DNA of 64,000 nt from NCBI GenBank assembly GCA_965237985.1, contig OZ250161.1, positions 104,078 to 168,077 of the forward strand. Direction: 5' to 3'. Below the pieces are notes generated by a model. The model saw nothing but the letters and a program-made list of their open reading frames with translations, did not search any database and was not told the origin of the DNA. Each line of letters opens with the position of its first letter. Positions within the stretch are counted from its first letter, which is position 1. The position numbers were made by a program, and so were the translations under genes. Shown piece by piece: positions 1 through 64,000 of this stretch. This DNA comes from Candidatus Oxydemutatoraceae bacterium (GTDB lineage: Bacteria > Pseudomonadota > Gammaproteobacteria > Poriferisulfidales > Oxydemutatoraceae).

Positions 1-478
1 TGTGCCCGGACACGACCTGCATCGGTCCCGATGCATCATCACGCCAATCACCGGTGTTTATTTTGTTCATCCCACTGTAACCGGTGGGAAACAACGCCGC
101 ATGCCAACCGAACAGACGATCTTCTGTGAGCGGTTGGTCAAAACGGCCTGTGGCATCCAGCACCATATCCACCACACCGTCTACATGTCGGTCAGCAGGT
201 GCTAAAGCACCCACATCAACACCTAGGCGGCGTGCGACCGAGGATCTCACTGTTTCGGGGTTTAGGTGTTCACCTTCTATTTCACTGGTTTTGAGAACTT
301 CCTCTGTCAACACCTGCAAAGTGGCCTGATCACGTAATCCCATGCCGATGTTCTGCATACGCCCGAGGAGATGCCCCTGAGCGTGGTGAACCTTTGCCAA
401 TAGGCCGACGAGACGTTCAGCATCATAGTACCAACGAGGCCAGTCAGTGTGTTGCCAGATATATTTGCTGCTATTCAT
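1..478 (-). CDS. Fic/DOC family protein, N-terminal part only (the 3' end of the gene lies beyond the window start)
   Basis: Minus-strand frame from ATG at 476-478 reads MNSSKYIWQHTDWPRWYYDAERL...LKTSEIEGEHL and stays open to position 1. This matches the N-terminal domain seen upstream of Fic cores. It is absent from the ORF track because no stop lies inside the window. Confidence 0.6.
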   Translation of the reverse strand, partial: MNSSKYIWQHTDWPRWYYDAERLVGLLAKVHHAQGHLLGRMQNIGMGLRDQATLQVLTEEVLKTSEIEGEHLNPETVRSSVARRLGVDVGALAPADRHVDGVVDMVLDATGRFDQPLTEDRLFGWHAALFPTGYSGMNKINTGDWRDDASGPMQVVSGH

Positions 479-565
479 GCGGAGATTATGGGCTTTATTC
501 TCTGCAAGGTCAATTCTTTCACCGCATATTATGCGGTGTTAAATGATCTTATTCACCGCAATTAA

Positions 566-971
566 GTGGCTGCGGATCAATATAAATCAGTTTTAGTCCG
601 CCTTCTTTTTCTATCTCCTCGTGCAGAACCCCACTTTTCAAACTGGATGAACAAGTTTGTTGTCGCCCCAAATGAGCTTGTTTGTCCAACCAGCAATTTG
701 CCTGCTTCTATCATCAAAATCAAAAAGCATTTGTTGGGCTTGCTTTTTGGTATCTTGGGTATTTTCCGCCCTTGGCTCATCTACCAACCGCAATTGTTTG
801 AAAGGGTAAGACAACATTTGCCACTTCACAGATTTTTCCATTCCATACCAGTTCAACCTCTTTTTTATCTGCGAAAAGTAAAAAACGAAATTTTTCCGGA
901 AGTGGTTTTCCAGATTCAAGATATTTGATAATAGCCCTTACTTCCTTTTTAGTTAGATTAACTTTATCCAT
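566..971 (-). pseudogene. Remnant of an N6/N4 DNA methyltransferase (type III Mod or type IIG-like N-terminus), broken by a frameshift
   Basis: ORF 777..971 (KEVELVWNGK...LPFQ) and ORF 638..919 (NKLIWGDNKLV) are consecutive methyltransferase N-terminal motifs in different frames. No catalytic or target-recognition part follows. Confidence 0.4.
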
Positions 972-1093
972 AGTTTTACTTCATTAAATCATTAGGAGTA
1001 ATGTCGAGAGCATCAGCGGTTTTTTTAACCGTATCAATTAAACCTTGTGATAGTGGTGTTTTGTTTCTTACCCACAAAATGATGAAACGGGTA

Positions 1094-1185
1094 TGGCGGA
1101 GAGAGAGGGATTCGAACCCTCGACACGGAATTCCCCGTATACACGCTTTCCAGGCGTGCGCCTTAGACCGCTCGGCCATCTCTCC
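1094..1185 (-). tRNA. tRNA-Ser (anticodon GGA), class II with long variable arm, CCA encoded
   Basis: The reverse complement GGAGAGATGGCCGAGCGGTCTAAGGCGCACGCCTGGAAAGCGTG...GGTTCGAATCCCTCTCTCTCCGCCA folds as a cloverleaf. The anticodon loop CTGGAAA gives anticodon GGA. Confidence 0.9.
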
Positions 1186-1783
1186 AGAAACCCTTCTGTT
1201 TTTTAGTCCAGGTCGGCGGTCGCCGAGTGAAATCATTCTCGACTTGCGCCCTGCACAACGCACAGCACTGGCGACGGCTTCCGGCACACCCAACAACTGC
1301 CAGTCTTGCCGTGGTCAGGATGGGCTATGGAACAGAAGCCACTATAATTGTAGCAATCTGTCCATGCATTTTCCAAGCAGTGTTGCGGGTAGGCAATACA
1401 ATCCCATTTGGAGAAAAAGCTGGGTTTTCGCTGTGCCGTTGGAAGATTTTCGTGATTCGAGGTTCGTCCGTACTTTGAGACAGGTGTGTATGGATAACGC
1501 GGTTGCGCGTCATGTCAAAATCGGTGTTTGGTTATATCCTTGGGGATGCTCTGCTAGGTGCAGCTTAACTGGAGGGATTCCACTTTGCAAGGGGATGAAA
1601 GGGGTTGTAGTAACGGTATGTGTGGCTGCTTTTGGCACCCCGGAATTCTGATTTGTTGCATTCTGGGTAAAAAAGTTGGTAAAACCAGCTTAAGATTTTT
1701 GAGAAGTATCCAGAAATTTATTAGAAGTTTATTGGTAGTTTGTGAGAACTCCTGTTATTGTAGAATAAGCATCAGGAGTGTTT

Positions 1784-2851
1784 ATGTTTATCCCGAAATT
1801 TCAAATCAGCCCAAAACTGAGCAAAGCTCTTATGGAAATTGAGGCGTGCCGACAGGCTGTCGCCTACTTGTCCGTTACGGTGACTTTGTTGGACAGTTTA
1901 CGCAAAAGCGCCCGGCTTGTTTCCACTCATTATTCAACTCAGATTGAAGGCAATCGCCTGACACAAGAACAGGTTCAGGAAGTGGTTTTACAGGGCGGCA
2001 CGTTCCCCAACCGGGAGCGAGACGAGCAAGAGGTTCGCAATTATTACCGCGCTCTTGATTACGTGGACACGCTTCTGGCCTCCCCCGGCGAGTTGACGGA
2101 GGCACACGTCCAGACCCTGCACGGGCTGGTCATGAACGGCAAGAACAAGCCTACCCCATACCGCGACGGACAAAATGTCATTCGCGATAGCGCCTCCGGC
2201 GGTATCGTTTACATGCCGCCCGAGGCAAAAGACGTGCTGGAATTAATGACCGAACTGGTAGCGTGGATAAAAAGCCAACGCACAACGAACAAACTCCCGG
2301 TTCCGATCATGGCCGGGCTTGTCCATTACCAGTTCGCGACTGTCCACCCTTATTATGACGGCAATGGCAGAACGGCGCGGCTGCTGACAAACCTTCTTCT
2401 CCATAAGGCGGGATACGGCCTCAAGGGCATCTATTCGCTTGAAGAATACTATGCGCGGAACCTTGGGGTATACTATGAAGCCTTGAGCGTTGGCCCGTCT
2501 CACAACTACTACACGGGCCGTGTAGAGGCCGACCTGTCCGGCTGGAACGAATATTTTTGCCTTGGCATGGCGGATGCATTTTCAACGGTTCGTGCCAAGG
2601 CTGCAGAGGCTGCAAAAAGGTCACGCCCGGATCAGACAGAGCAACTGCGCAGGCTGGATGCCAGACAGCGGCAAATCCTGATACTATTTGAAACGGACGC
2701 ATATGTTACCACAAAGCAAATCGCCGAACACCTCGGCATCCATCGCCGCACGGCTCTTAATCTTTGCAATCAATGGCTCAAGGACGGTTTTTTCATTCAA
2801 TATGGCGAGGCAAGGAAAAGCCGAAAATATGGGCTGGCAAGCGAAGACTGA
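1784..2851 (+). CDS. Fic family protein (AMPylation-type toxin or regulator) with C-terminal winged HTH
   Basis: Fic motif HPYYDGNGRTARLL. AGGAG lies 6 nt upstream of ATG 1784. The ORF-track start at 1778 is a GTG two codons earlier. Confidence 0.85.
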   Translation: MFIPKFQISPKLSKALMEIEACRQAVAYLSVTVTLLDSLRKSARLVSTHYSTQIEGNRLTQEQVQEVVLQGGTFPNRERDEQEVRNYYRALDYVDTLLASPGELTEAHVQTLHGLVMNGKNKPTPYRDGQNVIRDSASGGIVYMPPEAKDVLELMTELVAWIKSQRTTNKLPVPIMAGLVHYQFATVHPYYDGNGRTARLLTNLLLHKAGYGLKGIYSLEEYYARNLGVYYEALSVGPSHNYYTGRVEADLSGWNEYFCLGMADAFSTVRAKAAEAAKRSRPDQTEQLRRLDARQRQILILFETDAYVTTKQIAEHLGIHRRTALNLCNQWLKDGFFIQYGEARKSRKYGLASED

Positions 2852-2865
2852 CAATATTTAGGAAA

Positions 2866-3604
2866 GGGTCATGACAAGTTAAGCGGCTCTTTTCTGAATA
2901 TTCCAAGCAAAATCTTGTAAAGATTTTGCTTGCGATTGTTGAATCTAAATTCACATTCTTTAAGATGTAAATTGAATGTACTTTTGTCCATCCCTTTAAA
3001 CTTTACCAACCTAGTTTTTGCATAACCCCAAAATGACTCTATGCCATTAATATGAGAATTTCCTCTGGCGAATTCATTCTCACCATGATGAACTCTAAAG
3101 TGCTTCTTATAACCAAAATCTACTAAACCATTATACCCACGCCAGCCATCAGAATGAACAACACTATCTATGCTTGTTTTACCTCTAATTATCTTGGTTA
3201 AAGTCGCTGCAGTGCAATCTGGAACAATCTCAGTATAAACTTTATCACCGCGTTTTAATAAACCAAATACTTTGGTTTTACCTTTGGCGCCACGACCACG
3301 CACACCTTTGACTCTTTTTGCCCCAAAGTAAGATTCATCAACTTCAATCTGTCCCACTAATAGGGCAGATTGGTTGGTTGAATCTCTGGCAACCCGCTTG
3401 CGAATTGCCTTTAAATATTGATTAATAGTTTGTCTACTTAACTTTGTTAATTATTGGATTTGAACGGCGTTCAAATCCAAAGAAAAATAGCGAATAATTT
3501 CTCTAAATTTATGCTCAGAAATTCTTGAACGAATTACATATTTGTTTTTCATTGTCATAACAATACTTATCATGTTTTTAAACATGCTTAATTTGTCATG
3601 ACCC
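2866..3604. mobile_element. IS1595-family insertion sequence (ISXO2/IS1016-like, about 739 bp) with 19-bp terminal inverted repeats GGGTCATGACAA(G/A)TTAAGC
   Basis: Inverted repeats at 2866-2884 and 3586-3604. The element encodes a DDE_Tnp_IS1595-type transposase split across two frames. Confidence 0.7.
2869..3357 (-). CDS. IS1595-family transposase, catalytic DDE portion
   Basis: 162-aa ORF with ISXO2-like transposase motifs (HSDGWRGY, NGIESFW). The N-terminal HTH part (MTMKNKYVIRSRISEHKF...) lies in another frame at 3451..3558. Confidence 0.7.
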   Translation of the reverse strand: MGQIEVDESYFGAKRVKGVRGRGAKGKTKVFGLLKRGDKVYTEIVPDCTAATLTKIIRGKTSIDSVVHSDGWRGYNGLVDFGYKKHFRVHHGENEFARGNSHINGIESFWGYAKTRLVKFKGMDKSTFNLHLKECEFRFNNRKQNLYKILLGIFRKEPLNLS

Positions 3605-3623
3605 TACTTTTTTACTAATTTTT

Positions 3624-5525
3624 TCAATACGCACTATTCGCTCCCGCCAGCACGGCCCTTGCCCAACAGGAAACGGAACACCCGGCGGCTTTTGCTGCTA
3701 CGGCGTATTGGTCGGCCTGTGCCTGGGTGAGGCGAAATCCGATGAGTGTTGTACTCCCTCTGCTCCGGGCGTCCGGCGGCGGGATGTTTTCGGGCGGGTT
3801 GTTCAGTATGTCTCTGGCCCACATCGCCACGCTCTGGCCGCTGGCTTTCGCCCGGACAGTGGCGGCGGTGTGAACGGCATTACTCACACGCAGAGCAAAC
3901 ATTATGCTCTTTAGAGGTTGCTTGACCGTGGCAGGCTTTGCTTTGACTTTGGGCCGTTGAACTTCCTTTATTTTCGACTCGGCTGGGGCTGTTGCTGGTG
4001 CCGGGGAAGGTGCGCCACCAAGCAACACCGCCCTTGCCCAGTACGTTATGGAATGCCCTGCCGCTTCTGCGGCAAGGGCGTATTCTTCGGCTTGGGCAGG
4101 GGTAATGCGAAAGCCGATCATTTTCCGGCGATTTTCACGTCTGGTGTTTACCGGGGGAAGCTGCTCCGGCGGGAAGTTCAGCATCGCGCTGGCCCAAATG
4201 CCGACACTCAGCCCCTCGGCCTCCGCCTTGGCGGCGGCGGCGTATTCTTCCTCGCTGACACGTATGGAAAACATACTGCGTGTGCTTGGTTCATAGGGGT
4301 CTTTTGGCGGTTTTAAGTTATGGCTATTTTGCCTCGGTGTTGCCGATAGCTTTTTCTTCGGCTTGCTTTTACCTTGCAGCAAATCGCGCAAGGTCGCGCC
4401 GATCCGCTCGGCGGCGACTTCTGTGGCTTTATCCGATACGTGGGTATAACGCAAGGTCATGCTGGTTTTGCGATGCCCCAACAGTTTTGAGACCATTGGG
4501 ATTGTTACCCCCTTGATTACGGCGTGGCTGGCGAAGGTATGGCGCAGGTCATGGACTCGCACGTCCTCAATTCCCGCCCTTTCGCGCATGTCTCGCCAAT
4601 ACTGATCTATGTTGTTTCGGGGCAGTTTCGGGTCTTTAATCCACGGAAACACCCACCGGGTGCCGTTTCTTGGTTGGCGTTCCAGAATGCTGATGGCCTT
4701 CTTGCTCAAATAAACTTCTCGCTGCCCGGTTTTGGTGTCGGGTATCTTGATAATGCCGTCACGAATCATCGACCATTCAAGCAAGGTGATCTCCCGATGA
4801 CGGCACCCGGTCAAAAGGATCAAGCGGACAATATCCGCGCCCTGCCTGTAGTCCCGGCTTTCCTTTTCGGCATTTTTCAGAACCTTTGATAACCGGGTGA
4901 TTTCCTCTGACGACAGAAAGCGGTTAAGAATTTTCTTCGGGTTCTTGCGAATACCCTTGGCCGGGTTTTCGCTCAAATGGCCGCAAACGACTGCAAACTC
5001 CAGAATGGACAGAAGAACCTCCAGTGCGCGATTAGCCCCGCCGGGATAGGTCTTGCTGTAGATGTCGAACCACTCGGCAACCCCCGGCTTGTTGATCTCG
5101 TCCAGATACATCTTGCCGAACTCTGGCAACAAGCGGGAATTGATATAGCTACGGGTCGATCTCTGGCCCGTGGGTTTGAGCAAGACAAATTTCTGCTCAT
5201 GCCACGCACCAAAAATAAACTCGTCAAAGCGTGGCGCGTTCGATATGCGCTCGGCCTGTGTCGGCTCTCCCATCTGCAAGCTGGTCAGCGTATCAACGCA
5301 AGCCTGACGGGCCTCGGCCTCCGACATAACCGGGAACTTTCCCAGCGTTACCTTGTGGATTTTATCGCGTACCAATCCATGCAGGATAAAAGCCTTGTAC
5401 CCGGTCGGCCTGACGCGAAGGCCACACCCGAAAAGCTGATTGTCCCATGCAACGTATTCCTTGCCCTCAACGGCAAGCTGGCGCACACGACTGTCCGTGA
5501 GTTTTAATTTCAATTTGCTTTTCAT
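3624..5525 (-). CDS. int: P4-type tyrosine integrase (DUF4102 arm-binding N-domain plus catalytic core) fused to four C-terminal ribbon-helix-helix (MobC/NikA-like) repeats
   Basis: The catalytic region carries HDLRHTFAS...LGH...Y. The C-terminal 230 aa hold four copies of a motif of the form h-x-[FL]R[VIL][ST]-x7-A-x-A-x-G-x-S[VI]-x2-W-x-R-x2-[LM]. Confidence 0.85.
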   Translation of the reverse strand: MKSKLKLKLTDSRVRQLAVEGKEYVAWDNQLFGCGLRVRPTGYKAFILHGLVRDKIHKVTLGKFPVMSEAEARQACVDTLTSLQMGEPTQAERISNAPRFDEFIFGAWHEQKFVLLKPTGQRSTRSYINSRLLPEFGKMYLDEINKPGVAEWFDIYSKTYPGGANRALEVLLSILEFAVVCGHLSENPAKGIRKNPKKILNRFLSSEEITRLSKVLKNAEKESRDYRQGADIVRLILLTGCRHREITLLEWSMIRDGIIKIPDTKTGQREVYLSKKAISILERQPRNGTRWVFPWIKDPKLPRNNIDQYWRDMRERAGIEDVRVHDLRHTFASHAVIKGVTIPMVSKLLGHRKTSMTLRYTHVSDKATEVAAERIGATLRDLLQGKSKPKKKLSATPRQNSHNLKPPKDPYEPSTRSMFSIRVSEEEYAAAAKAEAEGLSVGIWASAMLNFPPEQLPPVNTRRENRRKMIGFRITPAQAEEYALAAEAAGHSITYWARAVLLGGAPSPAPATAPAESKIKEVQRPKVKAKPATVKQPLKSIMFALRVSNAVHTAATVRAKASGQSVAMWARDILNNPPENIPPPDARSRGSTTLIGFRLTQAQADQYAVAAKAAGCSVSCWARAVLAGANSAY

Positions 5526-6671
5526 GATGACAGCACTCCCCCGATGGCAGAGGACACGGTCCGCGCCGTGTATTGGATATCGTCGTTGGCAAGGTGGGAA
5601 TATTTCAGGGTGATTTCCGGGTCGGCATGTCCCAGCAATCTCCCGATGGTGATAATATGCTCGCCATGCCCAAGGGCCACGCTGGCGTAAGTGTGGCGCA
5701 AGTCATGCATTCGAACGTTTGCCAGCCCCGCTTGTTCGCGGATGGCGCGCCAATTGTAGTCGATATAACTTTGAGTGATGGTTCCCGCTTTCCCGCGTAA
5801 GGCCGGGAAAACATACAGGGACGTTCTGGGGATTGCTTCCAGAACGTCACGGGCGGCGGATGAGAGGAAAATGGTTTTCGCACCCGTCTTGCTGTCGGGC
5901 AAATACAGGTTGCCGTGCCTGCAGCTTGGCCACTGCAACCCCATCGCTTCCCCTTTCCGGCAACCCGTCAAAATAACAAATTTCAGAAAGGACACCACAA
6001 GCGGTGATGTTGCGCGATTGCTTTCCAAAACGCCCCCAAGCGTTGCCAGTTCATCCGCCGACAAGAACCGCTCCTTTGCCGCCACCTTATAACGGGGGGT
6101 GCCTTTGCACGGGTTGGAATTATCAGGCCGATAACCGTAAATTTCGGCTTGCTGCATCAGGACGGAAAGAATAGGCAGGGTTCGGTTTGCCATGCCGGGC
6201 CGGTTGCCAAGCGAGGCGAACCAGCGGGTAATATGGCTCTTGTCGCTCTCGCCAATTTTCATCCCTTTGAAAAATGGCAAAATGTGGTGATCGTAGGTGT
6301 TGCGGCTGGAACGAAACATGGAATCTTTCCAGTGCCGTCTGTAACGGTCAAAGAATATCTCGCCGACTTCCTCAAACAACGCCTGTTTAAGCTCCGGCGG
6401 TCTGGGGGTCGCTCTGCTTTGCAATACTCCGCAAGGCCAGTGCGCGTGCCTTCGCCTCCGTCAACTTTGTAGTTGAACCAAGGCTATTCCACTTTCGCCG
6501 CCCCCTCACCTGAGCCTGAACGAAGTACGTTTTGCCCCCGCTAGGCGAAACCCGAACGCCAAACCCGGTAAGCTCACCATCGCGAACACTGTAAAATTTT
6601 TCTTGGGGTTTAAGGCTATCAATCAGTTTTTGGGTTGATTTTTGCTTCTCCATGAGTTTTTCCTTTTGCAT
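5522..6671 (-). pseudogene. Second P4-type integrase, split by a frameshift between the arm-binding domain ORF (6387..6671) and the catalytic ORF (5522..6424)
   Basis: ORF 6387..6671 is a DUF4102-like N-domain (YSVRDGELTGFGVRVSPSGGKTYF). ORF 5522..6424 is the catalytic core (HDLRHTYAS). They overlap by 38 nt in different frames near a C5 run. Confidence 0.6.
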
Positions 6672-6965
6672 TTAATCCATGTTTGAATTTGCTGCAAAGT
6701 GGGAAAACAAGAGCTCACCCATTGCGCAACGCTACACAGAACGCAAGGTATAACCCTTTGATTTTGATGAATTTAACGCGCCACTATTTTTACTTTTAAC
6801 TACGAAGTAGTGACGGGTGTGGGCTTTATGAAGCCGGTGCCGGAGATTCCAGATTTCCAACGCACCCGGCTGACGTTATCCGTTTTCATTTCCCTGACAG
6901 TCCTCCCTGTTTCGGGTTGCTGATGTTTTTTATCCGGGGCTTATTAAGCTAAACTGCACACCTAC

Positions 6966-7667
6966 ATGAGTCAAGGCATGACAGTTTACGGTCTGGTGAC
7001 CGAATCCGGGGCAGTGGTGCAGTTTGTGCTGCTGATCCTGTTGATTGCTTCGGTTTTAAGCTGGGCGTTCATTTTTGAGAAGTGGCGGGAATTAAAAGTG
7101 GCTCGTGCCGAAGCGGATCAATTTGAAGGCAAATTCTGGTCTGGGTCTAACCTGTTCGAGCTTTACGAGACCTATTCTGCTCGTGATGACAATTTTGGAA
7201 TGGGCGAGATTTTTGTTTCCGGGTTCGCTGAATTTCAGCGTTTGCGCGAAAGTGACGCGTTTGCTGAAAAAGTATTGAGTGACGGGATTACGCGCGCTAT
7301 GAGAGTGTCCATTTCGCGCCATGCGGAGCAATTGGAAAAACGTTTGAATTTCCTTGCGACCGTGGGTTCTGTGTCCCCATACGTGGGTTTGTTTGGGACA
7401 GTGTGGGGCATCATGCATGCTTTCATTTCGCTTAGCGATGTGCGTCAGGCGACCTTGGCGCTGGTGGCGCCGGGCATCGCCGAGGCTTTGGTGGCGACTG
7501 CCATGGGTCTCGTGGCCGCCATCCCGGCCGTTGTTGCGTATAACCGTTATCGTGAAACTACCGAGCGGCTGATTACCCGTTACGACAACTTCGTTGAGGA
7601 ATTTTTTGGGATTCTCATCACTCAGGCGAAACCGGCTGGTCAAACAGGCGAAGCTGCCGAAAATTGA
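6966..7667 (+). CDS. tolQ: Tol-Pal system protein TolQ
   Basis: Three-TMS MotA/TolQ/ExbB family (GLFGTVWGIMHAF), followed by tolR, tolA and tolB. Confidence 0.9.
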   Translation: MSQGMTVYGLVTESGAVVQFVLLILLIASVLSWAFIFEKWRELKVARAEADQFEGKFWSGSNLFELYETYSARDDNFGMGEIFVSGFAEFQRLRESDAFAEKVLSDGITRAMRVSISRHAEQLEKRLNFLATVGSVSPYVGLFGTVWGIMHAFISLSDVRQATLALVAPGIAEALVATAMGLVAAIPAVVAYNRYRETTERLITRYDNFVEEFFGILITQAKPAGQTGEAAEN

Positions 7668-7670
7668 ACA

Positions 7671-8132
7671 ATGCCTCGTGTCCCAAAACGTCCTCTGATT
7701 TCGGAAATCAATGTCGTGCCCTACATCGACGTTATGCTGGTGTTGCTGGTTATTTTCATGATTACGGTTCCTTTGATTCAGCAGGGGGTAGAAATCAACT
7801 TGCCTGAAGTAGAGGGGAAGCCGGTTACCGATGCGGATGGCGCGCCGGTTACTGATCCGTTAATTGTTACGGTGGAACGCGATGGGAAACTTTGGGTCAA
7901 TCGCCAGGGTGTTGGGGAAACGGCCATGGACTTGGAGGGGATTGCGGACGCTTTGCAGCAGCTGTTGCCGGAAAATCATTACGAGGTCTATTTGCGGGCG
8001 GATGAACATGCCAGATATGGTGATGTGGTGAAGGTTCTGGTCACCATTCAGGAACTCTTTCCCGAGGGCGTGGCAGGAGGACAGACTGTCGGCCTGATAA
8101 CAGCCCCGCCGCCTGATGAGGAAAACTTTTGA
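7671..8132 (+). CDS. tolR: Tol-Pal system protein TolR
   Basis: ExbD/TolR family. N-terminus MPRVPKRPLISEINVVPYIDVMLVLLVIFMIT. Confidence 0.9.
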   Translation: MPRVPKRPLISEINVVPYIDVMLVLLVIFMITVPLIQQGVEINLPEVEGKPVTDADGAPVTDPLIVTVERDGKLWVNRQGVGETAMDLEGIADALQQLLPENHYEVYLRADEHARYGDVVKVLVTIQELFPEGVAGGQTVGLITAPPPDEENF

Positions 8133-9132
8133 AGTGAACCTGGAAAGGCTTTGGCTCCGGGGTGGTGAAACGCGGAAAAACAAGTCTTTATTTTCTCTTG
8201 TCCTTGTTGCATCCTTGGCATTGCATGCATTGGTCATTGGTGTCCTTGCCATGGTTATTACCGCCCCGGGGACAAGTGCCACTCCAACCCGTGCTCCCCT
8301 GTCGGGAGTCGTTCAGGCAACGGCGGTCAGTGCGGCGCAGGTTGAACGCTGGCGCGAGCGGAAAGTAGCAGAAAAACGCAGGTTGCAAGAGGAGAAAATG
8401 ACTGAACAGCGGGAGAAAGAACGGGTTGCCCGCAAGCAGCGGGAGGCACAGGAAGCAAAGCGTGCCGCAAAAAGAGAAGCGGATATCATGGTGCGCAAGC
8501 AGGAAGTGATGGAGGCCAAAAGGAGATCAGAAGCGGCTGAGGCGCGTAGAAAGGCGGAAGAAGCCAAGGCGAAAGCGGCGGCTGAGGCGCGTAGAAAGGC
8601 GGAAGAGGCCAAGGCGAAAGCGGCGGCTGAGGTACGTAGAAAGGCGGAAGAGGCCAAGGCGAAAGCGGCGGCTGAGGTACGTAGAAAGGCGGAAGAAGCC
8701 AAAGTGAAAGCGGCGGCTGAGGTACGTAGAAAGGCGGAAGAAGCCAAGGTGAAAGCGGCGGCTGAGGTGCGCAGAAAGGCGGAAGAAGCCAAGGCGAAAG
8801 CGGCGGTAGAGGCACAGCTTCGTGCGGAAGCCGAGGCGCGCCGCAGCCGTGAATTGGTGTTGCTGGTCAACAAATATGTACGCGATATCGAAAATAGGAT
8901 TCGGTCAGTGTGGAGCGTCCCGCCCGGTGGCATTGGTCATGGTGACTGCACCATTCGTTTGGAGCAGGACAGAAGCGGCATGGTAAGAAGCGTGCAGATC
9001 CAAAGCTGCGAGGGCAACCAGTTATATCGCCAATCGCTTGAAGAGGCAGTGTTGAAAGCAGCTCCTTTGCCACTGCCGGGTGCTGCGGAGATCTTTGATG
9101 CGGAGGTCGAAGTCACATTCAGACTTCAGTAG
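8116..9132 (+). CDS. tolA: Tol-Pal system protein TolA with a 6x 15-aa Ala/Lys/Glu-rich tandem repeat
   Basis: N-terminal TM anchor, long AEARRKAEEAKAKAA repeat helix, C-terminal TolA domain. Position between tolR and tolB. Confidence 0.8.
   Translation: MRKTFEVNLERLWLRGGETRKNKSLFSLVLVASLALHALVIGVLAMVITAPGTSATPTRAPLSGVVQATAVSAAQVERWRERKVAEKRRLQEEKMTEQREKERVARKQREAQEAKRAAKREADIMVRKQEVMEAKRRSEAAEARRKAEEAKAKAAAEARRKAEEAKAKAAAEVRRKAEEAKAKAAAEVRRKAEEAKVKAAAEVRRKAEEAKVKAAAEVRRKAEEAKAKAAVEAQLRAEAEARRSRELVLLVNKYVRDIENRIRSVWSVPPGGIGHGDCTIRLEQDRSGMVRSVQIQSCEGNQLYRQSLEEAVLKAAPLPLPGAAEIFDAEVEVTFRLQ
8536..8805 (+). repeat. 45-bp tandem repeat x6 inside tolA (encodes AE[AV]RRKAEEAK[AV]KAA)
   Basis: Direct read of the sequence. 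Period is 45 bp with a few point differences. Confidence 0.85.
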
Positions 9133-9138
9133 GCATGA

Positions 9139-10536
9139 ATGTTGCCAGGAATTTCAGCCAGAGTGTTGCCGGAGCTGCGAATGGACTTTAGGAATGGTAT
9201 TTTTCCCGTGCTCAGGGGCAAGGGTCGCGGCTTCCTGTTTTTCTTTCTGGCTGCGTGGTTTTTTCTGTTGCTTACGCCTCCGTCGTCGGCGGTGTTGAAA
9301 GTCGATGTCAGGGAAGGGCAGCGCGGTAAAATTCCCATCGTCGTCTTGCCTTTTCCTGGAGAAGAAGAGGGCCCAAGAAATTACAGTGGCATCATTGCTT
9401 CGGATCTGGAGCTTACCGGCCAGTTTGCGGTACGCGGTCTGGATGTCCGGGATCTGTCCGTGACAGTTGGGCAAGAAAAAACAGATTACGCCGGGTGGCT
9501 CAAACGGGGAATTGAAAAGTTTGTTACCGGTGAAGTGATACGCAGTCCGGCGACCCACCTGCCAGAGTTGCGATTTGAATTACATGACCCAATCAGGGGA
9601 CAACGTGTGTTTGTTAAATCATTCAGTATTCGTGCCCTTCCGAAACGTCTGGATCATGTCAGCCGCCTGGCACATACGGCCAGCAACGCGCTGTACAAAA
9701 GCCTCACCGGCATGCCTGGTATTTTTACTTCGCAATTGGCTTTTGTCAGTTCGGAGAAGACCGGTTTGAAAAGTCGTATTTACAATCTTTGCCTCAGCGA
9801 TGTTGATGGTCAAAACATTTTCGTTTTGTTTTCCTCGAAAACATTGCTGATGTCTCCTGTCTGGTCGCCAAGCGGACAGGAAGTCGCTTTCGTGTCTTTT
9901 GCCAGTGGCCAGCCGGAACTGCTCATCAAGCCCTTGAATAAACGCCCGATAAGAACTTTGGCACCATTGACCGGCGCTGCTTTCTCCCCCGCCTGGTCGC
10001 GCGATGGTAACCACCTGGCTTATACTGGTCTGCGGAATGGGAATTCTGAAATCTATGTTCTTGATTTGTCTACGAAACAGGTGCAGCGAGTCACCAATAA
10101 TCTGGCAATAGACACGGAACCGGCGTGGGCACCGGATGGTACGCTTTATTTTACTTCGGATCGCAGTGGCAACCCGCAGCTGTACAAAACCGCCTGGTTG
10201 GATCCGCACCCGCAACGGGTGACTTTTTCGGGTTCGTATAACTCTGATGCGGCGGTATCTCCCGATGGGTCCCGCTTGGCTTTCCTCGGTGTGCGTGACG
10301 GAAAGTATTCTATTGTGATCAGGCACTTGAGTGAAAAGTCGGAAATCATTTTAAGCACCGGGCAGCTTGACGAAAGCCCACGGTTTCTCGGCAATGGTTT
10401 TTTGCTTGGCTATCTTACGAGCGAGGGTTCAGAAAGCATTCTTGGTGTCGCAACAGTGGACGGCCTTTTTGGCAGGAAGCTCAGATTGCGAAAAAGTAAT
10501 GTCCGGGCAATTTCGTGGTCCCCTTTAAGACGATGA
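9139..10536 (+). CDS. tolB: Tol-Pal system beta-propeller protein TolB
   Basis: TolB N-domain followed by WD40-like repeats (SPAWSRDGNHLAYT, EPAWAPDG). The true start may be Met 9181. Confidence 0.9.
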   Translation: MLPGISARVLPELRMDFRNGIFPVLRGKGRGFLFFFLAAWFFLLLTPPSSAVLKVDVREGQRGKIPIVVLPFPGEEEGPRNYSGIIASDLELTGQFAVRGLDVRDLSVTVGQEKTDYAGWLKRGIEKFVTGEVIRSPATHLPELRFELHDPIRGQRVFVKSFSIRALPKRLDHVSRLAHTASNALYKSLTGMPGIFTSQLAFVSSEKTGLKSRIYNLCLSDVDGQNIFVLFSSKTLLMSPVWSPSGQEVAFVSFASGQPELLIKPLNKRPIRTLAPLTGAAFSPAWSRDGNHLAYTGLRNGNSEIYVLDLSTKQVQRVTNNLAIDTEPAWAPDGTLYFTSDRSGNPQLYKTAWLDPHPQRVTFSGSYNSDAAVSPDGSRLAFLGVRDGKYSIVIRHLSEKSEIILSTGQLDESPRFLGNGFLLGYLTSEGSESILGVATVDGLFGRKLRLRKSNVRAISWSPLRR

Positions 10537-11456
10537 TTGCTGGCCCGCATTCGTGCCCCTTGGCACGGTCTTCAATAAGCGTTCCAGGCTGTCTGTGGTG
10601 TGCATGCCTGGGTCTTGTCATCGCGTTTTATTCGTTTTCTCTGCATGCGCAAAATACCGAGGAGGCGCCCCAGTTTGAGGCTCAACAGGTGCGGAGTTTT
10701 CAAGTCATTCTTTTGGAACGTGTTGAAAATCTGCATCGGGAACTGCAGGCCTTTCGGGGGCGAAATGAAGTGCTGCGTGCCGAATTGACGGCGTTGCGCA
10801 GCCAATTGGAATCCTTGGAAAAAACAGTGGCCGAATTGCCGGACACGAAGCATTTTTCAGTGCAGTTGTCTTCCCCGCATCACGTTGTCCTTCCTGGATC
10901 AGTGGGGCGGAGTGGTGAGCTTGGCAACGCGGTGCCGGATATGGTACCCGCCTCAACCCGACGGAAGACAGGCACCGCCCGTCTGGTAGTCGACAGCTCG
11001 CCACGTGCTTTGTCCGCAAGGTGGTCTCCAGATCTGTTGCCGGGAGCAACGCAGGGAGGAGCCGGTTCCGATGGCAGTGATGATCGGGATTACTACTTGG
11101 CACTTGCCCCGTTGAAAAGCGGGGACTTCGCGGTCATGAGGCACAGGCTCCAGGAATATGTGGATACACATCGTAGTGGTGTGTACTTGGCTTCTGCCTG
11201 GTACTGGATTGGGGAAAGCTGGTACGAACAGGGAGACTACAAAGAAGCACGGCAGATATTTGAACAGTTTCTACAGGATTACCCGCAACACGAGCGGTAT
11301 CACGATGTGCGTTTCAAGCTTGCTGAAATCTACCGTGCGCAAGGACAGATGAGGCAGGCGAGGATGTTTCTTGAAGCGCTTTCCGGCGTGGCGGATGAAC
11401 GGATCAGCACGGTAGCCCGACAACGTTTGAAAACGCTGGGTGATGTGCAGCAATGA
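10533..11456 (+). CDS. cpoB: Cell-division coordinator CpoB/YbgF (signal peptide, coiled coil, TPR repeats)
   Basis: ATG at 10533 overlaps the tolB stop (ATGA). The C-terminal TPR region reads ASAWYWIGESWYEQGDYKEARQIFEQF. Confidence 0.8.
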   Translation: MIAGPHSCPLARSSISVPGCLWCACLGLVIAFYSFSLHAQNTEEAPQFEAQQVRSFQVILLERVENLHRELQAFRGRNEVLRAELTALRSQLESLEKTVAELPDTKHFSVQLSSPHHVVLPGSVGRSGELGNAVPDMVPASTRRKTGTARLVVDSSPRALSARWSPDLLPGATQGGAGSDGSDDRDYYLALAPLKSGDFAVMRHRLQEYVDTHRSGVYLASAWYWIGESWYEQGDYKEARQIFEQFLQDYPQHERYHDVRFKLAEIYRAQGQMRQARMFLEALSGVADERISTVARQRLKTLGDVQQ

Positions 11457-11461
11457 GTTGA

Positions 11462-12130
11462 GTGCCTGAGCCGACTCCTTCCCTCCGCCTGATTCGCAAT
11501 GATTTGCGGGTGAGTGAAATCTTTTTTTCCATCCAGGGAGAGTCTTTGACGGCGGGTGTGCCGACTGTGTTCGTGCGTCTTGTTGGTTGTCCTCTGCGTT
11601 GTTCTTATTGTGATACGGAGTATGCCTTCCATGGCGGGAAATGGATGGACATGCAACAAGTGCTGCGTTCTGTCAGCCGTTACCCGACACGTTTTGTGAC
11701 CGTTACCGGGGGTGAACCATTGGTACAAAAAGCCTGCCTGTGCCTCTTGACCCGCTTGTGTGACAGTGGTTACCAGGTGTCACTTGAAACCAGTGGAGCT
11801 TTGTGCCTGAGTGGCGTTGACCTGCGCACCACCATTGTCATGGACATTAAGACCCCGGGCTCCGGGGAAGTGGCGAGGAATGATTTTGCAAACCTCAATT
11901 TTCTGAAAGAAACTGATCAGATCAAGTTTGTGATTTGTAATCGGAATGACTATGAGTGGTCCAGGAAGCAACTGATGAAACGCGACTTTTCCTGCAAAGT
12001 GCTTTTTTCTCCGGCATGGGGATGCCAGTCGCCGACAGAACTTGCCGAGTGGATAATGGCAGATGGCCTTGTCGTGCGTCTTCAGTTGCAGATCCACAAA
12101 GTGCTGTGGGGCGACACACCGGGCAGATGA
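11462..12130 (+). CDS. queE: 7-carboxy-7-deazaguanine synthase QueE (radical SAM)
   Basis: CPLRCSYCDT radical-SAM cluster motif. Size and neighbourhood with queC. Confidence 0.85.
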   Translation: MPEPTPSLRLIRNDLRVSEIFFSIQGESLTAGVPTVFVRLVGCPLRCSYCDTEYAFHGGKWMDMQQVLRSVSRYPTRFVTVTGGEPLVQKACLCLLTRLCDSGYQVSLETSGALCLSGVDLRTTIVMDIKTPGSGEVARNDFANLNFLKETDQIKFVICNRNDYEWSRKQLMKRDFSCKVLFSPAWGCQSPTELAEWIMADGLVVRLQLQIHKVLWGDTPGR

Positions 12131-12143
12131 GCACGGTTGACCG

Positions 12144-12875
12144 GTGCGCCGAGTTTCCCCCCGTCCTCGGACTTTCCTGATTTTGAGTCGCATAACAGAC
12201 AGGGGGCTCCCTCCGGCTGTGGTGTTGCTTTCCGGCGGAATGGATTCGGCAACTGTTTTGGCAGTAGCGGCGGGAGATTACAACTGCTACGCTTTGAGCT
12301 TCAGCTATGGTCAGAAACACGCAGCAGAACTGAATGCCGCGCAGGAAATTGCTCAACAGTTTGCGGTAAAAGAGCATGTCATTTTTCCTGTGGACCTGAC
12401 GATGTTTGGTGGTTCGGCTTTGACGGATGCGAAAATTCCGGTTCCGAAAAGGGGCGCTTCAGGGGAGGGAATCCCGAGTACCTATGTTCCGGCACGCAAC
12501 TTGATTTTTTTGTCGTTGGCTTTGGCCTGGGCGGAGACGCTTGGCAGTCGTCATATTTTCATTGGTGCCAACGTAGTGGATTATTCTGGTTATCCCGATT
12601 GCCGTCCGGAATTTTTCCGGTCTTTTGAAGCGACCGGGAGTCTTGCTACGCGGGCTGTTGAAAGTGGGCATTCGGTTGTGGTGCATAGCCCCTTGTTGGA
12701 AATGAGCAAAGCGGAAATTATTCTTTTGGGCGTAGGGCTGGGTTTGGATTATTCGCAAACGGTGTCATGCTATAGTGCGGATACACGTGGATTGGCGTGT
12801 GGCGCATGCGAGGCCTGCTTCTTCCGGAGGAGGGGTTTTGCGGAAGCGGGAATCCCGGATCCAACCAGATATTGA
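12144..12875 (+). CDS. queC: 7-cyano-7-deazaguanine synthase QueC
   Basis: PP-loop SGGMDSATV. C-terminal Zn-binding CxxC...CxxC. The true start may be internal. Confidence 0.85.
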   Translation: MRRVSPRPRTFLILSRITDRGLPPAVVLLSGGMDSATVLAVAAGDYNCYALSFSYGQKHAAELNAAQEIAQQFAVKEHVIFPVDLTMFGGSALTDAKIPVPKRGASGEGIPSTYVPARNLIFLSLALAWAETLGSRHIFIGANVVDYSGYPDCRPEFFRSFEATGSLATRAVESGHSVVVHSPLLEMSKAEIILLGVGLGLDYSQTVSCYSADTRGLACGACEACFFRRRGFAEAGIPDPTRY

Positions 12876-12908
12876 CAGTAGGTGTTTTTTTTGTGGCAGC
12901 TGATGTAC

Positions 12909-12981
12909 GGGTCGTTAGCTCAGCTGGTAGAGCAACGGACTTTTAATCCGCTGGTCGCAGGTTCGAATCCTGCACGACCCA
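12909..12981 (+). tRNA. tRNA-Lys (anticodon TTT)
   Basis: GGGTCGTTAGCTCAGCTGGTAGAGCAACGGACTTTTAATCCGCTGGTCGCAGGTTCGAATCCTGCACGACCCA folds as a cloverleaf. Anticodon loop is CTTTTAA. CCA is not encoded. Confidence 0.9.
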
Positions 12982-13037
12982 CATTTTTTTGTGGGCAGAT
13001 GTTGGTGTTTTCTTTTCATATTTCATAGGTTGCTCTA

Positions 13038-13385
13038 ATGACGACGCAGGATAGTGTGTTCAGGAAAATTATTGACCGCAGCATCGATGCGGACATTGTC
13101 TACGAGGATGATCTGTGTCTGGCGTTCAAGGATAGCCGGCCGGTCGCCCCGACGCATGTGCTGATCATTCCCAAAAAGCCAATTCCCAGGCTGTCGGATG
13201 CCACTGCACAGGACCAGGAACTGTTAGGTCATTTGTTCATCAAAGCGCGGGAAGTGGCAGTGTTACTGGGTTGCGAAGACGCTTTTCGTCTGGTAGTCAA
13301 CAACGGTGCAGAAGCCGGGCAGACGGTGTTTCATTTGCATATACACCTGCTTGCCGGGCGGCCTCTCAGCTGGCCACCCGGCTGA
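13038..13385 (+). CDS. HIT family (histidine triad) nucleotide-binding protein
   Basis: HIT motif HLHIHLLAG at the C-terminus, 115 aa. Confidence 0.75.
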   Translation: MTTQDSVFRKIIDRSIDADIVYEDDLCLAFKDSRPVAPTHVLIIPKKPIPRLSDATAQDQELLGHLFIKAREVAVLLGCEDAFRLVVNNGAEAGQTVFHLHIHLLAGRPLSWPPG

Positions 13386-13395
13386 GCACCGGTCG

Positions 13396-14307
13396 TTACT
13401 GCACAGGCGGCTTTCCTTCCTTTCGGGACCTATTGGCTGCACAGTCTTCGGTGGGCATTTCCTCAACCAGGAAACTCGGGTCCAGTCGTTTTTCAAACCA
13501 GTTTACCCGCCAGTCAAGATGCGGGCCGGTCGCGCGTCCCGTGGCACCGACTTCCCCGATGATTTCTCCCTGTTCTACACGGTCCTTGTGTCTGACCAAC
13601 AGTTTTTCAAGATGCAGGAAAGACGATGAAATGCCATGCCCGTGGTCTATGATGAGTGTCCCTCCTGAAAAAAACAGGTCATTTTCCGCGAGGGTTACTT
13701 CGCCGCCGGCAGGTGCGCGCACTGGCGTGTGTGTTGGACACGTCACGTCGATTCCGTAATGCGGCCTGGCAGACCTGCCGTTCAGTATCCTTTGACTGCC
13801 ATAAACCCCGGTCACAATTCCGTATAGAGGCCAGATAAACGGTCCGACAAAGTTACCGTTGGCGCTGTCCACTGCCCGTGCCTTGCGCACCATGCGGGTT
13901 TCTTTTCGAATGCGCGACCAGTGTTTTGGATCGGGGCTGACTTTTTGGGCCTGCAGTCCGCGGACATGTTGTGTCTGATAGGTGCGTTTCGTGATCGTCA
14001 AGGTTCTGGAATTCCTTTTCCCTCCGGGAGTTTCTATTCTCAGGGTAGCTTCGGCCTGTGCATCTCTTCCGAACCCGAAAACGAATTTTCCTGCGCGGGT
14101 CAGCTGTAGCCTTCGGTTGTCCAGGTATACGGAATTCCCAGGTCTTGTTGTCCCCGACACCAAGCCTCCCTGGGTAAAGTTTCCGTGAAGATCCAGTTGC
14201 GCCAGTGCGGGCCTGGCAAACAGCAGGCACAGCAAAATACAAAGTGTCTGCATTCCGCCCAGCTTGTTAAAATGTGGTCCCTGCGTCCGCATGGCATTTA
14301 TTTTCAC
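13396..14307 (-). CDS. M23 family metallopeptidase (murein DD-endopeptidase-like) with signal peptide
   Basis: HYGIDV...GHGISSSFLHL...GPHLDW M23 motifs. The N-terminus is hydrophobic. Confidence 0.8.
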   Translation of the reverse strand: MKINAMRTQGPHFNKLGGMQTLCILLCLLFARPALAQLDLHGNFTQGGLVSGTTRPGNSVYLDNRRLQLTRAGKFVFGFGRDAQAEATLRIETPGGKRNSRTLTITKRTYQTQHVRGLQAQKVSPDPKHWSRIRKETRMVRKARAVDSANGNFVGPFIWPLYGIVTGVYGSQRILNGRSARPHYGIDVTCPTHTPVRAPAGGEVTLAENDLFFSGGTLIIDHGHGISSSFLHLEKLLVRHKDRVEQGEIIGEVGATGRATGPHLDWRVNWFEKRLDPSFLVEEMPTEDCAANRSRKEGKPPVQ

Positions 14308-14570
14308 CCGCTTTCCCTGCGTTGTTCCGGGGGTTTCAAAAGCTCAAAGCATTTTTGGGAAACGCCTCCTGAACTGGTCTTGATGAGCCGTATAATAACC
14401 GCGTCCTTCGGACGGACCTGGGTGCTTCTTTATGGGTTGGTATGCCGTGCCGCACGGAAAAGGGGCAGTTATTTTTTCGTGAGACTCAGTTGATGGTTTA
14501 TGCTTGTGCAAATTGCTTGCCGACAGGTTTTCAGCGCACCGCCGGGCAGTTTCCGAACGATGGGATTTCA

Positions 14571-16568
14571 CTTTGAAAACAGGAGCATGAAGCCATGAGG
14601 CCTCCTGCACGTTTGTTGCTTGAAGACGGCACTGTTTTTTGTGGTTGCCAAGTGGGTGGGGACCAACGAGGGGATGGCGGTCGGCGAAGTGGTGTTCAAC
14701 ACGGCGATGACTGGTTACCGGGGGATATTGACCGCTCGTCTTGCCGACAGCAGATTATTACCTTGACCTGCCCGCATGTCGGCAACGTCGGGACAAACGG
14801 TGAAGATTCTGAATCGTCCAATTGAAAACAGGAGCATGAAGCCATGAGGCCTCCTGCACGTTTGTTGCTTGAAGACGGCACTGTCTTTTGTGGTCGCCAG
14901 GTGGGGACCGACGAGGGGATGCGGTCGGCGAAGTGGTGTTCAACATGGCGATGACTGGTTACCAGGAGATATTGACCGATCCGTCTTACCGACAGCAGAT
15001 TATTACCTTGACCTGCCCGCATGTCGGCAACGTCGGGACAAACGGTGAAGATTCTGAATCGTCCAATTGAAAACAGGAGCATGAAGCCATGAGGCCTCCT
15101 GCACGTTTGTTGCTTGAAGACGGCACTGTCTTTTGTGGTCGCCAAGTGGGGACCGACGAGGGGATGGCGGTCGGCGAAGTGGTGTTCAACACGGCGATGA
15201 CTGGTTACCGGGGGATATTGACCGATCCGTCTTGCCGACAGCAGATTATTACCTTGACCTGCCCGTATGTCGGAAACGTCGGGACAAACGGTGAAGATTC
15301 TGAATCGTCCAATTGAAAACAGGAGCATGAAGCCATGAGGCCTCCTGCACGTTTGTTGCTTGAAGACGGCACTGTCTTTTGTGGTCGCCAAGTGGGGACC
15401 GACGAGGGGATGCGGTCGGCAAGTGGTGTTCAACACGGCGATGACTGGTTACCGGGGGATATTGACCGATCCGTCTTACCGGCAGCAGATTATTACCTTG
15501 ACCTGCCCGCATGTCGGCAACGTCGGGACAAACGGTGAAGATTCTGAATCGTCCAATTGAAAACAGGAGCATGAAGCCATGAGGCCTCCTGCACGTTTGT
15601 TGCTTGAAGACGGCACTGTCTTTTGTGATCGCCAAGTGGGTGGGGACCAACGAGGGGACGGCGGTCGGCGAAGTGGTGTTCAACACGGCGATGACTGGTT
15701 ACCGGGGGATATTGACCGATCCGTCTTGCCGACAGCAGATTATTACCTTGACCTGCCCGTATGTCGGCAACGTCGGGACAAACGGTGAAGATTCTGAATC
15801 GTCCAATTGAAAACAGGAGCATGAAGCCATGAGGCCTCCTGCACGTTTGTTGCTTGAAGACGGCACTGTCTTTTGTGGTCGCCAAGTGGGGACCGACGAG
15901 GGGATGGCGGTCGGCGAAGTGGTGTTCAACATGGCGATGACTGGTTACCGGGGGATATTGACCGATCCGTCTTACCGGCAGCAGATTATTACCTTGACCT
16001 GCCCGCATGTCGGCAACGTCGGGACAAACGGTGAAGATTCTGAATCGTCCAATTGAAAACAGGAGCATGAAGCCATGAGGCCTCCTGCACGTTTGTTGCT
16101 TGAAGACGGCACTGTCTTTTGTGGTCGCCAGGTGGGGACCGACGAGGGGATGCGGTCGGCGAAGTGGTGTTCAACATGGCGATGACTGGTTACCAGGAGA
16201 TATTGACCGATCCGTCTTACCGACAGCAGATTATTACCTTGACCTGCCCGCATGTCGGCAACGTCGGGACAAACGGTGAAGATTCTGAATCGTCCAACTG
16301 AAAACAGGAGCATGAAGCCATGAGGCCTCCTGCACGTTTGTTGCTTGAAGACGGCACTGTTTTTTGTGGTTGCCAAGTGGGTGGGGACCAACGAGGGGAT
16401 GGCGGTCGGCGAAGTGGTGTTCAACACGGCGATGACTGGTTACCGGGGGATATTGACCGCTCGTCTTGCCGACAGCAGATTATTACCTTGACCTGCCCGC
16501 ATGTCGGCAACGTCGGGACAAACGGTGAAGATTCTGAATCGTCCAATTGAAAACAGGAGCATGAAGCC
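14571..16568 (+). repeat. Tandem array of eight partial copies of the carA 5' end (about 246 bp each; 5'-UTR with SD plus first 74 codons), head-to-tail directly upstream of intact carA
   Basis: ATGs at 14595, 14844, 15089, 15335, 15579, 15829, 16079 and 16320 each follow GAAAACAGGAGCATGAAGCC. Each copy ends ...GAAGATTCTGAATCGTCCAATTGA. The ninth ATG at 16569 is the intact gene. Confidence 0.9.
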
Positions 16569-17702
16569 ATGAGGCCTCCTGCACGTTTGTTGCTTGAAGA
16601 CGGCACTGTCTTTTGTGGTCGCCAAGTGGGGGCCGAGGGGATGGCGGTCGGCGAAGTGGTGTTCAACACGGCGATGACTGGTTACCAGGAGATATTGACC
16701 GATCCGTCTTACCGACAGCAGATTATTACCTTGACCTGCCCGCATGTCGGCAACGTTGGGACAAACGGTGAAGATTCTGAATCATCCACAGTATTTGCTT
16801 CTGGTCTGGTGTTGCGGGATGTTCCGCTCATGGAACAGAACTGGCGTAGCGAATGTTCTCTTCCTGACTTTTTGAAACTGCGGGGAGTGGTCGCGATTTG
16901 TGATGTGGATACCCGGCGCCTGACGCGACATTTACGTGATCAGGGTGCGAAAAACGGGGTTTTGTACAGCACAGACTATAGCGATGAAGAAGCAAAGAAA
17001 GCTCTGTTGGCATTTCGTGGACTGTCCGGCACTGATCTGGCAGCGGAAGTCAGCACCTCCCACGCCTACGACTGGGATGAAAGTGTGTGGTGCCCTGGAG
17101 GCGGGTTTGCCACCAGGAACGACGGTGATTTCTACGTGGTGGCATATGATTTTGGAATCAAGCGGACGATTTTGAGAATCCTGACCAGCCTGAATTGCAA
17201 AGTGCGTGTTGTGCCGGCTAAAACCCCGGTGGGTGAGGTTTTGTCCTTGCGACCTGATGGTGTGTTTTTGTCCAATGGCCCGGGAGATCCGGAGCCATGT
17301 TTTTACGCGATCGAGTCAGTGCGTAAGATCCTGGATGCAGGCATCCCTTTGTTCGGGATATGTTTGGGGCATCAGCTGCTGTCTTTGGCGTGTGGTGCGC
17401 GCACTGTGAAGATGAAATTTGGCCATCATGGTGCCAACCATCCGGTTGAAGAACTGGCGACCGGAAAAGTCTTGATTACTTCCCAGAACCACGGTTTTTG
17501 TGTTGACGAGAGTTTTTTGCCTTCCTGTTTGTCCGCGACCCACCGCTCCCTTTTTGACCAGAGCCTGCAGGGGGTTCATCACACCGGGAAACCGGCCTTC
17601 GGGTTCCAGGGACACCCCGAAGCCAGCCCCGGCCCGCACGATCTGGTACCGTTTTTCTCCCACTTCATGGATTTGATGAAAGATTGTGCCAAAAAGAACT
17701 GA
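16569..17702 (+). CDS. carA: Carbamoyl-phosphate synthase small subunit CarA
   Basis: N-terminus [21 protein letters not shown]...[20 protein letters not shown]. GATase triad region GICLGHQ. It overlaps the carB start. Confidence 0.9.
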
Positions 17703-20700
17703 TTTAGAAAGCATTCTAATTATTGGTGCCGGTCCGATTGTCATCGGTCAGGCGTGCGAATTTGATTATTCCGGAACGCAGGCATGCAGGGCGATTCGGG
17801 AAGAAGGTTACCGTGTCGTGTTGGTGAATTCCAACCCGGCGACCATCATGACCGATCCTGGCGAAGCCGACAGCACGTACGTGGAACCGCTCGAATGGCA
17901 ATCGGTTGCCAGAATCATTGAAAAAGAAAAGCCTTCGGCGGTGTTGTCGACGATGGGCGGGCAGACGGCATTGAATTGTGTCCTGGATCTGAATCGCCAT
18001 GGGGTGCTTTCTGAATTTGGAGTGGAAGTCATCGGTGCGCGTTCAGAGGTCATAAAAATTGCTGAGGACCGCGGGCTGTTTTGCAGGGCAATGAGCGAAA
18101 TCGGATTACTGACCGCTCGCTCCATGTTGGTGCGTGATTTTGCAGAAGCACAGGAAGCCCTCCGCCATTTTGCCTTTCCGCTGATGTTGCGTCCTTCGTT
18201 CACTCTGGGAGGTAGTGGCAGTAGTGTGGTCAGGAACCAGGAGGAATTTTCTTCCGCCGTCAGACGCGGGCTGGCTTTGTCGCCAAGCAGCGAGGTGTTG
18301 ATCGAGGAATCGCTCCTGGGTTGGGGCGAATATGAAATGGAAGCAGTCCGCGACCAGCGGGATAACTGCATCATCGTATGTTCGATTGAAAATGTGGACC
18401 CGATGGGGGTGCACACAGGGGATTCCATTACCGTTGCACCGGCATTGACCCTGACGGACAAGGAATACCAGCTGATGCGCGACGCCACGGTCTCTGTTTT
18501 GCGCAAAGTGGGTGTGGATACTGGTGGTTCCAACGTGCAGTTTGCGGTCCATCCAGAAACCGGTCGGCAAGTCGTCGTGGAGATGAATCCGCGGGTGTCG
18601 CGTTCTTCTGCGCTGGCTTCCAAAGCGACTGGTTTTCCGATCGCGAAAGTAGCGGCGAAACTGGCGGTGGGTTACACGCTGGATGAATTGGAAAATACCA
18701 TCAGCGGCCAGCGCATGCCGGCTTCTTTTGAGCCGACTCTGGATTATGTTGTGACCAAGGTGCCACGTTTCACGTTTGAGAAATTCTCGCAAACCGTGGA
18801 TTGTTTGAACACACAAATGAAATCGGTCGGTGAAGTTCTCGCCATGGGTCGCTCTTTCAAGGAATCTTTGCAAAAAGCGCTTTGCGCTCTGGAAACCGGG
18901 GTGGCAGGCCTGGACGAATGCACGCCTCCTGCTCACGAAAACGCAAGAAACTGGATCAGGAAAGAGTTGTCCATTTGCAGTTCCAGACGTTTGTGGCAGG
19001 TCGCACAGGCATTTCGAATCGGGCTTACCGTGGATGAGGTGTTTGTGCTGACGCAGATATCGCGTTGGTTTTTATGGCAAATCAGCGAAATTGTGGATAT
19101 GGAAAGGGATCTGGCAGGAGAATCTCTGGGCAAAATGAGCCGGGAGCATTTGTTTGCCTGCAAACAGTCCGGTTTTTCCGATGCCCGTCTTGCGAAACTG
19201 CTTGATGTGTCTGAAGAATCAGTCAGAAAGCGGCGCACGGAGCTTGAGATCAGGCCGGTTTTCAAGCGTGTGGATAGCTGCGCTGCTGAATTTGCAACAA
19301 ACACCTGCTACATGTACTCGACCTATGAAGAAGAATGCGAGGCAGTTCCAGACAACAGTGCGACAAAAATCATGATTTTAGGCAGTGGCCCGAATCGAAT
19401 CGGGCAGGGCATTGAATTTGATTACTGTTGCGTGCACGCGGGACTGGCTTTGCGGGAAATGGGCTATCAAACACTGATGGTGAATTGCAATCCGGAAACG
19501 GTATCTACGGATTACGACATTTCTGACCGTTTGTATTTTGAACCGCTGACTATGGAGCATGTCAGTGAAATTCTTCATGTGGAAAAACCTTGGGGCGTGG
19601 TGGTTCAATATGGTGGACTGACGCCTCTGAAGCTTGCCCGGCCGCTTGAACGTGCCGGGGTGCGTGTGCTTGGGACTTCGCCAGATTCAATCGACCTGGC
19701 CGAAGACCGTGAACGCTTCAAGGCCTTGCTCACCAGATTGGGGTTGCGTCAGCCATCCAGCGCCATGGTGAACACTGCCGAGGATGCGTTTGCTTTCGCC
19801 AGTATCCAGGGTTACCCCTTGGTAGTACGGCCTTCTTACGTCCTCGGTGGCAGAGCCATGGAGATTGTGCATGACTGGGAGGAGCTTGAAGCTTATATGC
19901 GACGGGAAAGGCATGTACAGACTGGAAAAGCGGTTTTGCTGGACAGCTTTCTTTGTGATGCCACAGAAATTGATGTGGATGCCATGTGCGATGGAGAAGA
20001 GGTGTTAATCGGCGGGATCATGCAGCATATCGAACAGGCCGGTATTCATTCCGGCGACTCCGCCTGCTCGCTGCCGCCCCATTCCCTATCGGAACGGGTG
20101 CTGGCGGAAATTACCCGCCAGGTTAAAGTGCTTGGCAAAGCGTTGGCAGTGAAAGGTTTGATGAACATGCAATGTGCAGTGCGTGATGAGGAGATTTACA
20201 TATTGGAAGTCAATCCGCGTGCCTCACGTACAGTGCCATTTGTTTCCAAGGTGACCGGGTTGCCCCTTGTGAAAATTGCCGCCCGCTGCATGATGGGACA
20301 AAGTCTTGCTTCGCAGGGAGTGAAGGCCAGACCCGTCAAAGACTTTTTTGCAGTGAAAGAAGTAGTATTCCCTTTTCTCAAATTTCCCGGTGTCGATGCA
20401 CTGATGGGGCCGGAAATGAAGTCTACCGGTGAGGTGATGGGCCTCGGGAGAAGCTTTGGCGAGGCTTTTTTGAAATCTCAGATTGCTGTCGGGAACCGTA
20501 TGCCAAGGTCGGGAACGGTGCTGTTAAGCGTACAGGATGCAGACAAGGCAGGGGCCGTTGAGTTGGCTCGCCTGTTCCTCGATCTGGGGCTGTCCCTGAT
20601 GGCGACCAAGGGCACGGCACGAGCTTTGCATGCGGCTGCTATGGAATGCGAGCATGTTTTCAAAGTGAAAGAGGGGAAACGGCCGCATGTCGTGGACCGA

Positions 20701-20904
20701 ATCAAGCGAAAGGAGGTGGTTTTGATCGTGAATACCACGGAAGGGCGACAGGCTGTCGCGGATTCTTTTTCTATTCGCCGCGAAGCCTTGGTGAATGAAA
20801 TCTGCTACTCCACCACTTTGGCGGGAGCTTTTGCACTGGTGAAAGCCCTGCATTGTCAGCCGGAACTGTTGTGCAGCCTGCAGGAGCTGCACAATCTCAA
20901 TTAA
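17686..20904 (+). CDS. carB: Carbamoyl-phosphate synthase large subunit CarB
   Basis: 1072 aa. N-terminus [30 protein letters not shown] and duplicated ATP-grasp halves. Confidence 0.95.
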
Positions 20905-20921
20905 CAGACTGGAGAATTCTT

Positions 20922-21398
20922 ATGGAACGTGTATTGCTGACTGTCGCGGGGGCAAAGCAACTTCAAGAAGAGCTGGATGATTTGAAAAGCCGGCAACGCC
21001 CCACTATTACCGCCGCAATTGCCAGGGCCCGCGAACATGGGGATCTGCGTGAGAATGCGGAGTACCAGGTGGCTCGGGAAAAACAAAGTTTTTGCGAGGG
21101 ACGCATCAGTGGAATTGAAACCAAACTAGCCAGTGCCGAAATTATTGATGTAATGAAAATAAATGCCCGTGGAAAAGTGATTTTTGGCTCAACTGTCGTC
21201 GTTCATGATCGGGGCACAGACAAAACGCTTCGCTACCGTATCGTGGGAGAAGACGAGGCCAATGTCGACAAGGGAATCATATCGTTTTCTTCCCCTGTTG
21301 GGCGCACCTTGATTGGCCACGAGAAAGGTGATGTGGTGGAGATTAAAACGCCAGGCGGCGTGAGAGAGTGCGAAATCCGGGAAGTACTGTATATTTGA
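20922..21398 (+). CDS. greA: Transcription elongation factor GreA
   Basis: [22 protein letters not shown]... GreA N-terminal coiled coil. GGAG lies 8 nt upstream of ATG 20922. carA-carB-greA order. Confidence 0.9.
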
Positions 21399-21404
21399 GT
21401 TACG

Positions 21405-21455
21405 AGTCAGTTGCTGATAAACGGGTAACTGTCAGATCAGGTCTAAACTTCTACA
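21405..21455. repeat. Solo terminal fragment of the IS481-family element present at 58.6 and 62.6 kb
   Basis: GTCAGTTGCTGATAAACGGGTAACTGTCAGATCAGGTCTAAACTTCTACA matches the right end of the IS at 60700-60756 (52 of 56 positions, 2-nt gap plus 3 substitutions; 51 of 56 bases are present). Confidence 0.5.
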
Positions 21456-21758
21456 AGTTACGCAAGCGCCGGGTACTGTTGCAAAGCCTTTTCAGTCACC
21501 CAAATCACCCCTTTCAATCCTCATTTTTTTCGGTCTTGAAACAAGGGTCCGGAGTGGGTACCAGCTTCAAGCTTTCCTGGTTTGCAAACAGCCCGGTTCT
21601 TCGCTGCGCCTGTCTTTAGACTGAAGAGGCTGAACTTCCCTGCCACGCCCTTCCGAATAAGGGCACGAACCTCGTTTCTCCTGAGCTTACAAACAAATGC
21701 CCAGTCCTGGAGTCAGAGCAGGGCGATTTCAGTAGCGGCACCAAATCGGGCCTCATCA

Positions 21759-23630
21759 TCACGATTTCCCCTTTGGTGATTCTACTTCTTTCCCTTCGCA
21801 AAAGTGCACGAATCCTTTAACGTTGCCCACGACCCACTCAAACTCTTCCTTCGTAAGTTCTTGGCCGTCTTGACTGAATTTTTTCCTGTATACAGGTTCA
21901 CTGGCTTTTTTGTGCATTAGAGTGAGAAGGTTTTTACCTTCTCGGTTGTACATGGGTATTCCCGTTTTCCGGTTTACAGGCAATTGTTTGATGACCCTGT
22001 CGACACAATGCATTAGTTTTGCACTGGGTACGCGCCTGCAGCAGCTTTCGGCAACATCTGGGATGCCCAATATGCCGGTTTCTTTAAAATCAGTCGACCA
22101 CTTTGCATTTGTTGATGATTTCTCCATGTGCTCCAGATCAAACAGTGTGTCTCTGTTTGGTGCACGTCCATTTTTCAGTGTGAGGTAGCTAAGACAGTGC
22201 TTTGTATTTGCACTCACTTTCGTGCCCTCAATATACCCTGCCAATCTATACCCTTCCAATCTTTCGCCAATTCTTTTTTCCAAGGTGGCTGTCAGTTGCG
22301 CATGTAAGCGATTCTGTCCTGATGAAGAGATTCCGGGCGCAAAAGCGAGCGGTTCCTCTGCTGTCCTGATATCAAAAAATTCTGTGACATGATAAGCCTG
22401 CATTTTATGAGTTGCCCAGTAATCTCTACGTTGAATCCATGTTTCGTTATCAGAAATTGTCCGTGTCTTCCCGGACACCGCAACAAGTGTTTTCGTTATT
22501 TCTATTTTGGGGCGTTCTGCCCCTACACTTTTCCCTATTATTGCTGCGTCGGTTTTGCCGGCATCGGGCTTCGTTGCGCTCGTGTCTGGTGTATTTTTTC
22601 CAGTTATAGGCCGATTTCTGCCGCTTCCGGGATCTTTTGCCACTTTGATACGACTACTCTCATCTTGTGGCGTAGGCCCACTTTTGGTGGTACTGGATTT
22701 ACTGGATTGTGGTGTTCCTGCTCTGCTCGTGTTCGGCGTTTCTTTTTTTTTGTTCCTTGTAGGCTGACTGTTGCCTTTTTTCGCAGGGGGCTTCAGATTT
22801 TGTTTCGGGTTTTTTGTTAGGGCATTGCTGGCTGCCGTTCCTCGTGTTAAGTCCCTCCGGGTTACTCGTTTTTTTTCTGTCACCGGCTGACTGTTGCCGG
22901 GATCTTGTGTCGTACCTGTGAGGTGACTTTGCTCTTGTGTTGCAACCGTAGATGTCAGGTTGGTGTGTTCCTCAGTGGGTTTTTTGTCTGTCACCGGCTG
23001 ACTGTTGCCGGGATCTTGTGTCGTACCTGTGAGGTGACTTTGCTCTTGTGTTGCAACCGTAGATGTCAGGTTGGTGTGTTCCTCAGTGGGTTTTTTGTCT
23101 GTCACCGGCTGACTGTTGCCGGGATCTTGTGTCGTACCTGTGAGGTGACTTTGCTCTTGTGTTGCAGCCGTAGATGTCAGCTTGGTGTGTTCCTCAGTGG
23201 ATTCTTTGTCTGTTGCCGGGTCTTGAAAGGTGCTGGGCGTGATGGCTTCAGTGTTAGTTTTGGGAAGTTCAGTGCCCGGGGTGTTCTGGTTGCCTCCCGT
23301 ATCGGGTGTGGCTCTGCTGCTGGCAAGTCTTTGCGATTCCTCATGGATGTAACGGTTAAACTCCCTCCTGTTCTGCAAGGTTTTTTCTTGTTCTGTGGAG
23401 ATCTTGAATTCCTCATTTTCACTACCAAGAGCTGCAGCCAGTATATTCCTGCGGCTCTGCAGCTCTTGCTTGCGATAATTTTCACTGAACTTGTAGCGAA
23501 AAATATGCACTACCCAGCCTGAGAATGAGTTCTTGAGAACACATTGCCCGTTACCATTGTCTGTTTGTACCCCCAGTCTGCCCAGCTGACTTCTGGCAGC
23601 TCTCTGCAAGATTCCATCACCAATTTCCAT
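21759..23630 (-). CDS. Hypothetical protein, 623 aa, with central Thr/Gln/Ser-rich low-complexity region (3 x 37-aa repeats) and a conserved-looking C-terminal domain
   Basis: Long open frame. Repeat TDKKPTEEHTNLTSTVATQEQSHLTGTTQDPGNSQPV x3. No recognisable family. Confidence 0.55.
   Translation of the reverse strand: MEIGDGILQRAARSQLGRLGVQTDNGNGQCVLKNSFSGWVVHIFRYKFSENYRKQELQSRRNILAAALGSENEEFKISTEQEKTLQNRREFNRYIHEESQRLASSRATPDTGGNQNTPGTELPKTNTEAITPSTFQDPATDKESTEEHTKLTSTAATQEQSHLTGTTQDPGNSQPVTDKKPTEEHTNLTSTVATQEQSHLTGTTQDPGNSQPVTDKKPTEEHTNLTSTVATQEQSHLTGTTQDPGNSQPVTEKKRVTRRDLTRGTAASNALTKNPKQNLKPPAKKGNSQPTRNKKKETPNTSRAGTPQSSKSSTTKSGPTPQDESSRIKVAKDPGSGRNRPITGKNTPDTSATKPDAGKTDAAIIGKSVGAERPKIEITKTLVAVSGKTRTISDNETWIQRRDYWATHKMQAYHVTEFFDIRTAEEPLAFAPGISSSGQNRLHAQLTATLEKRIGERLEGYRLAGYIEGTKVSANTKHCLSYLTLKNGRAPNRDTLFDLEHMEKSSTNAKWSTDFKETGILGIPDVAESCCRRVPSAKLMHCVDRVIKQLPVNRKTGIPMYNREGKNLLTLMHKKASEPVYRKKFSQDGQELTKEEFEWVVGNVKGFVHFCEGKEVESPKGKS
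22880..23215. repeat. 111-bp tandem repeat x3 inside the 21759..23630 ORF
   Basis: Direct read of the sequence. Period is about 110-111 bp. Confidence 0.8.
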
Positions 23631-23758
23631 TTTTACAACCCCTCCATAAGCATTACCGCAACTTTGCGCATACTAACATCAATGTGTTGTGATTGTTTGG
23701 GGAGAACTGGTTGGTCTTGGTTCTTTGGGCAGTTCAGTGGCCTGTTTCAGGGTGCATT

Positions 23759-24367
23759 TCAATATGCTTGTTCCCACCGCTTGCTTCCTGTCGGAATTGC
23801 ATTAACCAGGATTATCGACTGGCTGACTTTTTCGGCAAACTTTTTTCTGGGATCGTCCCCGCAGGCCGAGTATGGCCTGTCGCTGTCGGAGCAATTGATT
23901 CGGTCAGTGATGGCACGCTCAACGATGCCGCTGTCCCCGGGTGCTCGCCGGTAGATTTTTTCGTATTTGAGCCAAGGACAGGATCTTTCTTCGTTGACCC
24001 CGTCAATGCGGTGCCCCCGGTTAGCCATGGAAATCCGAATGCAACCGTTCGGGAAAGGCAAGGTTGGTACATTGGCAACCTTGGCTGGGGTTGAAGATCT
24101 TAGGCTGGCAGTTGTGGCGGAGTGCTTCAACAGCGCTTGTCCAAAGTGTTCGACAGTTGTCCCACGCCAAGAACTTTCCGGCTTGCCCGGTTGTAGATGG
24201 CAACCAGGGATACGAACCCCCGTCGCATTGGGACGCGCATGATGTCGGCACACCAGATACGCAGATTGATTGTCATGTTCTTCAGCAAGGTCCGGTGCTC
24301 TGGATATGGCTTGCTGATGCGGGGTTTGCGATGGATCACTGCCAAGCCGGCACAGTATGGCCTGCAC
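23759..24367 (-). CDS. Hypothetical protein (202 aa), no recognisable family; may be non-coding
   Basis: ORF only. Plus-strand alternatives are Trp-rich and less protein-like. Confidence 0.25.
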   Translation of the reverse strand: MQAILCRLGSDPSQTPHQQAISRAPDLAEEHDNQSAYLVCRHHARPNATGVRIPGCHLQPGKPESSWRGTTVEHFGQALLKHSATTASLRSSTPAKVANVPTLPFPNGCIRISMANRGHRIDGVNEERSCPWLKYEKIYRRAPGDSGIVERAITDRINCSDSDRPYSACGDDPRKKFAEKVSQSIILVNAIPTGSKRWEQAY

Positions 24368-24541
24368 TGGGGTTTCAACGGCCCCGGCATCATTTCTTGA
24401 CCCCTCACTGCCTTTGTGCTCTGGTGATGGTTTTGTGTTTCCTCAGTCAATGGGAGAATAGACGGAAACAAAGTGCGACCACACGTTCACTTGTAAATGC
24501 AACATCCAGCAGGTAGCACTGGCATTCGGACATCGGCAGAT

Positions 24542-25234
24542 GGGGCTGATTTGTGGCTACGGTCAGTGGTTTCCGTCCTGTTTCAGTCGTCCGGATTTTT
24601 TAGTTTTTTTGCAGTGCGTAAATGGTTGCGAGTGCCTGGCGAGGAGACAGTTCGTTTGGGTCCAGTTTTTTCAGAGCTTTCAATGCCGGGTGGTGGTGGT
24701 CAAATGCGAGTTTCGGTTGCTGCGGGGAGGGTTTTTGGACACACTGCATGGCTTCCAGCTCCTCCAGCTTCTGGGGCTGATTTGTGGCTACGGTCAGTGG
24801 TTTCCGTCCTGTTTCAGTCGTCCGGATTTTTTAGTTTTTTTGCAGTGCGTAAATGGTTGCGAGTGCCTGGCGAGGAGACAGTTCGTTTGGGTCCAGTTTT
24901 TTCAGAGCTTTCAATGCCGGGTGGTGGTGGTCAAATGCGAGTTTCGGTTGCTGCGGGGAGGGTTTTTGGACACACTGCATGGCTTCCAGCTCCTCCAGCT
25001 TCTGGGGCTGATCTGTGGCTACGGTCAGTGGTTTCCGTCCTGTTTCAGTCGTCCGGATTTTTTAGTTTTTTTTGCAGTGCGTAAATGGTTGCGAGTGCCT
25101 GGCGAGGAGACAGTTCGTTTGGGTCCAGTTTTTTCAGAGCTTTCAATGCCGGGTGGTGGTGGTCAAATGCGAGTTTCGGTTGCTGCGGGGAGGGTTTTTG
25201 TTTTTGGGCACACTGCATGGCTTCCAGCTCCTCC
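24542..25234. repeat. 231-bp unit x3 comprising the last ~63 codons of mutS plus ~42 bp of 3' flank; two extra copies lie downstream of the mutS stop
   Basis: Units start at 24542, 24773 and 25004. The third overlaps the genuine mutS 3' end (stop 25045). Confidence 0.85.
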
Positions 25235-27630
25235 AGCTTCGCAAGCGCCTGTTTCAGGGTGGCTTCCGGAAGACCTGCCAGGCGGGCGACCTGGATGCCG
25301 TGGCTGCGGCTGGTGCCTCCGACTTTTACTTTGTGCAAAAACACGACTTCTCCGGCGTGCTCTATTGCGTCCATGTGGACATTTTGCACTTGTGGGTATT
25401 TTTCGCAGAGCGTTGTCAATTCGAAATAGTGTGTGGCAAACAATGTCAGTGAGTGGTTCCGGCTTGCCAGTTCTGCCGCACATGCCCAGGCCAGGCTGAG
25501 TCCGTCGAAGGTACTTGTTCCCCTTCCGATTTCATCCATCAGTACCAGGCTGTCCGGCCCGGCGTTATTCAAAATGTTGGCTGATTCCGTCATTTCCACC
25601 ATGAATGTAGAACGTCCCGAGGCGATGTCATCTGCCGCGCCAATCCTCGTGTAAATGCAATCCAGGGGGCCGATGGTGGCTTCTGTAGCAGGCACCCAGG
25701 CGCCGATATGTGCCAGTAAGGCAATTTGAGCTGTTTGGCGCATGTAGGTGGATTTTCCGCCCATATTCGGTCCGGTGATTACCAGCATGCGTTGTTTCTC
25801 ATCCAGATCGAGGTCGTTTTCCACGAAAATGTTTTCCTGGCTGAGTTCTACGACGGGATGTCGTCCGCCCTTGATGTGTATCCCCCGGGAGGCAGCCAGT
25901 GTCGGTCGGCAGTACTTTCGTTCTTCTGCGCATTTGGCAAGGGTGGTAATGACATCTGTCGCAGCCAGAGCGGCTGATGTTGCCTGCAGGCGACTGATGA
26001 AGGGGCGGAAATAAAGCAGGATTTCCCGGAACAGTTTTTTCTCTTTGGCAAGTGCTTGATCGCGGGCGGCAAGTACACGGCCTTCCAGAGATTTCAATTC
26101 GGCAATGGAGTAACGTTCTGAGTGTTTTAGCGTTTGCATTCTTCGGTAGTCCTCCGGAGCTTTCTCAGCAACTGCGCGTGGCATCTCTATGTAATAGCCG
26201 TGCACCCGGTTGTAAGCGACGCGCAAATTATTGACTCCTGTCCTGCGCCGTTCCCGATTTTCAATTTCTATCAAATGTCCGGAAACGTTTTTATGCAGTC
26301 CGCGAAAATAGTCCAATTCCGGGTCGTATTTGGAGCGAATGACTCCGCCATCACGTATGGTGGCAGGGGGAGTGTCCACAATTGCCTGTGCAAGATGTTG
26401 TGCGAGTTCCGGTTCGGGGTGCAGGTTGGCATCAAGATTTTTGGCCAGCGGGCTTGTCAGAGTGCCCAGCGTAGTTTTCAAAACCGGCACCAGCTCCAGA
26501 GTTTCCCGAATGCCGTTCAGATCTCGGGGTTTTGCTGTTTCCAGAACCACGCGTGCCAGCATGCGTTCCAGGTCATTACTGCGTCCCAGTATGGCGCGTA
26601 GATTGTGCAGGGTTTCCTTATGTACCAGTTCGCCGATCAGTTCCTGGCGTTTTTGCAGGGCTTCGCGTTGCCGTAAGGGACTGGCAAACCAGCGCCGCAA
26701 ACAGCGCGCTCCCATGCTGGTAACGGTGTGATCGTGAATGCCAACGAGCGTTCGCTTGTGATCGCCTGAAGTCGATTTTTCTATTTCCAGGCAACGGCGA
26801 CTTGTGGCGCTGAGCTGCACAAAATCTTCATCGTTTTCCACGATGAGGCTACGCAAATGTGGCAACTCTGATTTCCTGGTGTCCAGCACGTATTGCAAAA
26901 GCGCCCCGGCAGCTGCAACAGCCGTGTCTTTGTTTATGCAACCGAATCCTTCCAGACCCAGCACCTCAAGCTGCCGGCATAATAGCCTGCGTGCATTTCT
27001 TATCAGAAAAACTGATGCCGGCAAGCTTTGCGGCTGGTGCTTTTCCAAAGTGAAAGTGCGGTTTTCACTGACCAGAAGTTCAGCCGGATGCAGGCGGTCT
27101 ATTTCATCATCCAGTGCGGCGTGGCTGGCAGTCTGGCGGATAGTCAAACGACCGGAACTGAGTTCAAGCGTGGCGATGCCGAATACCGGCTGTTTTGTTT
27201 TTTCATCGCTATGTACGGCCATGACCAGATTGTCTCGTTGCTCATCCAGCAGTGTGTCTTCAACGACGGTTCCCGGAGTGACCACGCGCACCACTTTGCG
27301 CTCCACAGGCCCGCGGCCTTGTACCGGGTCGCCGACCTGGTCGCAGATTGCCACAGTCTTTCCCAGGCGAACCAGTTTGGCGAGATAGCTTTCCACCGCA
27401 TGTACTGGCACACCAGCCATGGGCACTTTCTTATTGCCGTAACGGCCGCGGGAAGTCAAAGTAATATCAAGGAGCTTTGCTGCTTTTTCGGCATCGTGAA
27501 AAAACAGTTCATAAAAATCCCCCATATGATAGAAAAGCAGGGTGTCCGGGTATTCAGACTTTATGCGCAGGTACTGCTGCATCACGGGGGTGTGTTCGCT
27601 GATCATGAGTGTGCTGCTCTCCAGGGGCAT
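25045..27630 (-). CDS. mutS: DNA mismatch repair protein MutS
   Basis: 861 aa. N-terminus [28 protein letters not shown]. Walker [10 protein letters not shown]. Confidence 0.95.
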
Positions 27631-27678
27631 GTTTCTTGACCGAGGCTCACGGGTCTCGATGTTCGGGCCGGATAGGAG

Positions 27679-28182
27679 GTGAACCGGGAAATGCCGGGTA
27701 TTCGTGAAGTGGTTCTGTCACTGGCATGCGAGTTGCGCAGGCGACAGCTGCGTCTGGTGAGCGTCGAGTCCTGCACTGGTGGCTGGATCGCAAAGGCTTG
27801 CACGGATGTACCGGGAAGTTCGGAGTGGTTTGAGGGGGCACTGGTGGTTTACAGCGACCATGCCAAGCGGCAACTGTCAGGTGTCCGGGAAAAGACTTTG
27901 GCCAGAGAAGGCGCAGTCAGCAAAGAGGTGGCCGAGGAAATGGTAGAGGGCGCACTGCTACGGGTGAGCGCGGCGGATATTGCGGTTTCGGTCAGTGGAG
28001 TTGCTGGTCCGGGTGGTGGGACTTTGAAGAAACCGGTAGGGCTGGTTTGTTTCGCGTGGCAACAGCGGGGCAGGGCGATCAAGAGCAGCAGCGTACGCTT
28101 TTCCGGCGACCGCGAAGCAGTCAGAAGCAAGTCCGTCGTCACTGCCTTGTCTGGCGTGATGGAACTGCTGGTGCCTGGATGA
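27679..28182 (+). CDS. pncC: CinA C-terminal domain protein / nicotinamide-nucleotide amidohydrolase PncC
   Basis: CinA_C motifs [18 protein letters not shown]. About 165 aa. Confidence 0.75.
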
Positions 28183-28264
28183 TATTTGGCAGTTCAGCTA
28201 AAAAAGTTCAGTGCAAGAGGTCCCCGAAGAGACTATCGCCTGCAATCCAGTACCGTTTTTTCAT

Positions 28265-28612
28265 TCAACCGGATGCCTGTGTCGGGAAGCGATAGAAATT
28301 GCGGTTCAAATAATCAATCACTTCCTGGATTTGGGCATCATTCCAATCGATGTCGGGACTTGCGTGGCAACCGCGAATTTGTTTGACCAGGCCCTGGTAG
28401 CTCTGAACAATGCGGTCCCTTCTTGAATATAATAGCGAACCATCGCCTCCTGTCATCTGGATATGACAGGAAGTGCATTTTTCCTGGTAGTGAGCAGGTG
28501 CTTCGCTGGTTTCTTCGGAAGCCGAAAAATTGCCAGACAACAGCATCGGCCAAATGAGGCTGACGGCGAGTACACGGTGCCACTTGTTCGCGTTGTCGAC
28601 AGGACGTCTCAT
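28265..28612 (-). CDS. Small periplasmic monohaem c-type cytochrome (putative)
   Basis: N-terminal signal-like segment and a single CTSCH haem-binding motif. 115 aa. Confidence 0.5.
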   Translation of the reverse strand: MRRPVDNANKWHRVLAVSLIWPMLLSGNFSASEETSEAPAHYQEKCTSCHIQMTGGDGSLLYSRRDRIVQSYQGLVKQIRGCHASPDIDWNDAQIQEVIDYLNRNFYRFPTQASG

Positions 28613-28695
28613 GCCCGCTGATTATACTGCTTTGTGTGTGGGAAACAGATTACGGGGCCTGACTGCTTTTGCTGATTGGCTCGTCATGACCTTGG

Positions 28696-29250
28696 GTGTG
28701 TATTGTGCGTATTGATGCTGCCAACCTGATCTGGATCGATCTGGAAATGACCGGTCTTGACCCGGAAAACGATGCCATCCTGGAGATTTCCACGGCTGTC
28801 ACTGACGCGCAGTTGCGGGAAATGAAGCTTGGTCCCACGTTGCAAATCCACCAGTCCAAGAAAGTGCTTGGCAAAATGGATGAGTGGAACATCAGCCAGC
28901 ACGGTGCTTCGGGCCTGTTGAACAAGGTGCAGGAAAGCACATTGGAGTACGCGCAGGTAGAAACGGAGACCTTGCGTTTTCTAAAGCTTTGGGCAGTTCC
29001 TGGAAAGTCCCCCATGTGTGGTAAATCGATCTGTCAGGACCGCCGCTTTCTGGCTCGCCTGATGCCAGATTTGTGTGCGTTTTTTCACTACCGACACTTG
29101 GATGTCAGCACCTTGAGCGAACTGGCAAAGCGCTGGGCGCCGGAAGTGGAAAATGGCCTTGTGAAAGTTTCGACGCACCTGGCGCAGGATGACGTTCTTG
29201 CTGCCATCAAGCAACTCAAGCACTACCGTAAGCACTTGATGAAGTGTTGA
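28696..29250 (+). CDS. orn: Oligoribonuclease Orn
   Basis: [15 protein letters not shown]h exonuclease motif I. Size and conservation. Confidence 0.85.
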
Positions 29251-29290
29251 ATTTCATGGCGGTAATCCTTCACATGCATCGCCACAGGAA

Positions 29291-31102
29291 ATGACGGTTC
29301 ATTCGCCACAACAGATTCGAAATTTCTCGATCATTGCGCACATTGATCATGGCAAATCTACGCTTGCAGACCGCTTTATTGAACATTGCGGGGCGCTGGA
29401 TGCGCGTAATCCTGATGAGCAGGTGCTGGATTCCATGGAACTCGAACGCGAACGCGGCATTACGATCAAAGCGCAATCCGTGCAACTGGATTACGTGTCG
29501 GATTCTGGGGAAAACTACCAGTTCAACTTGATCGATACCCCCGGGCACGTAGATTTCGGCTATGAAGTTTCCCGTGCTTTGGCTGCCTGTGAAGGATGTC
29601 TCCTGGTGGTGGATGCAGTGCAGGGCGTGCAGGCACAAACCATTGCGAATTGCTATCAGGCCATTGCCGAAAACCTGGAAGTGTTGCCAGTGATCAACAA
29701 GATAGACTTGACGGCGGCAGACCCGGAGCAAGTAAAGCAGGATATTGAGGAAATGATTGGCATTGACGCGACGAACGCGGCATTGGTCAGCGCACGTGAT
29801 GGCACAGGAATCAGCGACCTGATGGAACGAGTCGTGCGGCAGCTGCCGCCGCCTCAAGGCGTAGCGGATGCGCCGTTGAAAGCGTTGGTGGTGGATTCCT
29901 GGTTTGATCGCTATCAGGGAGTTGTGACACTGGTTCGAGTTGTCCAGGGGGTGATGTGCAAAGGAGACACAGTGAAGTTTTTCGGAACGGAACATTCTTA
30001 CCGTGTCGAAGAACTCGGGGTGTTCAGACCGAAGCAAAGCGAAAAGGAGCGGCTGAGTTCTGGTGAGGTGGGTTACGTTATTGCCGGTGTAAAAGATATT
30101 TCCGAAGTCAGAGTCGGAGACACGCTTACGCATAAAAAATTTCCTGCCGGAGAACTTTTGCCAGGATTTGCGAAAATTCAGCCCTTGGTGTTTGCCGGTT
30201 TTTTCCCGGTTCAGTCAGAGGACTATGAGCGGCTTCGGGAGTCCCTTGTAAAACTGGCACTTAACGACGCTTCCCTGCATTATGAGAAAGAAGTATCCCA
30301 GGCACTCGGGTTTGGGTTTCGTTGCGGTTTTCTCGGCATGTTGCACATGGAAATCGTGCAGCAGCGGCTGGAGAGGGAATATCTGCTGAAGATTATCAGT
30401 ACCGCGCCGACGGTCAGTTACCAGATTCTGGGCACCAACGGAGCGCTCCTGGAAGTTCGCAAGCCCGGAGATTTGCCTGATGCCGGCATGATCTCTGAAA
30501 TTCGCGAACCGCTGGTGGACGTTTCCATCATCCTGCCGGAGAAATATGTTGGTGGCGTGATCACGTTGTGCATTCAAAAGCGTGGTCGGCAACGCAAGCT
30601 GCAGTACACCGGACGGCACGTTTCCTTGGGATTCACTATGCCGATGAGTGAAGTCATCAGAGATTTTTTTGATCGCCTGAAATCGGTGACCCGTGGCTAT
30701 GCATCGTTTGATTACAAACCTGCGGGATACCAGGCAGGTGACTTAGTACGAATCGATGTGCTGCTGAATGGCGAGCGCGTCGACGCTTTGTCCATGATTG
30801 TGCACCGAAAGCATACCCGGCACCTGGCTCAGGAGCTATGCCGAAAAATGAAAGACCTGATCCCGCGCCAACTGTACGACGTTGCCATCCAGGTTGCGAT
30901 TGGCAGCCGGATCATTTCCCGTTCCACAACGAAAGCGCTGCGTAAGAACGTGACCGGCAAGTGTTATGGTGGCGACATTACACGCAAAAGGAAACTGCTG
31001 GATAAACAGAAAGCCGGGAAGAAGCGTTTGAAGCGTATTGGCCACGTGGAAGTCCCACAAGAAGCATTTCTGTCTATTTTGAAAGTTGAAAGCCGGACCT
31101 GA
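29291..31102 (+). CDS. lepA: Translation elongation factor 4 (LepA)
   Basis: [21 protein letters not shown]-domain. 603 aa. Confidence 0.95.
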
Positions 31103-31208
31103 AACGAGCTTTCTTTACTGTTATGCCAAGGCCGCGATGGGCCCGTTTATTCCAACCTTTAGCTGAAAGCAAAACCACACACGCCGGGCAGGTTGTGCTG
31201 AGAATGGC

Positions 31209-32096
31209 TTGGCAACGAACAGGATTGACGGGGCCGCCATGAATCGCATGGTCGCCGACGTGGATTTCTCGAAACCCTGCCTGATGGGGATCCTGAACAT
31301 CACGCCGGACAGCTTTTCAGACGGTGGAAATTATCTGGACCCGCGCAAGGCCATTCAGCATGCTGAAGAAATGGTGGCGCAGGGGGCGGACATCATCGAT
31401 GTCGGCGGGGAGTCGACCCGTCCTGGTTCCGAACGGGTTTCTGTTGCCGAGCAAAGGCACCGCGTGATTGACGTGATTTTTGCCATCAGGAAGGCTTTTC
31501 CACATATTCCAATCAGTATTGACACCACACAAAGCGCGGTCGCAGACGCGGCTTTGGCAGCTGGTGCCAGCATCCTGAATGATGTTTCCGCCGGCTGCGA
31601 AGACTCCGCCATGTTCCGACTTGCCGCAGAAAACAGGGCTTATTTATGCTTGATGCATAAGCAGGGTTCTCCGATGGACATGCAGGACAATCCACATTAT
31701 GGAGACGTCGTGGCGGAAGTGGAAGAGTTTCTTTTGCAACGTGCAGAGGATGCGAAAAAATCCGGTGTTGATGACAACAAAATTCTTTTGGATCCAGGCA
31801 TTGGTTTCGGAAAAACATTGCAACATAATCTGGAATTGCTTGCCAATCTCCAAAGCTTGACCCGTCACGCTTACCCGGTTTTGCTGGGCGCAAGTCGTAA
31901 GCGTTTTATCGCCAGTCTTTCTCGAGGCGAATCTCCGGAACAAAGGGAGCCGGCCGGCTTGGCGACTACGGTTTACGGTTATTTAAGCGGAGTGAAAGTG
32001 TTTCGCGTTCACGATGTGGCAGCGCATCGCCAGGTTTTGCTTGCGACGAGTGCCATTCATGTCCACCGGGTGCCTGCCTGGGGTGATTTGCTTTAG
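31209..32096 (+). CDS. folP: Dihydropteroate synthase FolP
   Basis: GILNITPDSFSDGG and DIIDVGGESTRPG motifs. The start may be Met 31239. Confidence 0.85.
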   Translation: MATNRIDGAAMNRMVADVDFSKPCLMGILNITPDSFSDGGNYLDPRKAIQHAEEMVAQGADIIDVGGESTRPGSERVSVAEQRHRVIDVIFAIRKAFPHIPISIDTTQSAVADAALAAGASILNDVSAGCEDSAMFRLAAENRAYLCLMHKQGSPMDMQDNPHYGDVVAEVEEFLLQRAEDAKKSGVDDNKILLDPGIGFGKTLQHNLELLANLQSLTRHAYPVLLGASRKRFIASLSRGESPEQREPAGLATTVYGYLSGVKVFRVHDVAAHRQVLLATSAIHVHRVPAWGDLL

Positions 32097-32350
32097 GAAC
32101 AACCCGGTCTGGTGATTGTGATGTCGCGGCATGGTTCCGGGACAGACCCGGCCGGTGCGCTCCCGGTGGAGAGATTTCATTGTCGTCCATCGTCATCCAT
32201 CGTCATCCATGTTCACCGGGTGCCTGCTTGGGGTGATTTTCTTTGGGAACCGCCCGGTCTGGTGACTGTGCGGTGTCGCGGCATGGTTCCGGGACAGACC
32301 AGGCTGCACCTGGTGCAGAAATTCCACTGGGTCGTCGGTTTCCAAGGCAC
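32059..32350. repeat. ~145-bp unit x2 covering the convergent 3' ends of folP and thiE
   Basis: CATGT(C/T)CACCGGGTGCCTGC(C/T)TGGGGTGATTT...GGCATGGTTCCGGGACAGACC occurs at 32059 and again at 32207. The second copy supplies the current ThiE C-terminus. Confidence 0.7.
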
Positions 32351-32915
32351 TGATAAAAGCGAAAAACCTGTGACCGCTGGTATAAAGTTTGTACCAATTG
32401 TGCCGGTTCACCCCACCGATGATGCACATCGGAATGCGTAGCGTTTGTTGAAATTCAGCCAGTTTTTTCAATGTAGTCCGGGGCGTGCGTTTTTTGGTCG
32501 GTGAAGCGAAAGGCGAACTGAACGACACATAGTCTGCGCCCTGTGCCTGTGCCTGCAATGCCGTGTCCAGGCAGGTATAGCAGGAAATTCCAATGACACT
32601 ATGGGCACCAAGCAGGAGCCGGGCGGTGGCAACATCCGGGTCGTCTGCCCCCAAATGCACTCCATGCGCCTTGGTGGCATGCGCAAGTACCGGGTCATCG
32701 TTTATGACCAAGTGCACTCCGTTTTTTTCACAGGCATTACGCAGGGCAATGATCTTCGCTAAATTGTGAAAAGCGTTTCCGGTTTTGTCTCGGTATTGCA
32801 GGATATTGAAACCCGTCGCAAGCAAGACATCCAGTTTTCGGGTATGCAACAGGCTGGCAAGCAGTTCTGGCGATAAAACGGGATAGGGGCCGGTGAGGAT
32901 GGGTGATGTCAACAA
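32193..32915 (-). CDS. thiE: Thiamine-phosphate synthase ThiE (C-terminal ~45 aa read through the duplicated segment)
   Basis: HLGADDPDVATARLLLGAHSVIGISC...GADYVSF...CIIGGV ThiE motifs. Probable TTG start at 32915 or 32912 overlaps the thiD stop (TTGA). The ORF-track ATG at 33074 lies inside thiD. Confidence 0.7.
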   Translation of the reverse strand: MLTSPILTGPYPVLSPELLASLLHTRKLDVLLATGFNILQYRDKTGNAFHNLAKIIALRNACEKNGVHLVINDDPVLAHATKAHGVHLGADDPDVATARLLLGAHSVIGISCYTCLDTALQAQAQGADYVSFSSPFASPTKKRTPRTTLKKLAEFQQTLRIPMCIIGGVNRHNWYKLYTSGHRFFAFISALETDDPVEFLHQVQPGLSRNHAATPHSHQTGRFPKKITPSRHPVNMDDDG

Positions 32916-32916
32916 G

Positions 32917-33696
32917 TCAACAGCGCTTTGGCAGCCATGTCCCTGTATTGCTTTGCATGGCGTTGAGAAGAGCGATGTACGTGAAATCCAGTGCTTTTTG
33001 TACAGCGGCTTCCAAAGGATTGGCGCAGGCCATGTACGTGGCAATCGCGCTTGCCAATGTGCAGCCACTGCCATGATAGGTGTGCCGGAGGCGGCGGCTG
33101 CGAAAAGTCCGTGTGGTTTTTTTTGTCTGGTACAGCCGATGAATCAATTCTTGCCGTGTGATTTTCACGCTGGTGACCAATATGGCGGTGCAACCAGAGT
33201 CGAGGAGGACCTGTGCTGCCATGTCGGCATTGTGGGTTCCTGGGGCCAGTGTCAGTGCTTCTTCGTAGTTGGGGGTCGCCAGGCATGCCATGGGCAACAA
33301 CTGCTTTTGCAAAGCCGCGATTCCAGTTGTAGTGTTGAGTGACTGGCCGGTTCCAGCATTGATGACCGGGTCGACGACTAAAGGTACAGGTGGAAATTCC
33401 CGCAAGACCTCGCTGACTGTTTTCGCATGCGGCCCCAGCATTCCAGTTTTGATCAGAGAGATTTTGAACTCTGAAAAAACCGTTTGAATTTGAGCCCGCA
33501 AATCGCGGGCACTTATGGCCTGCCAGGAAAGGACTGCGTTTCCGCTTTGTGTGGTGTTGCAGGCAAGTGCACAGACCGGATGTCCCCCGCAGGCGGAAAC
33601 CGTTTCTATGTCGGCCTGCAACCCGGCACCTCCGGTAGGATCGAATCCAGAAACGCATAGCACGACTGGTATTTTTCTGTTTTTTATTTTAACCAT
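32917..33696 (-). CDS. thiD: Hydroxymethylpyrimidine/phosphomethylpyrimidine kinase ThiD
   Basis: VVLCVSGFDPTGGAGLQADI N-terminus. PfkB-family kinase. 259 aa. Confidence 0.85.
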   Translation of the reverse strand: MVKIKNRKIPVVLCVSGFDPTGGAGLQADIETVSACGGHPVCALACNTTQSGNAVLSWQAISARDLRAQIQTVFSEFKISLIKTGMLGPHAKTVSEVLREFPPVPLVVDPVINAGTGQSLNTTTGIAALQKQLLPMACLATPNYEEALTLAPGTHNADMAAQVLLDSGCTAILVTSVKITRQELIHRLYQTKKTTRTFRSRRLRHTYHGSGCTLASAIATYMACANPLEAAVQKALDFTYIALLNAMQSNTGTWLPKRC

Positions 33697-33942
33697 GGCG
33701 ACAGTTTAATGAGTACGACGACGCATTGTAGAAAATAACGGCGGTGCGCAAGGAAGGGTTTTTAGTGGCGTGGTATGCGCAGTGTTCGGTTGTCGTGAAC
33801 GCATAGCACGACTGGTATTTTTCTGTTTTTTATTTTAACCATGGCGACAGTTTAATGAGTACGACGACGCATTGTAGAAAATAACGGCGGTGCGCAAGGA
33901 AGGGTTTTTAGTGGCGTGGTACGCGCAGTGTCCGGTTGTCGT
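33653..33942. repeat. 145-bp unit x2: thiD start codon, first 14 codons and ~100 bp of upstream leader duplicated in tandem
   Basis: AACGCATAGCACGACTGGTATTTTTCTGTTTTTTATTTTAACCATGGCGACAG... occurs at 33653 and 33798. Only two base differences between copies. Confidence 0.85.
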
Positions 33943-34173
33943 GTAGGAGAAGTTGGGAATATCCGGTTTTTGTTTCTGCTGACCTCACTCTGTATCAGGC
34001 ACTCTGTCAAACCAGGGAGCCAAGCAGCCATGCTGCTTCCTGACGAAGACTGCCGCCGGGTAGAATAGCTCGCCTTGCAGTGCAAAGTTTGAAATGAAAC
34101 TGTGTTTTGTAAGAATTGCCTGGCGTAGTTGTCTGTGGCGGAGGCGTTGGTTTTCCTGTTTGGAGTAGTCGAG

Positions 34174-34356
34174 ATGGCTTATAAAAAATGGATGTGCATG
34201 ATATGTGGGTGGATTTACGATGAGGAGCATGGTGTTCCGGAAGACGGACTCGCTCCCGGCACACGGTGGCAGGATGTGCCGGATAATTGGACGTGTCCGG
34301 AATGTGGCGCAGCGAAAAGCGATTTTGACATGATTGATGTCCCAGCGGACGAGTAA
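34174..34356 (+). CDS. Rubredoxin
   Basis: [18 protein letters not shown]...WTCPECG with two CxxCG iron-binding knuckles. About 60 aa. Confidence 0.85.
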
Positions 34357-34427
34357 ACGGCAAATGGTTCCCTGAAGAACGATTTCCAACTCCTGTTGTT
34401 TTCCTGAAACGGCTGTTACATTCCCAC

Positions 34428-35759
34428 TTGCCACCTGAGCATTTCAGGCTTTGGCAAATCACGCTCCCCATGATGTTGACCGGCCTGTCGGTGCCGTTAC
34501 TGGGGTTCGTGGACATGGCAGTACTCGGTCACCTTGACGATTCGCTTTTTCTTGCCGCGGGAGCTGTCGGGATTGCCGTGATGCACTTTCTGTTCTGGCT
34601 TTTCGGGTTTTTGCGCATGGGCACGACTGGGGTAATCGCGCAGTTGTATGGAAGAGGTGAGCACAAAACCTTGGTGCGGAGCTTTCATCAGGTGCTGTTT
34701 CTGGGATTGTCACTCGCTGCCATTCTGATCCTGCTAAAAAAACCGTTGGTGGAACTGGTCTTGCTTTTGTACCATCCAGAGCAATCGTTCGGTGCTTTGA
34801 TTTCCGATTATGTGGACATGCGGATCTGGGCGGCACCGGCGACGTTCATTCATTTCATTGTCTGGGGGGTTTTTCTGGGCTTGCAAAAGCCGCTGTACCC
34901 GTTGGCGTTGATGGTTTTCATCAACACCCTCAACGCTGTACTGGATGTGGTTTTTGTGTTTTTCTTGGGGCTTGACGTGACGGGTGTTGCTTTGGCTTCA
35001 GTGATTGCTGAATACAGTGGGCTGATACCGGCTTTCTGTTTTTTGAGACGTTCCTTCCCCGCCGGCATCAGGCCTTGGCGCGTTTCGGAATGGAGCAATG
35101 CCCAGCTATGGGCACTACTCTCTTTGAACTACTACCTGTTTCTGCGGACCTTGTTGCTGCTGTTTGCGTTTCTGTTTTTCAATCTGCAATCTGCCAGGCT
35201 GGGCACGTCGTATGTCGCAGCCAATGCCATTTTGATCAATATGCTGATGTTTATGGCTTTTGCGCTTGATGGATTCGCCTATGCCATTGAAACCTTGATC
35301 GGTTATTGTGCAGGTCGCCGCGACCTTGCGGGGGTGAAAAAGTTTTTGTCGGCGGGTTGGATTTGGGCGGCATTGCTGGGCGGCGGTTTCTCCTTGTTTT
35401 ACTGGTTCAGTGGTGACTGGATTATTTATTTGCTGACGGATCTGACCGAGGTGCGGGTGGTTGCAGAAGAATTTCTTCCCTGGATGGTGCTCATGCCGCT
35501 GCTGTGCGTGGCCCCCTTTTTTTACGACGGCGTTTTTATTGGCCTACTGAAATTCAAGGCCATGCTGGTCTGCCTGGTATTTGCGACGATTGTGGTGTAT
35601 TTGCCGCTTTGGTATTTTCTTTTCGAACTTGGCAACGACGGACTCTGGATAGCCATGAGTGCTTTCATGCTGACTCGTGGCCTGGTGCTTCATGTCTGGT
35701 ACCTGTACGGGCGTGCCACCAATACGCTTTTTGCAAAGCCTGGAGGCAAAATTGTTTGA
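34428..35759 (+). CDS. MATE family efflux transporter (DinF/NorM-like)
   Basis: 443 aa, 12 predicted TM helices, MATE signature segments. Confidence 0.85.
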   Translation: MPPEHFRLWQITLPMMLTGLSVPLLGFVDMAVLGHLDDSLFLAAGAVGIAVMHFLFWLFGFLRMGTTGVIAQLYGRGEHKTLVRSFHQVLFLGLSLAAILILLKKPLVELVLLLYHPEQSFGALISDYVDMRIWAAPATFIHFIVWGVFLGLQKPLYPLALMVFINTLNAVLDVVFVFFLGLDVTGVALASVIAEYSGLIPAFCFLRRSFPAGIRPWRVSEWSNAQLWALLSLNYYLFLRTLLLLFAFLFFNLQSARLGTSYVAANAILINMLMFMAFALDGFAYAIETLIGYCAGRRDLAGVKKFLSAGWIWAALLGGGFSLFYWFSGDWIIYLLTDLTEVRVVAEEFLPWMVLMPLLCVAPFFYDGVFIGLLKFKAMLVCLVFATIVVYLPLWYFLFELGNDGLWIAMSAFMLTRGLVLHVWYLYGRATNTLFAKPGGKIV

Positions 35760-35860
35760 GGCCGGTTGGATAGCCATGGTTCTCGGGATGATTCGACTGG
35801 AAGATTTGGAAGCAGTCTCTCTTGCGGGCAAGCGCGGTCCCGTTTTTTATGAAACGGTTT

Positions 35861-36721
35861 TCAGTGTGTTTCGTTTTTTCCGGTAATCTCCCGCAGTTTC
35901 TGCGTGGGGTTCTCCGCCTTCAAAAGTGCTTCCCCGACCAGGAAGGCATACACAGAAGCGGATTGCAGTTTGAGAACATCGGCACGGCTGTGAATGCCGC
36001 TTTCGCTGACTATAAGACAGTCGTTTGCCTGTGATATTTGGGGTGCCAGGCGCAAGGTGACATCCAGTCGTGTGGTGAAGTCACGCAGGTCACGATTGTT
36101 GATGCCGATCAATTTCAGCGCTTCGCCAATTTCAAGCGCATGCTCCAGGTCCGCTTCGTCGTGGATTTCCACTAAAGCGTCCATGCCGAGTTCACTTGTC
36201 TGGTGAAACAGATCGGCCAGTTGCTGGCCATCCAGCGCGCTGGCAATCAACAATAGCGCATCGGCACCGTAAGCCCGGCTTTCCATGATTTGCCAAGGGT
36301 CAATGATGAAGTCCTTGCGCAAGACTGGCAAAAAACAGTACCGGCGTACCATGTCAAGGTGTACGCTTGAACCTTTGAAAAAATGTTCTTCCGTCAAAAC
36401 CGAAAGGCAGATTGCACCGGCCTGCGCGTAATATCGTGCCAGATCCAGCGGTTCAAACGGTTCGCACAACACCCCGCGACTGGGGGAGGCGCGTTTGATT
36501 TCAGCAATGATCGCAGTTTCCTGCTTTTCTGTGGTGCGTTGCAAAGCGGCAATGAACCCGCGCGTGTTTCCTTGTTCCTCGCCTCGTTCCTTGAGTTCGG
36601 TCACTTGCCACCGCCTTTTGGCGGTCGCCAATGTTTCTTTTTTGTGCGCGAGTATTTTTCGCAGCAAGCCGTCCGGTTTTTTCAATTTCTTTCCTTCCTG
36701 AGTTGTGTTGTGGTTTCGCAA
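35861..36721 (-). CDS. trpC: Indole-3-glycerol phosphate synthase TrpC
   Basis: FLPVLRKDFIIDPWQIMESRAYGADA and INNRDL motifs. The start is probably internal to the listed ORF. Confidence 0.85.
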   Translation of the reverse strand: MRNHNTTQEGKKLKKPDGLLRKILAHKKETLATAKRRWQVTELKERGEEQGNTRGFIAALQRTTEKQETAIIAEIKRASPSRGVLCEPFEPLDLARYYAQAGAICLSVLTEEHFFKGSSVHLDMVRRYCFLPVLRKDFIIDPWQIMESRAYGADALLLIASALDGQQLADLFHQTSELGMDALVEIHDEADLEHALEIGEALKLIGINNRDLRDFTTRLDVTLRLAPQISQANDCLIVSESGIHSRADVLKLQSASVYAFLVGEALLKAENPTQKLREITGKNETH

Positions 36722-37716
36722 AGTGTCTGGAGGGTGTTTTCAGCAGCGCCGGATTGAATCGCCGCCAATGCGACGCGCACTCCCTGTTCAAGGGTTTTTG
36801 CCATCCCGGAAATGTAAATTGTTGCTCCGGCATTCATGGCCACCACGTCCCGTGCAGCCCCCGTTTCACCGGCGAATACCCGCTTTATGATCGCCAGACT
36901 TTCTGCCGGGCCAGAGGCTCTGATGGTTTTTATGTCCGCCATGTCAAAGCCAAAAATTTGCGGGGAAAGCGTGTAGCTTGTTTCTTGGTCGCCAGTCCGT
37001 TCCACAACCCGGGTTTTCGCGCAAATGGATATTTCGTCCATCCCATCTTCGCCGTGTACCACCAGCACGTGGCGCACGCCGAGCTGGGTGGCTGCCCGTG
37101 CCATGGGCACCAGCCACGTTGTGTCGAACACGCCCAGTAAACGGGTATCGGCATGAGCAGGATTGACCAAGGGGCCGAGCAAGTTGAAAATCGTGGGCAC
37201 TGACAAGGCTTTGCGTATGGGGGCGACGTGGCGCATGGCAGTGTGGTAGACAGGTGCAAAAAGAAAGCCCAGACCGGTTTGTTCAATGCACTGTATGACT
37301 TCGGAAGCCTGCAAGGCAATTTTGACTCCGGCGGCTTCCAGAACATCGGCGCTTCCGGTTGCACCTGACACGGCACGGTTGCCATGCTTGGCAATTTTGA
37401 CTCCGGCGGCGGCAGCTACGATGGCAGCGGCGGTGGAGATATTAAAAGTGCCAGAAGCATCGCCACCTGTGCCGCAGGTGTCGGTCAAAGGTGCCGGCCA
37501 GGCCTCCGTCTGCTGGGTGAATTTTTGCAATGTCGCGGCCGCCGTGGCAATTTCTTCTGCAGTTTCTCTTTTTGCGCGCCAAGCGATCAAAAGTCCGGCC
37601 GTCTCCGCGGCACCAAGCTCACCCGACATCAGCGCGTTCATGACCGCTGTGACCTGTCCGATTTCCAGGTCCTGGTTGGCGAGCAGTGTTTCCAGGATTT
37701 TTTTATAGGCGGTCAT
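36682..37716 (-). CDS. trpD: Anthranilate phosphoribosyltransferase TrpD
   Basis: CGTGGDASGTFNISTAAAIVAA glycine-rich motif. 344 aa. Confidence 0.9.
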   Translation of the reverse strand: MTAYKKILETLLANQDLEIGQVTAVMNALMSGELGAAETAGLLIAWRAKRETAEEIATAAATLQKFTQQTEAWPAPLTDTCGTGGDASGTFNISTAAAIVAAAAGVKIAKHGNRAVSGATGSADVLEAAGVKIALQASEVIQCIEQTGLGFLFAPVYHTAMRHVAPIRKALSVPTIFNLLGPLVNPAHADTRLLGVFDTTWLVPMARAATQLGVRHVLVVHGEDGMDEISICAKTRVVERTGDQETSYTLSPQIFGFDMADIKTIRASGPAESLAIIKRVFAGETGAARDVVAMNAGATIYISGMAKTLEQGVRVALAAIQSGAAENTLQTLCETTTQLRKERN

Positions 37717-38287
37717 GCAGAAAGTGGTCCAGGAGTTTGTGCCCGTTTTTTGTCAGGATGGATTCGGGATGAAACTGGACACCCACCAAAGGATATTGTC
37801 GGTGGCGGATGCCCATGATCTCTTCGATTGCTCCGTCTGCATTCAGCGTCCAGGCAGTCACTTCAAAGCAGTCTGGCAGGGTTTCCCTGTTAACGGCAAG
37901 CGAGTGATAGCGCACTGCCTGGTAGGGGTTTTCAAAGCCTTCGAACAGTCCTTTGGCGTTGTGATGAATAGCGGAGGTCTTGCCGTGCATGATGTGCCGT
38001 GCCCGTACGATCCGGGCGCCGAACGCTTGGCCGATGGTCTGGTGCCCGAGACAGACGCCGATGATCGGCAACTGTCCGGCAAAGTGACGAACCAGTTCCA
38101 GAGATATTCCGGCCTTTTCCGGTCGACAGGGGCCGGGAGAGAGCACAACACGTTCTGGTTGTCGGCGTTCTATTTCCGCCACCGTAACCTGGTCGTTTCG
38201 CTCTACCCATATCTCGGCTCCGAGCTCACCCAGGTACTGAACGAGGTTGTAGGTGAAGGAATCGTAGTTATCCAGGACCAGGATCAC
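37703..38287 (-). CDS. trpG: Anthranilate synthase component II (glutamine amidotransferase) TrpG
   Basis: ILVLDNYDSFTYNLVQY and GVCLGHQ. Probable GTG start at 38287 overlaps the trpE stop (GTGA). Confidence 0.85.
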   Translation of the reverse strand: MILVLDNYDSFTYNLVQYLGELGAEIWVERNDQVTVAEIERRQPERVVLSPGPCRPEKAGISLELVRHFAGQLPIIGVCLGHQTIGQAFGARIVRARHIMHGKTSAIHHNAKGLFEGFENPYQAVRYHSLAVNRETLPDCFEVTAWTLNADGAIEEIMGIRHRQYPLVGVQFHPESILTKNGHKLLDHFLHDRL

Positions 38288-39771
38288 TGGCTGTTCCAAT
38301 CCTGGCTGCTGGCAGAAATCGCGGCCTGGATCAGTACCTGCACCTTGCTCATGGTCTCGTTCCATTCGTTTTGTGGCTGGGAATCAAATACCAGTCCCGC
38401 GCCCGCCTGGGCATAAATTTTCTGGTCCTTGATGAGTGCTGTCCGAATGGCGATCGCGGCATCAATGTTGCCGGTCCACGAAATATAACCTACTGAGCCC
38501 GCATATACTGACCGTCTTACGGGTTCGAATTGTGCAATCAGTTCCATGGCACGAATTTTCGGCGCTCCGGTCACGGTTCCGGCTGGAAACGATGCTTTGA
38601 GAATATCTATGGCGGAGACTCCCTGCGCACATTGCCCGACAATGTTTGACACGACATGCATGACGTGGGAGTAGCGTTCTACTTCCATCATGCGTTCGAC
38701 AGTTATGCTGCCGGTTTTACATACCCGCCCCAGATCGTTGCGTCCCAGGTCCACCAGCATCAGATGTTCGGCCAGCTCCTTGGGGTCATTGAGCAGTTCA
38801 GTAGCCAGCAGGCGGTCTGTTTCCGGGACCTCGCTCCTCGGTCGGGTTCCTGCTATCGGGCGCAAAGTCAACAGGTTGTTTTCTTTGCGTATCAGGATTT
38901 CAGGAGAAGAACCGACCACGTGAAATTTTCCCAGGTCCAAGTAGTACATGTAGGGAGAAGGGTTCAGGTGGCGCAGGCTTCGGTAATAACTCAGTGGTGA
39001 GACAGTAAGACGGGCCTGCAGTCTTTGTGAAATCACTACCTGCATGAGGTCGCCGTCGGCAATGTATCGCAAAGCGTCTTCGACTGAAGATTTGTAAGCG
39101 GACTCCCCGGTCAGCGAAGAAAAATCATTTTCAGATATTGGCACGGGCAGCTCGTTCCGGGGAGGGCACGCCGGCACATCACGTAGCTGCTCTGCGATTC
39201 TTGCAATACGCAGCCTGGCTTTTTCGTAAGCCCCTTCCTCATCGGTGTCTGCACAGACAACAATGTAAAGCACATTGCGCAGTCTGTCCAAGACTACGAC
39301 TTCATTCGAAATCATCAACAGCGCGTCAGGAACATCCGGTTCATTTACTGCCGGCATAATGTTTGCCAGGCTGGGTTCTACCAAGCCGGAAATTTCATAG
39401 CCAAAGTAGCCTACCAGGCCACCGGCAAAGCGAGGTGCACCAGGCATGGTTGGCATTTTGCGCTTTGCCAAGAAGCATTCAAGGTATTCCAGCGGTGCGT
39501 CATGGGTGGCTTCAGTGCGAGTGTCATCCGTCAAGCAGGTCAGGCGATCGCGGTGTATTTCCAGCCGTTCGCTACAGGGCAAACCGATGATGGAGAAGCG
39601 TCCCCAGTATTCTTCCTGGCTGACGGATTCCAGAAGGTAACTGAACGGGGTATTTGCCAGTTTCAAATAAATCCCCAATGGCGTATCCAGATCCGCAGGC
39701 AATTCCCGGGCCAAGGGTATTTTGGCGTAGCCTTGCCGGGCGTAGCGTGTGTATTGCTGTTTAGTGATCAA
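38284..39771 (-). CDS. trpE: Anthranilate synthase component I TrpE
   Basis: 495 aa. Chorismate-binding domain FPAGTVTGAPKIRAMELI. Confidence 0.9.
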   Translation of the reverse strand: MITKQQYTRYARQGYAKIPLARELPADLDTPLGIYLKLANTPFSYLLESVSQEEYWGRFSIIGLPCSERLEIHRDRLTCLTDDTRTEATHDAPLEYLECFLAKRKMPTMPGAPRFAGGLVGYFGYEISGLVEPSLANIMPAVNEPDVPDALLMISNEVVVLDRLRNVLYIVVCADTDEEGAYEKARLRIARIAEQLRDVPACPPRNELPVPISENDFSSLTGESAYKSSVEDALRYIADGDLMQVVISQRLQARLTVSPLSYYRSLRHLNPSPYMYYLDLGKFHVVGSSPEILIRKENNLLTLRPIAGTRPRSEVPETDRLLATELLNDPKELAEHLMLVDLGRNDLGRVCKTGSITVERMMEVERYSHVMHVVSNIVGQCAQGVSAIDILKASFPAGTVTGAPKIRAMELIAQFEPVRRSVYAGSVGYISWTGNIDAAIAIRTALIKDQKIYAQAGAGLVFDSQPQNEWNETMSKVQVLIQAAISASSQDWNSQ

Positions 39772-39848
39772 GGTTGAGAATGAGAAAAATCAGGTGGAAA
39801 TTTTTGTGCCTGAGTCAGTAAATTTTCCGCAAGGTCGTCTCGTTGTAC

Positions 39849-40529
39849 TTATTTCGCTTTGTCCGTGGCAGACTGGATCATGACTTTCATTGCGTTTATG
39901 GTTTTCTGGTAATCGGAAGAACCAAAAATTGCTGAACCGGCGACGAAAGTGTCAGCTCCTGCACTTTTGGCGGCGGCAACGTTTTCGGCATTGACTCCCC
40001 CGTCGACCTGTAGGCGGATTTGTCGTCCGCTGGCATCAATGCGGCAGCGTGCCTGTTCCAGTTTCTGGTACGCCAGCGGGAGGAATGTTTGTCCACCAAA
40101 GCCTGGATTGACTGACATCACTAAAATCATGTCTACTTTGTCGAGGACGTAATCCAGGCAGGAAAGTCCGCTCGCCGGGTTGAAAGCCAAGCCGTTTTTA
40201 CAACCACAATTACGGATCAGTTGGAGGCTTCGGTCCACGTGGTCGGTTGCTTCCGGGTGGAAGCTGATGTAATCGGCGCCGGCTTCAGCAAAGGCGGTGA
40301 TTAAACCGTCCACCGGTCGGGTCATGAGATGCACATCGATCGGGGCGTTGATGCCGTAATTCCGCAGGGCGCTGCAGACCATGGGGCCAAAACTCAAGTT
40401 GGGAACATAATGATTGTCCATGACATCAAAATGCACCATGTCGGCACCGGCATCGAGAACAGCAGACACTTCTTCTCCGAGTCGGGCAAAGTCCGCGGCG
40501 AGTATGGAGGGACAGATTTGGTCTTTCAT
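39849..40529 (-). CDS. rpe: Ribulose-phosphate 3-epimerase Rpe
   Basis: [21 protein letters not shown]...[17 protein letters not shown]. 226 aa. Confidence 0.9.
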
Positions 40530-42975
40530 ATGCTGGGTGAGCCATTATCCACCGGTCGGGTCATGAGATGCACATCGATCGGGGCGTTGATGCCGTAATT
40601 CCGCAGGGTGCTGCAGACCATGGTGTCAACACTCAAGTTGGGAACAGAATGGGCACATCGTGTTGGTTCATGACATCAAAATGCACCACGTTTGCGCCGG
40701 CATCGAGAACAGCAGACACTTCTTCTCCGAGTCGGGCAAAGTCTGCGGCGAGTATGGAGGGACAGATTTGCTCTTTCATAAGCCGGGTGAGCCATTATCC
40801 ACGGCTCGGGTCATGAGATGCACATCGATCGGGGCGTTGATGCCGTAATTAAGGGCGCTGCAGACCATGGGGCCACAACTCAAGTTGGGAACATAATGAT
40901 TGTCCATGACATCAAAATGCACCATGTTTGCGCCGGCATCGAGAACAGCAGACACTTCTTCTCCGAGTCGGGCAAAGTCCGCGGCGAGCATGGAGGGGCA
41001 GATTTGCTCTTTCATATGCTGGGTGAGCCATTATCCACGGCTCGGGTCATGGGAGGCACATCTGGTCGGGGAGCTGATGCCGTAATTCCGCAGGGCGCTG
41101 CAGACCATGGGGCCACAACTCAAGTTGGGAACAGAACAGTTGTCCATGACATCAAAATGCATCCTGTCGCGTCGGCGCCGGCATCGAGAACAGCAGACAC
41201 TTCTTCTCCGAGTTGGGCAAAGTCCGCGGCGAGTATGGAGGGACAGATTTGCTCTTTCATATGCTGGGTGAGCCATTATCTACCGGTCGGGTCATGAGAT
41301 GCACATCGATCGGGGCGTTGATGCCGTAATCCCGCAGGGCGCTGCAGACCATGGGCTCAAAACTCAAGTTGGGAACAGAACAGTTGTCCATGACATCAAA
41401 ATGCACCATGTCGGCGCCGGCATCGAGAACAGCAGACACTTCTTCTCCGAGTCGGGCAAAGTCCGCGGCGAGTATGGAGGGACAGATTTGGTCTTTCATA
41501 TGCTGGGTGAGTAATTATCCACGGCTCGGGTCATGGGAGGCACATCTGGTCAGGGAGCTGATGCCGTAATTCCGCAGGGCGCTGCAGACCATGGGGCCAA
41601 AACTCAAGTTGGGAACATAATGATTGTCCATGACATCAAAATGCACCACGTTTGCGCCGGCATCGAGAACAGCAGACACTTCTTCTCCGAGTCGGGCAAA
41701 GTCTGCGGCGAGTATGGAGGGACAGATTTGCTCTTTCATAAGCCGGGTGAGCCATTATCCACGGCTCGGGTCATGAGATGCACATCGATCGGGGCGTTGA
41801 TGCCGTTATTCCATAGGGCTCTGCAGACCATGGGGCCAAAACTCAAGTTGGGAACATAATGATTGTCCATGACATCAAAACACACCATGTTTGCGCCGGC
41901 ATCGAGAACAGCAGACACTTCTTCTCCGAGTCGGGCAAAGTCCGCGGCGAGCATGGAGGGGCAGATTTGCTCTTTCATATGCTGGGTGAGCCATTATCCA
42001 CCGGTCGGGTCATGAGATGCACATCGATCGGGGCGTTGATGCCGTAATCCCGCAGGGCGCTGCAGACCATGGGCCCAAAACTCAAGTTGGGAACAGAACA
42101 GTTGTCCATGACATCAAAATACACCATGTCGGCGCCGGCATCGAGAACAGCAGACACTTCTTCTCCGAGTCGGGCAAAGTCTGCGGCGAGCATGGAGGGA
42201 CAGATTTGCTCTTCCATATGCTGGGTGAGCCATTATCCACGGCTCGGGTCATGGGAGGCACATCGATCGGGGCGTTGATGCCGTTATTCCATAGGGCGCT
42301 GCAGACCATGGGGCCAAAACTCAAGTTGGGAACATAATGATTGTCCATGACATCAAAATGCATCCTGTCGGCGCCGGCGCCGGCATCGAGAACAGCAGAC
42401 ACTTCTTCTCCGAGTCGGGCAAAGTCTGCGGCGAGCATGGAGGGACAGATTTGCTCTTTCATATGCTGGGTGAGCCATTATCCACGGGTCGGGTCATGAG
42501 AGGCACATCGATCGGGGCGTTGATGCCGTTATTCTGCAGGGTGCTGCAGACTGTGTGGGGTCAACACTCGGGTTGGGCGACAGAATGGGTACATCGTGCT
42601 GGTTCATGACATCAAAATGCATCCTGTCGCGTCGGCACCGGCATCGAGAACAGCAGACACTTCTTCTCCGAGTCGGGCAAAGTCCGCGGCGAGTATGGAG
42701 GGACAGATTTGCTCTTTCATATGCCGGGTGATCCATTATCCACGGCTCGGGTCATGGGAGGCACATCTGGTCGGGGCGTTGATGCCGTAATCCCGCAGGG
42801 CGCTGCAGACCATGGGGCCAAAACTCAAGTTGGGGATAGAATGGGTACATTGTGCTGGTTCATGACATCAAAATGCATCCTGTCGCGTCGGCGCCGGCAT
42901 CGAGAACAGCAGACACTTCTTCTCCGAGTCGGGCAAAGTCTGCGGGGGCAGAGAGGGACGGATTTGCTCTTTCAT
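40530..42975 (-). repeat. Tandem array of ten partial copies of the rpe 5' end (about 240 bp each; start codon plus first ~75 codons), head-to-tail directly upstream of intact rpe
   Basis: Minus-strand ATGs at 40779, 41015, 41276, 41499, 41739, 41978, 42217, 42462, 42720 and 42975 each begin MKEQ/DQICPS[IM][19 protein letters not shown]. Most end [13 protein letters not shown] with the TGA overlapping the next ATG. Confidence 0.9.
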
Positions 42976-43873
42976 TTTTGTTGTGTGTGGTCTGTCTCGC
43001 AGGGCTACGGTAATCCAGGCTGAGGGCGGGTTCGCTGACGACATGGTTTTGACTCAGTGTCGGGTCGGGGTGCAGATGTGGTCGGATATGTCCGACATGC
43101 CGGATAGAGGGTTCGTGTGGCGTGCGGCGATTATAGCGTGGGACAAGGAAACACTTTGATTTCTTATTTTGGTTTGTTGCGTCTGGTTCTGATGTTTTTG
43201 GGGTCGGCAATGGTGTTCTTGGCTCCAGACCCAGGGGCAGGGCTCATTCTGAAGTGGCCGGAGGTGTTTCTCACGTTGGTGGCACCGGTACTCGCCCCGC
43301 TTTTTTTTTAACACTTTTGCTGGATGCCTTGGTAACAAGATTGTTTTCAAGCGGCGCTTCCCGCGCGGAACGCCAGCGATTAAACCGTGTTCTGCTGGCT
43401 GATCTGGTGATTGCCATGCTGCTTCTGGTGGGGTGGGCCCCTTATTTCTCAGCTTTGGGTGATTTGTAGTGATGCAGCTGTCAGGAGCGTATCTTTTGTC
43501 GTGTCTGGAAAAACCAGAATGGCATGATGACAGTGACGGTCGGGAATACTCTTTGAAAAATACGTCACTGTAGCCCGACATCAGGATATGGGTGACATGG
43601 GACGTGTTTTGAACAGTCATGTCGGTGCTGCTCGGTCGCGAAAATCCAGTGATGCAGGAAGGTGTTTTTCCCGTTGGTACGGGATGCTTTTCAAGGGAGA
43701 GAGGCTTGTCAAAACGGTTAGGAAAAAGTTTATGCGGAAAGTCTCGAATGGCTGGTCCGGGAAACCGTTTGCCAGGGAGAACCAGCCGTCAGACAGCCTG
43801 AAAAACCAGATGTAGAAACGGTCGGGGAGGCCCTTCCGGTGGCGAAAAAAATCAGTCGCCGGTGCCGCCTGAT

Positions 43874-44851
43874 TCAGAGCTTGACAAGTATCCGACCGGT
43901 GACCTTGCCTTGCAGCAGCAGCTTTGCGGCCGGCAACACTGTATCGAGATCGATTTCCGAATGGCAGAACTGATCAAGATGGGTGGGATGCATGTCGTTG
44001 CCCAGCAAGGACCAGGTATGCTGGCGCAATGTCAGTGGGCAATTCGCCGAGCTCACCCCCAGCAGGTTGACGCCACGTAAAATAAACGGGTGTGTCGTCA
44101 AACACAGCATCGGGGATTGTGCAAGTCCGATGCTCACAACGTTGCCCCACGGTCTGGTGCATTTTACGGCGGTAGCCAGGGTGTCACCGCCCAGGTTGTC
44201 TACGGCTCCCGCCCAAAGAGATTTTCCAAGTAACTTTGGCGTCGCGTCGAGCGGCGGACGGATTCGTTTCGCGCCCAACCGGGTGAGAAATTCATGAGCC
44301 TGCGCTTTACGGGTGGCCGCCAGGCAGTCATAACCTTTTAAAGCCAGCAGATTCACTGCGAAACTTCCGACCCCACCACTGGCGCCCGTGACCAGGACTT
44401 CCCCTTGTTCGGGGGTTTGTCCATTTTTTTCCATTTTTCCAATGGCCAAGGCAGCAGTGAAGCCCGCTGTTCCGATCAACATGGCACTTCTGACATCCAG
44501 ACCTTCCGGCATTCCTACTACACATTCAGCTGGAAGCGTCGCGTAATCGGCAAAACCGCCATCGCGGGTTTCGCTGAGTCCGGTACCCTGTGCCAGCACC
44601 GCGTCACCGGCCCGGAAGTCTGCACTGTTGCTTTCGGTCACGAACCCGCCAAGGTCTATTCCCGCGGTCAGGGGGTAGTGGCGCAAAATCGTCGCTTCCC
44701 CCAAAACAGCTAAAGCATCCTTGTAATTGATCCCGGAATATGCCACCGAGATTTGCACTTCGTTTTTTCCTGGTGGTCGTAACGGGAGCTCTTCGATACG
44801 CGCGTTCCCCGCCCCCTCGTCATGGATACGCAACGCTCTGAAGCTGTTCAC
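43874..44851 (-). CDS. YhdH/AcuI-type NADPH-dependent oxidoreductase (MDR superfamily)
   Basis: GINYKDALA...LVTGASGGVGSFAVNLL. 325 aa. Confidence 0.75.
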   Translation of the reverse strand: MNSFRALRIHDEGAGNARIEELPLRPPGKNEVQISVAYSGINYKDALAVLGEATILRHYPLTAGIDLGGFVTESNSADFRAGDAVLAQGTGLSETRDGGFADYATLPAECVVGMPEGLDVRSAMLIGTAGFTAALAIGKMEKNGQTPEQGEVLVTGASGGVGSFAVNLLALKGYDCLAATRKAQAHEFLTRLGAKRIRPPLDATPKLLGKSLWAGAVDNLGGDTLATAVKCTRPWGNVVSIGLAQSPMLCLTTHPFILRGVNLLGVSSANCPLTLRQHTWSLLGNDMHPTHLDQFCHSEIDLDTVLPAAKLLLQGKVTGRILVKL

Positions 44852-44899
44852 GATTTTGTTGTCGGTACTCGGAAAAATGGGACAGCGTGTCGAAAATTT

Positions 44900-46093
44900 T
44901 CAACTCGCGCTAGCTTGTAAAGCATGACAATTCAAGTCGTCGTGCAGGCGACTGGCGATTTCGGAAATCTTCAGCGGGTCATTTCCCAGCAAACAAAAGT
45001 GTCCCATTTTTCTGCCGCACCGTGCTTCGTTTTTTCCGTACAGGTGCAATATCAGGTCGGCGCGTTTTTGCAACGGAGACCAGTCAGGGGCTTTGTTGTG
45101 CCACAGGTCGCCCAGCAGATTCATCATGACTACGGCGGGATGCATCATCTTTGCCCTCGCGATTTTAACCCCGGCCAGTATACGCACCTGTTGTTCAAAC
45201 TGTGAAACATTGCAGGCATCAATTGTGTAGTGGCCACTGTTGTGAGGACGCGGCGCGAATTCGTTGATCAGAAGCCGGTTTTTCCCGACAGCAAAAAATT
45301 CCACACCGAGAACGCCGCAGTAATCCAAAGCGTGAGCCAGTTTTTCAGCAAGCGACTGTGCTTCCTGGTGCAGCATTTTGGAGATGGGTGCCGGGACTGT
45401 GCTTTTGTGCAGGATGCCTGCCCGGTGCTCGTTTGCCGCTACCGGGTAGGAAAAGCTATTGTCTTGCGCATTGCGCACAACAATGACTGACAGTTCGTGT
45501 TTCAGAGGAACTTTTTCTTCAAGGACACAGGGTACGGAACCCAGAGCAAGAAACGCGTCGCGAGCCTGTTGGGGTGTCTCCACGAGCACCTGCCCTTTTC
45601 CGTCGTAGCCGCCGCGTGCTGTTTTTATGATGATGGGGGGTGCCAGTACGGCAAAATGCTGGGTAATTTCCACGATGTTGTCAAGCACTGCAAAATTGAC
45701 TGTGTCGAATCCTGTCGAGCGCAAGAAAGTTTTTTCGGCAATTCGGTCCTGGGCAATTTCCAAGACCTGCGAGGACGGGTGAAGCACCAATCTTTCGGAC
45801 AAAAACCGCGCCGTGGTTGCCGGAATATTCTCAAATTCCAGAGTGGCCGCGTCGCAGTGCTTTGCAAACTCCGACAGTGCGTCCAGATCGTCGTAGCGGG
45901 CACAGAAATGCCGTTCTGCTTTCCTTCCTGCCGGGCTGTTCGCCTGGTTGTCAAACACAGCTGTGCGATAGCCCATAGCCTGTGCCGCCGTTACAAACAT
46001 AAGGCCAAGTTGGCCGCCACCTAGAACGCCCAGAGTTGAGCCTGTCGGCAAAATCCGGGTTGGTCGGGCAGGACTTTTATCGGCTCCAGGCAC
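44900..46093 (-). CDS. purK: N5-carboxyaminoimidazole ribonucleotide synthase PurK
   Basis: ATP-grasp. LGVLGGGQLGLM N-terminus. Immediately upstream of purE. Confidence 0.9.
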   Translation of the reverse strand: MPGADKSPARPTRILPTGSTLGVLGGGQLGLMFVTAAQAMGYRTAVFDNQANSPAGRKAERHFCARYDDLDALSEFAKHCDAATLEFENIPATTARFLSERLVLHPSSQVLEIAQDRIAEKTFLRSTGFDTVNFAVLDNIVEITQHFAVLAPPIIIKTARGGYDGKGQVLVETPQQARDAFLALGSVPCVLEEKVPLKHELSVIVVRNAQDNSFSYPVAANEHRAGILHKSTVPAPISKMLHQEAQSLAEKLAHALDYCGVLGVEFFAVGKNRLLINEFAPRPHNSGHYTIDACNVSQFEQQVRILAGVKIARAKMMHPAVVMMNLLGDLWHNKAPDWSPLQKRADLILHLYGKNEARCGRKMGHFCLLGNDPLKISEIASRLHDDLNCHALQASAS

Positions 46094-46222
46094 AGCTGAG
46101 GGGTAGTTCAGGTTTATGTGTCGACTTCGTCTCGACGACGAAGGTGGTCAAGACCTGCGCACAGATTTCGTTCAGGAAAGCCTTCTCCCGGCTCTCGCCA
46201 AGTCAGTCCCACCGGCGCCGTC

Positions 46223-46711
46223 TCAGTCGGCAAGCGTGGAGTCGAGCACCGCCACCGTCATGGCTTCGCGAAATGCGGCTAACTTGCGGTGCAGCGATTC
46301 CGAGTGCGTCGCCAGCAAAGCACAAGCGAACAGGGCGGCGTTTTCCGCCCCTGCCGGACCAATAGCAAAAGTCGCGACCGGTACACCTCTGGGCATCTGC
46401 ACAATCGAGCACAGGGCATCCACTCCCTGCAACTGGCCACCAGTAACGGGCACGCCAAGCACGGGAAGCGGCGTCAGCGAGGCAATCATGCCCGGCAAAT
46501 GTGCCGCGCCGCCGGCACCGGCAATGATACATGTCAAACCGCGTTCTTTTGCGCTTTTTGCATACTCATACATCAGTGTTGGTGTGCGGTGTGCCGACAC
46601 GATTTTCTTCTCGTAGGGAATGGCGAAGCTGTCCAGGCGTTCAGCGGCGTGTCTCATGACTGGCCAGTCATTTTTGCTACCCATGAGGAGTCCGACGACT
46701 GGTTCTTTCAT
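46223..46711 (-). CDS. purE: N5-carboxyaminoimidazole ribonucleotide mutase PurE
   Basis: [14 protein letters not shown]...[14 protein letters not shown]. Confidence 0.9.
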
Positions 46712-47159
46712 GATTTTTCCAGGTTCCGGTTAAATATGCAGGGAATGGTTGCGTTCCGGTTATTCTGCCACATCTTCCGGCTCAGGTTCAGGTACTGGTA
46801 GGGCAGGGTGCCGGTAAGGGTGCAGTGGCAACCAGTTTTTCCGTCCAGATTACGTGTCATTAGAAAACGACCGGATGCTCGCACACGATCGATCGGGGAG
46901 GCATGACGAAGTTCCAGCAGGAAATGCCTGAGCTAAAAAGCAAGCATCTCAAATGGGATAAAACTGGCATGATCAGGTTGCTCAGCACCGACAGAAAATT
47001 TGACACAGAGATTCTGTAGGTTTAAAATACAGGAACTGGCTGGGTTCGTGGGCATTAGTCGGTGTTGTTGTATAGCAGCGGAGGGACTGCTGGCGTGCGA
47101 ATTATTGAACGATGCGGGTGCGAGAAGTGGCTGTGAGTGGTCATTCACTCTTGGGTGCT

Positions 47160-47314
47160 GCTGTGAGAAAAACAGCTGTGGCAAGCTGTCCCGGGTATGG
47201 GGCTGATGGCCCATGTTTCAATCAAAGCCGATAAAGGCTGTTTTTCGGATTGCCGGAGCATGGTGGAGCGTTCCTTGGCCGTGTTATGCATCCATGAGTT
47301 GAAAACTGGAGGTA
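47160..47314 (+). promoter_or_regulatory. Core of the conserved leader shared by all five paralogs (GAGAAAAACAGCTGTG(G/A)CAAGCTGTCC...GGAGGTAATGATGGCG) with SD GGAGG
   Basis: Near-identical copies end at 47314, 51100, 56095, 57129 and 61213. Paralog D retains only this ~155-bp core. Confidence 0.4.
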
Positions 47315-49180
47315 ATGATGGCGAATGAAATTAGTGGTCTGTTTGGGAAGTATGAGAGCACGTATACCACAGTTCAGAGTGGGGGAGCTCGCGAGGAGAT
47401 GAATGCCAAGGGGCAACGAAAGACGTCACGATACGAGTTGCGTGGTTTTGATGCTGATGGTCTCCGAATCAGCAAGCGTGGCGGCAATTTTCTTGACCGT
47501 GTCGTATGTTGGTTTGAAGAGCGTGTTTTTTCGCTTACGAGAAGTGGAACCCGTTCCTCGCTACGGCAAAAATCCAGCAATCAATTTGCTTCTGATGTTG
47601 CCGGAGCACTTCGAGAAATAGACCCGGATCTGGTTGCTGAGGGTAGAGATATCAAGGACCATGATTTGATGAAACAAATAGAATCTGTTCGGGTGCGGGA
47701 TTTGCCACTTCGGTCAGGCTTTGTTCGCGGTATTCTTCAGGAGGTTGCGACCTTGGCGCGGGGAGCAGGGCATGGAGGTGATCTGTCAGAGTTGGCCATA
47801 AAGGCTTTTCCCGTACAGGATGAAGAGCCAGAGCAACCGGCTGCCGCCCTGGAAGTGGCAGCGGATGCCCCAGACAATCGCGAAGACGGAGGGGTGACCC
47901 ACCCGAATCTATCTTTGCCCGATGCACTCAAGGGTGGGCAATATCGGCAGGAAGGTGATGGATATCGTACAGTCAACCCTGGTGACCAGAAAGTGGAAGT
48001 GGATGGGCAAGTCAGACACAACAGAGACAAAGGAATGCCCGGGCGGGCTCAATCTCCGCAAGATGCCCCCTGGGGTGGTGGTGTAAGTTTGGAAGATAGT
48101 CATAGTGATGGAAGCTTGGAAGATGGTTGTAGTATGGGCTTCGATGGTGATTTTTTAGTTGGGAATTCTCGAGCAATGCCGACTGGTCCAGTTGATGGGC
48201 AATTTAGCTTTAAGGATCTGAGTGAAGAAGCATTGCTCAAGGTGCTCCGCACCCCGGTGATGTCTAAAATAGTTATCCCAGAGCTGAATGCTCAGAATTT
48301 TTTTGAGAAGGAAGAGCGCTCTGCAGAGAGTGAAGCGGCAGCTGGAGAAATTGGCCGTTTTGTGACTACCCTAATTGTTGGTGGTTTTGGTCCTGTATAT
48401 GTACAAGAAGTTTTGGATAAACACCTGGATGAGGTGAGACAACTTAATCAGCAACAGGACAAACAGCCTAATGGGAAAGCGGAGCAAGCCAAAGCACTGA
48501 ATAAAGTAGTTGACTCACTCTTAACCATTGATGAGTTTATGATTGACGCGAGGCAGACCGTCCTAGAAGGAGCTAGCCGCTATCATCAGAAGGGAATAAC
48601 TGTCGAGCAGCAGGGGGAGGAAGGAGGTATGCCCGGCGCACACCAATTTTTTGCTACTCAGCAAGTGATGCAGAATTGGCCTTTTCCTTCTAATCCATTT
48701 GCGGAGGAATTTAGCTTTACGGATCTGGGGGATAACGAATTTCTTGCACAACTCGGCGAACACGTGAAGTCTGAAATAGTTGTCCCAGAGCTGCAAAGTC
48801 AGAATTTTTGGAAGGATGGGCATGGGGTAAATGAGAATAAAGCGAAGATCGTTGATGGAATCTCCGGGGCGGTGGCTGGTGAGATTGCTGTCGTTTCTCA
48901 AAGTGTTGAACAGATAAAACAGACTGCGAATGAGGCACTGGGAGTATTAAAACTGTCTGTTAAAACTGATGATACAGACCCGCCGTCTGATGAGCAACTG
49001 CAAGCCAAGGCGCTGAAGAGCGTAGTTCAACGATACCAAGCAGCGGATACTGAAGGCCGTTTGAAGGGGGTCGTCGTGCGGGAACTTGGCCATCATTTGG
49101 CACCACCAGACGGTGTGCGAGGTAAAAAGGAAGTGGGTGTAGTCGACGAAGACCTTCTTCCTGATGCTGGTTCTAGGTGA
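47315..49180 (+). CDS. Paralog A of the unknown repeat-protein family (621 aa); its 3' part degenerates into out-of-frame module fragments up to about 49940, where a truncated IS sits
   Basis: Conserved N-terminus MMANEISGLFGKY...RKTSRYELRGFD...ISKRGGNFLDRVVCWFE. Two F-S-F-x-D-L...PV-x-S-x-I-V-x-PEL modules. Further modules continue in other frames (49177..49437). Confidence 0.65.
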   Translation: MMANEISGLFGKYESTYTTVQSGGAREEMNAKGQRKTSRYELRGFDADGLRISKRGGNFLDRVVCWFEERVFSLTRSGTRSSLRQKSSNQFASDVAGALREIDPDLVAEGRDIKDHDLMKQIESVRVRDLPLRSGFVRGILQEVATLARGAGHGGDLSELAIKAFPVQDEEPEQPAAALEVAADAPDNREDGGVTHPNLSLPDALKGGQYRQEGDGYRTVNPGDQKVEVDGQVRHNRDKGMPGRAQSPQDAPWGGGVSLEDSHSDGSLEDGCSMGFDGDFLVGNSRAMPTGPVDGQFSFKDLSEEALLKVLRTPVMSKIVIPELNAQNFFEKEERSAESEAAAGEIGRFVTTLIVGGFGPVYVQEVLDKHLDEVRQLNQQQDKQPNGKAEQAKALNKVVDSLLTIDEFMIDARQTVLEGASRYHQKGITVEQQGEEGGMPGAHQFFATQQVMQNWPFPSNPFAEEFSFTDLGDNEFLAQLGEHVKSEIVVPELQSQNFWKDGHGVNENKAKIVDGISGAVAGEIAVVSQSVEQIKQTANEALGVLKLSVKTDDTDPPSDEQLQAKALKSVVQRYQAADTEGRLKGVVVRELGHHLAPPDGVRGKKEVGVVDEDLLPDAGSR

Positions 49181-49944
49181 GAAGTCCATCGGCAACTTTG
49201 GCGGATCTGAGCAATGAACGATTGTTTGAGAGACTCAGCGAACCGGTGAAGTCTGAAATGGTTATCCCGAAGCTGAAGGATCGGAATTATTGGGCGGAGG
49301 GTACACGTGATGAGGAAACGCGGGGAAAGATGGTTGATAGCATTGTCGATGAAGTGACTGAAAAGTTTGTTGCTGCTTTGGGAGATTTTCAAGCTCTAAG
49401 AGTTACTGCGAATGAAAAACTGGGATTATTAAATTAAGAATGAATATTGATGAACGAGACCCGCCTTCTGATGTGAAACTCCAAGCCGTGGCACTGGAGA
49501 CCGTCGTAAAAGAAGCTGCTGGCAACGACCAGCTGAACGAGGCCGTAACGATGATAATTAACCATCGTCTTAGGGAACCGGAACAAGACAATCCTGAAGA
49601 GAAAAATTTCGCTATCTAGGCAGCACCACAATACACTACGCCAGGCATGCAGCAAGCTGATGAAGTTCGTGCTACCCACCAAGGACGGAATGATGAGCAA
49701 TTATCTTTTCAAGAAATGTCTGCCAAAGGGTTTTTAAAAAGGCTCAGTGAGCATGTAGAAGTCCATTATGTTACTCCTGCACTTTAGGGGGTTGGTTATG
49801 GTTCGGAAAGGGAACGGATGAAAAAAGTAATGACGGTGAACGCAACTGTCTGGTTTGTCGTGAATATAAAGAATCGTCAGATTGCTGACATCCAGGCGCG
49901 AGCACAGGAAAGCTACAATGCAAAAGCCCGTTTCTACGATGCAA

Positions 49945-50528
49945 TATGAGAATTTCCTCTGGCGAATTCATTCTCACCATGATGAACTCTAAAGTGCTTC
50001 TTATAACCAAAATCTACTAAACCATTATACCCACGCCAGCCATCAGAATGAATAACACTATCTATACTTGTTTTACCTCTAATTATCTTGGTTAAAGTCG
50101 CTGCAGTGCAATCCGGAACAATCTCAGTATAAACTTTATCACCGCGTTTTAATAAACCAAATACTTTGGTTTTACCTTTGGCGCCACGACCACGCACACC
50201 TTTGACTCTTTTTGCCCCAAAGTAAGATTCATCAACTTCAATCTGTCCCACTACAATCTGTCCCACTACAATCTGTCCCACTAATAGGGCAGATTAGTTG
50301 GTTGAATCTCTGGCAACCTGCTTGCGAATTGCCTTTAAATATTGATTAATAGTTTGTCTACTTAACTTTGTTAATTATTGGATTTGAACGGCGTTCAAAT
50401 CCAAAGAAAAATAGCGAATAATTTCTCTAAATTTATGCTCAGGAATTCTTGAACGAATTACATATTTGTTTTTCATTGTCATAACAATACTTATCATGTT
50501 TTTAAACATGCTTAACTTGTCATGACCC
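49945..50528. mobile_element. 5'-truncated second copy of the IS1016-like element (missing ~185 bp of one end) carrying an internal 15-bp x3 repeat
   Basis: Colinear and near-identical to 3048-3604, ending in the same terminal repeat (GCTTAACTTGTCATGACCC). CAATCTGTCCCACTA is present three times at 50239-50283 versus once in copy 1. Confidence 0.75.
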
Positions 50529-51100
50529 CCGGTTAAATATGCAGGGAATGGTTGCGTTCCGGTTATTCTGCCACATCTTCCGGCTCAGGTTCAGGTACTG
50601 GTAGGGTAGGGTGCCGGTAAGGGTGCAGTGGCAACCAGTTTTTCCGTCCAGATTACGTGTCATTAGAAAACGACCGAATGCTCGCACACGATCGATCGGG
50701 GGGGCATGACGAAGTTCCAGCAGGAAATGCCTGAGCTAAAAAGCAAGCATCTCAAATGGGATAAAACTGGCATGCTCAGGTTGCTCAGCACCGACAGAAA
50801 ATTTGACACAGAGATTCTGTAGGTTTAGAATACAGGGACTGGCTGGGTTCGCGGCGGTGGTTCGTGGGCATTAGTCGGTGTTGTTGTATAGCAGCGGAGG
50901 GACTGCTGGCGTGCGAATTATTGAACGATGCGGGTGCGAGAAGTGGCTGTGAGAAAAACAGCTGTGACAAGCTGTCCCGGGTATGGGGCTGATGGCCCAT
51001 GTTTCAATCAAAGCCGATAAAGGCTGTTTTTCGGATTGCCGGAGCATGGTGGAGCGTTCCTTGGCCGTGTTATGCATCCATGAGTTGAAAACTGGAGGTA

Positions 51101-54100
51101 ATGATGGCGAGTAAAATTGGTGGTCTGTTTGGGAAGTATTCGGGCACGTATGCCACAAGTGGTCGGGGTGGTGTGGGGCGCGAGGTGCTGGATGCCAAGG
51201 GGCAACGAAAAACGTCACGATACGAGTTGCGTGGTTTTGATGATAATGTTCCCCGAATCAGCAAGCGTGGCGGCAATTTTCTTGACCGTGTCGTATGTTG
51301 GCTTGAAGACCGTGTTTTTTCGCTTACGAGAAGTGGGAAATCTCCCTCGCTACGGCAAAAATCCAGCTATCAATTTGCTTATGATGTTGGTGAAGCACTT
51401 CTGGAAATAGACCCGAATCTGGGTGCTGAGGGTGGAAATGTCGACACACATGAGCTGGTGCGACGAATAGAATCTGTTCGGGTGCGGGATTTGTCACTTC
51501 GGTCAGGCTTTGTTCGCGATATTCTTCAGGAGGTTGCGACCTTGGCGCGGGAAGCAGATCATGGAGACACGCTGCCAGAGTTGGCCAGAAACGCTTTTCC
51601 CGTACAGAATCCTGTACGGGATGAAGACCCAGAGCAACCGGCTGCCGACCCGGAAGCGGGTGCCCCAGGCAATAATCACGAAGACGAAGAGGCGTTCCAG
51701 CAGGTTCTACCTCCTCCAGATGCACCCGTGGGTAGGGAAAATCGGCAGGAAGGTGGTGAAGATGTAGCCCCCCCTGATAGACCAGTTGAGCTTAATCAAG
51801 AAGTGGCGCCTCAGCTTGTTGCTAGACCAGCTGAGGCGCTATTTAACTTTACGGGTCTGAGTGAAGAAGAATTGTTCGACAAACTCCGCGACCCGGTGAG
51901 GTCTAAAATGGTTAAACCATTGCTGGATCAGCGGAATTTTTGGAAGGATGGGGACTATGAAGAGAAAAACAAGGCAGCTGATGCTATGGTCCATTTGGTG
52001 TCTGCCAAACTTGTTGGGGGTTTTGGTGGTTGTGAAAACGTACAAAAAGTTATGAATAATCACCTGGGTACTTTGAGGAATTTTGATATTCCAGAGGACC
52101 AGCGGACTGATGGGCAACTGCAAACAGAGGCACTGAATATCACAGTTCAGACATTCTCAGAAAATGAGGACGCTCTTGAGAGTACGTATCGGATCGTCGT
52201 AGAGGGAATTGGTAATTATACAGGTAGAAAAGAAGGCGTTTTTCTTGGCGCGGAAAATGTCGAGCAGCAGCCTATTGTTCACCCGGAAATGGGTGTCCCA
52301 GGCAATGGTCGCGGAGACGAAGAGCTGCCCCACCCGGTTCTACCTCCTCCCAATGTATTCGCCGCGCGGGGGGGATATCGGCAGCAGGAAGGTGGTGCAT
52401 ATGTTGCAGTCCAGCGTGATGGACCAGTTGCGCCTCATCAAGAAATGCAGATTCAGCCTGCTGCTGATCCAGTTGAGGAGAAATTTAGCTTTACGAATCT
52501 GAATGATGAACAATTGTTCGACAAACTCAACGACCCGGTGAAGTCTAAAATAGTTAACCCATTGCTGGAAGATCGGGATTTTTGGGAGGGTGGGTACAAT
52601 GAAGAGAAAGGCAAAGTAGTTGATGAGATTGTCCGTTCGGTGTCTGCCCGGCTTGTTGCTGTTTTGGGAAATCATGAACAGGTGAAACTTGATGCGAATG
52701 ACAAACTGGAAGTTTTGACGTTTTATGATGATAAAACTGATAAGCTGACTGATATGCAACTGCAAAGAGGGGCACTGGGTGTCGTAGTTCAAGAACACAT
52801 GGAAAAGGATGCAGAGCAGACGAAGCGGATCGTCATGGCGGGAATTAACCGTTATTTGGGTCAAGGCGTTCCTCTTGGCGTGGAAAATGTCGAGCAGCCG
52901 CCTTTTGCTGGTCCAGTTGAGGCGCCATTTAGCTTTGCGGATCTGGATGATGGACAATTGTTCGACAAATTACGCGCCCCGGTGATGTCTAAAATAGTTA
53001 ACCCATTGCTGGCCGAACAGGGTTTTTTGAAGGGTAGGTACAGTGACGAGGAACAAAAGGTAGTTGATAGGATTGTCCGTCTTGTGTCTATCCGGCTTGT
53101 TACTTCTTTTGGAAATTATAATGAGGTACGAGATGCTGCGAATAAAAACCTGGATACTTTGAGAGAACAAGACCAGGTGGGGCAGACTGATGCGCAACTG
53201 CAAACCTGGGCGCTGGAGCTCGTGGCTGTAGAATACGACGAAGAAAAGGCTGCAGGTCAAGCGATGCAGGTCGTCACACAGGAAATTAGTCGTCATGGCG
53301 CTCATGGGAGGGAGAAAGTGGATATGCACCCCGGCCCCAAGTCTACTGCACCTCCTGAAGATGTGGCGCAGGTTCAGCTTGCTGCTGATTCAGTTAGGGG
53401 GGTATTTAGCTTTATGGGTCTGGAAAATGAAGAATTTTATAGCAGACTCAGCGAACCGGTGAAGTCTAAAATAGTTGCCCCAGAGCTGAGAGAGCAGGAT
53501 TTTTTGCAGGATGGGGCAGATGAGAAGACAGTGGATATCGTTAGGTGGATTTCTAGGACGGTGGCTGGTGAGATTGTTGCCACTTCTGGAGGTATTGGAG
53601 AGGTAAAACAGGCTGCGAATGAAGCACTGGAATTATATAGAGTTGCTGTTGATGAAAATAACCCGCTGTCTGATGAGCAACTGCAATCCAGGGTGCTGGA
53701 GAACGTAGTTGAACAATACCAAGGAAAAGGGGCTGATGTAGTAGGCAGGTTGAAGGAGACCGTCGCGACGGAACTTGTCTATCATTTGAACAAAGCAAAG
53801 AAACCAAGCGCGCCAGTTGAAGAGCAGAAAGAGGTGGCGGCTGATCGGCCGGCAAAACCACAATACGCTATGCCAGGCGTGCAAGCTGAAGGAGTTCATG
53901 CTGCCCAACAAAGAGCTCTTGATGAGCAATTACCTTTTCAACAAATGTCTTCCGAAGGGTTTTTGAAAAGGCTCAGTGAGCAGGTAGAAGCCGAATATGT
54001 GCTTCCTGTACTTGGTGCTATGGAGAGGCAGGATGGTCCGGAAAAGGACAAGATGAAAGAAATAATGACGGTGAACGCAACTGTCTGGTTTGTCGCGAGT

Positions 54101-54532
54101 ATTAAGGGAGGTAAGACTGATATAATCAAGCAGGGAGCACAGGAAAGCTACAATGTAAAAGCCACTTTCTATGGACCTGAAGTTCAGGGGGGCGAGATTC
54201 AAAACGAAGTACTGAAGAATTTGTGTGTTGATGGTTTGACGGGTAGGGAGAAAGAAAAGCTGTATAAGATAGCTGGAGATAACACTTTGATTCAAGCTGG
54301 TCTGGGGAGGGATGATGATGTGTATATTGGAAAGGTCATTTTGGATAGAATAGCGGGCTATTTGGAAGTGGAAGCCCGGCGCCTCCCCGCCCACGGATCA
54401 GCTGTGGAGCACCAGCATGGTAACAACATTATCGACCCTAACAAAGAGGCTGTTGCTGGTTCTCAATCTATCGTGCCTGAGCCTGATGATTTTAGCCAGC
54501 CGGTTGGACCCACCCGTTCCGGTAGGTCGTAA
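51101..54532 (+). CDS. Paralog B, the only apparently intact member (1143 aa): conserved N-domain, four to five ~150-aa modules, distinct C-terminal domain
   Basis: Uninterrupted ORF. Modules begin FNFTGLSEEELFDKLRDPVRSKMVKPLL, FSFTNLNDEQLFDKLNDPVKSKIVNPLL, FSFADLDDGQLFDKLRAPVMSKIVNPLL and FSFMGLENEEFYSRLSEPVKSKIVAPEL. Confidence 0.7.
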   Translation: MMASKIGGLFGKYSGTYATSGRGGVGREVLDAKGQRKTSRYELRGFDDNVPRISKRGGNFLDRVVCWLEDRVFSLTRSGKSPSLRQKSSYQFAYDVGEALLEIDPNLGAEGGNVDTHELVRRIESVRVRDLSLRSGFVRDILQEVATLAREADHGDTLPELARNAFPVQNPVRDEDPEQPAADPEAGAPGNNHEDEEAFQQVLPPPDAPVGRENRQEGGEDVAPPDRPVELNQEVAPQLVARPAEALFNFTGLSEEELFDKLRDPVRSKMVKPLLDQRNFWKDGDYEEKNKAADAMVHLVSAKLVGGFGGCENVQKVMNNHLGTLRNFDIPEDQRTDGQLQTEALNITVQTFSENEDALESTYRIVVEGIGNYTGRKEGVFLGAENVEQQPIVHPEMGVPGNGRGDEELPHPVLPPPNVFAARGGYRQQEGGAYVAVQRDGPVAPHQEMQIQPAADPVEEKFSFTNLNDEQLFDKLNDPVKSKIVNPLLEDRDFWEGGYNEEKGKVVDEIVRSVSARLVAVLGNHEQVKLDANDKLEVLTFYDDKTDKLTDMQLQRGALGVVVQEHMEKDAEQTKRIVMAGINRYLGQGVPLGVENVEQPPFAGPVEAPFSFADLDDGQLFDKLRAPVMSKIVNPLLAEQGFLKGRYSDEEQKVVDRIVRLVSIRLVTSFGNYNEVRDAANKNLDTLREQDQVGQTDAQLQTWALELVAVEYDEEKAAGQAMQVVTQEISRHGAHGREKVDMHPGPKSTAPPEDVAQVQLAADSVRGVFSFMGLENEEFYSRLSEPVKSKIVAPELREQDFLQDGADEKTVDIVRWISRTVAGEIVATSGGIGEVKQAANEALELYRVAVDENNPLSDEQLQSRVLENVVEQYQGKGADVVGRLKETVATELVYHLNKAKKPSAPVEEQKEVAADRPAKPQYAMPGVQAEGVHAAQQRALDEQLPFQQMSSEGFLKRLSEQVEAEYVLPVLGAMERQDGPEKDKMKEIMTVNATVWFVASIKGGKTDIIKQGAQESYNVKATFYGPEVQGGEIQNEVLKNLCVDGLTGREKEKLYKIAGDNTLIQAGLGRDDDVYIGKVILDRIAGYLEVEARRLPAHGSAVEHQHGNNIIDPNKEAVAGSQSIVPEPDDFSQPVGPTRSGRS

Positions 54533-55279
54533 CGTTCATGAGACCGTGCCGGTGCCGCGGAAAATGTTCCTGTTTTCGAGTCAGGACAACATGGAGGAGT
54601 TATTACTGACCAACAGAAGGACCAATGATCGGAGATTTTATGACTGATTTGGGTGGGGGATCCGTCAGAGAATGCCTTCGTGCTGTTGCCATTGAAAAGG
54701 GCGTGGTGGCAGGCTACGCAAACGTAGCTCTGGATATTGATACCCCGGGGTATTAAAGTGAAAGCTACGTTTGATGGGCTCTGCGTCTCAAGAATGCCGG
54801 GTGCAGAATCTCGTTACGTTGATGTTGGAACACATCGCATTGATGTTGGAGACCATTACATTGGTGTTTGACACTTGCACTTAGCAGAGCGATTCATACC
54901 CACAACGATCTTGCAGATGCGAGAAGCCCTGTTGACTGGGGCGGTGCAGCAGAGCGAGAACAAGTCACCGGACGAGCTGTTGAGAGCTTTGGTGTTGAAT
55001 TTTGCACGAGTCTTAAGAGCGGCAGCTTAAGCCATGGTAAATGGGTTTGGCTGACGTTGTCTTGATTTCAAGCTCAGGATCGGCGGCCAGCTTGTCAGTC
55101 AGGTAAGCGTCTGTTGACGGGTTTGAGCATTGTTCCTGCGATAAAATTCGTAAAAACCTCCAGGAATGGTGTGGTCGAACGGTGATTTTAGCCAGCTGTC
55201 GGTTTGCGGTGTATTTATCGGACCACCATCAGAAAATCTGGCGTCAGGCACCCGATGAAACTTTTTCACCCAACACCGG

Positions 55280-55489
55280 TTACTCCGTGTGGAGTATCGT
55301 TCCCCGATTGCTTTCTCCCCGTTCAGACTCTGAACATTGTTTCCGCGGCCTTAGTGTTGGTGTGCGGTGTGCCGACACGATTTTCTTCTCGTAGGGAATG
55401 GCGAAGCTGTCCAGGCGTTCAGCGGCGTGTCTCATGACTGGCCAGTCATTTTTGCTACCCATGAGGAGTCCGACGACTGGTTCTTTCAT
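55280..55489 (-). pseudogene. Duplicated 5' fragment of purE (first 46 codons, then divergence)
   Basis: [46 protein letters not shown] is identical to PurE. Part of a segmental duplication that carries the paralog leader. Confidence 0.7.
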
Positions 55490-56095
55490 GATTTTTCCAG
55501 GTTCCGGTTAAATATGCAGGGAATGGTTGCGTTCCGGTTATTCTGCCACATCTTCCGGCTCAGGTTCAGGTACTGGTAGGGCAGGGTGCCGGTAAGGGTG
55601 CAGTGGCAACCAGTTTTTCCGTCCAGATTACGTGTCATTAGAAAACGACCGGATGCTCGCACACGATCGATCGGGGGGGCATGACGAAGTTCCAGCAGGA
55701 AATGCCTGAGCTAAAAAGCAAGCATCTCAAATGGGATAAAACCGGCATGATCAGGTTGCTCAGCACCGACAGAAAATTTGACACAGAGATTCTGTTGGTT
55801 TAGAATACAGGGACTGGCTGGGTTCGCGTGCGGTGGTTCAGTGGACATTCGTCGGTGTTGTTGTATAGCAGCGGAGGGGCTGTCGGCGTGCGAATCATTG
55901 AACGATGCGGGTGCGAGAAGTGGCTGTGAGTGGTCATTCACTCTTGGGTGCTGCTGTGAGAAAAACAGCTGTGGCAAGCTGTCCCGGGTATGGGGCTGAT
56001 GGCCCATGTTTCAATCAAAGCCGATAAAGGCTGTTTTTCGGATTGCCGGAGCATGGTGGAGCGCATATGCATCCATGAGTTGAAAACTGGAGGTA

Positions 56096-56659
56096 ATGAT
56101 GGCGAATGAAATTAGTGGTCTGTTTGGGAAGTATGAGAGCACGTATACCACAGTTCAGAGTGGGGGAGCTCGCGAGGAGATGGATGCCAAGGGGCAACGA
56201 AAGACGTCACGATACGAGTTGCGTGGTTTTGATGCTGATGGTCTCCGAATCAGCAAGCGTGGCGGCAATTTTCTTGACCGTGTCGTATGTTGGTTTGAAG
56301 ACCGTGTTTTTTCGCTTACGAGAGTGGATGCGACTATCTCTATACGGCAACAATCCAGCAAACAATTTGCTGAAGATGTTTCCGCAGCACTTATAGCAAT
56401 GGACCCGAAACTGAAAGTTGTAGACCCGAATCCGGAAGCTGTGGGCCATAATCTGAAAGAGGGGGAAATAGATCTCAGCAAACATGATTTGATGCAACAA
56501 ATAGAATCTGTTCGGGTGCGGGATTTGCCACTTCGGTCAGGCTTTGTTCTCGGTATTCTTCAGGAGGTTGCGAACTTGGCGCGGATGAATGAAGGTAGTG
56601 TAGGCAATCTGCCAGATTTGGCCAAAAAGGCTTTTCCCGACAATCGAGCCAACCCCTAA
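56096..56659 (+). CDS. Paralog C, truncated (187 aa), followed by out-of-frame module fragments up to about 57000
   Basis: Same conserved N-terminus, then stop. ORF 56748..57140 continues with an FSFTNLNDEQLYGRL module in another frame. Confidence 0.5.
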   Translation: MMANEISGLFGKYESTYTTVQSGGAREEMDAKGQRKTSRYELRGFDADGLRISKRGGNFLDRVVCWFEDRVFSLTRVDATISIRQQSSKQFAEDVSAALIAMDPKLKVVDPNPEAVGHNLKEGEIDLSKHDLMQQIESVRVRDLPLRSGFVLGILQEVANLARMNEGSVGNLPDLAKKAFPDNRANP

Positions 56660-57129
56660 CCGGCTGTCCACCCGGCTCTACCTTTTTCCAATGCATTCGG
56701 GGGTAGGGGAAATCGACAGGAAGGTGGTGAGGATGTAGCCCGCCCTGATGGATCAGCTGAGCCTCATCAAGGAGTGCAGATTCAGCCTGTTGCTGGATCC
56801 AGTTGAGGAGCAATTTAGCTTTACGAATCTGAATGATGAACAATTGTACGGCAGACTCCGCGGCCCGGTGAGGTCTGAAATAGTTAACCCATGTCTGAAC
56901 GAGCAGAATTTTTGGAAGGATGGGGAAGATGAAGGGAAAATGCGGTTCGTTGATGAGATTGTCCATGAGGTGGCTGTGAGAAAAACAGCTGTGGCAAGCT
57001 GTCCCGGGTATGGTCTGATGATCAATGTTTCAATCAAAGCCGACAGATGCTGTTGTTCTGGTTGCCGGAGTATGGTGGAGCGTTCCTTGGCCGCATTATG
57101 CATCCATGAGTTGAAAACTGGAGGCAATT

Positions 57130-58368
57130 ATGGCGAATGATATTGGCGGTCTGTTTAAAAAGTATTCGGGTACGTATTCCACGGCTCAGGGTTCCACGGC
57201 TCAGGGTGATGTGGGTCGCGAGGTGCTGGATGCCAAGGGGCAACGAAAGACGTCTCGGCACGAGTTGCGTGGTTTTGATGCTGGTGTTCCCCGAATCAGC
57301 AAGCGTGGCGGTAATTTTCTTGACCGTGTCGTATGTTGGCTTGAAGACCGTGTTTTTTCGCTTACGAGAAGTGGGAGCCGTCTCTCGCCACGGCAAAAAT
57401 CCAGCAATCAATTTGCTGCTGATGTTGCTGAAGCACTTCGAGAAATAGACCCGGATCTGGTTGCTGAGGGTGGAGGTGGCGAGAAACATGATCTGGTGCG
57501 ACGAATAGAATCTGTTCAGGTGCGGGATTTGCCACTTCGGTCAGGCTTTGTTCGCGGTATTCTTCAGGAGGTTGCGACCTTGGCGCGGAGAGCAGAGCAT
57601 GGAGACAAGCTGCCAGATTTGGCCAAAAACGCTTTTCCCGTACAGGATGGAAGGCTAGGGCAACCGGCTGTCCACCCGGAAGTGGGTGCCCAAGACAATC
57701 GCGAAGCCGAAGAGGTGATCCACCAGAATCTACCTTTGCCCCATGCACTCGGGGGTAGGGGAAATCGGCAGGAAGGTGGTGAAGATGTAGCCCGCCCTGA
57801 TGGATCAGCTGAGCCTCATCAAGGAGTGCAGATTCAGCCTGTTGCTGATCAAGTTGAGGAGCCATTTAGCTTTGCGGATCTGAATGATGAACAACTTTTG
57901 GGCAGACTCAGAGAACCGGTGAAGTCTAAAATGATTATCCCAGTGCTGCGCGAACGGGGTTTATGGGCGGCGGGGGCAGGTGATGAGCAAGAGCGGGAGC
58001 AGATAGCTGATAGGATTGTCGATGATGTGGCTAACGCGGTTGTTGCTGCTGGTAAAGGTGGTCTTGAACAGCTAAAACTTGATGCGGATGGTTCACTGGG
58101 TTTATTGAGAACTGTTGCTTCTTCTGGCCGTGAGGTCGTGGTGACTGATAGGCAACTGCAAAACAGGGCATTGAAAGCCGTAGTTGAACAACACATAGGA
58201 AGACTTTCTGCAGTCCGGTCGGTGGAGATCGTCACGGAGATAATTGACCGTCATCTTAGAGGGCGACCAGACGGTCTTAGCATGGAAAATCACGGGCAAG
58301 AGGTAGTGGATGATGAGTGGCTGGCAGTGCCAGGCGAGCAAGCTAAAGCAGTTCATACTGCCCAATAA
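57130..58368 (+). CDS. Paralog D (412 aa); its C-terminal region is cut by an IS481-family insertion at 58558
   Basis: Conserved N-terminus (MANDIGGLFKKYSGTY...) and two modules. After the stop, in-frame remnants of the family C-terminal domain (MTVNATVCFVVNIK) run into the IS end. Confidence 0.6.
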   Translation: MANDIGGLFKKYSGTYSTAQGSTAQGDVGREVLDAKGQRKTSRHELRGFDAGVPRISKRGGNFLDRVVCWLEDRVFSLTRSGSRLSPRQKSSNQFAADVAEALREIDPDLVAEGGGGEKHDLVRRIESVQVRDLPLRSGFVRGILQEVATLARRAEHGDKLPDLAKNAFPVQDGRLGQPAVHPEVGAQDNREAEEVIHQNLPLPHALGGRGNRQEGGEDVARPDGSAEPHQGVQIQPVADQVEEPFSFADLNDEQLLGRLREPVKSKMIIPVLRERGLWAAGAGDEQEREQIADRIVDDVANAVVAAGKGGLEQLKLDADGSLGLLRTVASSGREVVVTDRQLQNRALKAVVEQHIGRLSAVRSVEIVTEIIDRHLRGRPDGLSMENHGQEVVDDEWLAVPGEQAKAVHTAQ

Positions 58369-58557
58369 AGACAGAATGATGAGTAATTATCTTTTCAAGA
58401 AATGTCTTCCGAAGGGTTTTTGAAAAGGCTCAGTGAGCAGGTAGAAGCCCAATATGTTCTTCCTCATGCTAAGGGGGTTCAGAATGGTCCGGAAAGGGAA
58501 CGGATGAAAAAAATAATGACGGTGAACGCAACTGTCTGTTTTGTCGTGAATATAAAG

Positions 58558-60756
58558 TGTAGAAGTTTAGACCCAATCTGACACATCACTCAATCAAGCT
58601 GAGCGCAGCGAAGCTTGATTGAGTGAGAGTTACCCGTTTAGATGTAATTGCAATATTAACATCCAAACAAAGAGGTAACTCTCATGATCCATACTAACGA
58701 TAAAGTCATTAAATATAAAGTCGGCCTACTCAATCTGGCTGAAGAACTCGGAAACGTCTCAAAAGCCTGCAAGATGATGGGCGTATCCAGAGATACTTTC
58801 TATCGATACAAAGCCGCTGCTGATGAAGGTGGCATTGAAGCACTTTTTGATCAAAACAGGCGTATCGCGAACCTCAAAAATAGAGTTGATCCTGCGATTG
58901 AATCCATCGTCGTTGAACACGCTCTGGAAGAACCTGCCCATGGGCAGACCCGAACCAGCAATGAGCTACGCAAAATGGGGACATATTATTTCGCCGACGG
59001 GCGTACGAAGTATTTGGTTACGCCATAACCTGGCTTGCTTTAAATGTAGAAGTTTAGACCCAATCTGACACATCACTCAATCAAGCTGAGCGCAGCGAAG
59101 CTTGATTGAGTGAGAGTTACCCGTTTAGATGTAATTGCAATATTAACATCCAAACAAAGAGGTAACTCTCATGATCCATACTAACGATAAAGTCATTAAA
59201 TATAAAGTCGGCCTACTCAATCTGGCTGAAGAACTCGGAAACGTCTCAAAAGCCTGCAAGATGATGGGCGTATCCAGAGATACTTTCTATCGATACAAAG
59301 CCGCTGCTGATGAAGGTGGCATTGAAGCACTTTTTGATCAAAACAGGCGTATCGTGAACCTCAAAAATAGAGTTGATCCTGCGATTGAATCCATCGTCGT
59401 TGAACACGCTCTGGAAGAACCTGCCCATGGGCAGACCCGAACCAGCAATGAGCTACGCAAAATGGGGACATATTATTTCGCCGACGGGCGTACGAAGTAT
59501 TTGGTTACGCCATAACCTGGCTTGCTTTAAATGTAGAAGTTTAGACCCAATCTGACACATCACTCAATCAAGCTGAGCGCAGCGAAGCTTGATTGAGTGA
59601 GAGTTACCCGTTTAGATGTAATTGCAATATTAACATCCAAACAAAGAGGTAACTCTCATGATCCATACTAACGATAAAGTCATTAAATATAAAGTCGGCC
59701 TACTCAATCTGGCTGAAGAACTCGGAAACGTCTCAAAAGCCTGCAAGATGATGGGCGTATCCAGAGATACTTTCTATCGATACAAAGCCGCTGCTGATGA
59801 AGGTGGCATTGAAGCACTTTTTGATCAAAACAGGCGTATCGTGAACCTCAAAAATAGAGTTGATCCTGCGATTGAATCCATCGTCGTTGAACACGCTCTG
59901 GAAGAACCTGCCCATGGGCAGACCCGAACCAGCAATGAGCTACGCAAAATGGGGACATATTATTTCGCCGACGGGCGTACGAAGTATTTGGTTACGCCAT
60001 AACCTGGCTTGCCTTAAAGATCGACTCAAAGCACTATCCGATAAAGTGGCCACTGAAGGCCTGATTCTTACTGAACCTCAAGTCGCTGCCATGGAACGCA
60101 AACAAGATGACGATCAGGCCTGTGGTGAGATAGAAACAGCCCACCCTGGCTATTTGGGCTCGCAAGACACTTACTATGTGGGTATATTCAAGGATATTGA
60201 CCGAGTCTATCAGCAGACGTTTGTTGATACTTACAGTAAAGTCGCTCACGCCAAGCTCTACACCACCAAAACGCCGATTACCGCCGCTGATATGCTCAAT
60301 GATCGTGTGTTGCCGTTCTATGAGGAACAAGCACTTCCCATGCTGCGGATTCTCACCGACCGTGGTACAGAATATTGTGGTCGAGCTGACCAACATGATT
60401 ACCAGCTCTACCTGGCTTTGAATGATATTGAGCACACCAAAACCAAAGTCAGGTCACCGCAAACCAATGGCATTTGTGAACGCTTCCACAAGACCCTTCT
60501 CAATGAGTTTTACCAAGTGACCTTGCGTAAGAAAATCTATCAATCGATAGAAGAATTACAAATTGATCTTGACAAATGGCTCATCAAATACAATACTCAA
60601 CGAACTCACCAAGGCAAAATGTGCTGTGGGAGAACGCCGATGGAAACTCTCATCGACGGCAAATCAATCTGGAAGGAAAAGTCTTTGAACTAAACTTAAC
60701 CTGACAGTCGGTTGCTGATAAACGGGTAACTGTCAGATCAAGTCTGAATTTCTACA
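58558..60756 (+). mobile_element. IS481-family insertion sequence whose left end (terminal repeat, leader and first 114 codons) is tandemly triplicated (3 x 487 bp)
   Basis: Terminal repeats TGTAGAAGTTTAGACCCAATCTGACA at 58558 and TGTCAGATCAAGTCTGAATTTCTACA ending at 60756. Unit starts at 58558, 59045 and 59532. rve-type DDE ORF at 59860..60693. Confidence 0.8.
59658..60693 (+). pseudogene. IS481-family transposase (HTH plus rve DDE domain) with a +1 frameshift near 59960 relative to the inverted copy
   Basis: ORF A ends ...ELRKMGTYYFADGRTKYLVTP-stop while ORF B continues HIISPTGVRSIWLRHNL. The copy at 63.3 kb reads ELRKMGTFVSPTGVRSIW in one frame. The difference is GACATATTATTTCGCC versus GACATTTGTTTCGCC. 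Confidence 0.7.
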
Positions 60757-61213
60757 CATTAGAAAACGACCGGATGCTCGCACACGATCGATCGGGGGGG
60801 CATGACGAAGTTCCAGCAGGAAATGCCTGAGCTAAAAAGCAAGCATCTCAAATGGGATAAAACTGGCATGATCAGGTTGCTCAGCACCGACAGAAAATTT
60901 GACACAGAGATTCTGTAGGTTTAAAATACAGGAACTGGCTGGGTTCGTGGATATTCGTCGGTGTTGTTGTATAGTAGCGGAGGGGCTGCTGGCGTGCGAA
61001 TTATTGAACGATGCGGGTGCGAGAAGTGGCTGTGAGTGGTCATTCACTCTTGGGTGCTGCTGTGAGAAAAACAGCTGTGACAAGCTGTCCCGGGTATGGG
61101 GCTGATGGCCCATGTTTCAATCAAAGCAGATAAAGGCTGTTTTTCGGATTGCCGGAGCATGATGGAGCGTTCCTTGGTCGTGTTATGCATCCATGAATTG
61201 AAAACTGGAGGTA

Positions 61214-64000: not shown

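Follow-up and report, generated by a model that had tools for sequence, protein, structure and literature searches.

A tyrosine integrase extended in frame by four ribbon-helix-helix motifs, modelled as two TraY-like units, at the end of a decaying genomic island

The window, by which we mean the whole 64,000-nucleotide stretch of DNA that was analysed, contains a tyrosine integrase gene (Int2-RHH4) that continues without interruption into a tail of four ribbon-helix-helix (RHH) motifs, forming a single open reading frame of 633 amino acids with an ATG start. The protein divides into an integrase of the P4/IntSXT type (aa 1-379) and a 254-aa RHH tail, in which the motifs are arranged as two copies of an A-B unit. 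We put the probability at roughly one half that the tail is a tethered accessory DNA-binding module of a two-integrase (Int1+Int2) module, composed of two TraY-like units. It would most likely serve the recombination or regulation of the island itself, by binding and bending DNA, since no relaxase or transfer genes are found nearby. The gene (stop codon at 3624-3626) and its parts are as follows.

3624..5525, minus strand: Int2-RHH4, tyrosine integrase with four RHH motifs (ORF list, Pfam)
5250..5501, minus strand: Arm-DNA-bind_3/DUF4102, N-terminal arm-type DNA-binding domain, aa 9-92 (Pfam, E=1.3e-6)
4944..5210, minus strand: core-binding domain (Phage_int_M/SAM-like), aa 106-194 (Pfam)
4431..4919, minus strand: catalytic domain (Phage_integrase), aa 203-365 (Pfam, E=2.7e-26)
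4275..4388, minus strand: linker 1, aa ~380-417, with many K, P, S and T residues (GKSKPKKKLSATPRQNSHNLKPPKDPYEPSTRS; AlphaFold2 run on the single sequence gives low pLDDT)
4179..4274, minus strand: RHH motif A1, aa 418-449 (Pfam, AlphaFold2)
4122-4178, minus strand: connector within the unit, NFPPEQLPPVNTRRENRRK, after A1
4017..4121, minus strand: RHH motif B1, aa 469-503, making unit 1 together with A1 (AlphaFold2, Foldseek)
3903..4016, minus strand: linker 2, joining the two units, aa 504-541, with many P, A and K residues (pLDDT below 50, composition)
3804..3902, minus strand: RHH motif A2, aa 542-574 (HicB RHH 20.6 bits, NikA-like 14.6 bits)
3747-3803, minus strand: connector NNPPENIPPPDARSRGSTT, after A2
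3642..3746, minus strand: RHH motif B2, aa 594-628, making unit 2 together with A2 (Pfam)

The original prediction had described a complete P4-type integrase, with the RHH tail continuing in the same frame over positions 3624-4330 (the C-terminal ~235 aa), and both statements are borne out. The arm-binding domain (PF13356) scores 28.9 bits against a cut-off of 27, the core-binding region matches PF22022 and PF14659, and the catalytic domain matches PF00589 at 92.8 bits. The R-K-HxxR-H-Y residues can all be read from the translation (LTGCRHRE, DTKTGQREV, HDLRHT, LLGH and LRYTHV). Judged by these domains and residues, Int2 is a complete and catalytically competent tyrosine integrase of the P4/IntSXT (DUF4102) subgroup. 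Island integrases of this subgroup have the same three-domain layout and catalytic residues as the N-terminal 380 aa of Int2, but ordinary members end ~10-20 aa past the ..AAERIG.. motif and are single genes, whereas Int2-RHH4 carries the 254-aa tail and always comes second in a pair of overlapping integrase genes. Among the 120 best homologues listed, most are such ordinary integrases of ~380-400 aa, with 42-48% identity to Int2, and the closest tail-less integrases among the matches listed are 60-62% identical to it.

The peptides that had been put forward as four repeats are found exactly, beginning with MFSIRV (aa 418), MIGFRI (aa 469), MFALRV (aa 542) and LIGFRL (aa 594). Four motifs are indeed present, but they are not of equal status, since they constitute two copies of the A-B unit (unit 1, 4017-4274; unit 2, 3642-3902): type A motifs end with NPPExLPP, type B motifs with ..AAGxSxxxWARAVLLG. 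Unit 2 is 51% identical to unit 1, and at the DNA level the units are traced by a 96-nt direct repeat that is 74% identical and spaced by 375 nt, or 125 codons. Linker 1 is probably flexible, to judge from the model, and a blastn breakpoint between the window and the related locus L002 falls at its start (~4376). The assignment of the tail to the NikA/MobC-like RHH proteins agrees with profile comparison, in which the tail alone matches the NikA-like family PF21983 over three stretches (67.6 bits, E=1.1e-18, cut-off 27) as well as HicB-type RHH proteins (E=9e-9). Taken singly, the motifs score 26.9 (B1), 24.7 (B2), 15.0 (A1) and 14.6 bits (A2) against the RHH part of the NikA-like model. The NikA-like/MobC-type RHH proteins (PF21983; R64 NikA, MbpA, MobA, RP4 TraJ) are the closest sequence family to the tail, although its motifs align to the RHH part of the model only (positions 1-43) and the C-terminal part is absent. 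Furthermore, members of that family are small proteins that dimerise between chains, and their genes lie next to a relaxase gene and oriT, whereas the motifs of the tail are paired within one chain in the model and have an integrase as partner enzyme.

The AlphaFold2 model of unit 1, which was computed from an alignment of only 16 sequences (pLDDT 81.8, pTM 0.69), has a β-α-α-linker-β-α-α topology with just two strands (unit aa 6-12 and 57-63), each followed by two helices. In this model A and B pair within one chain as an RHH pseudo-dimer via an antiparallel β-ribbon. The whole tail, modelled without an alignment, shows strand-helix-helix four times at a pLDDT of 45, which is usable for secondary structure only. 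Foldseek aligns the unit 1 model full-length to single-chain RHH proteins; the best PDB matches are all to TraY from the F relaxosome (chain 9f0x_E: TMq 0.70, probability 1.00 and 99 columns, at modest E-values of 9e-3), followed by a permuted single-chain Arc. In the F relaxosome, monomeric TraY folds like an RHH dimer, and three molecules bind as a train and bend the DNA (10.1101/2024.12.19.629322). F-plasmid TraY (9f0x chains E-G) and the A-B unit are alike in holding two RHH motifs in one chain as a pseudo-dimer, that of the A-B unit being modelled. At the sequence level, no homology to TraY was detected with the A-B profile of 16 sequences (hhalign probability 0.1%, 15 columns aligned; the TraY sequence used matches PDB 9f0x_E at E=4.8e-85), and a sequence search of the PDB with the same kind of profile returned noise only. 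In addition, TraY is a free 131-aa protein, encoded in the tra operon next to oriT and partnered with an HUH relaxase, whereas the A-B tail consists of one or two units fused to a tyrosine integrase, with no transfer genes nearby.

The surroundings of Int2-RHH4 are those of an integration module at an island end, with three further features in the window.

5522..6671, minus strand: Int1, partner integrase upstream, with arm-binding, SAM-like and catalytic domains (ORF list, Pfam)
6814..6822, minus strand: putative att core and island end, CCACACC[C/T]G, ~150 bp upstream of Int1
2865..3607, minus strand: IS1595/IS1016-like insertion sequence (Pfam DDE_Tnp_IS1595; terminal inverted repeats GGGTCATGACAA)

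The stop codon of Int1 overlaps the start of Int2 (ATGA), and Int2 is the second of an overlapping integrase pair in every locus, the tail-less L009 and L011/L012 included. The pair sits at one end of small islands, with defence or toxin-antitoxin genes as cargo beside it. Intact Int1 orthologues of 375-382 aa precede Int2 in L001, L004, L005, L009 and L011, and the same five loci carry CCACACC[C/T]G at the matching place (six loci with the window). The boundaries of flank and island homology between L004 and L001, and between L004 and L005, converge at this core, and the tail-less island of L009 is bounded by 33-bp direct repeats. Because of the conserved core at the island end and the repeats around L009, the Int1/Int2 enzyme family is regarded as integrative. 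Within the window, a second core candidate at 1489 matches over 9-11 nt only and the far end of the island was not found; a search for an empty site via TolQ gave a best species representative of 57% identity, so that no close genome was available to delimit the island. A tRNA-Ser gene was considered as integration target and rejected, since its 5' end faces the island and the tRNA neighbouring the L009 island has the opposite orientation. The stem-loop-rich flank upstream of Int1 matches no Rfam family.

The island in the window is decaying. A frameshift at a C5 run near 6400, shared with the independent assembly L002, interrupts Int1, and the enzyme is therefore probably inactive. The IS1595/IS1016-like element, of which there is a second copy at 49943-50528, lies 17 bp past the stop codon of Int2-RHH4, so that the reading frame is not truncated, and its transposase is nonsense-mutated. 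With Int1 frameshifted and the insertion sequence abutting Int2-RHH4, the island may have lost its mobility, and any selection on the tail for recombination may have ceased.

Tyrosine integrases normally need separate small DNA-bending proteins (Xis/RDFs, IHF, Fis) for building the recombination complex and setting its direction, and the known RDFs of these enzymes are separate proteins, mostly of the winged-helix or HTH type. According to the reading that we favour, Int2-RHH4 would be the second integrase of an integration module at the end of a small, decaying island, and its tail would do the job that elsewhere falls to a separate small DNA-binding protein (Xis/RDF, GinD/TnpC). The A and B motifs of each unit would form a two-stranded β-ribbon that enters the major groove, and two units on flexible linkers could fill two neighbouring sites and bend the DNA, much as TraY does in trains at oriT and Xis at attR. 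The tail would thereby keep Int2 at island-specific sites beside the crossover region, would help to assemble or bias the Int1/Int2 recombination complex, and may also repress the int operon. We infer DNA binding by the tail, the existence of target sites and an effect on recombination or transcription; against this reading, no binding site or operator was found in the sequences, and short repeats between the core and the start of Int1 also occur in tail-less loci. The tail is evidently not essential to the Int1+Int2 module, because tail-less relatives evidently work without it. In favour of an accessory role, no separate Xis-like gene was called in the 5.2-kb tail-less island of L009.

The proposed job, that of a sequence-specific bender beside the crossover that shapes the intasome, is shared with the excisionases and RDFs (lambda Xis, Tn916 Xis, P4 Vis/AlpA). 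The tail differs from these in being of the RHH type and, in five loci, carried on the integrase chain itself, and its dose cannot vary independently of the integrase because the two are covalently fused. GInt islands encode a multi-integrase operon together with a small putative DNA-binding protein that is needed for excision and integration (PMC5385486). The resemblance to GInts (ginABCD) and Tn554 TnpC is one of arrangement only, with integrases at the island end and cargo right after the small-protein gene (PMC5385486), and no homology is claimed. GInts have three Xer/Cre-like integrases without DUF4102, and GinD, which is made as a separate protein, is helix-loop-helix-like and not of the RHH type, whereas the module described here has two integrase genes only, both of the DUF4102 type, and no ginD-like ORF is present in the window or the related loci examined. 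A remote parallel that speaks for an accessory role is found at L097, where an A-B tandem-RHH protein has a gene of its own, which overlaps the beginning of a tyrosine-recombinase-like gene without the arm domain.

An integrase with its own TraY-like single-chain RHH binders, present in one or two copies and exchangeable between near-identical enzymes, would be compact and self-contained. It would offer a simple system for studying how accessory DNA binding controls integration and excision, and swapping of tails might re-target integrases. The two-integrase module would also extend the range of vehicles known for defence and toxin-antitoxin islands.

Among the alternatives, the RHH units could act purely as a transcription regulator, repressing the int operon or cargo such as the convergent Fic gene and having no role in recombination, so that fusion to Int2 would merely tie the dosage of the repressor to that of the integrase. 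RHH proteins are typically repressors (Arc, Mnt, CopG, antitoxins), A2 matches antitoxin-type RHH models (HicB, FitA-like), and a convergent Fic gene is located just past the tail in the window as well as in L093. However, identity between the two Fic proteins is just 28%, and the other loci have unrelated neighbours without Fic, so that Fic was rejected as a conserved partner of the tail. Moreover, no operator-like palindrome specific to tail-bearing loci was found upstream of Int1, and a repressor attached to a 380-aa enzyme would be an odd design where a separate product is possible. Overall, we consider a purely regulatory tail unlikely.

The families named above point in another direction, namely mobilisation, in which the tail would bind an oriT-like site as a relaxosome accessory factor and recruit a helper relaxase, or the tyrosine-recombinase domain would itself nick DNA in a MOB_M-like manner. 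The best sequence matches of the tail, to NikA-like proteins and weakly to MobA, MbpA and TraJ, are all to relaxosome accessory proteins, which in itself counts against an accessory role in integration, and TraY is the best match to the fold of the unit. Two remote profile matches combine two RHH motifs with MobC features, namely a C-terminal MobC segment in P0183 (PF05713, 25.0 bits against a cut-off of 23.2) and a weak, sub-cut-off MobC_2 match in P0134 (18.4 against 27.5). The RHH and arm-less recombinase-like genes of L097 lie among helicase, primase and SSB genes, although plasmid relatives of this recombinase provide no mobilisation clue. Relaxases related to tyrosine recombinases do exist, and are reported to be widespread on chromosomes, where annotation often mistakes them for integrases (PMC6414798; 10.64898/2026.01.13.699239); the profile cut-off for MOB_M is 84 bits (10.64898/2026.01.13.699239). 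MOB_M relaxases (SGI1 MpsA with MpsB, pCW3 TcpM, pIGRK MobK) likewise use a tyrosine-recombinase fold, on a mobile island and alongside a small DNA-binding protein (PMC6414798), but MpsB resembles the core-binding domain of integrases, not an RHH protein, and Int2 has the full Arm-DNA-bind_3 domain and groups with ordinary integrases. Orthologous modules without a tail lie at the ends of islands that have direct repeats as their boundaries, and neither an oriT nor a relaxase or transfer gene was found in the flanks examined: relaxase, coupling-protein and T4SS domains are lacking from the first 9 kb of the window and from the called genes flanking L001, L002, L003, L009, L011, L012 and L093. 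By tblastn, the tail has no match in 72,556 plasmids. Together with the lack of sequence homology to TraY, this makes a dedicated mobilisation factor distinctly improbable.

A hybrid of integrase and relaxosome factor, in which one polypeptide couples excision of a defence island to conjugative hitch-hiking, is a slim prospect in our view. Once Int1/Int2 had excised the island as a circle, an oriT-like site on it would be marked by the TraY/NikA-like tail, which would then recruit the relaxase or T4SS of a helper plasmid, or else the tyrosine-recombinase domain would act as a MOB_M-type nickase. If true, it would connect integrases directly, in evolution, with the relaxases derived from tyrosine recombinases; the linkage of relaxosome-type RHH motifs with tyrosine recombinases bears on the origin of such recombinase-derived (MOB_M) relaxases.

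That the tail is a relic or artefact (a chance read-through, a misassembly, or a pseudogene in decay whose tail has no selected function) is very improbable, since the signs of decay in the window (the Int1 frameshift, the abutting insertion sequence with its nonsense-mutated transposase, the missing far end) and the disruption of relatives at the junction are set against a 633-aa frame without interruption, DNA repeats that are just 74% identical with the frame kept in both, and in-frame fusions in four other loci. These loci (P0002, P0003, L004 and L005) are 51-75% identical and share the linker motif ..AAERIG.TL..LL.G.., and the G, W, R and PPE positions are conserved in every motif across the fused loci. 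The original prediction had offered loss of a stop codon as a possible origin; as a recent event, or as an artefact, this is not supported, given the recurrence of the fusion in frame in the four loci. Type A and type B motifs remain distinct in all members. One unit is present in P0003/L001, P0002/L003 and L005/P0123, whereas L004 and the window have two (four RHH motifs), so that two of the five fused genes carry two units independently. The three A-B proteins that come closest to being "stand-alone" are fusions that have since broken at the junction of integrase and tail, the reverse of stop-codon loss: L002 has a frameshift there, which may be an error of long reads at 3x coverage, L094 has an in-frame stop and L093 an IS insertion, and the separate downstream RHH genes for which the prediction suggested looking turn out to be secondary breaks. 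This loss of the fusion by mutation in several relatives weighs against an accessory role.

The architecture had been called unusual, and in the collections searched it is rare. The A-B profile has no match in 185,579 species-representative genomes or in IMG/VR viral contigs, and tblastn with the tail gave nothing in 50,697 phages. In a word-indexed protein search the tail alone gave nothing at E<=1e-3, the candidates being swamped by alanine-rich words. Nothing relevant on an integrase-RHH fusion or an RHH-type RDF was found in the literature searched, and the main classification paper on tyrosine recombinases mentions no such C-terminal domain (PMC8138268), so that the architecture is apparently undescribed. 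An exhaustive profile search of 1.84 billion representative proteins recovered 69 weak-to-strong matches, and the word-indexed search with a seven-unit profile recovered three.

The Int2-RHH4 gene lies on the minus strand, and strand is the only point to be corrected in the original observation of an integrase and an RHH tail within one ORF. From its ATG start the frame runs on for 254 aa past the integrase and contains the following parts:

3624-5525, minus strand: Int2-RHH4, one 633-aa ORF
aa 9-92: Arm-DNA-bind_3 (DUF4102) domain (Pfam)
aa 106-194: Phage_int_M / SAM-like core-binding domain (Pfam)
aa 203-365: Phage_integrase domain (Pfam, E=2.7e-26)
aa 418-449 and aa 542-574: type A RHH motifs, each followed by a conserved N-P-P-E-x-[LI]-P-P connector
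aa 469-503 and aa 594-628: type B RHH motifs, with the C-terminal end ..AAGxSxxxWARAVL[LA]G

As proposed, the integrase is complete: besides the three Pfam domains, the translation contains all catalytic residues (R in LTGCRHRE, K in DTKTGQREV, HxxR in HDLRHT, H in LLGH and Y in LRYTHV), and the first 380 aa can be assigned to the P4/IntSXT type. The suggested similarity of the tail to RHH proteins of relaxosome accessory type was borne out by profile search, since the 254 aa alone match the Pfam NikA-like model with 67.6 bits (E=1.1e-18; cut-off 27 bits) and a HicB-type RHH model of Pfam also matches; among NCBIfam models, those of the relaxosome proteins MobA, MbpA and TraJ match weakly. All four repeat peptides quoted at the outset are found exactly in the tail, and each motif on its own matches the RHH portion of the NikA model (14.6-26.9 bits). 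Inside Int2-RHH4 and in all relatives A motifs are nearest to A and B motifs to B, and therefore the tail has the composition (A-B)x2. At the DNA level this region contains a 96-nt direct repeat, 74% identical, with a spacing of 375 nt (125 codons), and the linkers before unit 1 and between units 1 and 2 are rich in proline, lysine and alanine.

Predicted by AlphaFold2 without an alignment, the whole tail is modeled poorly (pLDDT 45), but nonetheless with strand-helix-helix four times, and unit 1 with a 16-sequence alignment reaches a pLDDT of 81.8 and a pTM of 0.69. The modeled topology of unit 1 is strand-helix-helix-connector-strand-helix-helix, so that the only two strands would have to pair together. 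Foldseek comparison of this model with the PDB returned F-plasmid relaxosome chains, confirmed as TraY, as the eleven top matches (9f0x_E: TMq 0.70, probability 1.00, 99 aligned columns), followed by "Permuted single-chain Arc." F TraY is a monomer in which one polypeptide carries the whole RHH-dimer fold, and it lines up on DNA as a train of three, bending it (10.1101/2024.12.19.629322). The predicted likeness is one of architecture and not of sequence, with profile-sequence comparison of the A-B profile and TraY giving a homology probability of 0.1%.

The fusion recurs in related loci. P0003 (L001, GCA_024279135.1; 490 aa, 51% identity) and P0002 (L003; 489 aa, 56% identity) are in-frame fusions with one A-B unit, P0123 (L005) is the C-terminal part of an Int2 continuing in frame into one unit, and in L004, of which L008 is the matching end, an intact Int2 leads into two units holding four RHH motifs, like the window gene, before running off the contig. 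The linker start ..AAERIG.TL..LL.G.. is kept in all five fused loci. An exhaustive profile search also yielded close "stand-alone" A-B proteins, all of which are broken fusions: a frameshift in the linker cuts P0122 (L002; contig coverage 3x) off from an integrase of 99.8% identity, an in-frame stop at the Q position of ..TLQGLLG does so for P0190 (L094), and for P0121 (L093) an IS transposase gene is inserted directly upstream of the retained linker. Recurrent fusions and broken stand-alones therefore do not support a recent accident of stop-codon loss, as had been considered, or a sequencing artefact, and from the sequences the in-frame fusion is real and ancestral within its clade. Among tail-less integrases the nearest, P0004-P0006 (380-386 aa, 60-62% identity), stop soon after the catalytic domain, and thus the tail is a gain of the fused sub-lineage. 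Unit number varies among close relatives, with two in L004 and one in L005 at 82% DNA identity. Between the window and L002 the DNA is 99.8% identical from tolQ through Int1 and Int2 to codon ~383 (window 4376), past which the two diverge completely, with different tails and different cargo; the tail thus seems to behave as an exchangeable cassette with the linker as its boundary.

In a search of all 1.84 billion representative proteins, the A-B unit profile matches 69 at E<=1e-3, of which only three, the broken-fusion fragments P0121, P0122 and P0190, reach E<=1e-10. The others are remote, among them two-RHH proteins of 93-107 aa and longer RHH arrays; of the two-RHH proteins extended at the C terminus, P0183 exceeds the Pfam MobC cut-off, P0134 matches MobC_2 only weakly and P0148 matches neither. 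One remote two-RHH protein, P0170 (93 aa), lies directly upstream of a 491-aa protein with a C-terminal NikA-like RHH as its only recognizable domain (L098 868-2739, L099 25-1896). No A-B tail was found in 185,579 species-representative genomes or IMG/VR, and no tail in PLSDB plasmids and phage records; five loci with the A-B profile come from JGI metagenomes. The window's TolQ has a best identity of 57% to any species representative. In the reference classification of tyrosine recombinases (PMC8138268) several subgroups are given additional features, none of them an RHH at the C terminus, and full-text literature searches turned up no fusion of an integrase to RHH motifs and no directionality factor of RHH type. 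The architecture is thus as unusual as first suspected: its parts are each of known kind (P4/IntSXT integrase, NikA-like RHH motifs, TraY-like single-chain units), and it is their combination, in a conserved module of paired integrase genes on small defence islands, that is rare and, to the extent that the searches show, undescribed.

Int1, a second DUF4102 integrase gene (375-382 aa), always lies 5' of Int2 with its stop overlapping the Int2 start, both with the tail (L001, L004, L005) and without it (L009, L011, L012). The surroundings are as follows:

5522-6671, minus strand: Int1, with a frameshift near 6395-6405 at a C5 run, giving 94-aa and 300-aa ORFs
6814-6822, minus strand: core CCACACC[C/T]G
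L001 8702; L004 673; L005 5388; L009 311 and 5516; L011 3690: core in related loci
about 2865-3607: IS1595/IS1016-like element, 17 bp past the Int2-RHH4 stop, leaving the ORF untruncated

The frameshift is real, because it is identical in the independent metagenome contig L002, and Int1 in the window's lineage is probably a dead pseudogene. All tandem-integrase loci carry the core, ~125-150 bp upstream of Int1, and it is a putative island end: the flank shared by L004 and L001 (89% identical) stops at it, the island sequence common to L004 and L005 starts there, and in L009 an imperfect direct repeat of 33 bp (29/33) that includes it encloses the tail-less 5.2-kb island (cargo HigBA and BrnT). 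The host-side flank just before the core is GC-rich and full of stem-loops in four of six loci (window, L001, L004, L009), matching no Rfam family, and AT-rich or unrelated in L005 and L011. The far end was not found in the window, where the only core match is one of 9-11 nt at 1489. Genes of defence or toxin-antitoxin systems make up the cargo beside the modules: BsuBI/PstI restriction-modification with Cas9 close by (L001), SLFN_AlbA_2, methyltransferase and NYN (L011, L012), and Fic (window, L093). Relaxase, coupling protein and T4SS genes were found in none of the flanks examined.

In its most likely role, the tail would give the Int1/Int2 complex an extra element-specific DNA anchor and architectural factor, and it may in addition repress its own int genes (probability about 0.5), because the context is integrative and lacks transfer genes, the tail is covalently coupled to the integrase, and it co-varies, cassette-like, with the island's cargo side. 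Each A-B unit would be a single-chain RHH "dimer" reading one DNA site through its beta-ribbon, and two units on flexible linkers could sit on neighboring sites and bend the DNA. Phage and ICE integrases have separate accessory proteins, the Xis/RDFs, for the proposed role. In the multi-integrase GInt and Tn554 elements a comparable role belongs to the separate GinD/TnpC (PMC5385486), whereas in the window the tail is fused to Int2. Against an accessory anchor count that no binding site was identified in the island sequences, that tail-less modules evidently work without it, and that the window island is decaying. A purely transcriptional regulator is an unlikely alternative, and a relaxosome-like mobilization factor is slightly less likely again: the tail has NikA/TraY/MobC affinities and recombinase-derived MOB_M relaxases exist (PMC6414798; 10.64898/2026.01.13.699239), but Int2 is of ordinary integrase nature, the islands seem att-bounded and evidence of an oriT or relaxase is absent. 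A relic or artefact is very improbable, since frame and key residues are kept at 51-75% identity.

A remote parallel to Int2-RHH4 occurs in L097 (ERZ28763718 ctg121192, 5001-6301), where a stand-alone two-RHH gene of A-B, NikA-like type overlaps an arm-less 335-aa tyrosine-recombinase-like gene at its start, beside UvrD-helicase, D5_N primase and SSB genes; this pair could be an RHH accessory with a MOB_M-type relaxase, or an integrase with its RDF. Convergent to the RHH tail lies a Fic protein with a C-terminal HTH (window 1778-2851, plus strand; L093 573-1685, minus strand), an association that may be coincidental, because the two Fic proteins share only 28% identity. About 600 bp from the Fic gene, tRNA-Ser(GGA) (1094-1185, minus strand) is not an obvious att target, because its 5' end faces the island, and just past it a 64-aa ORF (777-971, minus strand; MDKVNLTKKEVRAIIKYLESGKPLPEKFRFLLF...) resembles the beginning of a larger gene that has been truncated. 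The IS1595/IS1016-like element (~740 bp, AT-rich, terminal inverted repeats GGGTCATGACAA) has a second, 98-99% identical copy at 49943-50528, and the first copy carries an in-frame TAA within the transposase frame. Self-comparison of the window revealed tandem arrays at 14573-16788, 40309-42975, 24541-25240 and 22868-23213, with periods of about 246, 240, 231 and 111 bp, respectively, and copies 88-98% identical. Downstream of tolQ/tolR, a TolA-like ORF (8116-9132, plus strand) contains at 8533-8806 a 45-bp (15-aa) unit, AEVRRKAEEAKAKAA, repeated about six times in tandem.

Follow-up and report, generated by a model that had tools for sequence, protein, structure and literature searches.

Classical bacterial amplifications extend over kilobases to hundreds of kilobases and include whole genes; they are favoured for the dosage they confer and, once that selection ceases, soon collapse. 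In bacterial genomes generally a deletion bias is usual, and tandem duplications are usually unstable. The MIRU-VNTR repeats of Mycobacterium represent another arrangement, in which one dispersed family of 40-100-bp units occupies many loci, and the pyrBI attenuator and the P1/P2 control of carAB in E. coli represent conserved leaders that occur singly and act together with a terminator or with binding sites for a regulator. For organelle genomes, the tandem-duplication-random-loss model describes how duplicated gene pieces degenerate.

Work in E. coli has shown that RecA-independent template switching both expands and deletes tandem repeats of 101-787 bp (PMC7145654). Tandem duplication followed by gradual degeneration is reported for avian mitogenomes (PMC8435663). 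The Borg repeats, in the examples considered here, have near-perfect, A-enriched units of ~18-21 nt that are always divisible by three inside ORFs (PMC9879509).

Here we describe an array in which the start of carA, including its ribosome-binding site, stands in nine head-to-tail copies, the last of them being the 5' end of the intact gene, found in a 64,000-nucleotide stretch of DNA (the window). With a probability of roughly 0.7, the array is best read as a young tandem segmental duplication of illegitimate origin that expanded, is decaying neutrally and is tolerated, and as one instance of an excess of such arrays throughout its lineage.

Anatomy of the carA array

Tandem Repeats Finder reports a single array at 14573..16788 with a period of 246 bp, 9.0 copies, 95% matches and a score of 4016, in agreement with an earlier note on this DNA that had described nine head-to-tail repeats of the carA start (RBS, ATG and ~74 codons) before the intact gene. 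The duplicated piece is 246 bp long, from carA -22 to about +224, and is present in eight extra copies besides the gene's own; the extra units are contiguous and head-to-tail, with no spacers, and the ninth unit continues directly into an intact CarA of 377 aa. The unit motif GAAAACAGGAGCATGAAGCCATG is present at exactly nine sites of the window, all of them array positions. Eight of the nine ATG coordinates in the note were right, the seventh being at 16075 and not 16079, and the near-constant spacing that it described is real, with a true range of 244-250 bp in place of 241-250 bp. The features of the locus are listed below, with ORF lengths counted from each unit's own ATG.

13396..14307, minus strand: M23 peptidase gene, divergent, bounding the locus; the same neighbour in relatives
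14380..14414, plus strand: upstream block conserved with relatives, TTGATGnnnnnTATAATAACCG then the hairpin CGTCCTTCGGACG
14573..14821, plus strand: unit 1, 249 bp; ATG 14595; 76-aa ORF, interior scrambled by +4 (GTGG) and -1 indels
14822..15066, plus strand: unit 2, 245 bp; ATG 14844; 36-aa ORF, -1 indel leading to a stop after 36 codons; ancestral codons kept at the conserved motif
15067..15312, plus strand: unit 3, 246 bp; ATG 15089; in-frame 75-aa CarA N-fragment ending SESSN and stop
15313..15556, plus strand: unit 4, 244 bp; ATG 15335; two 1-nt deletions giving a 67-aa frameshifted ORF
15557..15806, plus strand: unit 5, 250 bp; ATG 15579; uncompensated +4 insertion giving a 69-aa frameshifted ORF
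15807..16052, plus strand: unit 6, 246 bp; ATG 15829; in-frame 75-aa CarA N-fragment
16053..16297, plus strand: unit 7, 245 bp; ATG 16075; 36-aa ORF
16298..16546, plus strand: unit 8, 249 bp; ATG 16320; 76-aa scrambled ORF
16547..16788, plus strand: unit 9, the authentic RBS and carA 5' end; without the 3-nt insertion of the extra units; orthologue state (GAEGM)
16569..17702, plus strand: intact carA, 377 aa; CPSase_sm_chain (PF00988) and GATase (PF00117) domains
17686..20904, plus strand: carB, 1072 aa, GTG start; 17-nt overlap with the carA 3' end, as in relatives

The overlap of carA with carB had been pointed out before, and it amounts to 17 nt, with the GTG start of carB at 17686. The conserved upstream block is likely the promoter or leader region of carA, and the real carA start codon now lies ~2.15 kb downstream of it.

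Each of the eight extra units has preserved the arrangement AGGAG-N9-ATG and the linker TGA, and at the DNA level the terminus of each reads ...GAATCGTCCAA(T/C)TGA (8/8); the 5' 63 nt of the units are invariant, in what is a small sample. The TGA had been placed 24 nt before the next ATG, when in fact it starts 21 nt before, which leaves a gap of 18 nt between stop and start (for instance, the stop ending at 14825 is followed by the ATG at 14844). As every unit has its own AGGAG-N9-ATG and, where its frame is kept, a TGA at a distance of 18 nt from the ATG that follows, short junk peptides are probably made by ribosomes that then re-initiate.

Units 2 and 7 are identical, and units 1 and 8 differ by one base. 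These non-adjacent identical units show secondary duplication or conversion within the array. Higher-order periods of 494 and 740 bp raise the match by only 1%, and the four-gamete test picks out 2 of 105 site pairs; a clear higher-order repeat is thus absent, and evidence of exchange is limited beyond the duplicated units. It is also conceivable that the (near-)identity of units 1/8 and 2/7 reflects an assembler walking a loop, and that mis-assembly of a repeat produced the array as such, or else the number and order of its units; no independent assembly of the array was found in JGI metagenomes. However, the units differ at 14 substitution sites and by indels, in a structured and partly shared pattern, and no artefact could give the extra units the ancestral bases that they hold and the real copy has lost. 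With a length of 2,000,500 bp, the source contig would imply long reads spanning the 2.2 kb, and analogous arrays recur in long contigs that were assembled independently of one another, five in all, from three samples with a coverage of 8-67x. We regard mis-assembly as quite improbable.

Decay of the extra copies

The earlier note had all units carrying codons 1-74, which the DNA does not bear out: of the eight extra copies, six have lost the frame through indels, and an uninterrupted CarA-like peptide is left in units 3 and 6 alone. That every unit ends in SESSN followed by TGA is correct for the DNA, but at the protein level this end is reached only in units 1, 3, 6 and 8, and in units 1 and 8 only by way of the +4/-1 indel pair, which scrambles ~28 internal residues. 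Nor is there a maintained train of ~76-codon mini-ORFs, as the ORFs range from 36 to 76 aa, show no third-position bias, and cover half a domain.

The distribution of substitutions points in the same direction. Among the extra copies, substitutions at the first, second and third codon positions stand at 3:6:5, compared to 4:3:27 for unit 9 versus its orthologue; this even spread over codon positions marks the extra copies as neutral pseudo-fragments. The 14 changes among units consist of 13 transitions, of all types, and one transversion. Differences over the whole carA gene relative to the orthologue at the related locus L081 are 38:23:144, and the real carA is on this comparison under purifying selection. 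A similar evenness is found in the array at rpe described below (19:16:15). When the extra copies are considered as a small-protein family, the frame is unmaintained and there is no synonymous excess among them, and neutral decay without protein-level function is what these patterns indicate. All eight extra units have in common a derived insertion of 3 nt, which neither unit 9 nor the orthologues have, and they keep ancestral bases (C, G, TCGTCCAA) at positions where the real copy has since changed.

A function for the 75-76-aa CarA N-peptides, which might act at the CarA-CarB interface as a decoy or modulator and whose dosage the array would raise, could be argued from units 3 and 6, which are in frame and still score against PF00988 (E = 7e-25). 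Yet these are two copies of eight, and both have non-conservative changes within the most conserved motif (in unit 3, conserved positions have changed Q to R, E to G, Y to C, and H to Y). Of the 126 positions of the CPSase_sm_chain domain, the unit peptide furthermore spans no more than 1-67, and together with the lack of third-position bias and the absence of the array from relatives this makes a functional peptide very improbable.

Absence in relatives and age of the array

Comparison with relatives had been proposed in the earlier note, and in five related loci, L081-L085, with CarA identities of 87% and 69% and the same synteny, there is no carA array. The intergenic region in these relatives is 240-370 bp (72 bp in L085) and holds no repeat. 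The units align base-for-base with the orthologous carA 5' end of L081-L084. Absence from all five loci makes the array lineage-specific and young. Furthermore, the mean divergence between units is 2.8%, as against 38% third-position divergence from the nearest relative, so that the array formed long after the split.

Searches of JGI metagenomes with the array junction and with the conserved carA 5' motif returned 0 matches. When CarA was compared with GTDB species genomes, the best identity was 64% among the matches listed, and no close genome was among them.

Relation to known element classes

The earlier note had set the array apart from CRISPR and from insertion sequences, and it was right on both. 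The 246-bp units are contiguous and lack the spacers of a CRISPR. A search around the array detected no flanking inverted repeats, and the unit motif is confined to the nine array positions in the window, which speaks against an IS or MITE. High copy number and a regular period are what one would expect of a mobile or dispersed repeat family (MITE, satellite, integron-like or CRISPR-like) that merely sits beside carA. This explanation is barely credible, as the unit is itself the carA 5' end, base-for-base with the orthologue, there are neither spacers nor inverted repeats, the motif is nowhere else in the window, and every sister array was made from its own local gene.

Other classes were weighed in the same way. 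Pfam scans of ORFs near the locus and across the window gave no reverse transcriptase; with substitutions that are not adenine-specific, this led us to reject a diversity-generating retroelement. Rfam matched only two tRNAs in the whole window and nothing in the array, folding of one unit as RNA gave a z-score of 0.01, with no structure signal, and a promoter and terminator scan found no plus-strand promoter or terminator within the array, its only yield there being a weak promoter-like match on the minus strand, identical in sequence in all nine units. A leader-peptide attenuator or conserved uORF was rejected on the lack of a plus-strand terminator, of an Rfam family and of a fold (z 0.01), and because relatives lack the array. 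Repeats of the Borg type were rejected because the units are 244-250 bp, 95% identical, and carry indels.

Sister arrays and the lineage-wide excess

The earlier note had implied that the array is singular, an impression that does not survive comparison with other genes, because the same architecture is found at rpe, thiD and an IS in the window, and at trpE and cpoB in relatives. Each of the four sister arrays in the window is built from its own local gene, and they are as follows.

24541..25240, minus strand: mutS 3' array, 231 bp x 3.0; last ~64 codons, stop and ~40 nt downstream of mutS (25045..27630)
33652..33943, minus strand: thiD 5' array, 146 bp x 2.0; ~100 nt upstream and the first 15 codons (start 33696); blunt junction with 0 nt homology
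39849..40529, minus strand: intact rpe, the gene in which the rpe array ends
40309..42975, minus strand: rpe 5' array, 10.9 copies of 236-258 bp, 88% matches; rpe start and first ~73-79 codons, most copies frameshifted
58553..60018, plus strand: IS481-like transposase 5' array, 487 bp x 3.0, 99% matches; left end and ~110 codons; 4-5 nt junction microhomology (TAAA)

Relatives carry arrays at other genes (trpE 5' x10.8, cpoB, M23 peptidase, and trpC), and the copy number of these varies among co-occurring strains (4.0/5.4/6.0 and 3.0/4.0/3.2). The units of arrays in this lineage have diverged by 3-12%. Arrays with a period of at least 100 bp make up 12% of the window, and in the lineage loci their share is 15.8%, compared to 0.06% of control loci (80 loci, 1.35 Mb, from other Gammaproteobacteria, at the same threshold). 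The carA locus by itself is ordinary, and it is the lineage-wide excess that is unusual: this uncultured lineage carries gene-edge tandem duplications at about 70 times the usual density. Full-text literature searches turned up no bacterial lineage for which gene-edge tandem arrays had been described.

Two regularities were considered and rejected. A fixed unit size of ~240 bp (246, 239, 231, and 487 as 2x243) is contradicted by units of 134, 142, 146, 152, 196, 280, 323, 638 and 1960 bp, and a strict preference for 5' ends by arrays at the 3' ends of mutS, M23 and trpC; others lie within genes. The 5'-end arrays of carA, rpe and trpE each have ~9-11 copies, compared to 3-5 for the 3'-end arrays, and their left breakpoints fall 0-22 nt from the start codon. 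The Rpe matches P0125-P0127, taken as candidate independent assemblies of the rpe array, proved to be unrelated, internally duplicated Rpe sequences.

These observations bear on whether the carA array is a functional, copy-number-tunable leader, in which stacked RBSs and uORFs would modulate carAB by loading ribosomes, coupling translation, stabilising the mRNA or titrating a regulator, and in which expansion and contraction would serve as a contingency switch. Such a leader would account for the AGGAG-N9-ATG and linker TGA retained in all eight extra units, for an 18-nt stop-to-start spacing that suits re-initiation, for the position of the three highest-copy arrays of the lineage at gene 5' ends, and for sister-array copy numbers that vary between strains. 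It fares poorly against the five related loci, which have an ordinary leader (240-370 bp) and no array, and against equivalent arrays at 3' ends and inside genes, where a leader role is impossible. Indels and substitutions accumulate as in neutral DNA, and neither an RNA structure signal nor a terminator or antiterminator is present. We consider a tunable leader unlikely.

Origin and persistence

For the reading of the array as a young, tolerated duplication, we infer a pathway that would begin with a one-time illegitimate joining of carA codon ~74 to position -22 with no homology at the junction. The junction, TCCAA|TTGAAAAC, joins ancestral flanks that share no homology, and sister arrays have 0-5 nt. 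The founder extra copy would then have gained the 3-nt insertion, and either template switching on misaligned repeats or unequal sister-strand exchange between them would have brought the extra copies to eight. Throughout, the promoter-distal copy would have stayed contiguous with the rest of carA, with its own Shine-Dalgarno and ATG, and it is because this copy remains intact and joined to carA that the array is tolerated. Expression of the real gene presumably depends on transcriptional read-through from the upstream promoter region across ~2 kb of array.

Several observations sit uneasily with this duplication history. Neutral drift alone leaves unexplained why three 5' arrays stand at ~9-11 copies when 3'-end arrays have 3-5, and why left breakpoints lie 0-22 nt from the start codon. 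Persistence to 3-12% divergence also needs a special explanation, and the SD, ATG and linker stop, intact in all eight extra units, could be a hint of constraint. As for the lineage-wide excess, it could stem from a raised expansion rate, a lowered deletion rate, or weak selection on a genome of 1.3-3 Mb that is probably host-associated. A bolder interpretation, which we think rather unlikely, is that the lineage has an expansion-biased replication or repair activity, or a defect, that stacks sub-genic copies at gene boundaries and inflates genomes, with the 5'-end arrays (carA x9, rpe x11, trpE x10.8) perhaps tied to transcription or translation initiation, and perhaps serving as copy-number-tunable leaders of core metabolic genes.

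Comparison with described systems

Like tandem duplications and amplifications, carA-type arrays consist of direct, head-to-tail local copies with a novel junction of 0-5 nt homology; unlike the classical amplifications, their units are sub-genic and confer no dosage, are diverged by 3-12%, and occur lineage-wide at ~70x normal density. The repeats subject to template switching in E. coli also expand and contract in copy number, and units of 130-640 bp are within the operating range of that process. With the avian mitogenomes the arrays have in common that duplicated pieces decay beside a functional copy and are tolerated in a small, host-confined genome. The mitogenome cases usually involve two copies of multi-gene blocks near the control region, whereas on this 2-Mb bacterial chromosome it is the 5' end of one gene that is present 9-11 times, with arrays at many loci.

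The likeness to Borg repeats is that both are pervasive and genome-specific, arise de novo from local sequence, are in some cases anchored at gene ends, evolve fast, show variable numbers of units in populations (for this lineage, among co-occurring strains at sister arrays), and are all but missing from relatives. The units of this lineage differ in being 130-2000 bp long, diverged, frameshifted, free of composition bias, and in straddling gene boundaries. MIRU-VNTR loci are similar in having tandem units between operon genes, small ORFs phased with flanking genes, and polymorphic copy number, but each array of this lineage is derived from its own adjacent gene. As in pyrimidine and arginine leaders, short ORFs precede a biosynthetic gene, presumably on the same transcript; unlike such leaders, the carA array is absent in relatives, has no terminator, and is decaying.

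By itself the carA array is part of a gene, duplicated and in decay, with no sign of function, and it matters mainly as a hazard for annotation, since small spurious 'CarA' ORFs will come out of gene callers in strings. Seen together with the neighbouring arrays, it belongs to a lineage in whose sampled DNA large-unit tandem repeats built from housekeeping-gene edges take up 12-16%, an excess that runs against the usual bacterial deletion bias and the instability of tandem duplications. The lineage thus offers a natural experiment on what suppresses repeat expansion, with Uup/RadD-type functions, single-strand exonucleases and effective population size as candidates, and on how far a promoter can move from an essential gene. 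It also bears on the possible part of duplication in the genome-size differences of close relatives: the lineage genomes (1.3-3.0 Mb) are probably host-associated, and strains whose CarA falls in one 90%-identity cluster have genomes of 1.92 versus 3.0 Mb.

Anatomy of the carA array

The carA gene is preceded by one tandem array at 14573..16788, in which Tandem Repeats Finder counts 9.0 copies with a period of 246, 95% matches and 1% indels and in which the 23-mer GAAAACAGGAGCATGAAGCCATG occurs nine times, so that the nine stacked carA starts reported in an earlier note exist, far beyond chance. Units 1-8 are extra copies of the carA 5' end, and unit 9 is the authentic one, running on into a 377-aa ORF (16569..17702) with CPSase_sm_chain and GATase domains. 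As the earlier note had stated, carA is intact after the ninth unit and overlaps carB (GTG start, 1072 aa), with its last 17 nt.

Units of the carA array (ATG; length from the unit alignment; residues translated from the unit's own ATG)
Unit 1: 14595; 249 bp; 76
Unit 2: 14844; 245 bp; 36
Unit 3: 15089; 246 bp; 75
Unit 4: 15335; 244 bp; 67
Unit 5: 15579; 250 bp; 69
Unit 6: 15829; 246 bp; 75
Unit 7: 16075 (previously given as 16079); 245 bp; 36
Unit 8: 16320; 249 bp; 76
Unit 9: 16569; start of the intact carA

At the junction TCCAA/TTGAAAAC, codon ~74 abuts position -22, and the ancestral flanks share zero bases. The linker stop begins 21 nt, not 24 nt, ahead of the following ATG, so that 18 nt separate the two. 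When the nine units are aligned, a derived 3-nt insertion is seen in all eight extra copies, which read GTDEGM where the sequence is otherwise GAEGM; among themselves they vary by deletions of single bases, an inserted GTGG and 14 changes by substitution (parsimony count). Unit 7 matches unit 2 exactly and unit 8 is one base away from unit 1, indicating at least two later secondary duplication or conversion events.

Decay of the extra copies

Only part of the proposed train of ~76-codon mini-ORFs is there: a contiguous CarA N-fragment is found only in units 3 and 6. These two also carry codons 1-74 in frame to the SESSN-TGA end claimed for every unit, whereas units 1 and 8 attain it only through compensating +4 and -1 indels that leave ~28 internal residues scrambled. 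With these corrections the observation is confirmed, and its overall interpretation is supported in part. Even in units 3 and 6 the best-conserved motifs are altered (Q->R, E->G, Y->C or H->Y), and of the 126 positions of the Pfam domain the CarA N-fragment covers only 1-67.

Substitutions among the eight extra units are distributed 3:6:5 over codon positions 1:2:3, compared with 4:3:27 for the same 220 nt of unit 9 against the orthologue in the related locus L081, and 38:23:144 for the whole gene. Judged by these spectra, the extra copies are evolving neutrally and the real carA is not. The 13 transitions and 1 transversion among units, without adenine bias, argue against a diversity-generating retroelement, a system whose defining features the array lacks. 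The preferred reading, with a probability of about 0.7, is a neutral tandem partial duplication that is non-functional and decaying. That the array serves as a functional, tunable leader is improbable. The RNA fold of a single unit has the stability expected from shuffled controls (z = 0.01), zero matches to Rfam and zero to a plus-strand promoter or terminator fall within the array, and no inverted repeats were found flanking it.

Ancestral state of the carA region

Five related loci were compared. A protein search located an identical CarA on a 2,000,500-bp contig and L081 (CarA 87% identical) on a circular 1.92-Mb contig; L082-L084 are on three contigs of one other sample (67x, 13x and 8x coverage) and belong to the same 90% cluster, and L085 (CarA 69% identical) is on a 1.34-Mb contig. 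The best named CarA matches, among the matches listed, are ~64-65% identical Gammaproteobacteria. In L081-L084 the gene order is tolQRAB-cpoB-queE-queC-HIT-M23 peptidase / carA-carB-greA, mutS following downstream in those loci long enough to include it, and the gap from carA to the nearest upstream gene is 240-370 bp. L085 keeps carA-carB-greA-mutS, with a different upstream arrangement in which the HIT gene adjoins carA. A repeat upstream of carA is absent in 5 of the 5 loci, making the array lineage-specific.

A conserved upstream block, TATAATAACCG with the CGTCCTTCGG hairpin, aligns between the window and its relatives and is likely the promoter/leader region; the real carA start codon of the window is now ~2.15 kb away from it. 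The extra units retain the ancestral TCGTCCAA and C and G at two third positions, states that the real carA copy has changed to TCATCCAC, T and A. On this comparison the extra units effectively preserve, as fossils, the carA 5' end as it stood when the duplication occurred. An assembly artefact, which would make the repeated copies spurious, cannot explain ancestral bases kept in extra units but lost from the real gene, and is less probable still than a tunable leader. Divergence among units (mean 2.8%, maximum 4.5%), set against 38% third-position divergence of carA from L081, indicates that the array formed well after the lineages split.

Just 5' of carA there is a tiny ORF, ATG AAG CCA TGA (14580-14600), whose stop overlaps the carA ATG and which is present in every unit; relatives have two stacked ATGA-linked ORFs of 3-4 codons just ahead of the carA start (L081, 9985-10005). 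These tiny ORFs may be a conserved translational-coupling leader.

Arrays at other genes

Four further large-unit arrays lie at gene edges within the window, with 0-5 nt of homology at their junctions.

Sister arrays in the window
40309-42975, minus strand: rpe 5' array, 10.9 copies of 236-258 bp, 88% matches; start plus first ~73-79 codons; ATGs at 42975, 42720, 42462, 42217, 41978, 41739, 41499, 41260, 41015, 40779 and 40529 (eleven)
33652-33943: thiD start duplication, two copies of 146 bp; blunt junction
24541-25240: mutS 3'-end triplication, 231 bp; an intact 861-aa MutS remains
58553-60740: IS481-like element; triplication of its left terminal repeat plus the first ~110 transposase codons, 487 bp x 3.0, 99%

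The rpe array terminates in an intact rpe (39849-40529); frameshifts affect most of its copies, and its spectrum over codon positions is 19:16:15. Its 18-nt inter-unit linker, TAATGGCTCACCCAGCAT, is unlike the sequence preceding the first unit (...CACAACAAAA/ATG) and may have diverged from a stretch of rpe codons ~75-80, in which case the native 5' UTR has been lost from the real rpe. The reading frame of the IS481-like transposase switches near 59950-59990, which makes it either a pseudogene with a frameshift or a case of programmed frameshifting.

Arrays in related loci
tolB/cpoB boundary, 134 bp: 4.0, 5.4 and 6.0 copies in three co-occurring strains
L082 7449-9374, L083 6811-9371, L084 7466-9455: M23 peptidase 3' end, 638 bp; 3.0, 4.0 and 3.2 copies
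L085 8545-9531: M23 peptidase 3' end, 323 bp; independent of the 638-bp array
L086 (a further relative) 10741-12348: trpE start from -7 onward, 152 bp x 10.8, between rpe and trpE
L086 15903-17316 and 18325-19760: trpC 3' end, 280 bp x 5

The M23 peptidase gene next to carA is thus a site of recurrent duplication in two separate relatives, with differing unit sizes; no tandem copies accompany the M23 gene of the window itself (13396-14307). Each partial copy still yields an ORF matching Peptidase_M23. In L086 the trpC array occurs twice because of a larger duplication, and there is no array upstream of rpe. The end of the L081 locus cuts off a 196-bp array (1-1364; 91% matches) that lies ~1.1 kb upstream of tolQ and has at least 6.9 copies.

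Array units span 134 to 1960 bp, which rejects a fixed unit size, and arrays occur at 5' and 3' ends alike. The three independent 5' arrays reach ~9-11 copies, versus 3-5 for 3' arrays, and the left breakpoints of these 5' arrays fall 0-22 nt from the start codon. Arrays with a period of at least 100 bp make up 12.0% of the window and, across 188 kb from the lineage, 15.8%, versus 0.06% of 1.35 Mb around carA in 80 other Gammaproteobacteria; per 100 kb there are 10.7 arrays versus 0.15, a ~70-fold difference in which the homologous loci L082-L084 count as dependent samples. Circular contigs with CarA in one 90%-identity cluster measure 1,918,571 and 2,997,607 bp, and this gap of >1 Mb may reflect accumulated repeats and insertion sequences.

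Probable origin and relation to known systems

The carA array most likely began with an illegitimate tandem duplication, without homology, yielding two copies, after which the 246-bp repeats would have been expanded and reshuffled, either by misaligned template switching or by unequal exchange between sister strands. In E. coli such a RecA-independent process is documented for 101-787-bp repeats, and Uup and RadD suppress it (PMC7145654). Selection would act only as a filter, as a duplication within a gene ruins it and one straddling its 5' or 3' edge spares one intact copy. The intact carA retains its own AGGAG-N9-ATG and, because the array has no terminator, should be expressible by read-through; short junk peptides are probably made from the upstream fragments.

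On every feature checked the carA array is a local tandem segmental duplication. It lacks the defining features of a CRISPR array and of an IS/MITE element (the earlier note had already set CRISPR and IS aside), and likewise those of a leader-peptide attenuator, a functional small-protein family and Borg-type repeats. The closest analogies are bacterial duplication-amplification, organelle tandem duplication with degeneration (PMC8435663) and, for genome-specific pervasiveness, Borg repeats (PMC9879509). Unlike all three, the lineage's arrays combine sub-genic units, gene-boundary position and multi-copy expansion, and they persist to 3-12% divergence and recur at many housekeeping genes. A search with partial coverage of the full-text literature found no description of such a gene-edge array syndrome. 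Tandem partial duplication itself is a known kind of event; its extraordinary frequency in this lineage is the interesting part.

Other features of the window

Large ORFs without a Pfam domain
21759-23630
47315-49180
51101-54532
57130-58368
61214-62236

The 1143-aa ORF has homologues only inside the same lineage, and the 623-aa ORF contains in-frame 111-bp repeats rich in T/S/Q/P. These ORFs resemble lineage-specific proteins of a secreted or effector type, which would point to a host-associated lifestyle. The region 1-6424, in which a Fic/DOC protein and two tyrosine-integrase genes come after a tRNA-Ser (1094-1185), is probably an integrated mobile island. One of the integrase genes is fused to NikA-like and HicB-like segments.

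Follow-up and report, generated by a model that had tools for sequence, protein, structure and literature searches.

Introduction

The vls locus of Borrelia and pilS of Neisseria are silent cassette arrays for segmental gene conversion. In the symbiont Buchnera, Lai, Baumann and Moran reportedly described in 1996 a tandem trpEG amplification with trpEG pseudogene repeats, and the repeats of Ehrlichia ruminantium are said by Collins et al. to duplicate and truncate genes, leaving truncated fragments behind. As cited in PMC10710844, E. ruminantium has a small genome with many arrays of ~100-500-bp units (2005 PNAS; Frutos et al. 2006 J Bacteriol), and these arrays differ between close relatives and lie in or near intergenic DNA. 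In Portiera of Bemisia and Singhiella whiteflies, genome instability, which has been ascribed to genes for replication and repair, dnaQ among them, having been lost, is found together with expanded repeat-rich intergenic regions (PMC7821994).

Here we describe an array of carA gene starts in a 64,000-nt window, the whole stretch of DNA that was analysed, from a gammaproteobacterium. As in vls and pilS, tandem partial copies adjoin an expressed gene, and variable segments alternate with conserved ones in mosaic combinations. In contrast to those systems, the carA copies carry a ribosome-binding site and a start codon, the target is a cytoplasmic enzyme, the variants are frameshifted or damaging, and the expressed carA copy bears no clear sign of having been converted. 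The Buchnera trpEG repeats likewise comprise tandem copies of biosynthetic genes, decayed ones included, but those are whole genes on plasmids with altered dosage, whereas the copies described here are 75-codon 5' fragments that leave functional dosage unchanged. By analogy, the carA array resembles the tandem repeats of E. ruminantium. It differs from them in its gammaproteobacterial host, in that array turnover was seen only between species, and in that the high-copy arrays are almost wholly translated 5' ends of housekeeping genes, with their own ribosome-binding site and start, lying between promoter and gene. Portiera is also a gammaproteobacterial lineage in which repeats and long spacers build up in some clades and not in sister clades; however, its genome is tiny and AT-rich, with mostly microsatellites and rearrangements (PMC7821994). 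The window has an intact mutS (861 aa) and an ORF for a dnaQ-like RNase_T exonuclease, and more distant relatives have recA and recX.

Results

Sequence alignment identified a head-to-tail array of nine units at positions 14573-16788, upstream of and including the start of carA. The repeated segment, 246 bp in length, begins 22 nt before the carA start codon and ends at codon 75, and each unit (242-250 bp overall) comprises an AGGAG ribosome-binding site, an ATG and ~75 carA codons. Only unit 9 (16547..16788, + strand, 242 bp or more), the true carA 5' end, runs on into intact carA-carB; units 1-8 are degenerate copies, referred to below as decoys. Intact carA (16569..17702, + strand) encodes 377 aa with CPSase_sm_chain and GATase domains, and its stop is overlapped by carB (17686..20904, + strand; 1072 aa). 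The ~100 nt around every unit junction are identical, and the AGGAG, the ATG and the first 13 codons are intact and invariant in every unit. The first 62 nt after base 1 are invariant throughout (longest-gap P ~0.035), a feature of the carA units that a purely neutral model does not predict. The mini-ORF stop codon, TGA, lies immediately 5' of the AGGAG of the next unit, and of the 126 positions in the CPSase small-chain domain (Pfam), the 75-aa mini-ORF product covers 1-67 only.

A TATAAT box at 14391..14396 (+ strand), read from the sequence ~180 nt upstream of the array, is the likely carAB promoter, and the surrounding CCGTATAATAACCGC is kept in L081, the closest relative. A consensus promoter scan did not flag this box. 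Within the units, the plus strand yielded no promoter; a weak antisense match (9/12) recurs with each unit and was rejected as a promoter.

The decoys, all on the + strand, differ by small indels and substitutions. Units 3 (15067..15312) and 6 (15807..16052), both 246 bp, are in frame with 75-aa ORFs, and unit 3 carries the changes YQE to YRG, Y to C and H to Y. Units 1 (14573..14821) and 8 (16298..16546), both 249 bp, were described in the earlier note as identical, and sequence comparison showed them to be so except at the first base, which is T in unit 1 and C, the outgroup state, in unit 8. Each carries an insertion that proved to be a 4-nt GTGG duplication (GTGGGTGGGG at 14652-14661 and 16377-16386) and, ~80 nt further on, the reported compensating 1-nt deletion (CGATCCGTC to CGCTCGTC at 14732-14740 and 16457-16465). 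The frame remains open over 76 codons, with the recoded middle exactly as first quoted. Unit alignment also bore out the identity of units 2 (14822..15066) and 7 (16053..16297), both 245 bp, with a 1-nt G deletion and a 36-aa ORF; unit 2 retains the ancestral CAGGAG (YQE). Units 4 and 5 had been thought to carry only the first shift. This is true of unit 5 (15557..15806; 250 bp), which has the GTGG duplication without compensation and a 69-aa ORF. Unit 4 (15313..15556; 244 bp) has no insertion; two separate single-G deletions, one of them common to units 2 and 7, put it into the same alternative frame, with a 67-aa ORF.

The claim that differences between units fall almost entirely within ~45 bp did not hold: only 10 of the 22 mutational events lie in that stretch (14641..14685 in unit 1; GTGGTTGCCAAGTGGGTGGGGACCAACGAGGGGATGGCGGTCGGC), and the other 12 reach as far as unit position 241. 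Against 4.1 events expected in the 45-46 nt, the count gives a nominal binomial P of 0.004, which needs scan correction because the stretch was picked after inspection; the scan statistic gave P = 0.09 for all units and P = 0.21 for the eight decoys alone. The indels are concentrated there (4 of 5), in sequence that is G-rich and contains the short direct repeats GTGG-GTGG and CGA-CGA. Homopolymer miscalls, raised beforehand as a possible source of the variation, do not account for it: no indel lies in a run of three or more, and two indels are common to otherwise differing units.

Selection on the mini-ORFs, at which the frame-preserving double indels had been taken to hint, was not supported by these comparisons. 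The compensating pair is a single independent event, counted once because units 1 and 8 are duplicates. Among six distinct decoy haplotypes, two are free of indels, two have one and two have two; in only one of the last two is the frame restored, about the proportion expected by chance. The +4/-1 pair looks like a chance combination that was copied later, a product of decay and reshuffling and not of design, and would need no special explanation. The alternative frame is open in any case, as the uncompensated 69 codons of unit 5 show, and the frame is broken in 4 of the 8 decoys (three independent haplotypes). By codon reading, decoy-specific substitutions are ~10 nonsynonymous to 1 synonymous, in small counts, and the conserved TGYQE has become TGYRG in decoys, with YQE replaced by YRG in six units. 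Those at positions 214 and 241, which are among the changes found in unit 9 alone inside the repeat unit, are synonymous. With nonsynonymous changes prevailing at ~10:1, YQE destroyed and frames broken, selection on the mini-ORFs is unsupported; these small counts suggest that the extra carA copies evolve without protein-level constraint. Transitions outnumber transversions by 16:2 in the array, compared with 2.65:1 in carA/carB between the window and L081, a difference that is not significant (P ~0.09, binomial estimate); a mutational signature of a deaminase or a mismatch-repair defect was rejected on this basis.

Comparison with relatives suggested that the array arose recently. CarA of L081 is 87% identical and syntenic, lying 275 nt after a divergently transcribed M23 peptidase gene, and its carA 5' end is single-copy. 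A scan of genome contigs found no carA array at 80 more distant carA loci (relatives of at most 64% identity). The carA array is therefore derived and lineage-specific, with no array at the orthologous locus of relatives. Polarised with L081 as outgroup, units 1-8 share the derived GTDEGM and unit 9 has the ancestral GAEGM of the relative. Units 1-8 descend from one already-diverged founder pseudo-copy, because all of them share a 3-nt insertion that is absent from unit 9 and from L081. No further contigs or proteins of the same species (>90% identity) were present in the collections searched, where it is a singleton. CarA and the 76-aa mini-ORF had no exact match in the gene-position index, and the 21-nt unit-start pattern had none in JGI metagenome contigs.

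Templated switching between sequence variants, proposed earlier as the alternative to selection, stood in part: sequence has been exchanged between unit variants. Shared variants occur in incompatible combinations, with nine four-gamete incompatibilities among informative sites and at least two recombination events (Rm >= 2), and thus indicate recombination within the array. Copying within the array was recent, since two unit pairs are identical or nearly so (units 1/8 and 2/7). Collectively, these data show concerted evolution and recombination between carA units. The mirror order of the two pairs (A,B...B,A) was seen as described, with a chance of 12/420 = 0.029 computed post hoc, and is unlike the product of simple unequal crossover. 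The higher-order rearrangement once read into it rests on two pairs, and the pairwise distance matrix has no higher-order period and gives no support to the TRF periods of 494 and 740.

Comparison of unit 9 with the decoys gave no clear sign of exchange into the expressed copy. At four sites the outgroup state survives in some decoys, and the rest of the decoys have the other state in common with unit 9, as would follow if decoys had been donors to carA; however, four outgroup matches in 18 substitutions are within chance for transitions (~2 expected, an estimate), and unit 9 is free of any decoy-specific variant. The derived changes (~3 A>G, 3 G>A, 3 C>T, 1 T>C and 2 transversions) do not show the adenine-specific pattern of a diversity-generating retroelement, and a Pfam scan limited to the 30 large ORFs of the window found no reverse transcriptase domain.

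The window and related genomes contain parallel arrays. The carA array belongs to the class of tandem segmental amplifications that leave gene-fragment pseudocopies, its unit being homologous to the adjacent gene end. An rpe array (40309..42993, - strand) has 11 units, 236-258 bp long, that each join 18 nt of upstream sequence to the first ~73 rpe codons, and only the last continues into intact rpe (40529-39849). Its architecture and mosaic variation are the same as those of the carA array, and 4 of its 10 decoys are truncated (r1, r2, r8 and r10). Other 5' arrays in the window involve an IS transposase (three copies) and thiD (two), and a 3' array involves mutS (three). Relatives carry arrays at other genes: trpE 5' (11 copies) and trpC 3' (five) in L082, and M23 3' (three) in L083. 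The genomes behind the window and L081-L083 count as array-rich, and L084 as apparently array-poor. All arrays of at least nine copies are 5' arrays. The rpe and trpE arrays combine a conserved 5' part with a mosaic variable core, and the trpE array also has a founder-specific indel. Their mini-ORF starts and stops overlap as ATGA/TTGA. Measured from the start codon, the outer boundary is at -22 in carA, ~0 to -18 in rpe and -7 in trpE, with upstream spacers of 67 to ~290 nt. Neither this placement, 0-22 nt upstream of the start codon in all three high-copy arrays, nor the way in which mini-ORF stops of carA, rpe and trpE coincide with or adjoin the start of the next unit is predicted by a purely neutral model. 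Rpe matches considered as array read-throughs (P0127-P0129) were unrelated Rpe proteins with internal duplications, and comparison ruled out the rpe of L082 as donor of the divergent "X" patch in rpe.

Discussion

The carA array is probably a recent, lineage-specific tandem amplification that is decaying neutrally, the mechanism of amplification and the neutrality being inferred. A 246-bp segment would have been duplicated in tandem, in this lineage only, and then amplified to nine copies, with slippage a candidate for the duplication and RecA-type unequal exchange for the expansion. The founder pseudo-copy would already have diverged before units 1-8 arose from it. The most downstream copy would then serve as the working carA 5' end, leaving eight gene-start pseudo-fragments between the carAB promoter and the gene. 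Decay may have proceeded by transition-dominated point mutation and by slippage indels in the G-rich, short-repeat stretch, while unequal exchange or gene conversion may have reshuffled and partly homogenised the units. The array would thus be one case of a lineage-wide tendency to form and tolerate 100-500-bp tandem arrays, which would last where they overlap the end of a gene, since that gene is then still present in one intact copy; a host-associated, small-population lifestyle, if the lineage has one, would let them persist.

Taken alone, the carA array would be a decaying duplication, and it is the lineage that deserves attention. Independent assemblies of at least four related genomes of ~2 Mb contain many tandem arrays of long period, located at gene ends and affecting different genes from one genome to the next, including 9-11-copy RBS-plus-start fragments between promoters and essential biosynthetic genes. 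The clade may therefore be a natural system for the birth, expansion, homogenisation and tolerance of bacterial tandem duplications, for how much decoy translation an operon can bear, and for a possible bias of duplication breakpoints to translation starts and stops.

It is also conceivable, though rather unlikely, that the 5' ends of carA, rpe and trpE were specifically amplified to 9-11 decoy start units, anchored within ~20 nt of the start and with stops at the next start, either by start-proximal duplication or as a selected, translated buffer that sets expression. If this were true, the conserved 5' block and the variable core of each unit would be functional and not accidental.

We consider it unlikely that the array is a translated leader under selection, in which decoy RBS-ATG-ORF units would be kept because unbroken translation of the 2-kb leader would prevent Rho polarity or otherwise tune carAB expression. 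Open mini-ORFs and compensating frameshifts would then be favoured. The intact AGGAG and ATG and the invariant first 13 codons of every unit fit this idea, as do units that are almost wholly coding, mini-ORF stops that, at carA, rpe and trpE, directly precede or overlap the start of the following unit, and the restriction of arrays of at least nine copies to 5' ends. However, units 2 and 7 stop at codon 36, leaving ~115 nt untranslated, truncated decoys make up 4/8 at carA and 4/10 at rpe, and there is a single independent compensating pair. A conserved regulatory role is further contradicted because different genes are arrayed in each genome and the orthologous loci have no arrays. Nor did the units contain an attenuator-like structure: no terminator-like site was found in them, no terminator/anti-terminator structure is coupled to the leader ORF as leader-peptide or attenuator control would have it, the unit RNA had a fold z of 0.01, and Rfam gave no match, so that a riboswitch or attenuator reading was rejected.

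Less credible still is a dedicated mechanism that duplicates start-codon-proximal segments, either a tendency of breakpoints to cluster at translation starts or a copying process that runs through an mRNA 5' end. The arrays would be the footprint of this mechanism instead of random duplications filtered by selection. Outer boundaries close to the start codons of carA, rpe and trpE (naive joint probability ~3e-4, post hoc) and similar unit sizes for carA and rpe (246 and 239 bp) point towards such a process. The evidence comprises three cases only, however, and arrays that are 3' or contain promoters exist too (mutS, trpC, M23, thiD, IS). Moreover, unit starts match no recognisable promoter or transcription start, the conserved TATAAT lying ~180 nt upstream, and the absence of reverse transcriptase from the 30 large ORFs speaks against copying of this kind.

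It is very unlikely that errors of assembly or sequencing produced the repeats, their order or the indels. The source genome has been seen only once, the ~100 nt at every junction are identical, and the mirror order of units 1/8 and 2/7 might stem from a repeat graph that was traversed wrongly. Errors would not, however, give the 22 events that separate the units their shared derived states and their phylogenetic structure, the indels lie outside homopolymers, and independent assemblies of relatives from other samples show like arrays at other genes. To judge by contig names such as ctg28099_58x_c, the relatives' assemblies look like metaMDBG long-read assemblies, and long reads of that type would span 2.2 kb.

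Finally, although a partial-copy array directly upstream of an expressed copy, with discrete variant segments in mosaic combinations between conserved flanks, recalls silent cassettes of the vls or pilS type, it is extremely improbable that the decoys are donors rewriting the 5' part of carA by segmental gene conversion, since CarA, as the glutamine amidotransferase subunit of carbamoyl-phosphate synthase, has a housekeeping role in the cytoplasm and is not a variable surface target, unit 9 keeps the ancestral GAEGM that is found in no decoy, substitutions are not adenine-specific, no reverse transcriptase accompanies the array among the large ORFs, and conversion into unit 9 would be harmful because the decoy variants are frameshifts and damage to conserved motifs.

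On the preferred reading of a neutrally decaying amplification, the 36-76-aa "CarA-like" ORFs in protein databases (P0001-P0004) would be pseudo-fragments, and their annotation should be treated with caution.

Structure of the carA array

Analysis with Tandem Repeats Finder identified an array at carA (14573-16788) with a 246-bp period, 9.0 copies and 95% matching. Sequence reading and unit alignment resolved nine head-to-tail units, starting at 14573, 14822, 15067, 15313, 15557, 15807, 16053, 16298 and 16547. All of them begin 22 nt 5' of an ATG (TTGAAAACAGGAGCATGAAGCC-ATG) and carry an AGGAG ribosome-binding site followed by about 75 carA codons. In units 1 to 8, the decoys, an in-frame TGA (TCC AAT TGA) arises at the junction, just before the AGGAG of the following unit. 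Unit 9 runs on into the full gene, whose 377-aa CarA product has both Pfam domains; carB and greA lie beyond it. From unit 1 to unit 8, the mini-ORFs opened by each unit's own AGGAG and ATG are 76, 36, 75, 67, 69, 75, 36 and 76 aa long, and the real gene comes next. A 75-aa mini-ORF spans only positions 1-67 of the 126 in the CPSase small-chain domain. About 100 nt across each junction do not vary along the array: 38 nt at the end of one unit and 63 nt at the start of its neighbour. The 5' 62 nt of the unit are invariant (P ~0.035). Four of the decoy mini-ORFs (14595-14825, 15089-15316, 15579-15788 and 15829-16056) have entries of their own among the predicted proteins of a public collection (P0001-P0004), and three of these have a CPSase_sm_chain Pfam match; the entries are annotated pseudo-fragments.

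Differences and exchange between units

An earlier note placed the differences between units "almost entirely" in a stretch of about 45 bp. This was overstated, since 10 of 22 mutational events fell inside that stretch and the other 12 elsewhere, as far as position 241. The excess over the 4.1 events expected was nominally significant (P = 0.004); because the stretch had been picked after looking, a scan statistic was applied, which gave P = 0.09 for clustering, or 0.21 with unit 9 left out. Indels were concentrated there (four of five); with its high G content and short direct repeats (GTGG-GTGG, CGA-CGA), the stretch is prone to slippage. Base-calling noise was ruled out as their source, since homopolymers of three or more contained none of the indels and two indels were common to units that otherwise differ.

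A GTGG duplication (GTGGGTGGGG) was found in units 1, 5 and 8 (at 14652, 15636 and 16377). In units 1 and 8, it is followed about 80 nt 3' by a change of CGATCCGTC to CGCTCGTC (14732, 16457), and the insertion with compensating deletion described previously was confirmed: the net change is +3 nt, leaving a 76-codon ORF with the recoded middle as quoted. Unit 5 carries the insertion alone, as had been proposed for units 4 and 5, but unit 4 lacks it and instead carries two single-G deletions, one of which also occurs in units 2 and 7. Units 2 and 7 are identical, and units 1 and 8, also reported as identical, differ at the first base only.

Shared variants occurred in incompatible combinations, with nine four-gamete violations requiring a minimum of two recombination events. 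For example, both states at position 200 are found with the insertion, and both states at 126 with the G deletion at position 100. Together with the identical unit pairs, these combinations show that the units recombine by unequal exchange or gene conversion; this is the part of the proposed templated switching that holds. The mirror order of units (unit 1 matching 8, unit 2 matching 7) is real and rests on two pairs (chance of mirror positions 12/420 = 0.029, figured post hoc). The distance matrix gave no support for a two- or three-unit higher-order repeat. The identity of about 100 nt across junctions could plausibly reflect a feedback, in which the longest identical block would recombine most and stay homogenised, and the diverged core would recombine less.

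The frame-preserving indels had also been read as a hint of selection on the mini-ORFs. The frame-restoring pair arose once and was copied afterwards, as units 1 and 8 are copies of one another. Six distinct decoy haplotypes were found, two without indels, two with one and two with two, and the frame was restored in one of the two double-indel haplotypes. Unit 5, which has no compensating indel, stays open in the alternative frame as far as codon 69. Polarised with the closest relative, decoy-specific substitutions were about 10 nonsynonymous to 1 synonymous, and the conserved TGYQE was changed to TGYRG in six decoy units; among the changes specific to unit 9 in the repeat unit, those at positions 214 and 241 are synonymous. 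Selection on the mini-ORFs was unsupported, and the substitution pattern is that of unconstrained pseudo-copies beside a constrained gene. The transition:transversion ratio was 16:2 in the array versus 2.65:1 between the two species (carA and carB); this difference was not significant, and thus no special mutational process is needed.

Origin of the carA array

The source genome is a singleton in the protein collection, on a 2,000,500-bp contig. The closest CarA (P0007, 87% identical) is encoded on a 1.92-Mb contig, L081, with the same gene order as the window: tolQRAB, ybgF, queE, queC, HIT, a divergently transcribed M23 peptidase gene, carA, carB, greA ... mutS. There carA is single-copy without the array, and no carA array was found at 80 more distant carA loci. 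L081 and unit 9 both have GAEGM, and a 3-nt insertion (GTDEGM) is common to all eight decoys. The decoys thus go back to a single, already divergent founder pseudo-copy, and repeated copying of the gene was rejected as their source. The decoys end in the outgroup state, TCGTCCAA, which unit 9 later replaced by TCATCCAC, so the array is old enough for a few substitutions; it is nevertheless much younger than the divergence of the two species, whose DNA differs by 16-18%.

Arrays at other genes and in related genomes

Further long-period arrays were found at gene ends in the window. At the 5' end of rpe (40309-42993, minus strand), there are 11 copies of a unit of about 239 bp (236-258 bp), each comprising 18 nt plus the first ~73 rpe codons; the units are 88% alike, and the last one alone continues to an intact rpe (40529-39849). 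The rpe units contain discrete multi-nucleotide variant segments in mosaic combinations, including a 26-nt patch (AACCAGCACAATGTACCCATTCTATC) encoding NQHNVPIL instead of DNHYVPNL, which has the look of a copy from a diverged homologue of rpe; a donor for this patch was sought and none was found. A 5' array of three 487-bp units (58553-60018, plus strand) precedes an IS481-like transposase; its copies, 99% alike, hold the left end and 114-aa HTH-encoding 5' ORF of the element, and the last leads into the integrase-core ORF (59860-60693). At thiD (33652-33943, minus strand), the start of a phosphomethylpyrimidine kinase (thiD-like) gene is present in two 146-bp units, each with a promoter-like TTGCGC...TACAAT, the gene's start codon and its first 15 codons; the downstream copy leads into the gene itself. 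A 3' array of three 231-bp units at mutS (24541-25240, minus strand), absent from L081, repeats the last ~195 nt of the gene and ~36 nt beyond; its first copy is the true 3' end of mutS (27630-25045, 861 aa).

Arrays were also present in relatives. On L082, a contig with an 85% identical Rpe and no rpe array, an 11-copy 152-bp array lies at the trpE start and two 5-copy 280-bp arrays at the trpC 3' end (10741-12345, 15903-17316, 18325-19760); these genes have no such arrays in the window. The trpE decoys share a 33-nt founder-specific deletion, and each stop overlaps the following start as ATGA/TTGA. In L083, a 69%-identical relative, the 3' end of an M23 peptidase gene is repeated 3.1 times (323 bp) and called as extra 108-aa M23 ORFs; array coordinates there are 8545-9531, 6711-6974 and 7826-8022. 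L081 carries a 196-bp array (1-1364; at least 6.9 copies) that is missing from the window; it adjoins a tRNA and has no recognisable gene content. No arrays were found in 21 kb of L084 (66% CarA identity).

The rpe and trpE arrays resemble the carA array in their conserved 5' part and mosaic variable core with indels. Taken with the other arrays, this makes the carA array one product of a lineage-wide habit. A short tandem duplication is harmless only when it overlaps a gene end or is intergenic, which is enough to explain the placement of the arrays at gene ends. The interest of the array is moderate and lies in this clade-wide phenomenon, not in the frameshift pair. The closest described case is Ehrlichia ruminantium, and some lineages of Portiera, with repeat-rich, unstable genomes, offer a second analogue (PMC7821994).

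In all three high-copy arrays (carA and rpe in the window, trpE in L082), the outer boundary lies 0-22 nt 5' of the start codon, with upstream spacers of 67 to ~290 nt, and mini-ORF stops lie at or adjoin the following start; in 3' arrays, the outer boundary of the unit is 8-36 nt beyond the stop. A selection filter, which would remove arrays that place a long untranslated RNA ahead of an essential gene, fits the start-proximal boundaries, the stops by the next start and the invariant 5' 62 nt of the carA unit, and we consider it unlikely. A breakpoint bias near translation starts would fit the same three features and is likewise improbable. A carA-specific device was rejected in view of the gene-end arrays at other genes in the window and relatives.

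The layout of the carA array is like that of silent-cassette systems, but the expressed target here is the enzyme CarA and not a variable surface protein, which argues against membership in that class. Neither a terminator nor a plus-strand promoter was present in the carA unit, where a weak antisense match simply recurs from unit to unit, and the predicted RNA fold of the unit was no better than that of shuffled sequence (z = 0.01). An Rfam scan of the window returned two tRNAs and nothing else. The substitutions in the array were not adenine-specific, no reverse transcriptase was found among 30 ORFs scanned, and mutS is intact.

Other features of the window

A 623-aa ORF without a Pfam match (21759-23630, minus strand) contains in-frame 111-bp repeats (x3.1; 22868-23213); homologous ORFs in L081 have 96-bp repeats instead (15811-15987, 17921-18220). 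A TolA-like ORF (8116-9132) contains six 45-bp repeats. Within 1-6900, about 5.5 kb not in L081 adjoins a tRNA (1097-1185); since this region encodes a Fic/DOC protein, two tyrosine integrases and a NikA-like domain, the segment is probably an integrated mobile element. GC content is lower (0.45-0.48) across 47315-62236, where large ORFs of 621 and 1143 aa lack any Pfam match. At least three paralogues of an uncharacterised family starting MANEISGLFGKY... (56096, 57130, 61214) flank the IS array.

Follow-up and report, generated by a model that had tools for sequence, protein, structure and literature searches.

Tandem arrays of gene ends in a Candidatus Oxydemutatoraceae genome and its relatives, an extreme case of a known kind of repeat expansion

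The window analysed here, a 64-kb stretch of a Candidatus Oxydemutatoraceae genome, raises the question of why the ends of unrelated genes should be repeated in tandem beside the genes themselves, and whether any described process accounts for it. The original prediction listed six such loci (carA 5', rpe 5', thiD 5', a transposase 5', mutS 3' and the folP/thiE 3' ends), and all six were recovered in place by Tandem Repeats Finder and self-BLAST; Pfam bore out the gene names, and the units were found, as described, in direct orientation and adjoining the intact parental gene. No repeat family joins the six arrays to one another; in each, the unit is sequence of the gene beside it. Counting those with periods of 90 bp or longer, arrays occupy 12.0% of the window versus 0.04% (2 arrays) of a control set drawn from 80 other genomes, most of them gammaproteobacterial, and totalling 1.35 Mb around carA, a density about 300 times that of ordinary genomes, for a window that was chosen for looking odd and a sample comprising 64 kb of its own genome and about 170 kb of six relatives' contigs.

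Arrays at gene ends and within genes

The two arrays with most copies in the window lie at the 5' ends of carA and rpe:

14573-16788, + strand: carA 5' array, 246 bp x 9.0, 95% matches (Tandem Repeats Finder)
14573-16547, + strand: eight extra carA 5' copies of 244-250 bp each, decaying pseudo-fragments
16548-17702, + strand: intact carA with its own leader, the ninth array unit (ATG at 16569), 100% identical to P0001
40309-42975, - strand: rpe 5' array, 239 bp x 10.9, 88% matches (Tandem Repeats Finder)
40530-42996, - strand: ten extra rpe 5' copies of 236-258 bp each
39849-40529, - strand: intact rpe (Pfam), 100% identical to P0125

Each carA unit consists of about 74 codons with their ATG and, ahead of these, a 22-nt leader that includes AGGAG; the copies, 91-100% identical, terminate at an in-frame TGA within the 22-nt leader. 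All 8 carA pseudo-copies have in common a 3-bp insertion found in neither the real gene nor its ortholog, which points to a single founder copy that was amplified later. The rpe copies are 75-97% identical, with divergence greatest in the outermost ones, and hold mosaic variant blocks in common, r4-r5-r6 being related to r7-r9-r10 in direct order. Every 5' copy had been predicted to keep a Shine-Dalgarno sequence, an ATG and a stop at the next start, giving trains of start-stop mini-ORFs. The ATG is present in the carA and rpe units and AGGAG in those of carA, but no clear Shine-Dalgarno sequence was found in the rpe units; in-frame copies do end at a TGA (in rpe one that overlaps the next ATG as ATGA), but of the extra copies no more than 2 of 8 for carA and 4 of 10 for rpe stay in frame as far as the junction. 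By codon position, the substitutions between real carA and its L081 ortholog number 4/4/28, with zero indels, and those between the extra copies and real carA 14/29/33, with 1-5 indel events in each copy; the corresponding figures for rpe are 9/1/14 (zero indels) and 51/40/57 (again 1-5 indel events each). Since substitutions fall on all codon positions and frameshifts accompany them, the extra copies decay neutrally, while the copy joined to the gene stays intact.

Three further loci have two or three units:

24541-25240, - strand: mutS 3' array, 231 bp x 3.0, 98% (Tandem Repeats Finder)
24541-25002, - strand: two extra mutS 3' copies downstream of mutS, 231 bp each (last ~63 codons and ~42 nt past the stop)
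25003-27630, - strand: intact mutS (gene 25045-27630) with its native 3' flank, the third unit
32054-32353, no single strand: two-copy duplication of ~150 bp at the convergent folP/thiE 3' ends (folP stop 32096, thiE stop 32193)
33652-33943, - strand: thiD 5' array, 146 bp x 2.0, 98%; the extra copy is 33798-33943

The third mutS unit, that of the intact gene, differs from the two extra copies by 6 bp, in frame, and the mutS region is syntenic with L081, L085 and L086. The folP/thiE duplication, detected by self-BLAST as repeats 32054-32152 and 32204-32304 (offset 150 bp, 88% over 100 bp), is older, and both genes are intact. Each thiD copy covers the ATG, with 101 nt upstream of it, and 15 codons. 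Microhomology is absent at most of the young junctions (thiD, mutS), and therefore the primary event was not classic slippage between short direct repeats.

The sixth array lies within a mobile element:

58553-60756, + strand: IS481-like element with its left 487 bp (left inverted repeat and transposase 5' part) triplicated
58553-60018, + strand: IS481-like transposase 5' array, 487 bp x 3.0, 99%; the two extra units are 58553-59527

Terminal inverted repeats occupy 59532-59557 and 60731-60756, and the transposase gene is frameshifted near 59945. Every unit junction coincides exactly with the left inverted repeat, and for that reason the transposase itself, not the general process, may have made this array.

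Two in-frame arrays inside genes, absent from the original list, were also found:

8533-8806, + strand: in-frame 45-bp (15-aa) repeat x 6, inside the TolA-like ORF 8116-9132
22868-23213, - strand: in-frame 111-bp (37-aa) repeat x 3.1, inside ORF 21759-23630 of unassigned family

The 111-bp array belongs to a tolerated gene-internal class; relatives' orthologs of its ORF have 96-bp in-frame arrays, and 39-bp arrays occupy the place in relatives that matches the TolA-like repeat. The periods of gene-internal arrays (39, 45, 96, 111 and 567 bp) are all multiples of 3. Across the clade, units measure 39, 45, 72, 96, 105, 111, 134, 142, 146, 150, 152, 196, 231, 239, 246, 280, 323, 487, 567, 639 and 1960 bp, a spread that contradicts the proposed length-measuring mechanism; nothing, therefore, measures length.

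Different loci and copy numbers in related genomes

The same arrays were looked for in four related long-read assemblies (82-90% nucleotide identity), the ortholog comparison covering the carA, rpe, thiD and folP/thiE loci. In the relatives that cover them these loci proved free of arrays: the carA array is missing from all four related assemblies, L081 and L082/L083 included, the rpe array from L084, L087 and L088, and the thiD and folP/thiE arrays from L087, the only relative covering both loci, where folP and thiE overlap by 4 nt with no duplication. The arrays at these loci are thus younger than the species split.

The relatives carry other gene-end arrays, at trpE 5' (152 bp x 10.8), trpC 3' (280 bp x 3-5), the 3' end of an M23 peptidase gene (639 bp x 3-4 and 323 bp x 3) and the tolB/ybgF junction (134 bp x 4-5.4), so that the predicted propensity is real and lineage-wide. 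Units spanning two gene ends occur at folP/thiE, tolB/ybgF and FecCD/ABC, and a stop overlapping the next start as ATGA recurs in trpE (L084) and ybgF (L082). Copy number was compared between strains in the relatives only: L082 and L083, 98.8% identical and from one sample, have 4.0 and 5.4 copies of the 134-bp unit and 3 and 4 of the 639-bp unit, and the trpC 3' array has 5.0 copies in L084 and 3.0 in L088. With the period threshold again at 90 bp, arrays make up 22.9% of the 84 kb sampled from relatives. Genomes about 90% identical in DNA measure 1.9 versus 3.0 Mb, and arrays, which fill about 30% of the 42 kb sampled from the 3.0-Mb relative, could explain much of this 1-Mb gap. The conserved position of recA and recX, after cinA, lacks both genes.

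Duplication, survival and decay

In a simulation, 25% of random unit placements span a gene end, and six of six would do so with P ~2.4e-4; with gene-internal placements removed the share is 72.5% and P ~0.15, so that survivorship explains the gene-end bias. The likely explanation is high-rate or unpurged short tandem duplication, the survivors being arrays that leave one gene intact. The lineage would make and expand tandem duplications of about 100-600 bp, sometimes kilobases, unusually fast, or would fail to purge them. A first duplication might arise with scant or absent microhomology at its junction, through template switching or illegitimate recombination. The founder pseudo-copy, as the unit patterns show, is then multiplied and rearranged, units undergoing unequal exchange, slippage and gene conversion with one another, to yield multi-unit blocks and mosaic variants. 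Selection, as the simulation and the sequences show, purges wholly gene-internal duplications except in-frame ones in a tolerant protein, and the survivors have one breakpoint outside the gene; arrays therefore adjoin a start or stop codon, and exactly one copy of the gene stays intact. The extra copies are not kept as coding sequence and decay neutrally, the trains of mini-ORFs arising because a start region was duplicated. Units that keep termination and re-initiation at their junctions can probably multiply to many copies and still not starve the gene downstream.

Of the three explanations offered originally, the data favour slippage or recombination, but its anchoring at translation signals is unneeded, the survivorship filter alone giving about 72%. 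This filter alone leaves unexplained how close the breakpoints lie to start and stop codons. The outside part amounts to 22 of 246, ~0-3 of 239 and 7 of 152 nt per unit in 5' arrays and 42 of 231, ~53 of 299, 33 of 639 and ~10 of 325 nt in 3' arrays, a mean fraction of ~0.17 (a rough, post hoc figure) versus 0.5 under a uniform model, and is shortest in the three arrays of ~9-11 copies (carA 22, rpe ~0-3, trpE 7 nt). Both observations would suit a mutational process tied to gene boundaries, with breakpoints favoured where transcription or translation starts and stops; forks might, for instance, stall at R-loops or at complexes on promoters, ribosome-binding sites or terminators and then switch template. 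Array location would then be mechanistic and not only a matter of survivorship. Such a process is considered unlikely, however: the sample is small and the test was picked after the data had been seen, the thiD and IS units misfit with outside parts of 101 and 131 nt, units with two gene ends exist, no shared motif is visible at the junctions, and selection for continuous leader translation could produce the same pattern. A broader version, in which hyperactive duplication throughout an uncultured, small-genome gammaproteobacterial clade combines breakpoints set at gene boundaries with translated mini-ORF trains on housekeeping genes and genome inflation of up to ~1 Mb, is distinctly doubtful; its possible tie to loss or relocation of recA comes from the gap after cinA.

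An adaptive role, in which downstream expression is tuned by copy-variable translated leaders, extra promoters or ribosome-binding sites, or functional N-terminal peptides, is improbable. Coupling-preserving junctions (ATGA in rpe, trpE and ybgF; an in-frame TGA followed by AGGAG in carA) and the differences in copy number among strains speak for it, and MIRU repeats at start codons are thought to be tolerated for such coupling (PMC12548453). The suggested promoter amplification fails, however, on the lack of any sense-strand sigma-70-like site in the carA and rpe units and on the position of the TATAAT element conserved upstream of carA, which falls ~180 bp beyond the array, and the suggested deliberate production of N-terminal peptides on the frameshifts and the spread of substitutions over all codon positions in the extra copies. 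The arrays are, moreover, not conserved at orthologous loci, 3' arrays (mutS, trpC, M23) are unable to act on translation initiation, and the IS pseudogene behaves likewise. That a long-read metagenome assembler expanded or invented the repeats is very improbable: the source is a metagenome-assembled circular contig and a search of JGI metagenomes did not recover the junction sequence, but the substitutions and indels that the copies share form blocks, the copy continuous with the remainder of the gene is in every case the intact, ortholog-like one (which an assembler cannot know), the phenomenon recurs in six other contigs, which belong to three further ENA assembly records, and arrays of 0.3-2.7 kb are well within long-read length. 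A dedicated builder, whether transposase, reverse transcriptase or site-specific recombinase, has an equally slight probability. The junction at the left inverted repeat of the IS481-like element is as expected of a transposase-mediated event within the element, and the window encodes two tyrosine integrases (3624-6424); yet an element end lies at the junction in the IS array only, units are gene-specific with no motif or terminal repeats common across loci, no reverse transcriptase was present among the ORFs scanned, and the integrases, of phage type with an arm-binding domain, belong to an island beside a tRNA gene, ~8 kb or more from the nearest gene-end array.

Read as rapid or unpurged short duplication filtered by selection, these genomes offer a natural system with many independent, datable events for measuring how tandem duplications form, expand, recombine and decay, and how selection shapes the sites at which they survive. 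They also carry a warning: in such genomes, dozens of spurious N-terminal mini-proteins are to be expected from gene callers, and breaks at array loci in short-read assemblies.

Comparison with known systems

The original prediction was right to set integrons, diversity-generating retroelements, REPs and MITEs aside. The units are fragments of the adjacent gene and not integron cassettes, with only distant, phage-type integrases; copy differences are mostly transitions of all kinds together with indels, and no reverse transcriptase occurs among the 30 ORFs scanned, against a diversity-generating retroelement; and no unit recurs at unrelated loci, as one of a dispersed family (REP, MITE, MIRU) would. 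A CRISPR array is rejected on the head-to-tail units with no spacers and periods of 146-487 bp, and selected whole-gene amplification on units of 146-487 bp that carry only 15-119 codons of the gene, the sole exception being the 1960-bp unit in L082.

In the model of Roth and Andersson, tandem duplication by illegitimate recombination is followed by expansion and contraction through unequal recombination, and the arrays described here would start and grow likewise. The amplifications of that model span kilobases to hundreds of kilobases, include whole genes, are selected for dosage and are otherwise quickly lost, whereas the present units are gene fragments with no dosage benefit that have persisted to 3-25% divergence. 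Organelle genomes, with tandem duplication and random loss and with control-region repeats, usually of one or two copies, resemble the clade in that partial duplicates decay beside the parental gene while one copy stays intact, but lack a genome-wide burden of 10-copy arrays. Wolbachia VNTR-141 and VNTR-105, intergenic tandem repeats for which slipped-strand mispairing and concerted evolution were invoked, have similar periods (100-140 bp) and copy numbers that differ between close strains, but are few and purely intergenic, with hairpin-bearing units that contain no gene fragments (PMC3287509). MIRU units also stand in tandem at start codons, with an internal ORF coupled downstream through a 4-nt ATGA overlap thought to minimise the effect on expression, but form one dispersed family of 40-100 bp at many loci, whereas here each locus has its own units from the neighbouring gene (PMC12548453).

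The phenomenon is a real and extreme new case of a kind already described in Ehrlichia ruminantium, which has many long-period tandem repeats over several percent of a small genome, expanding and contracting from strain to strain. Most pseudogenes of that species are said, after Collins in 2005, to be truncated gene fragments associated with repeats. The clade resembles it in high repeat density, in copy numbers that differ between close strains (in the relatives) and in truncated gene fragments, here of carA, rpe, thiD, mutS, folP/thiE and the transposase gene. The belief that no element class of this behaviour had been described thus gives way to a published precedent (PMC3287509, PMC10710844). 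The E. ruminantium repeats, credited to work of 2005 and to Frutos et al. 2006, number 201 and cover 6.3% of the genome, their period averaging 139 bp (PMC3287509) and ranging up to 471 bp (PMC3287509, PMC10710844), and they actively expand and contract (PMC10710844); a 2012 paper called this tandem-repeat content the highest reported for bacteria so far (PMC3287509). Against 6.3% genome-wide stand 12% of the window and ~30% of 42 kb in the 3.0-Mb relative, which are samples only; if such densities hold genome-wide, the clade would exceed E. ruminantium. E. ruminantium, an alphaproteobacterium and obligate intracellular organism, has an AT-rich genome with long non-coding regions, whereas the clade studied here belongs to the Gammaproteobacteria and has ~52% GC, so that the high repeat load is borne by a GC-balanced genome that retains its biosynthetic genes, and its arrays sit directly on the ends of housekeeping genes.

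Gene-end arrays and other features of the window

The window was searched with Tandem Repeats Finder and self-BLAST, and every one of the six gene-end arrays (direct tandem repeats of a gene-end fragment, abutting the intact parental gene) of the original prediction was recovered, as were two in-frame arrays inside open reading frames (ORFs).

Tandem arrays in the window (period x copies, matches)
14573-16788, carA 5' end: 246 bp x 9.0, 95%
24541-25240, mutS 3' end: 231 bp x 3.0, 98%
32054-32152 and 32204-32304, duplication of the convergent folP and thiE 3' ends: offset 150 bp, 88%
33652-33943, thiD 5' end: 146 bp x 2.0, 98%
40309-42975, minus strand, rpe 5' end: 239 bp x 10.9, 88%
58553-60018, 5' end of an IS481-like transposase gene: 487 bp x 3.0, 99%
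Inside ORF 21759-23630, in frame: 111 bp x 3.1
Inside a TolA-like ORF, in frame: 45 bp x 6

The folP, thiE, thiD, rpe and rve-type transposase genes and neighbouring housekeeping genes were identified by Pfam, and Rfam and tRNA scans gave no match connected with the arrays. All arrays taken together occupy approximately 12% of the window, versus 0.04% (two arrays, counting periods of 90 bp or more, by the same detection) of the 1.35 Mb in a control set of 80 carA loci from other, mostly gammaproteobacterial, genomes. The observation behind the original prediction is correct, and stronger than was then known.

Two other regions of the window were noted. Positions 46500-63200 contain lineage-specific paralogous ORFs without a Pfam match that have 5' regions and internal repeats in common, and 300-nt segments recur up to 14 kb apart (that at 46575 is identical to 55353, and that at 46858 is 98% identical to 60757). 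Positions 1-6424, with a GC content of 46-47% versus approximately 53% elsewhere, are a probable integrated element adjoining a tRNA-Ser gene.

Other features of the window
1094-1185: tRNA-Ser
1778-2851: Fic-domain protein
3624-5525: tyrosine integrase with a NikA/HicB-like C-terminal part
5522-6424: tyrosine integrase
47315-49180, 51101-54532, 57130-58368 and 61214-62236: paralogous ORFs

Structure and fate of the extra copies

The carA unit starts 22 nt upstream of the ATG, includes AGGAG and covers approximately 74 codons, and each junction puts an in-frame TGA into the following unit's leader. The eight extra copies (units other than that of the intact gene) are 91-100% identical to one another, and all share a 3-bp insertion that is found neither in the real gene nor in the ortholog of a relative, so they descend from a single founder pseudo-copy that underwent later amplification; the frame is preserved in only two of them. 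The ten extra copies of rpe (75-97% identity) are mosaic combinations of common variant blocks, some of which are related in direct order (r4-r5-r6 resembles r7-r9-r10), and this pattern is the signature of unequal exchange and gene conversion within the array. In the in-frame rpe copies, the stop and the next start overlap as ATGA, and the 18 nt upstream of the ATG in inner units differ from the native upstream sequence. The 5' arrays of rpe (window 40530-42996) and of two loci in relatives (L084, 10741-12348; L082, 4042-4587) have units of 239, 152 and 134 bp, which leave a remainder of 2 on division by 3, and the gene start is ATGA in all three; consequently, the in-frame stop of the mini-ORF and the following start have 4 nt in common, an arrangement classic for translational coupling.

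At mutS, both extra 3' fragments lie downstream of the stop codon, and the gene and its two copies have a 6-bp in-frame difference (25160-25200), with GTTTTTGTTTTTGGG in the gene and GGTTTTTGG in the copies. The folP/thiE duplication extends across the two convergent 3' ends without disrupting either gene; in a relative, folP and thiE have a 4-nt overlap, and no duplication is present. The IS481-like element (58553-60756) has terminal inverted repeats of 26 nt, and because the left inverted repeat is the exact starting point of every 487-bp unit, a transposase-mediated origin is suggested for this array alone. All three 5' copies have a disrupted transposase frame, with the break near 59945 at an AAAA/GGGG run.

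Substitutions in two comparisons, units versus real gene and real gene versus ortholog, were sorted by codon position.

Substitutions at codon positions 1/2/3
carA, real gene versus ortholog: 4/4/28, no indels
rpe, real gene versus ortholog: 9/1/14, no indels
carA, extra copies versus real gene, summed: 14/29/33, 1-5 indel events per copy
rpe, extra copies versus real gene, summed: 51/40/57, 1-5 indel events per copy

These distributions indicate that purifying selection acts on the copy joined to the rest of the gene, while the other copies drift. Such drift argues against the suggestion that the arrays serve to produce N-terminal peptides. Adaptive amplification of promoters, also suggested at the outset, is unsupported, because no promoter-like site was found on the sense strand of the carA and rpe units and a TATAAT conserved between the window and a relative lies outside the array, approximately 180 bp upstream of that of carA. 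An assembly artefact is argued against, since an assembler would be unable to preserve exactly the copy that matters intact; the 31-mer of the carA junction, sought in JGI metagenomes as an independent assembly, had no match there.

Arrays in related genomes

The genome of the window is a 2,000,500-bp contig, and it was compared with loci from long-read metagenome assemblies of relatives. In a scan of genome contigs with CarA, the matches listed had at most 64% identity.

Loci of relatives
L081 and L087: circular genome of 1.92 Mb, approximately 82-83% nucleotide identity to the window
L082 and L088: circular genome of 3.0 Mb, approximately 90% identity to L081
L083 and L084: two contigs, same sample as L082 (identity of L082 to L083, 98.8%)
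L085: 1.34-Mb contig, CarA 69% identical to that of the window
L086: circular 1.85-Mb contig, CarA 66% identical to that of the window

When the arrays were sought in these genomes, the corresponding loci, where covered, were empty, and arrays were present at other gene ends. The carA array is absent from all relatives read, the rpe, thiD and folP/thiE arrays from every relative covering the respective locus, and the mutS 3' array from L085 and L086, the relatives that cover that end; L086 has no arrays in the locus read.

Arrays of relatives
trpE 5' end (L084): 152 bp x 10.8, ATGA junctions
trpC 3' end: 280 bp, x 5.0 in one strain and x 3.0 in another
M23 peptidase 3' end (L082, 7448-9374; L083, 6810-9371): 639 bp, x 3 in one strain and x 4 in another
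M23 peptidase 3' end (L085, 8545-9525): 323 bp x 3
tolB/ybgF junction: 134 bp, x 4.0 in one strain and x 5.4 in another
Further arrays: 196 bp x 6.9; 105 bp x 3.1; 142 bp x 1.9
Whole-gene unit: 1960 bp
In-frame arrays inside ORFs: 39, 96 and 567 bp

Because relatives carry their own arrays at other loci, the propensity to form arrays is, as far as these sequences indicate, a trait of the clade, with loci differing between genomes and copy number between co-occurring strains. The M23 peptidase gene adjoining carA has had its 3' part amplified independently in two lineages (639-bp versus 323-bp units) and is single in the window (13396-14307). With 42 kb sampled per genome, arrays cover approximately 30% in the 3.0-Mb genome versus approximately 5% in the 1.92-Mb genome. 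These two genomes (L082 and L088 versus L081 and L087) have approximately 90% nucleotide identity, yet their sizes of 3.00 and 1.92 Mb are 1.08 Mb apart, and, judging from two loci per genome, much of the gap may be due to arrays. Literature searches found no description of this clade.

Two candidate cases of rpe amplification were rejected: the 313-aa Rpe of L087 has a miscalled start, and the long Rpe proteins P0126-P0128 are unrelated sequences with internal duplications. The latter are metagenomic ORFs of 316-335 aa from 1.5-2.2-kb contigs, probably chimeras of short-read assembly.

Unit length, placement at gene ends and known systems

That three units in the window measure 231-246 bp is no evidence of a ruler, and the proposed length-measuring mechanism is unsupported, as periods in the clade cover the range of 39-1960 bp with no gap (39, 45, 72, 96, 105, 111, 134, 142, 146, 150, 152, 196, 231, 239, 246, 280, 323, 487, 567, 639 and 1960 bp). 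Placement at gene ends was examined by simulation, with units of the observed lengths scattered randomly over an approximate map of the window's genes: 66% fell within one gene, 25% across a gene end and 9% wholly between genes, so that six arrays out of six at gene ends would have a probability of about 2.4e-4. With gene-internal placements removed, a gene end is spanned by 72.5% of those left, and six out of six becomes unremarkable, with a probability of about 0.15. Selection that discards gene-internal duplications would leave survivors mostly across gene ends, and one breakpoint outside the gene would always regenerate one intact copy, in which case no anchoring mechanism is required. Such a filter also predicts that gene-internal arrays should have in-frame periods and be confined to repetitive or unknown proteins, as is observed for all those found, their periods being divisible by three. 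Thus, of the proposal that slippage or recombination is anchored at starts and stops, slippage or recombination is supported, and the anchoring comes mostly from survivorship.

A residual signal is that the units extend only a short way beyond the gene (their outside part).

Outside part/unit length
carA 5': 22/246 nt
rpe 5': about 0-3/239 nt
trpE 5' (L084): 7/152 nt
mutS 3': 42/231 nt
trpC 3' (L084): about 53/299 nt
M23 3' (L082): 33/639 nt
M23 3' (L085): about 10/325 nt
thiD 5' (exception): 101/146 nt
IS 5' (exception): 131/487 nt

The mean outside fraction is approximately 0.17, versus 0.5 under a uniform model, in a rough test chosen after the data were seen, and the shortest outside parts belong to the arrays with the most copies. 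One reading is selection: units that are almost wholly a translated mini-ORF, in which translation terminates and re-initiates at each junction, would leave no long untranslated stretches and would thereby spare an essential downstream gene from polarity. Tolerance of MIRU repeats at start codons has been explained in a similar way (PMC12548453). Alternatively, mutation could be biased towards gene boundaries. Most young junctions are without any microhomology, which was found only at the IS (TAAA) and L084 trpE (TTC) junctions. Breakpoints so close to start and stop codons leave some room for a more novel mechanism, which we consider improbable.

In the more distant relatives L085 (17745-19999) and L086 (17677-19931), cinA is followed by recA and recX, and in the window (27679-29291) cinA is followed by an RNase_T-family exonuclease gene and lepA, not recA and recX. 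No RecA of the array-rich genomes was found among the best 120 RecA matches, which reach down to approximately 77% identity only; in L085, recA and arrays are both present. The affinities of RecA lie, loosely, near Ectothiorhodospiraceae and Thioalkalivibrio.

Whole-gene amplification, a dispersed repeat family, a diversity-generating retroelement, an integron and a CRISPR array were each rejected by membership tests. Collins reportedly described in 2005 that most pseudogenes of Ehrlichia ruminantium are repeat-associated, truncated gene fragments. The 201 tandem repeats of E. ruminantium (mean period 139 bp) occupy 6.3% of its genome, a content called a bacterial record in 2012 (PMC3287509), and they undergo active expansion and contraction (PMC10710844), a precedent that contradicts the claim that the arrays belong to no described class. 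The likenesses lie in features testable here, namely density, strain-level variation in copy number and the presence of gene fragments. The differences are that the present host belongs to an uncultured gammaproteobacterial clade with a base composition of approximately 52% GC, that the apparent array load differs, and that the arrays lie directly on the ends of housekeeping genes. E. ruminantium is the closest precedent, and the present case is an extreme one of the same kind.

Follow-up and report, generated by a model that had tools for sequence, protein, structure and literature searches.

The window, by which we mean the whole 64-kb stretch of DNA that was analysed, carries an intact mutS gene on its minus strand; the public gene call P0001 places the start eight codons later and is 100% identical. 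Two further copies of the mutS tail follow downstream, head-to-tail with the gene end and oriented like it (Table 1). A preliminary description of this DNA had claimed that the 3' terminus is tripled in tandem downstream of the intact gene, and this is borne out by Tandem Repeats Finder (TRF), by direct reading, and by self-comparison of the array at offsets of 231, 232, and 238. Three units with a period of 231 bp had been reported, starting at 24542, 24773, and 25004; the units and the period stand, but each start is one base off (24541, 24772, and 25003), which is immaterial. The gene-proximal unit C is the genuine mutS end, as had been stated, since the stop codon lies within it. The last 64 codons (25048-25240) are followed in it by the stop and by a 3' flank of 42 nt (25003-25044), close to the earlier estimate of about 63 codons and about 42 bp.

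The two extra units, A and B, are 100% identical in the self-comparison, and a perfect repeat of 231 nt cannot have arisen by chance. The distal unit A adjoins the original downstream flank, the sequence reading ...CAGCCCCA|TCTGCCGATG... in the mutS sense. Neither self-comparison nor the junction listing revealed any microhomology between the two breakpoints of the array junction. The array is thus of the VNTR type, with head-to-tail direct repeats of high identity and a unit of at least 100 bp, and at the same time a boundary array, as it spans a gene end, leaves the parent mutS intact, and contributes only truncated tail fragments in A and B. An in-frame tandem repeat internal to the protein was rejected, because on the mutS strand all units contain a stop codon and the MutS protein terminates within unit C. 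Two long open reading frames (ORFs) on the plus strand across the array were also rejected as genes for want of Pfam support; they exist because a stop-free antisense frame is repeated with a period divisible by three.

Table 1. Features of the mutS locus, of the other arrays in the window, and of the arrays in relatives
Feature	Positions	Strand	Period (bp) x copies	Remarks
mutS, intact	25045-27630	-		861 aa; ORF list, translation, Pfam MutS_I-V all matched
mutS stop codon	25045-25047	-		
mutS tail array	24541-25240		231 x 3.0	TRF; 98% matches, score 1323
Unit C, genuine mutS 3' end	25003-25240	-		238 nt; alignments, self-comparison
Unit B, extra mutS tail copy and flank	24772-25002	-		231 nt; identical to A
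Unit A, distal extra copy	24541-24771	-		231 nt; alignments, self-comparison
Novel junction A/B, CTCCAGCTTC|TGGGGCTGAT	24771-24772	+		also at 25002/25003
Original mutS downstream sequence	24368-24540	-		displaced by 462 bp
Relic ORF in unit B, MQCVQKPSPQQ...IYALQKN*	24831-24980	-		49 codons; ORF list
Relic ORF in unit A, identical	24600-24749	-		49 codons; ORF list
Plus-strand ORF over the array	24540-25499	+		319 aa; rejected as a gene
Plus-strand ORF over the array	24497-25084	+		195 aa; rejected as a gene
carA 5' end array	14573-16788		246 x 9	unit: 22 nt upstream, 224 nt coding
Orphan gene array	22868-23213		111 x 3.1	in frame, inside gene
thiD 5' end array	33652-33943		146 x 2	gene start and upstream
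rpe 5' end array	40309-42975		239 x 11	unit: 18 nt upstream, 221 nt coding
IS481-like transposase 5' end array	58553-60018		487 x 3	gene start and upstream
Relatives: cinA 5' end, whole cinA-mutS spacer, first mutS codons			218 x 4	
Relatives: thiE/folP convergent 3' ends			318-322 x 3	
Relatives: trpE 5' end			152 x 6.8 / 8.2 / 10.8	three strains
Relatives: trpC 3' end			279 x 3 / 3 / 5	

The preliminary description had allowed that the repeat might turn out to be a common intergenic element, present also away from gene ends. Within the 64-kb window the unit is found at the mutS locus only, in no copies beyond the three local ones, and a cross-BLAST of all window arrays showed the mutS unit to be similar to none of the others. 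A dispersed intergenic or mobile element of the REP or MITE kind, lying by accident beside mutS, would be suggested by nothing except the intergenic position of the extra copies; moreover, 193 of the 238 nt of unit C are mutS coding sequence, colinear with the mutS genes of the relatives described below. The probability that the repeat is such an element is virtually negligible.

Three relatives, L081 (a 1.92-Mb circular contig), L162 (a 3.0-Mb circular contig), and L163 (a 157-kb contig), were found by a MutS homology search and its 90% cluster. Exact-protein look-ups with MutS and P0001 gave no match, a scan of genome contigs yielded no relative above 54% identity, and a scan of metagenome contigs with the MutS tail yielded none above 50%. 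Their MutS proteins are about 84% identical to that of the window, and they share with it the gene order M23 peptidase-carA-carB-greA-orphan genes-mutS-cinA-RNase T-lepA-folP. When the mutS downstream regions were compared, the array of the window was lacking in all three. Nor is there a carA or rpe array in any of these relatives, and thus the arrays of the window are specific to its own lineage. A different array lies at the mutS 3' end of L162 and L163. Its unit, also of 231 bp, joins the final 11 nt of mutS to 220 nt of downstream intergenic DNA, and it is present in 3.0 copies in L162 and 9.5-10.5 copies in L163, two strains from one sample. In L081, which has no array here, an imperfect direct repeat of about 9 nt (AAAAA-N-CCCA) is found at both positions corresponding to the breakpoints of the L162/L163 array, which is a classical slippage signature. 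By its other register and other content, this array is independent of that in the window. Derivation of the window array from it was considered and rejected, as the unit content differs and the window flank continues colinearly from the unit end.

The original downstream sequence of mutS, now displaced beyond unit A, is weakly colinear over its first ~50 nt with the mutS downstream region of the relatives. Beyond that flank lie about 700 bp without a counterpart in L081. A relic of an insertion sequence was tried as an explanation of this segment and dismissed, there being neither similarity to the IS481-like element of the window nor any Pfam match at E <= 10.

Unit C differs from A and B at four sites: a Val/Ala codon (GTC in A and B, GCC in C), a 6-nt insertion CAAAAA in C that adds Gln-Lys, a poly-A run of eight residues in C and seven in A and B, and one substitution within the 42-nt flank. 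The poly-A run that is shorter by 1 nt puts A and B out of frame, so that their reading frame ends with ...IYALQKN*. We used the three relatives as an outgroup to polarise these differences. In the relatives the 6-nt insertion is missing, the Val/Ala codon has T as its second base, and the tail is read in the frame of C. At two sites, then, these comparisons show A and B to hold the ancestral state, so that C gained the insertion and the Val to Ala change after the duplication. It follows that the original unit was 232 nt long and that at least two changes in mutS are younger than the first duplication. That A and B are identical suggests either that the second step was recent or that the two were homogenised. 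Both copies are ageing fossils of a gene tail, that is, two MutS-tail pseudogene fragments.

The same polarity bears on the reality of the array. The genome seems to be metagenome-assembled (contigs of the relatives bear names such as ctg49616_67x_c), and the copies differ, among other things, in the length of a homopolymer; this A7/A8 difference could be a homopolymer sequencing error. An artefact of long-read assembly or polishing as the source of the whole array is nevertheless extremely improbable. At two of the sites where A and B differ from C they match the outgroup, a state that an assembler cannot invent, and therefore the extra copies are real DNA. In addition, homologous kinds of arrays occur at the same loci with differing copy numbers on four independent contigs, and an array of 700 bp is far shorter than long reads.

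The coding segment of the unit aligns to residues 786-850 of E. coli MutS and to the structures 3ZLJ_C and 2OK2, a region made up of the flexible linker and the C-terminal tetramerisation domain. The coding content of the unit thus matches the tetramerisation domain (E. coli ~801-853; PDB 2OK2, 3ZLJ chain C); the likeness concerns unit content, and expression of the domain from the extra copies is putative. In each extra unit an ORF of 49 codons begins with a Met internal to the MutS tail, and its ATG is preceded at a distance of 9-11 nt by GGAGGAG. One may therefore imagine the extra units as mini-genes, from which read-through mutS transcripts would yield 49-aa peptides that form heterodimers with the C-terminus of MutS and adjust mismatch repair or anti-recombination. 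The ATG-initiated ORFs, the match to structures of the isolated domain, and the lack of a predicted terminator between the mutS stop and the units are compatible with this idea. However, none of the three coding differences that separate A/B from C is synonymous, each of them changing the protein, and the frameshift in A and B removes the last seven residues; the ATG and the Shine-Dalgarno-like string are mere mutS codons (LEELEAM). The array is absent from relatives, and the mutS 3' array of L162 and L163 holds only 11 nt of coding sequence, so that what recurs is the formation of arrays and not the amplification of a domain. When the 49-aa ORF was compared by phmmer with 1.84 billion representatives, no stand-alone family of MutS C-terminal domains emerged, the query being too short to decide the matter; the search returned only chance TPR-like repeat proteins and two MutS fragments at contig ends. 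Judged on these sequence features, the mini-gene scenario is very unlikely.

Little more can be said for a regulatory or 3'-UTR role of the array, whether as a spacer, an insulator, a determinant of mRNA stability, or a multiplier of terminators for mutS or the downstream gene. The array does lie in the 3' untranslated region of mutS, the next gene is on the same strand, and every unit repeats the native 42-nt 3' flank. However, neither a sigma-70-like promoter nor a terminator-like hairpin is predicted on the mutS strand within the array, the unit matches no Rfam family, and its RNA has a less stable fold than shuffled controls (z = +2.2), so that by terminator, Rfam, and fold alike the unit resembles neither a structured RNA nor an intrinsic terminator. 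Relatives with the same gene order do without the array. We give such a role very little credence.

The mutS array has company in the window, where six arrays with a period of at least 100 occupy 12% of the bases. The preliminary description had noted that the size of the mutS unit is close to that of the carA and rpe units, which is correct (TRF gives 246 and 239 bp, respectively), and that here a gene end is amplified rather than a gene start. The unit is indeed the mutS tail, and in the clade as a whole neither end prevails: all 12 non-coding arrays with a period of at least 100 take in at least one gene end, a 5' end in six cases and a 3' end in the other six, and an intact gene is left each time. 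Periods range from 105 to 487 bp, with several at 218-246 bp. Arrays of three copies are the most frequent and those of two are rare; copy number differs between strains for the sister arrays at mutS (L162 and L163), trpE, and trpC. Junction microhomology amounts to 0-3 nt in most of the other arrays (0 nt for thiE/folP, 318 x 3.0; 1 nt for cinA, 218 x 4.0).

The load of tandem repeats was estimated for the window and 145 kb of sequence from relatives, using the TRF settings of a published survey (PMC3287509). Tandem repeats cover 12.7% of the window, 12.5-23% of four to five loci of the ERZ25071281 strains, and 1.7-3.6% of two L081 loci, as compared with 0.21% of 160 other gammaproteobacterial mutS loci (1.58 Mb). 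In these 160 loci, arrays with a period of at least 100 make up 0.057% of the bases versus 12% in the window, and not one of the 160 has an array at the mutS end. Such arrays are numerous in the clade and lie far above the bacterial background, on a sample that is small and not random. In the survey, tandem-repeat content was 0.38% in E. coli and 6.3% in Ehrlichia ruminantium (PMC3287509, Table 4), and the latter was called the highest reported for bacteria.

Taken together, these observations make it likely that the array is a tolerated and most likely functionless tandem segmental duplication, one case of a lineage-wide making and resizing of gene-boundary arrays of 100-500 bp. In the proposed sequence of events, a 232-bp segment, from codon -64 to 42 nt past the stop, would first have been duplicated head-to-tail; because the breakpoints share no microhomology, this step is inferred to have been homology-independent. 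The geometry of the locus shows that the upstream copy still reads mutS, stop, and native 42-nt flank. Since the segment spans the stop codon, MutS is unchanged and the duplication would have been tolerated, whereas the gene would be disrupted by a duplication that began and ended inside mutS; only those that span a boundary would survive selection. The third copy would then have come from the 232-bp repeats, by replication slippage or by unequal exchange between sister strands, which would account for the identity of A and B. Finally, the copies diverged, with C gaining the Gln-Lys insertion and the Val to Ala change in the poorly conserved linker, as the outgroup comparison shows, and the extra copies losing one A in the poly-A run, with a frameshift of the tail. 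The net effect is two pseudogene fragments, 462 extra bp downstream of mutS, and a locus prone to changes in copy number.

The same filter may explain the pattern at other loci. A duplication whose ends lie in different genes or spacers would leave an intact copy of every gene, and because spacers are shorter than units, nearly all surviving arrays must include a gene end. Selection alone should therefore hit 5' and 3' ends about equally, in agreement with the observed six versus six, and this also answers why the end and not the start of the gene was amplified at mutS. Three observations are not predicted by this account. The periods of the two independent mutS 3' arrays (232 and 231 bp) and the loose cluster of periods at 218-246 bp are not predicted by random duplication, and the excess of three-copy over two-copy arrays is not predicted by a simple model of duplication followed by drift.

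These regularities would fit a dedicated active mechanism, enzyme-driven or linked to transcript ends, that targets gene ends and has a length ruler set at about 230 bp. The carA and rpe units, which alike begin some 20 nt before the start codon and take in about 74 codons, the mostly blunt junctions (one, at rpe, with 18 nt of filler), and the extraordinary density of arrays could be cited in its favour together with the similar periods. On the other hand, periods overall extend from 105 to 487 bp, the junction listing yielded no motif common to the array junctions, and the arrays show no similarity to one another. Moreover, some units (cinA/mutS, thiE/folP) cover whole intergenic regions together with the gene ends on either side, the imperfect ~9-nt direct repeat typical of slippage flanks the L162/L163 mutS array, and in a compact genome a segment of about 230 bp would overlap a gene end by selection alone. 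Such a mechanism therefore seems unlikely. A bolder proposal, which we regard as quite unlikely, would have the clade possess an active, length-biased (~220-250 bp) builder of gene-end arrays whose products are used by the cell: the mutS array, for example, might supply tetramerisation-domain peptides or MutS-tail recombination cassettes that modulate mismatch repair, with copy number serving as a heritable and reversible rheostat.

For tolerated boundary duplication, the closest known parallel appears to be the variable tandem repeats reportedly found in E. ruminantium. There, as here, arrays are said to be numerous, head-to-tail, with periods of about 100-470 bp, and found chiefly in non-coding DNA and at the boundaries of genes; the number of copies reportedly varies among close strains, which is seen here for the sister arrays, and truncated gene fragments are said to lie beside their parent genes. 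The driver proposed there is reportedly slipped-strand mispairing or unequal exchange, as it is here. The two cases differ in the host, which here is a gammaproteobacterium with ~52% GC and a genome of 2-3 Mb and not one of the AT-rich Rickettsiales, and in the junctions, most of which are here without microhomology. The load in the sampled loci, 12-23%, is about two to three times the genome-wide 6.3% of E. ruminantium, our sample being small and not random.

Tandem duplications have long been studied in Salmonella and E. coli, where they form independently of RecA at little or no homology and are then subject to RecA-dependent unequal exchange. The array at mutS resembles them in its novel join point and in a presumed subsequent expansion or contraction by homologous exchange. 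Classical bacterial duplications, however, measure from kilobases to hundreds of kilobases, are unstable, and are kept by selection for gene dosage, whereas the units described here measure about 0.1-0.5 kb, none includes a complete gene, and they have persisted long enough to mutate.

Two further systems may be compared. In Wolbachia, VNTR-141 and VNTR-105 are intergenic, have units of about 100-140 bp that are 98-99% identical, and separate very close strains by copy number (PMC3287509), much as A and B are identical here and L162 and L163 differ by 3 versus 10 copies. The Wolbachia units, however, form hairpins that are thought to trigger slippage and are not gene ends (PMC3287509), whereas the mutS unit is mostly coding and poorly structured. 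Lineages of 'Ca. Portiera' without dnaQ and other repair genes are rich in repeats, with expanded intergenic regions, in contrast to their repeat-poor sisters (PMC7821994). A lineage-specific burst of repeats is common to Portiera and to the present clade, in which L081 is array-poor and L162, L163, and the window are array-rich. In Portiera, however, microsatellites and dispersed repeats predominate, the genome is tiny and AT-rich, and repair genes are known to have been lost (PMC7821994), while here mutS is intact.

The array at mutS belongs to the large variable gene-boundary repeats already known in bacteria, and as a single locus it is ordinary; on its own it is a harmless structural quirk. 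Its value is that of a well-resolved case, its events dated in order and an outgroup available, of how duplications that straddle a boundary may escape selection and leave fossils behind. The noteworthy parts are the repeat load of the clade and the existence of array-poor and array-rich relatives. A load of 12-23%, if it were to hold genome-wide, would be the highest reported for a bacterium. The array-poor relative of 1.92 Mb and the array-rich one of 3.0 Mb offer a natural comparison for the genetic cause of repeat instability, and the same pair allows one to ask what share repeat expansion has in genome size. Finally, the arrays give rise to spurious short genes, such as the 72-aa cinA fragments called in the relatives, and to long antisense ORFs, both of which annotators should discount.

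A second, independent array at the 3' end of mutS occurs in L162 and L163, two related mutS loci from strains of one sample (coordinates of this and the following features are collected in the table). Its unit is composed of 11 nt of mutS and 220 nt of the spacer, so that the register differs from that of the window array; the periods are nearly equal, 231 bp in the relatives versus 232/231 in the window. The copy number is 3.0 in L162 versus 9.5-10.5 in L163. Both strains carry an additional array at the other end of the gene, where the unit comprises the cinA 5' end, the entire divergent cinA-mutS spacer and approximately the first eight mutS codons. This array gives rise to three spurious "CinA" fragments (69-72 aa) in the gene-caller annotation, and there the gene callers have made the L162 MutS eight residues too short. 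On the plus strand of each mutS unit of the window (24685-24700 in one of them) we observed GGGTGGTGGTGG, antisense to His-His-His codons; it matches the Chi octamer GCTGGTGG of E. coli at seven of eight positions.

Within the window, the carA unit includes 22 nt upstream of the gene (with AGGAG) and the first ~74 codons; the RBS and ATG are kept in every unit, and reading ends at a TGA in the next one. At the position of this array, the related locus L081 has only a 276-bp spacer. The rpe array, which the relatives lack, shows a higher-order period of 484, corresponding to two units. The 18 nt TAATGGCTCACCCAGCAT are present at its internal junctions and absent from its distal end, suggesting that the founding junction contained filler DNA. 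The thiD unit consists of the first 45 nt of the gene and 101 nt upstream. Gene-boundary arrays were also seen at thiE/folP in L162 and, in L164, L166 and L167 (further loci from the clade), at trpE and trpC, with copy number differing from strain to strain at both trp genes.

Tandem repeats make up 1.7-3.6% of the sampled loci in L081 and L165 versus 12-14% in L162, L166 and the window, a large gap between the genomes of these two pairs, whose MutS proteins are at least 90% identical. The circular contigs are 1.92 Mb at low and 3.0 Mb at high repeat load. In the array-rich genomes, the load of the sampled loci is above the E. ruminantium figure of 6.3% (PMC3287509).

Tandem arrays and associated features (window positions unless a locus is named)
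Feature	Position	Repeat or size	Remarks
mutS 3' end	L162 12518-13209; L163 12542-14977	231 bp	
cinA-mutS	L162 9128-10000; L163 9152-10024	218 bp x 4	
carA 5' end	14573-16788	9 copies, period 244-250 bp	upstream of intact carA 16569-17702
rpe 5' end	40309-42975	~11 copies, period ~239	88% matches
thiD	33652-33943	146 bp, 2.0 copies	98%; thiD 32917-33696, minus strand
thiE/folP convergent 3' ends	L162 4023-4976	318 x 3	
trpE 5' end	L164 7242-8268; L166 13682-14930; L167 13615-15219	152 bp; 6.8/8.2/10.8 copies	
trpC 3' end	L164 11826-12659; L166 18824-19657; L167 18777-20190	279 bp; 3/3/5 copies	
IS481-like (rve/rve_3) transposase 5' end plus upstream	58553-60018	487 bp x 3.0	99%; gene 59860-60693
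Second transposase copy, diverged	62641-63474		minus; 67% aa identity to first
Orphan protein	21759-23630	623 aa	in-frame repeat 22868-23213, 111 bp x 3.1
Sole ORF of 23631-24540	23759-24367	202 aa	
Five paralogous orphan modules	46500-62500		e.g. 47315-49180, 51101-54532, 57130-58368, 61214-62236
tRNA-Ser (GGA), Fic/HTH protein, two tyrosine-integrase genes, in this order	1094-6424		

The mutS array is separated by ~900 bp, of which ~700 bp are missing in L081, from the gene of a 623-aa orphan protein. This orphan, having no Pfam domain, has homologues (31-45% identity) in a multi-copy orphan family; in the relatives the family adjoins mutS, and it likewise contains coding repeats, of 96 bp. 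The only ORF of the separating segment has no Pfam match even at E <= 10. The five orphan modules, also devoid of Pfam domains, have upstream regions in common and contain internal repeats of 440-640 bp. The tRNA-Ser region, where one of the integrase genes forms a fusion with NikA-like and HicB-like segments, is probably a mobile element integrated at this tRNA gene. Finally, a TolA-like gene (8116-9132) with a TonB_2 C-terminal domain, part of a tol-pal-like cluster, contains an in-frame Ala/Glu/Lys-rich repeat, 45 bp x 6, at 8533-8806.
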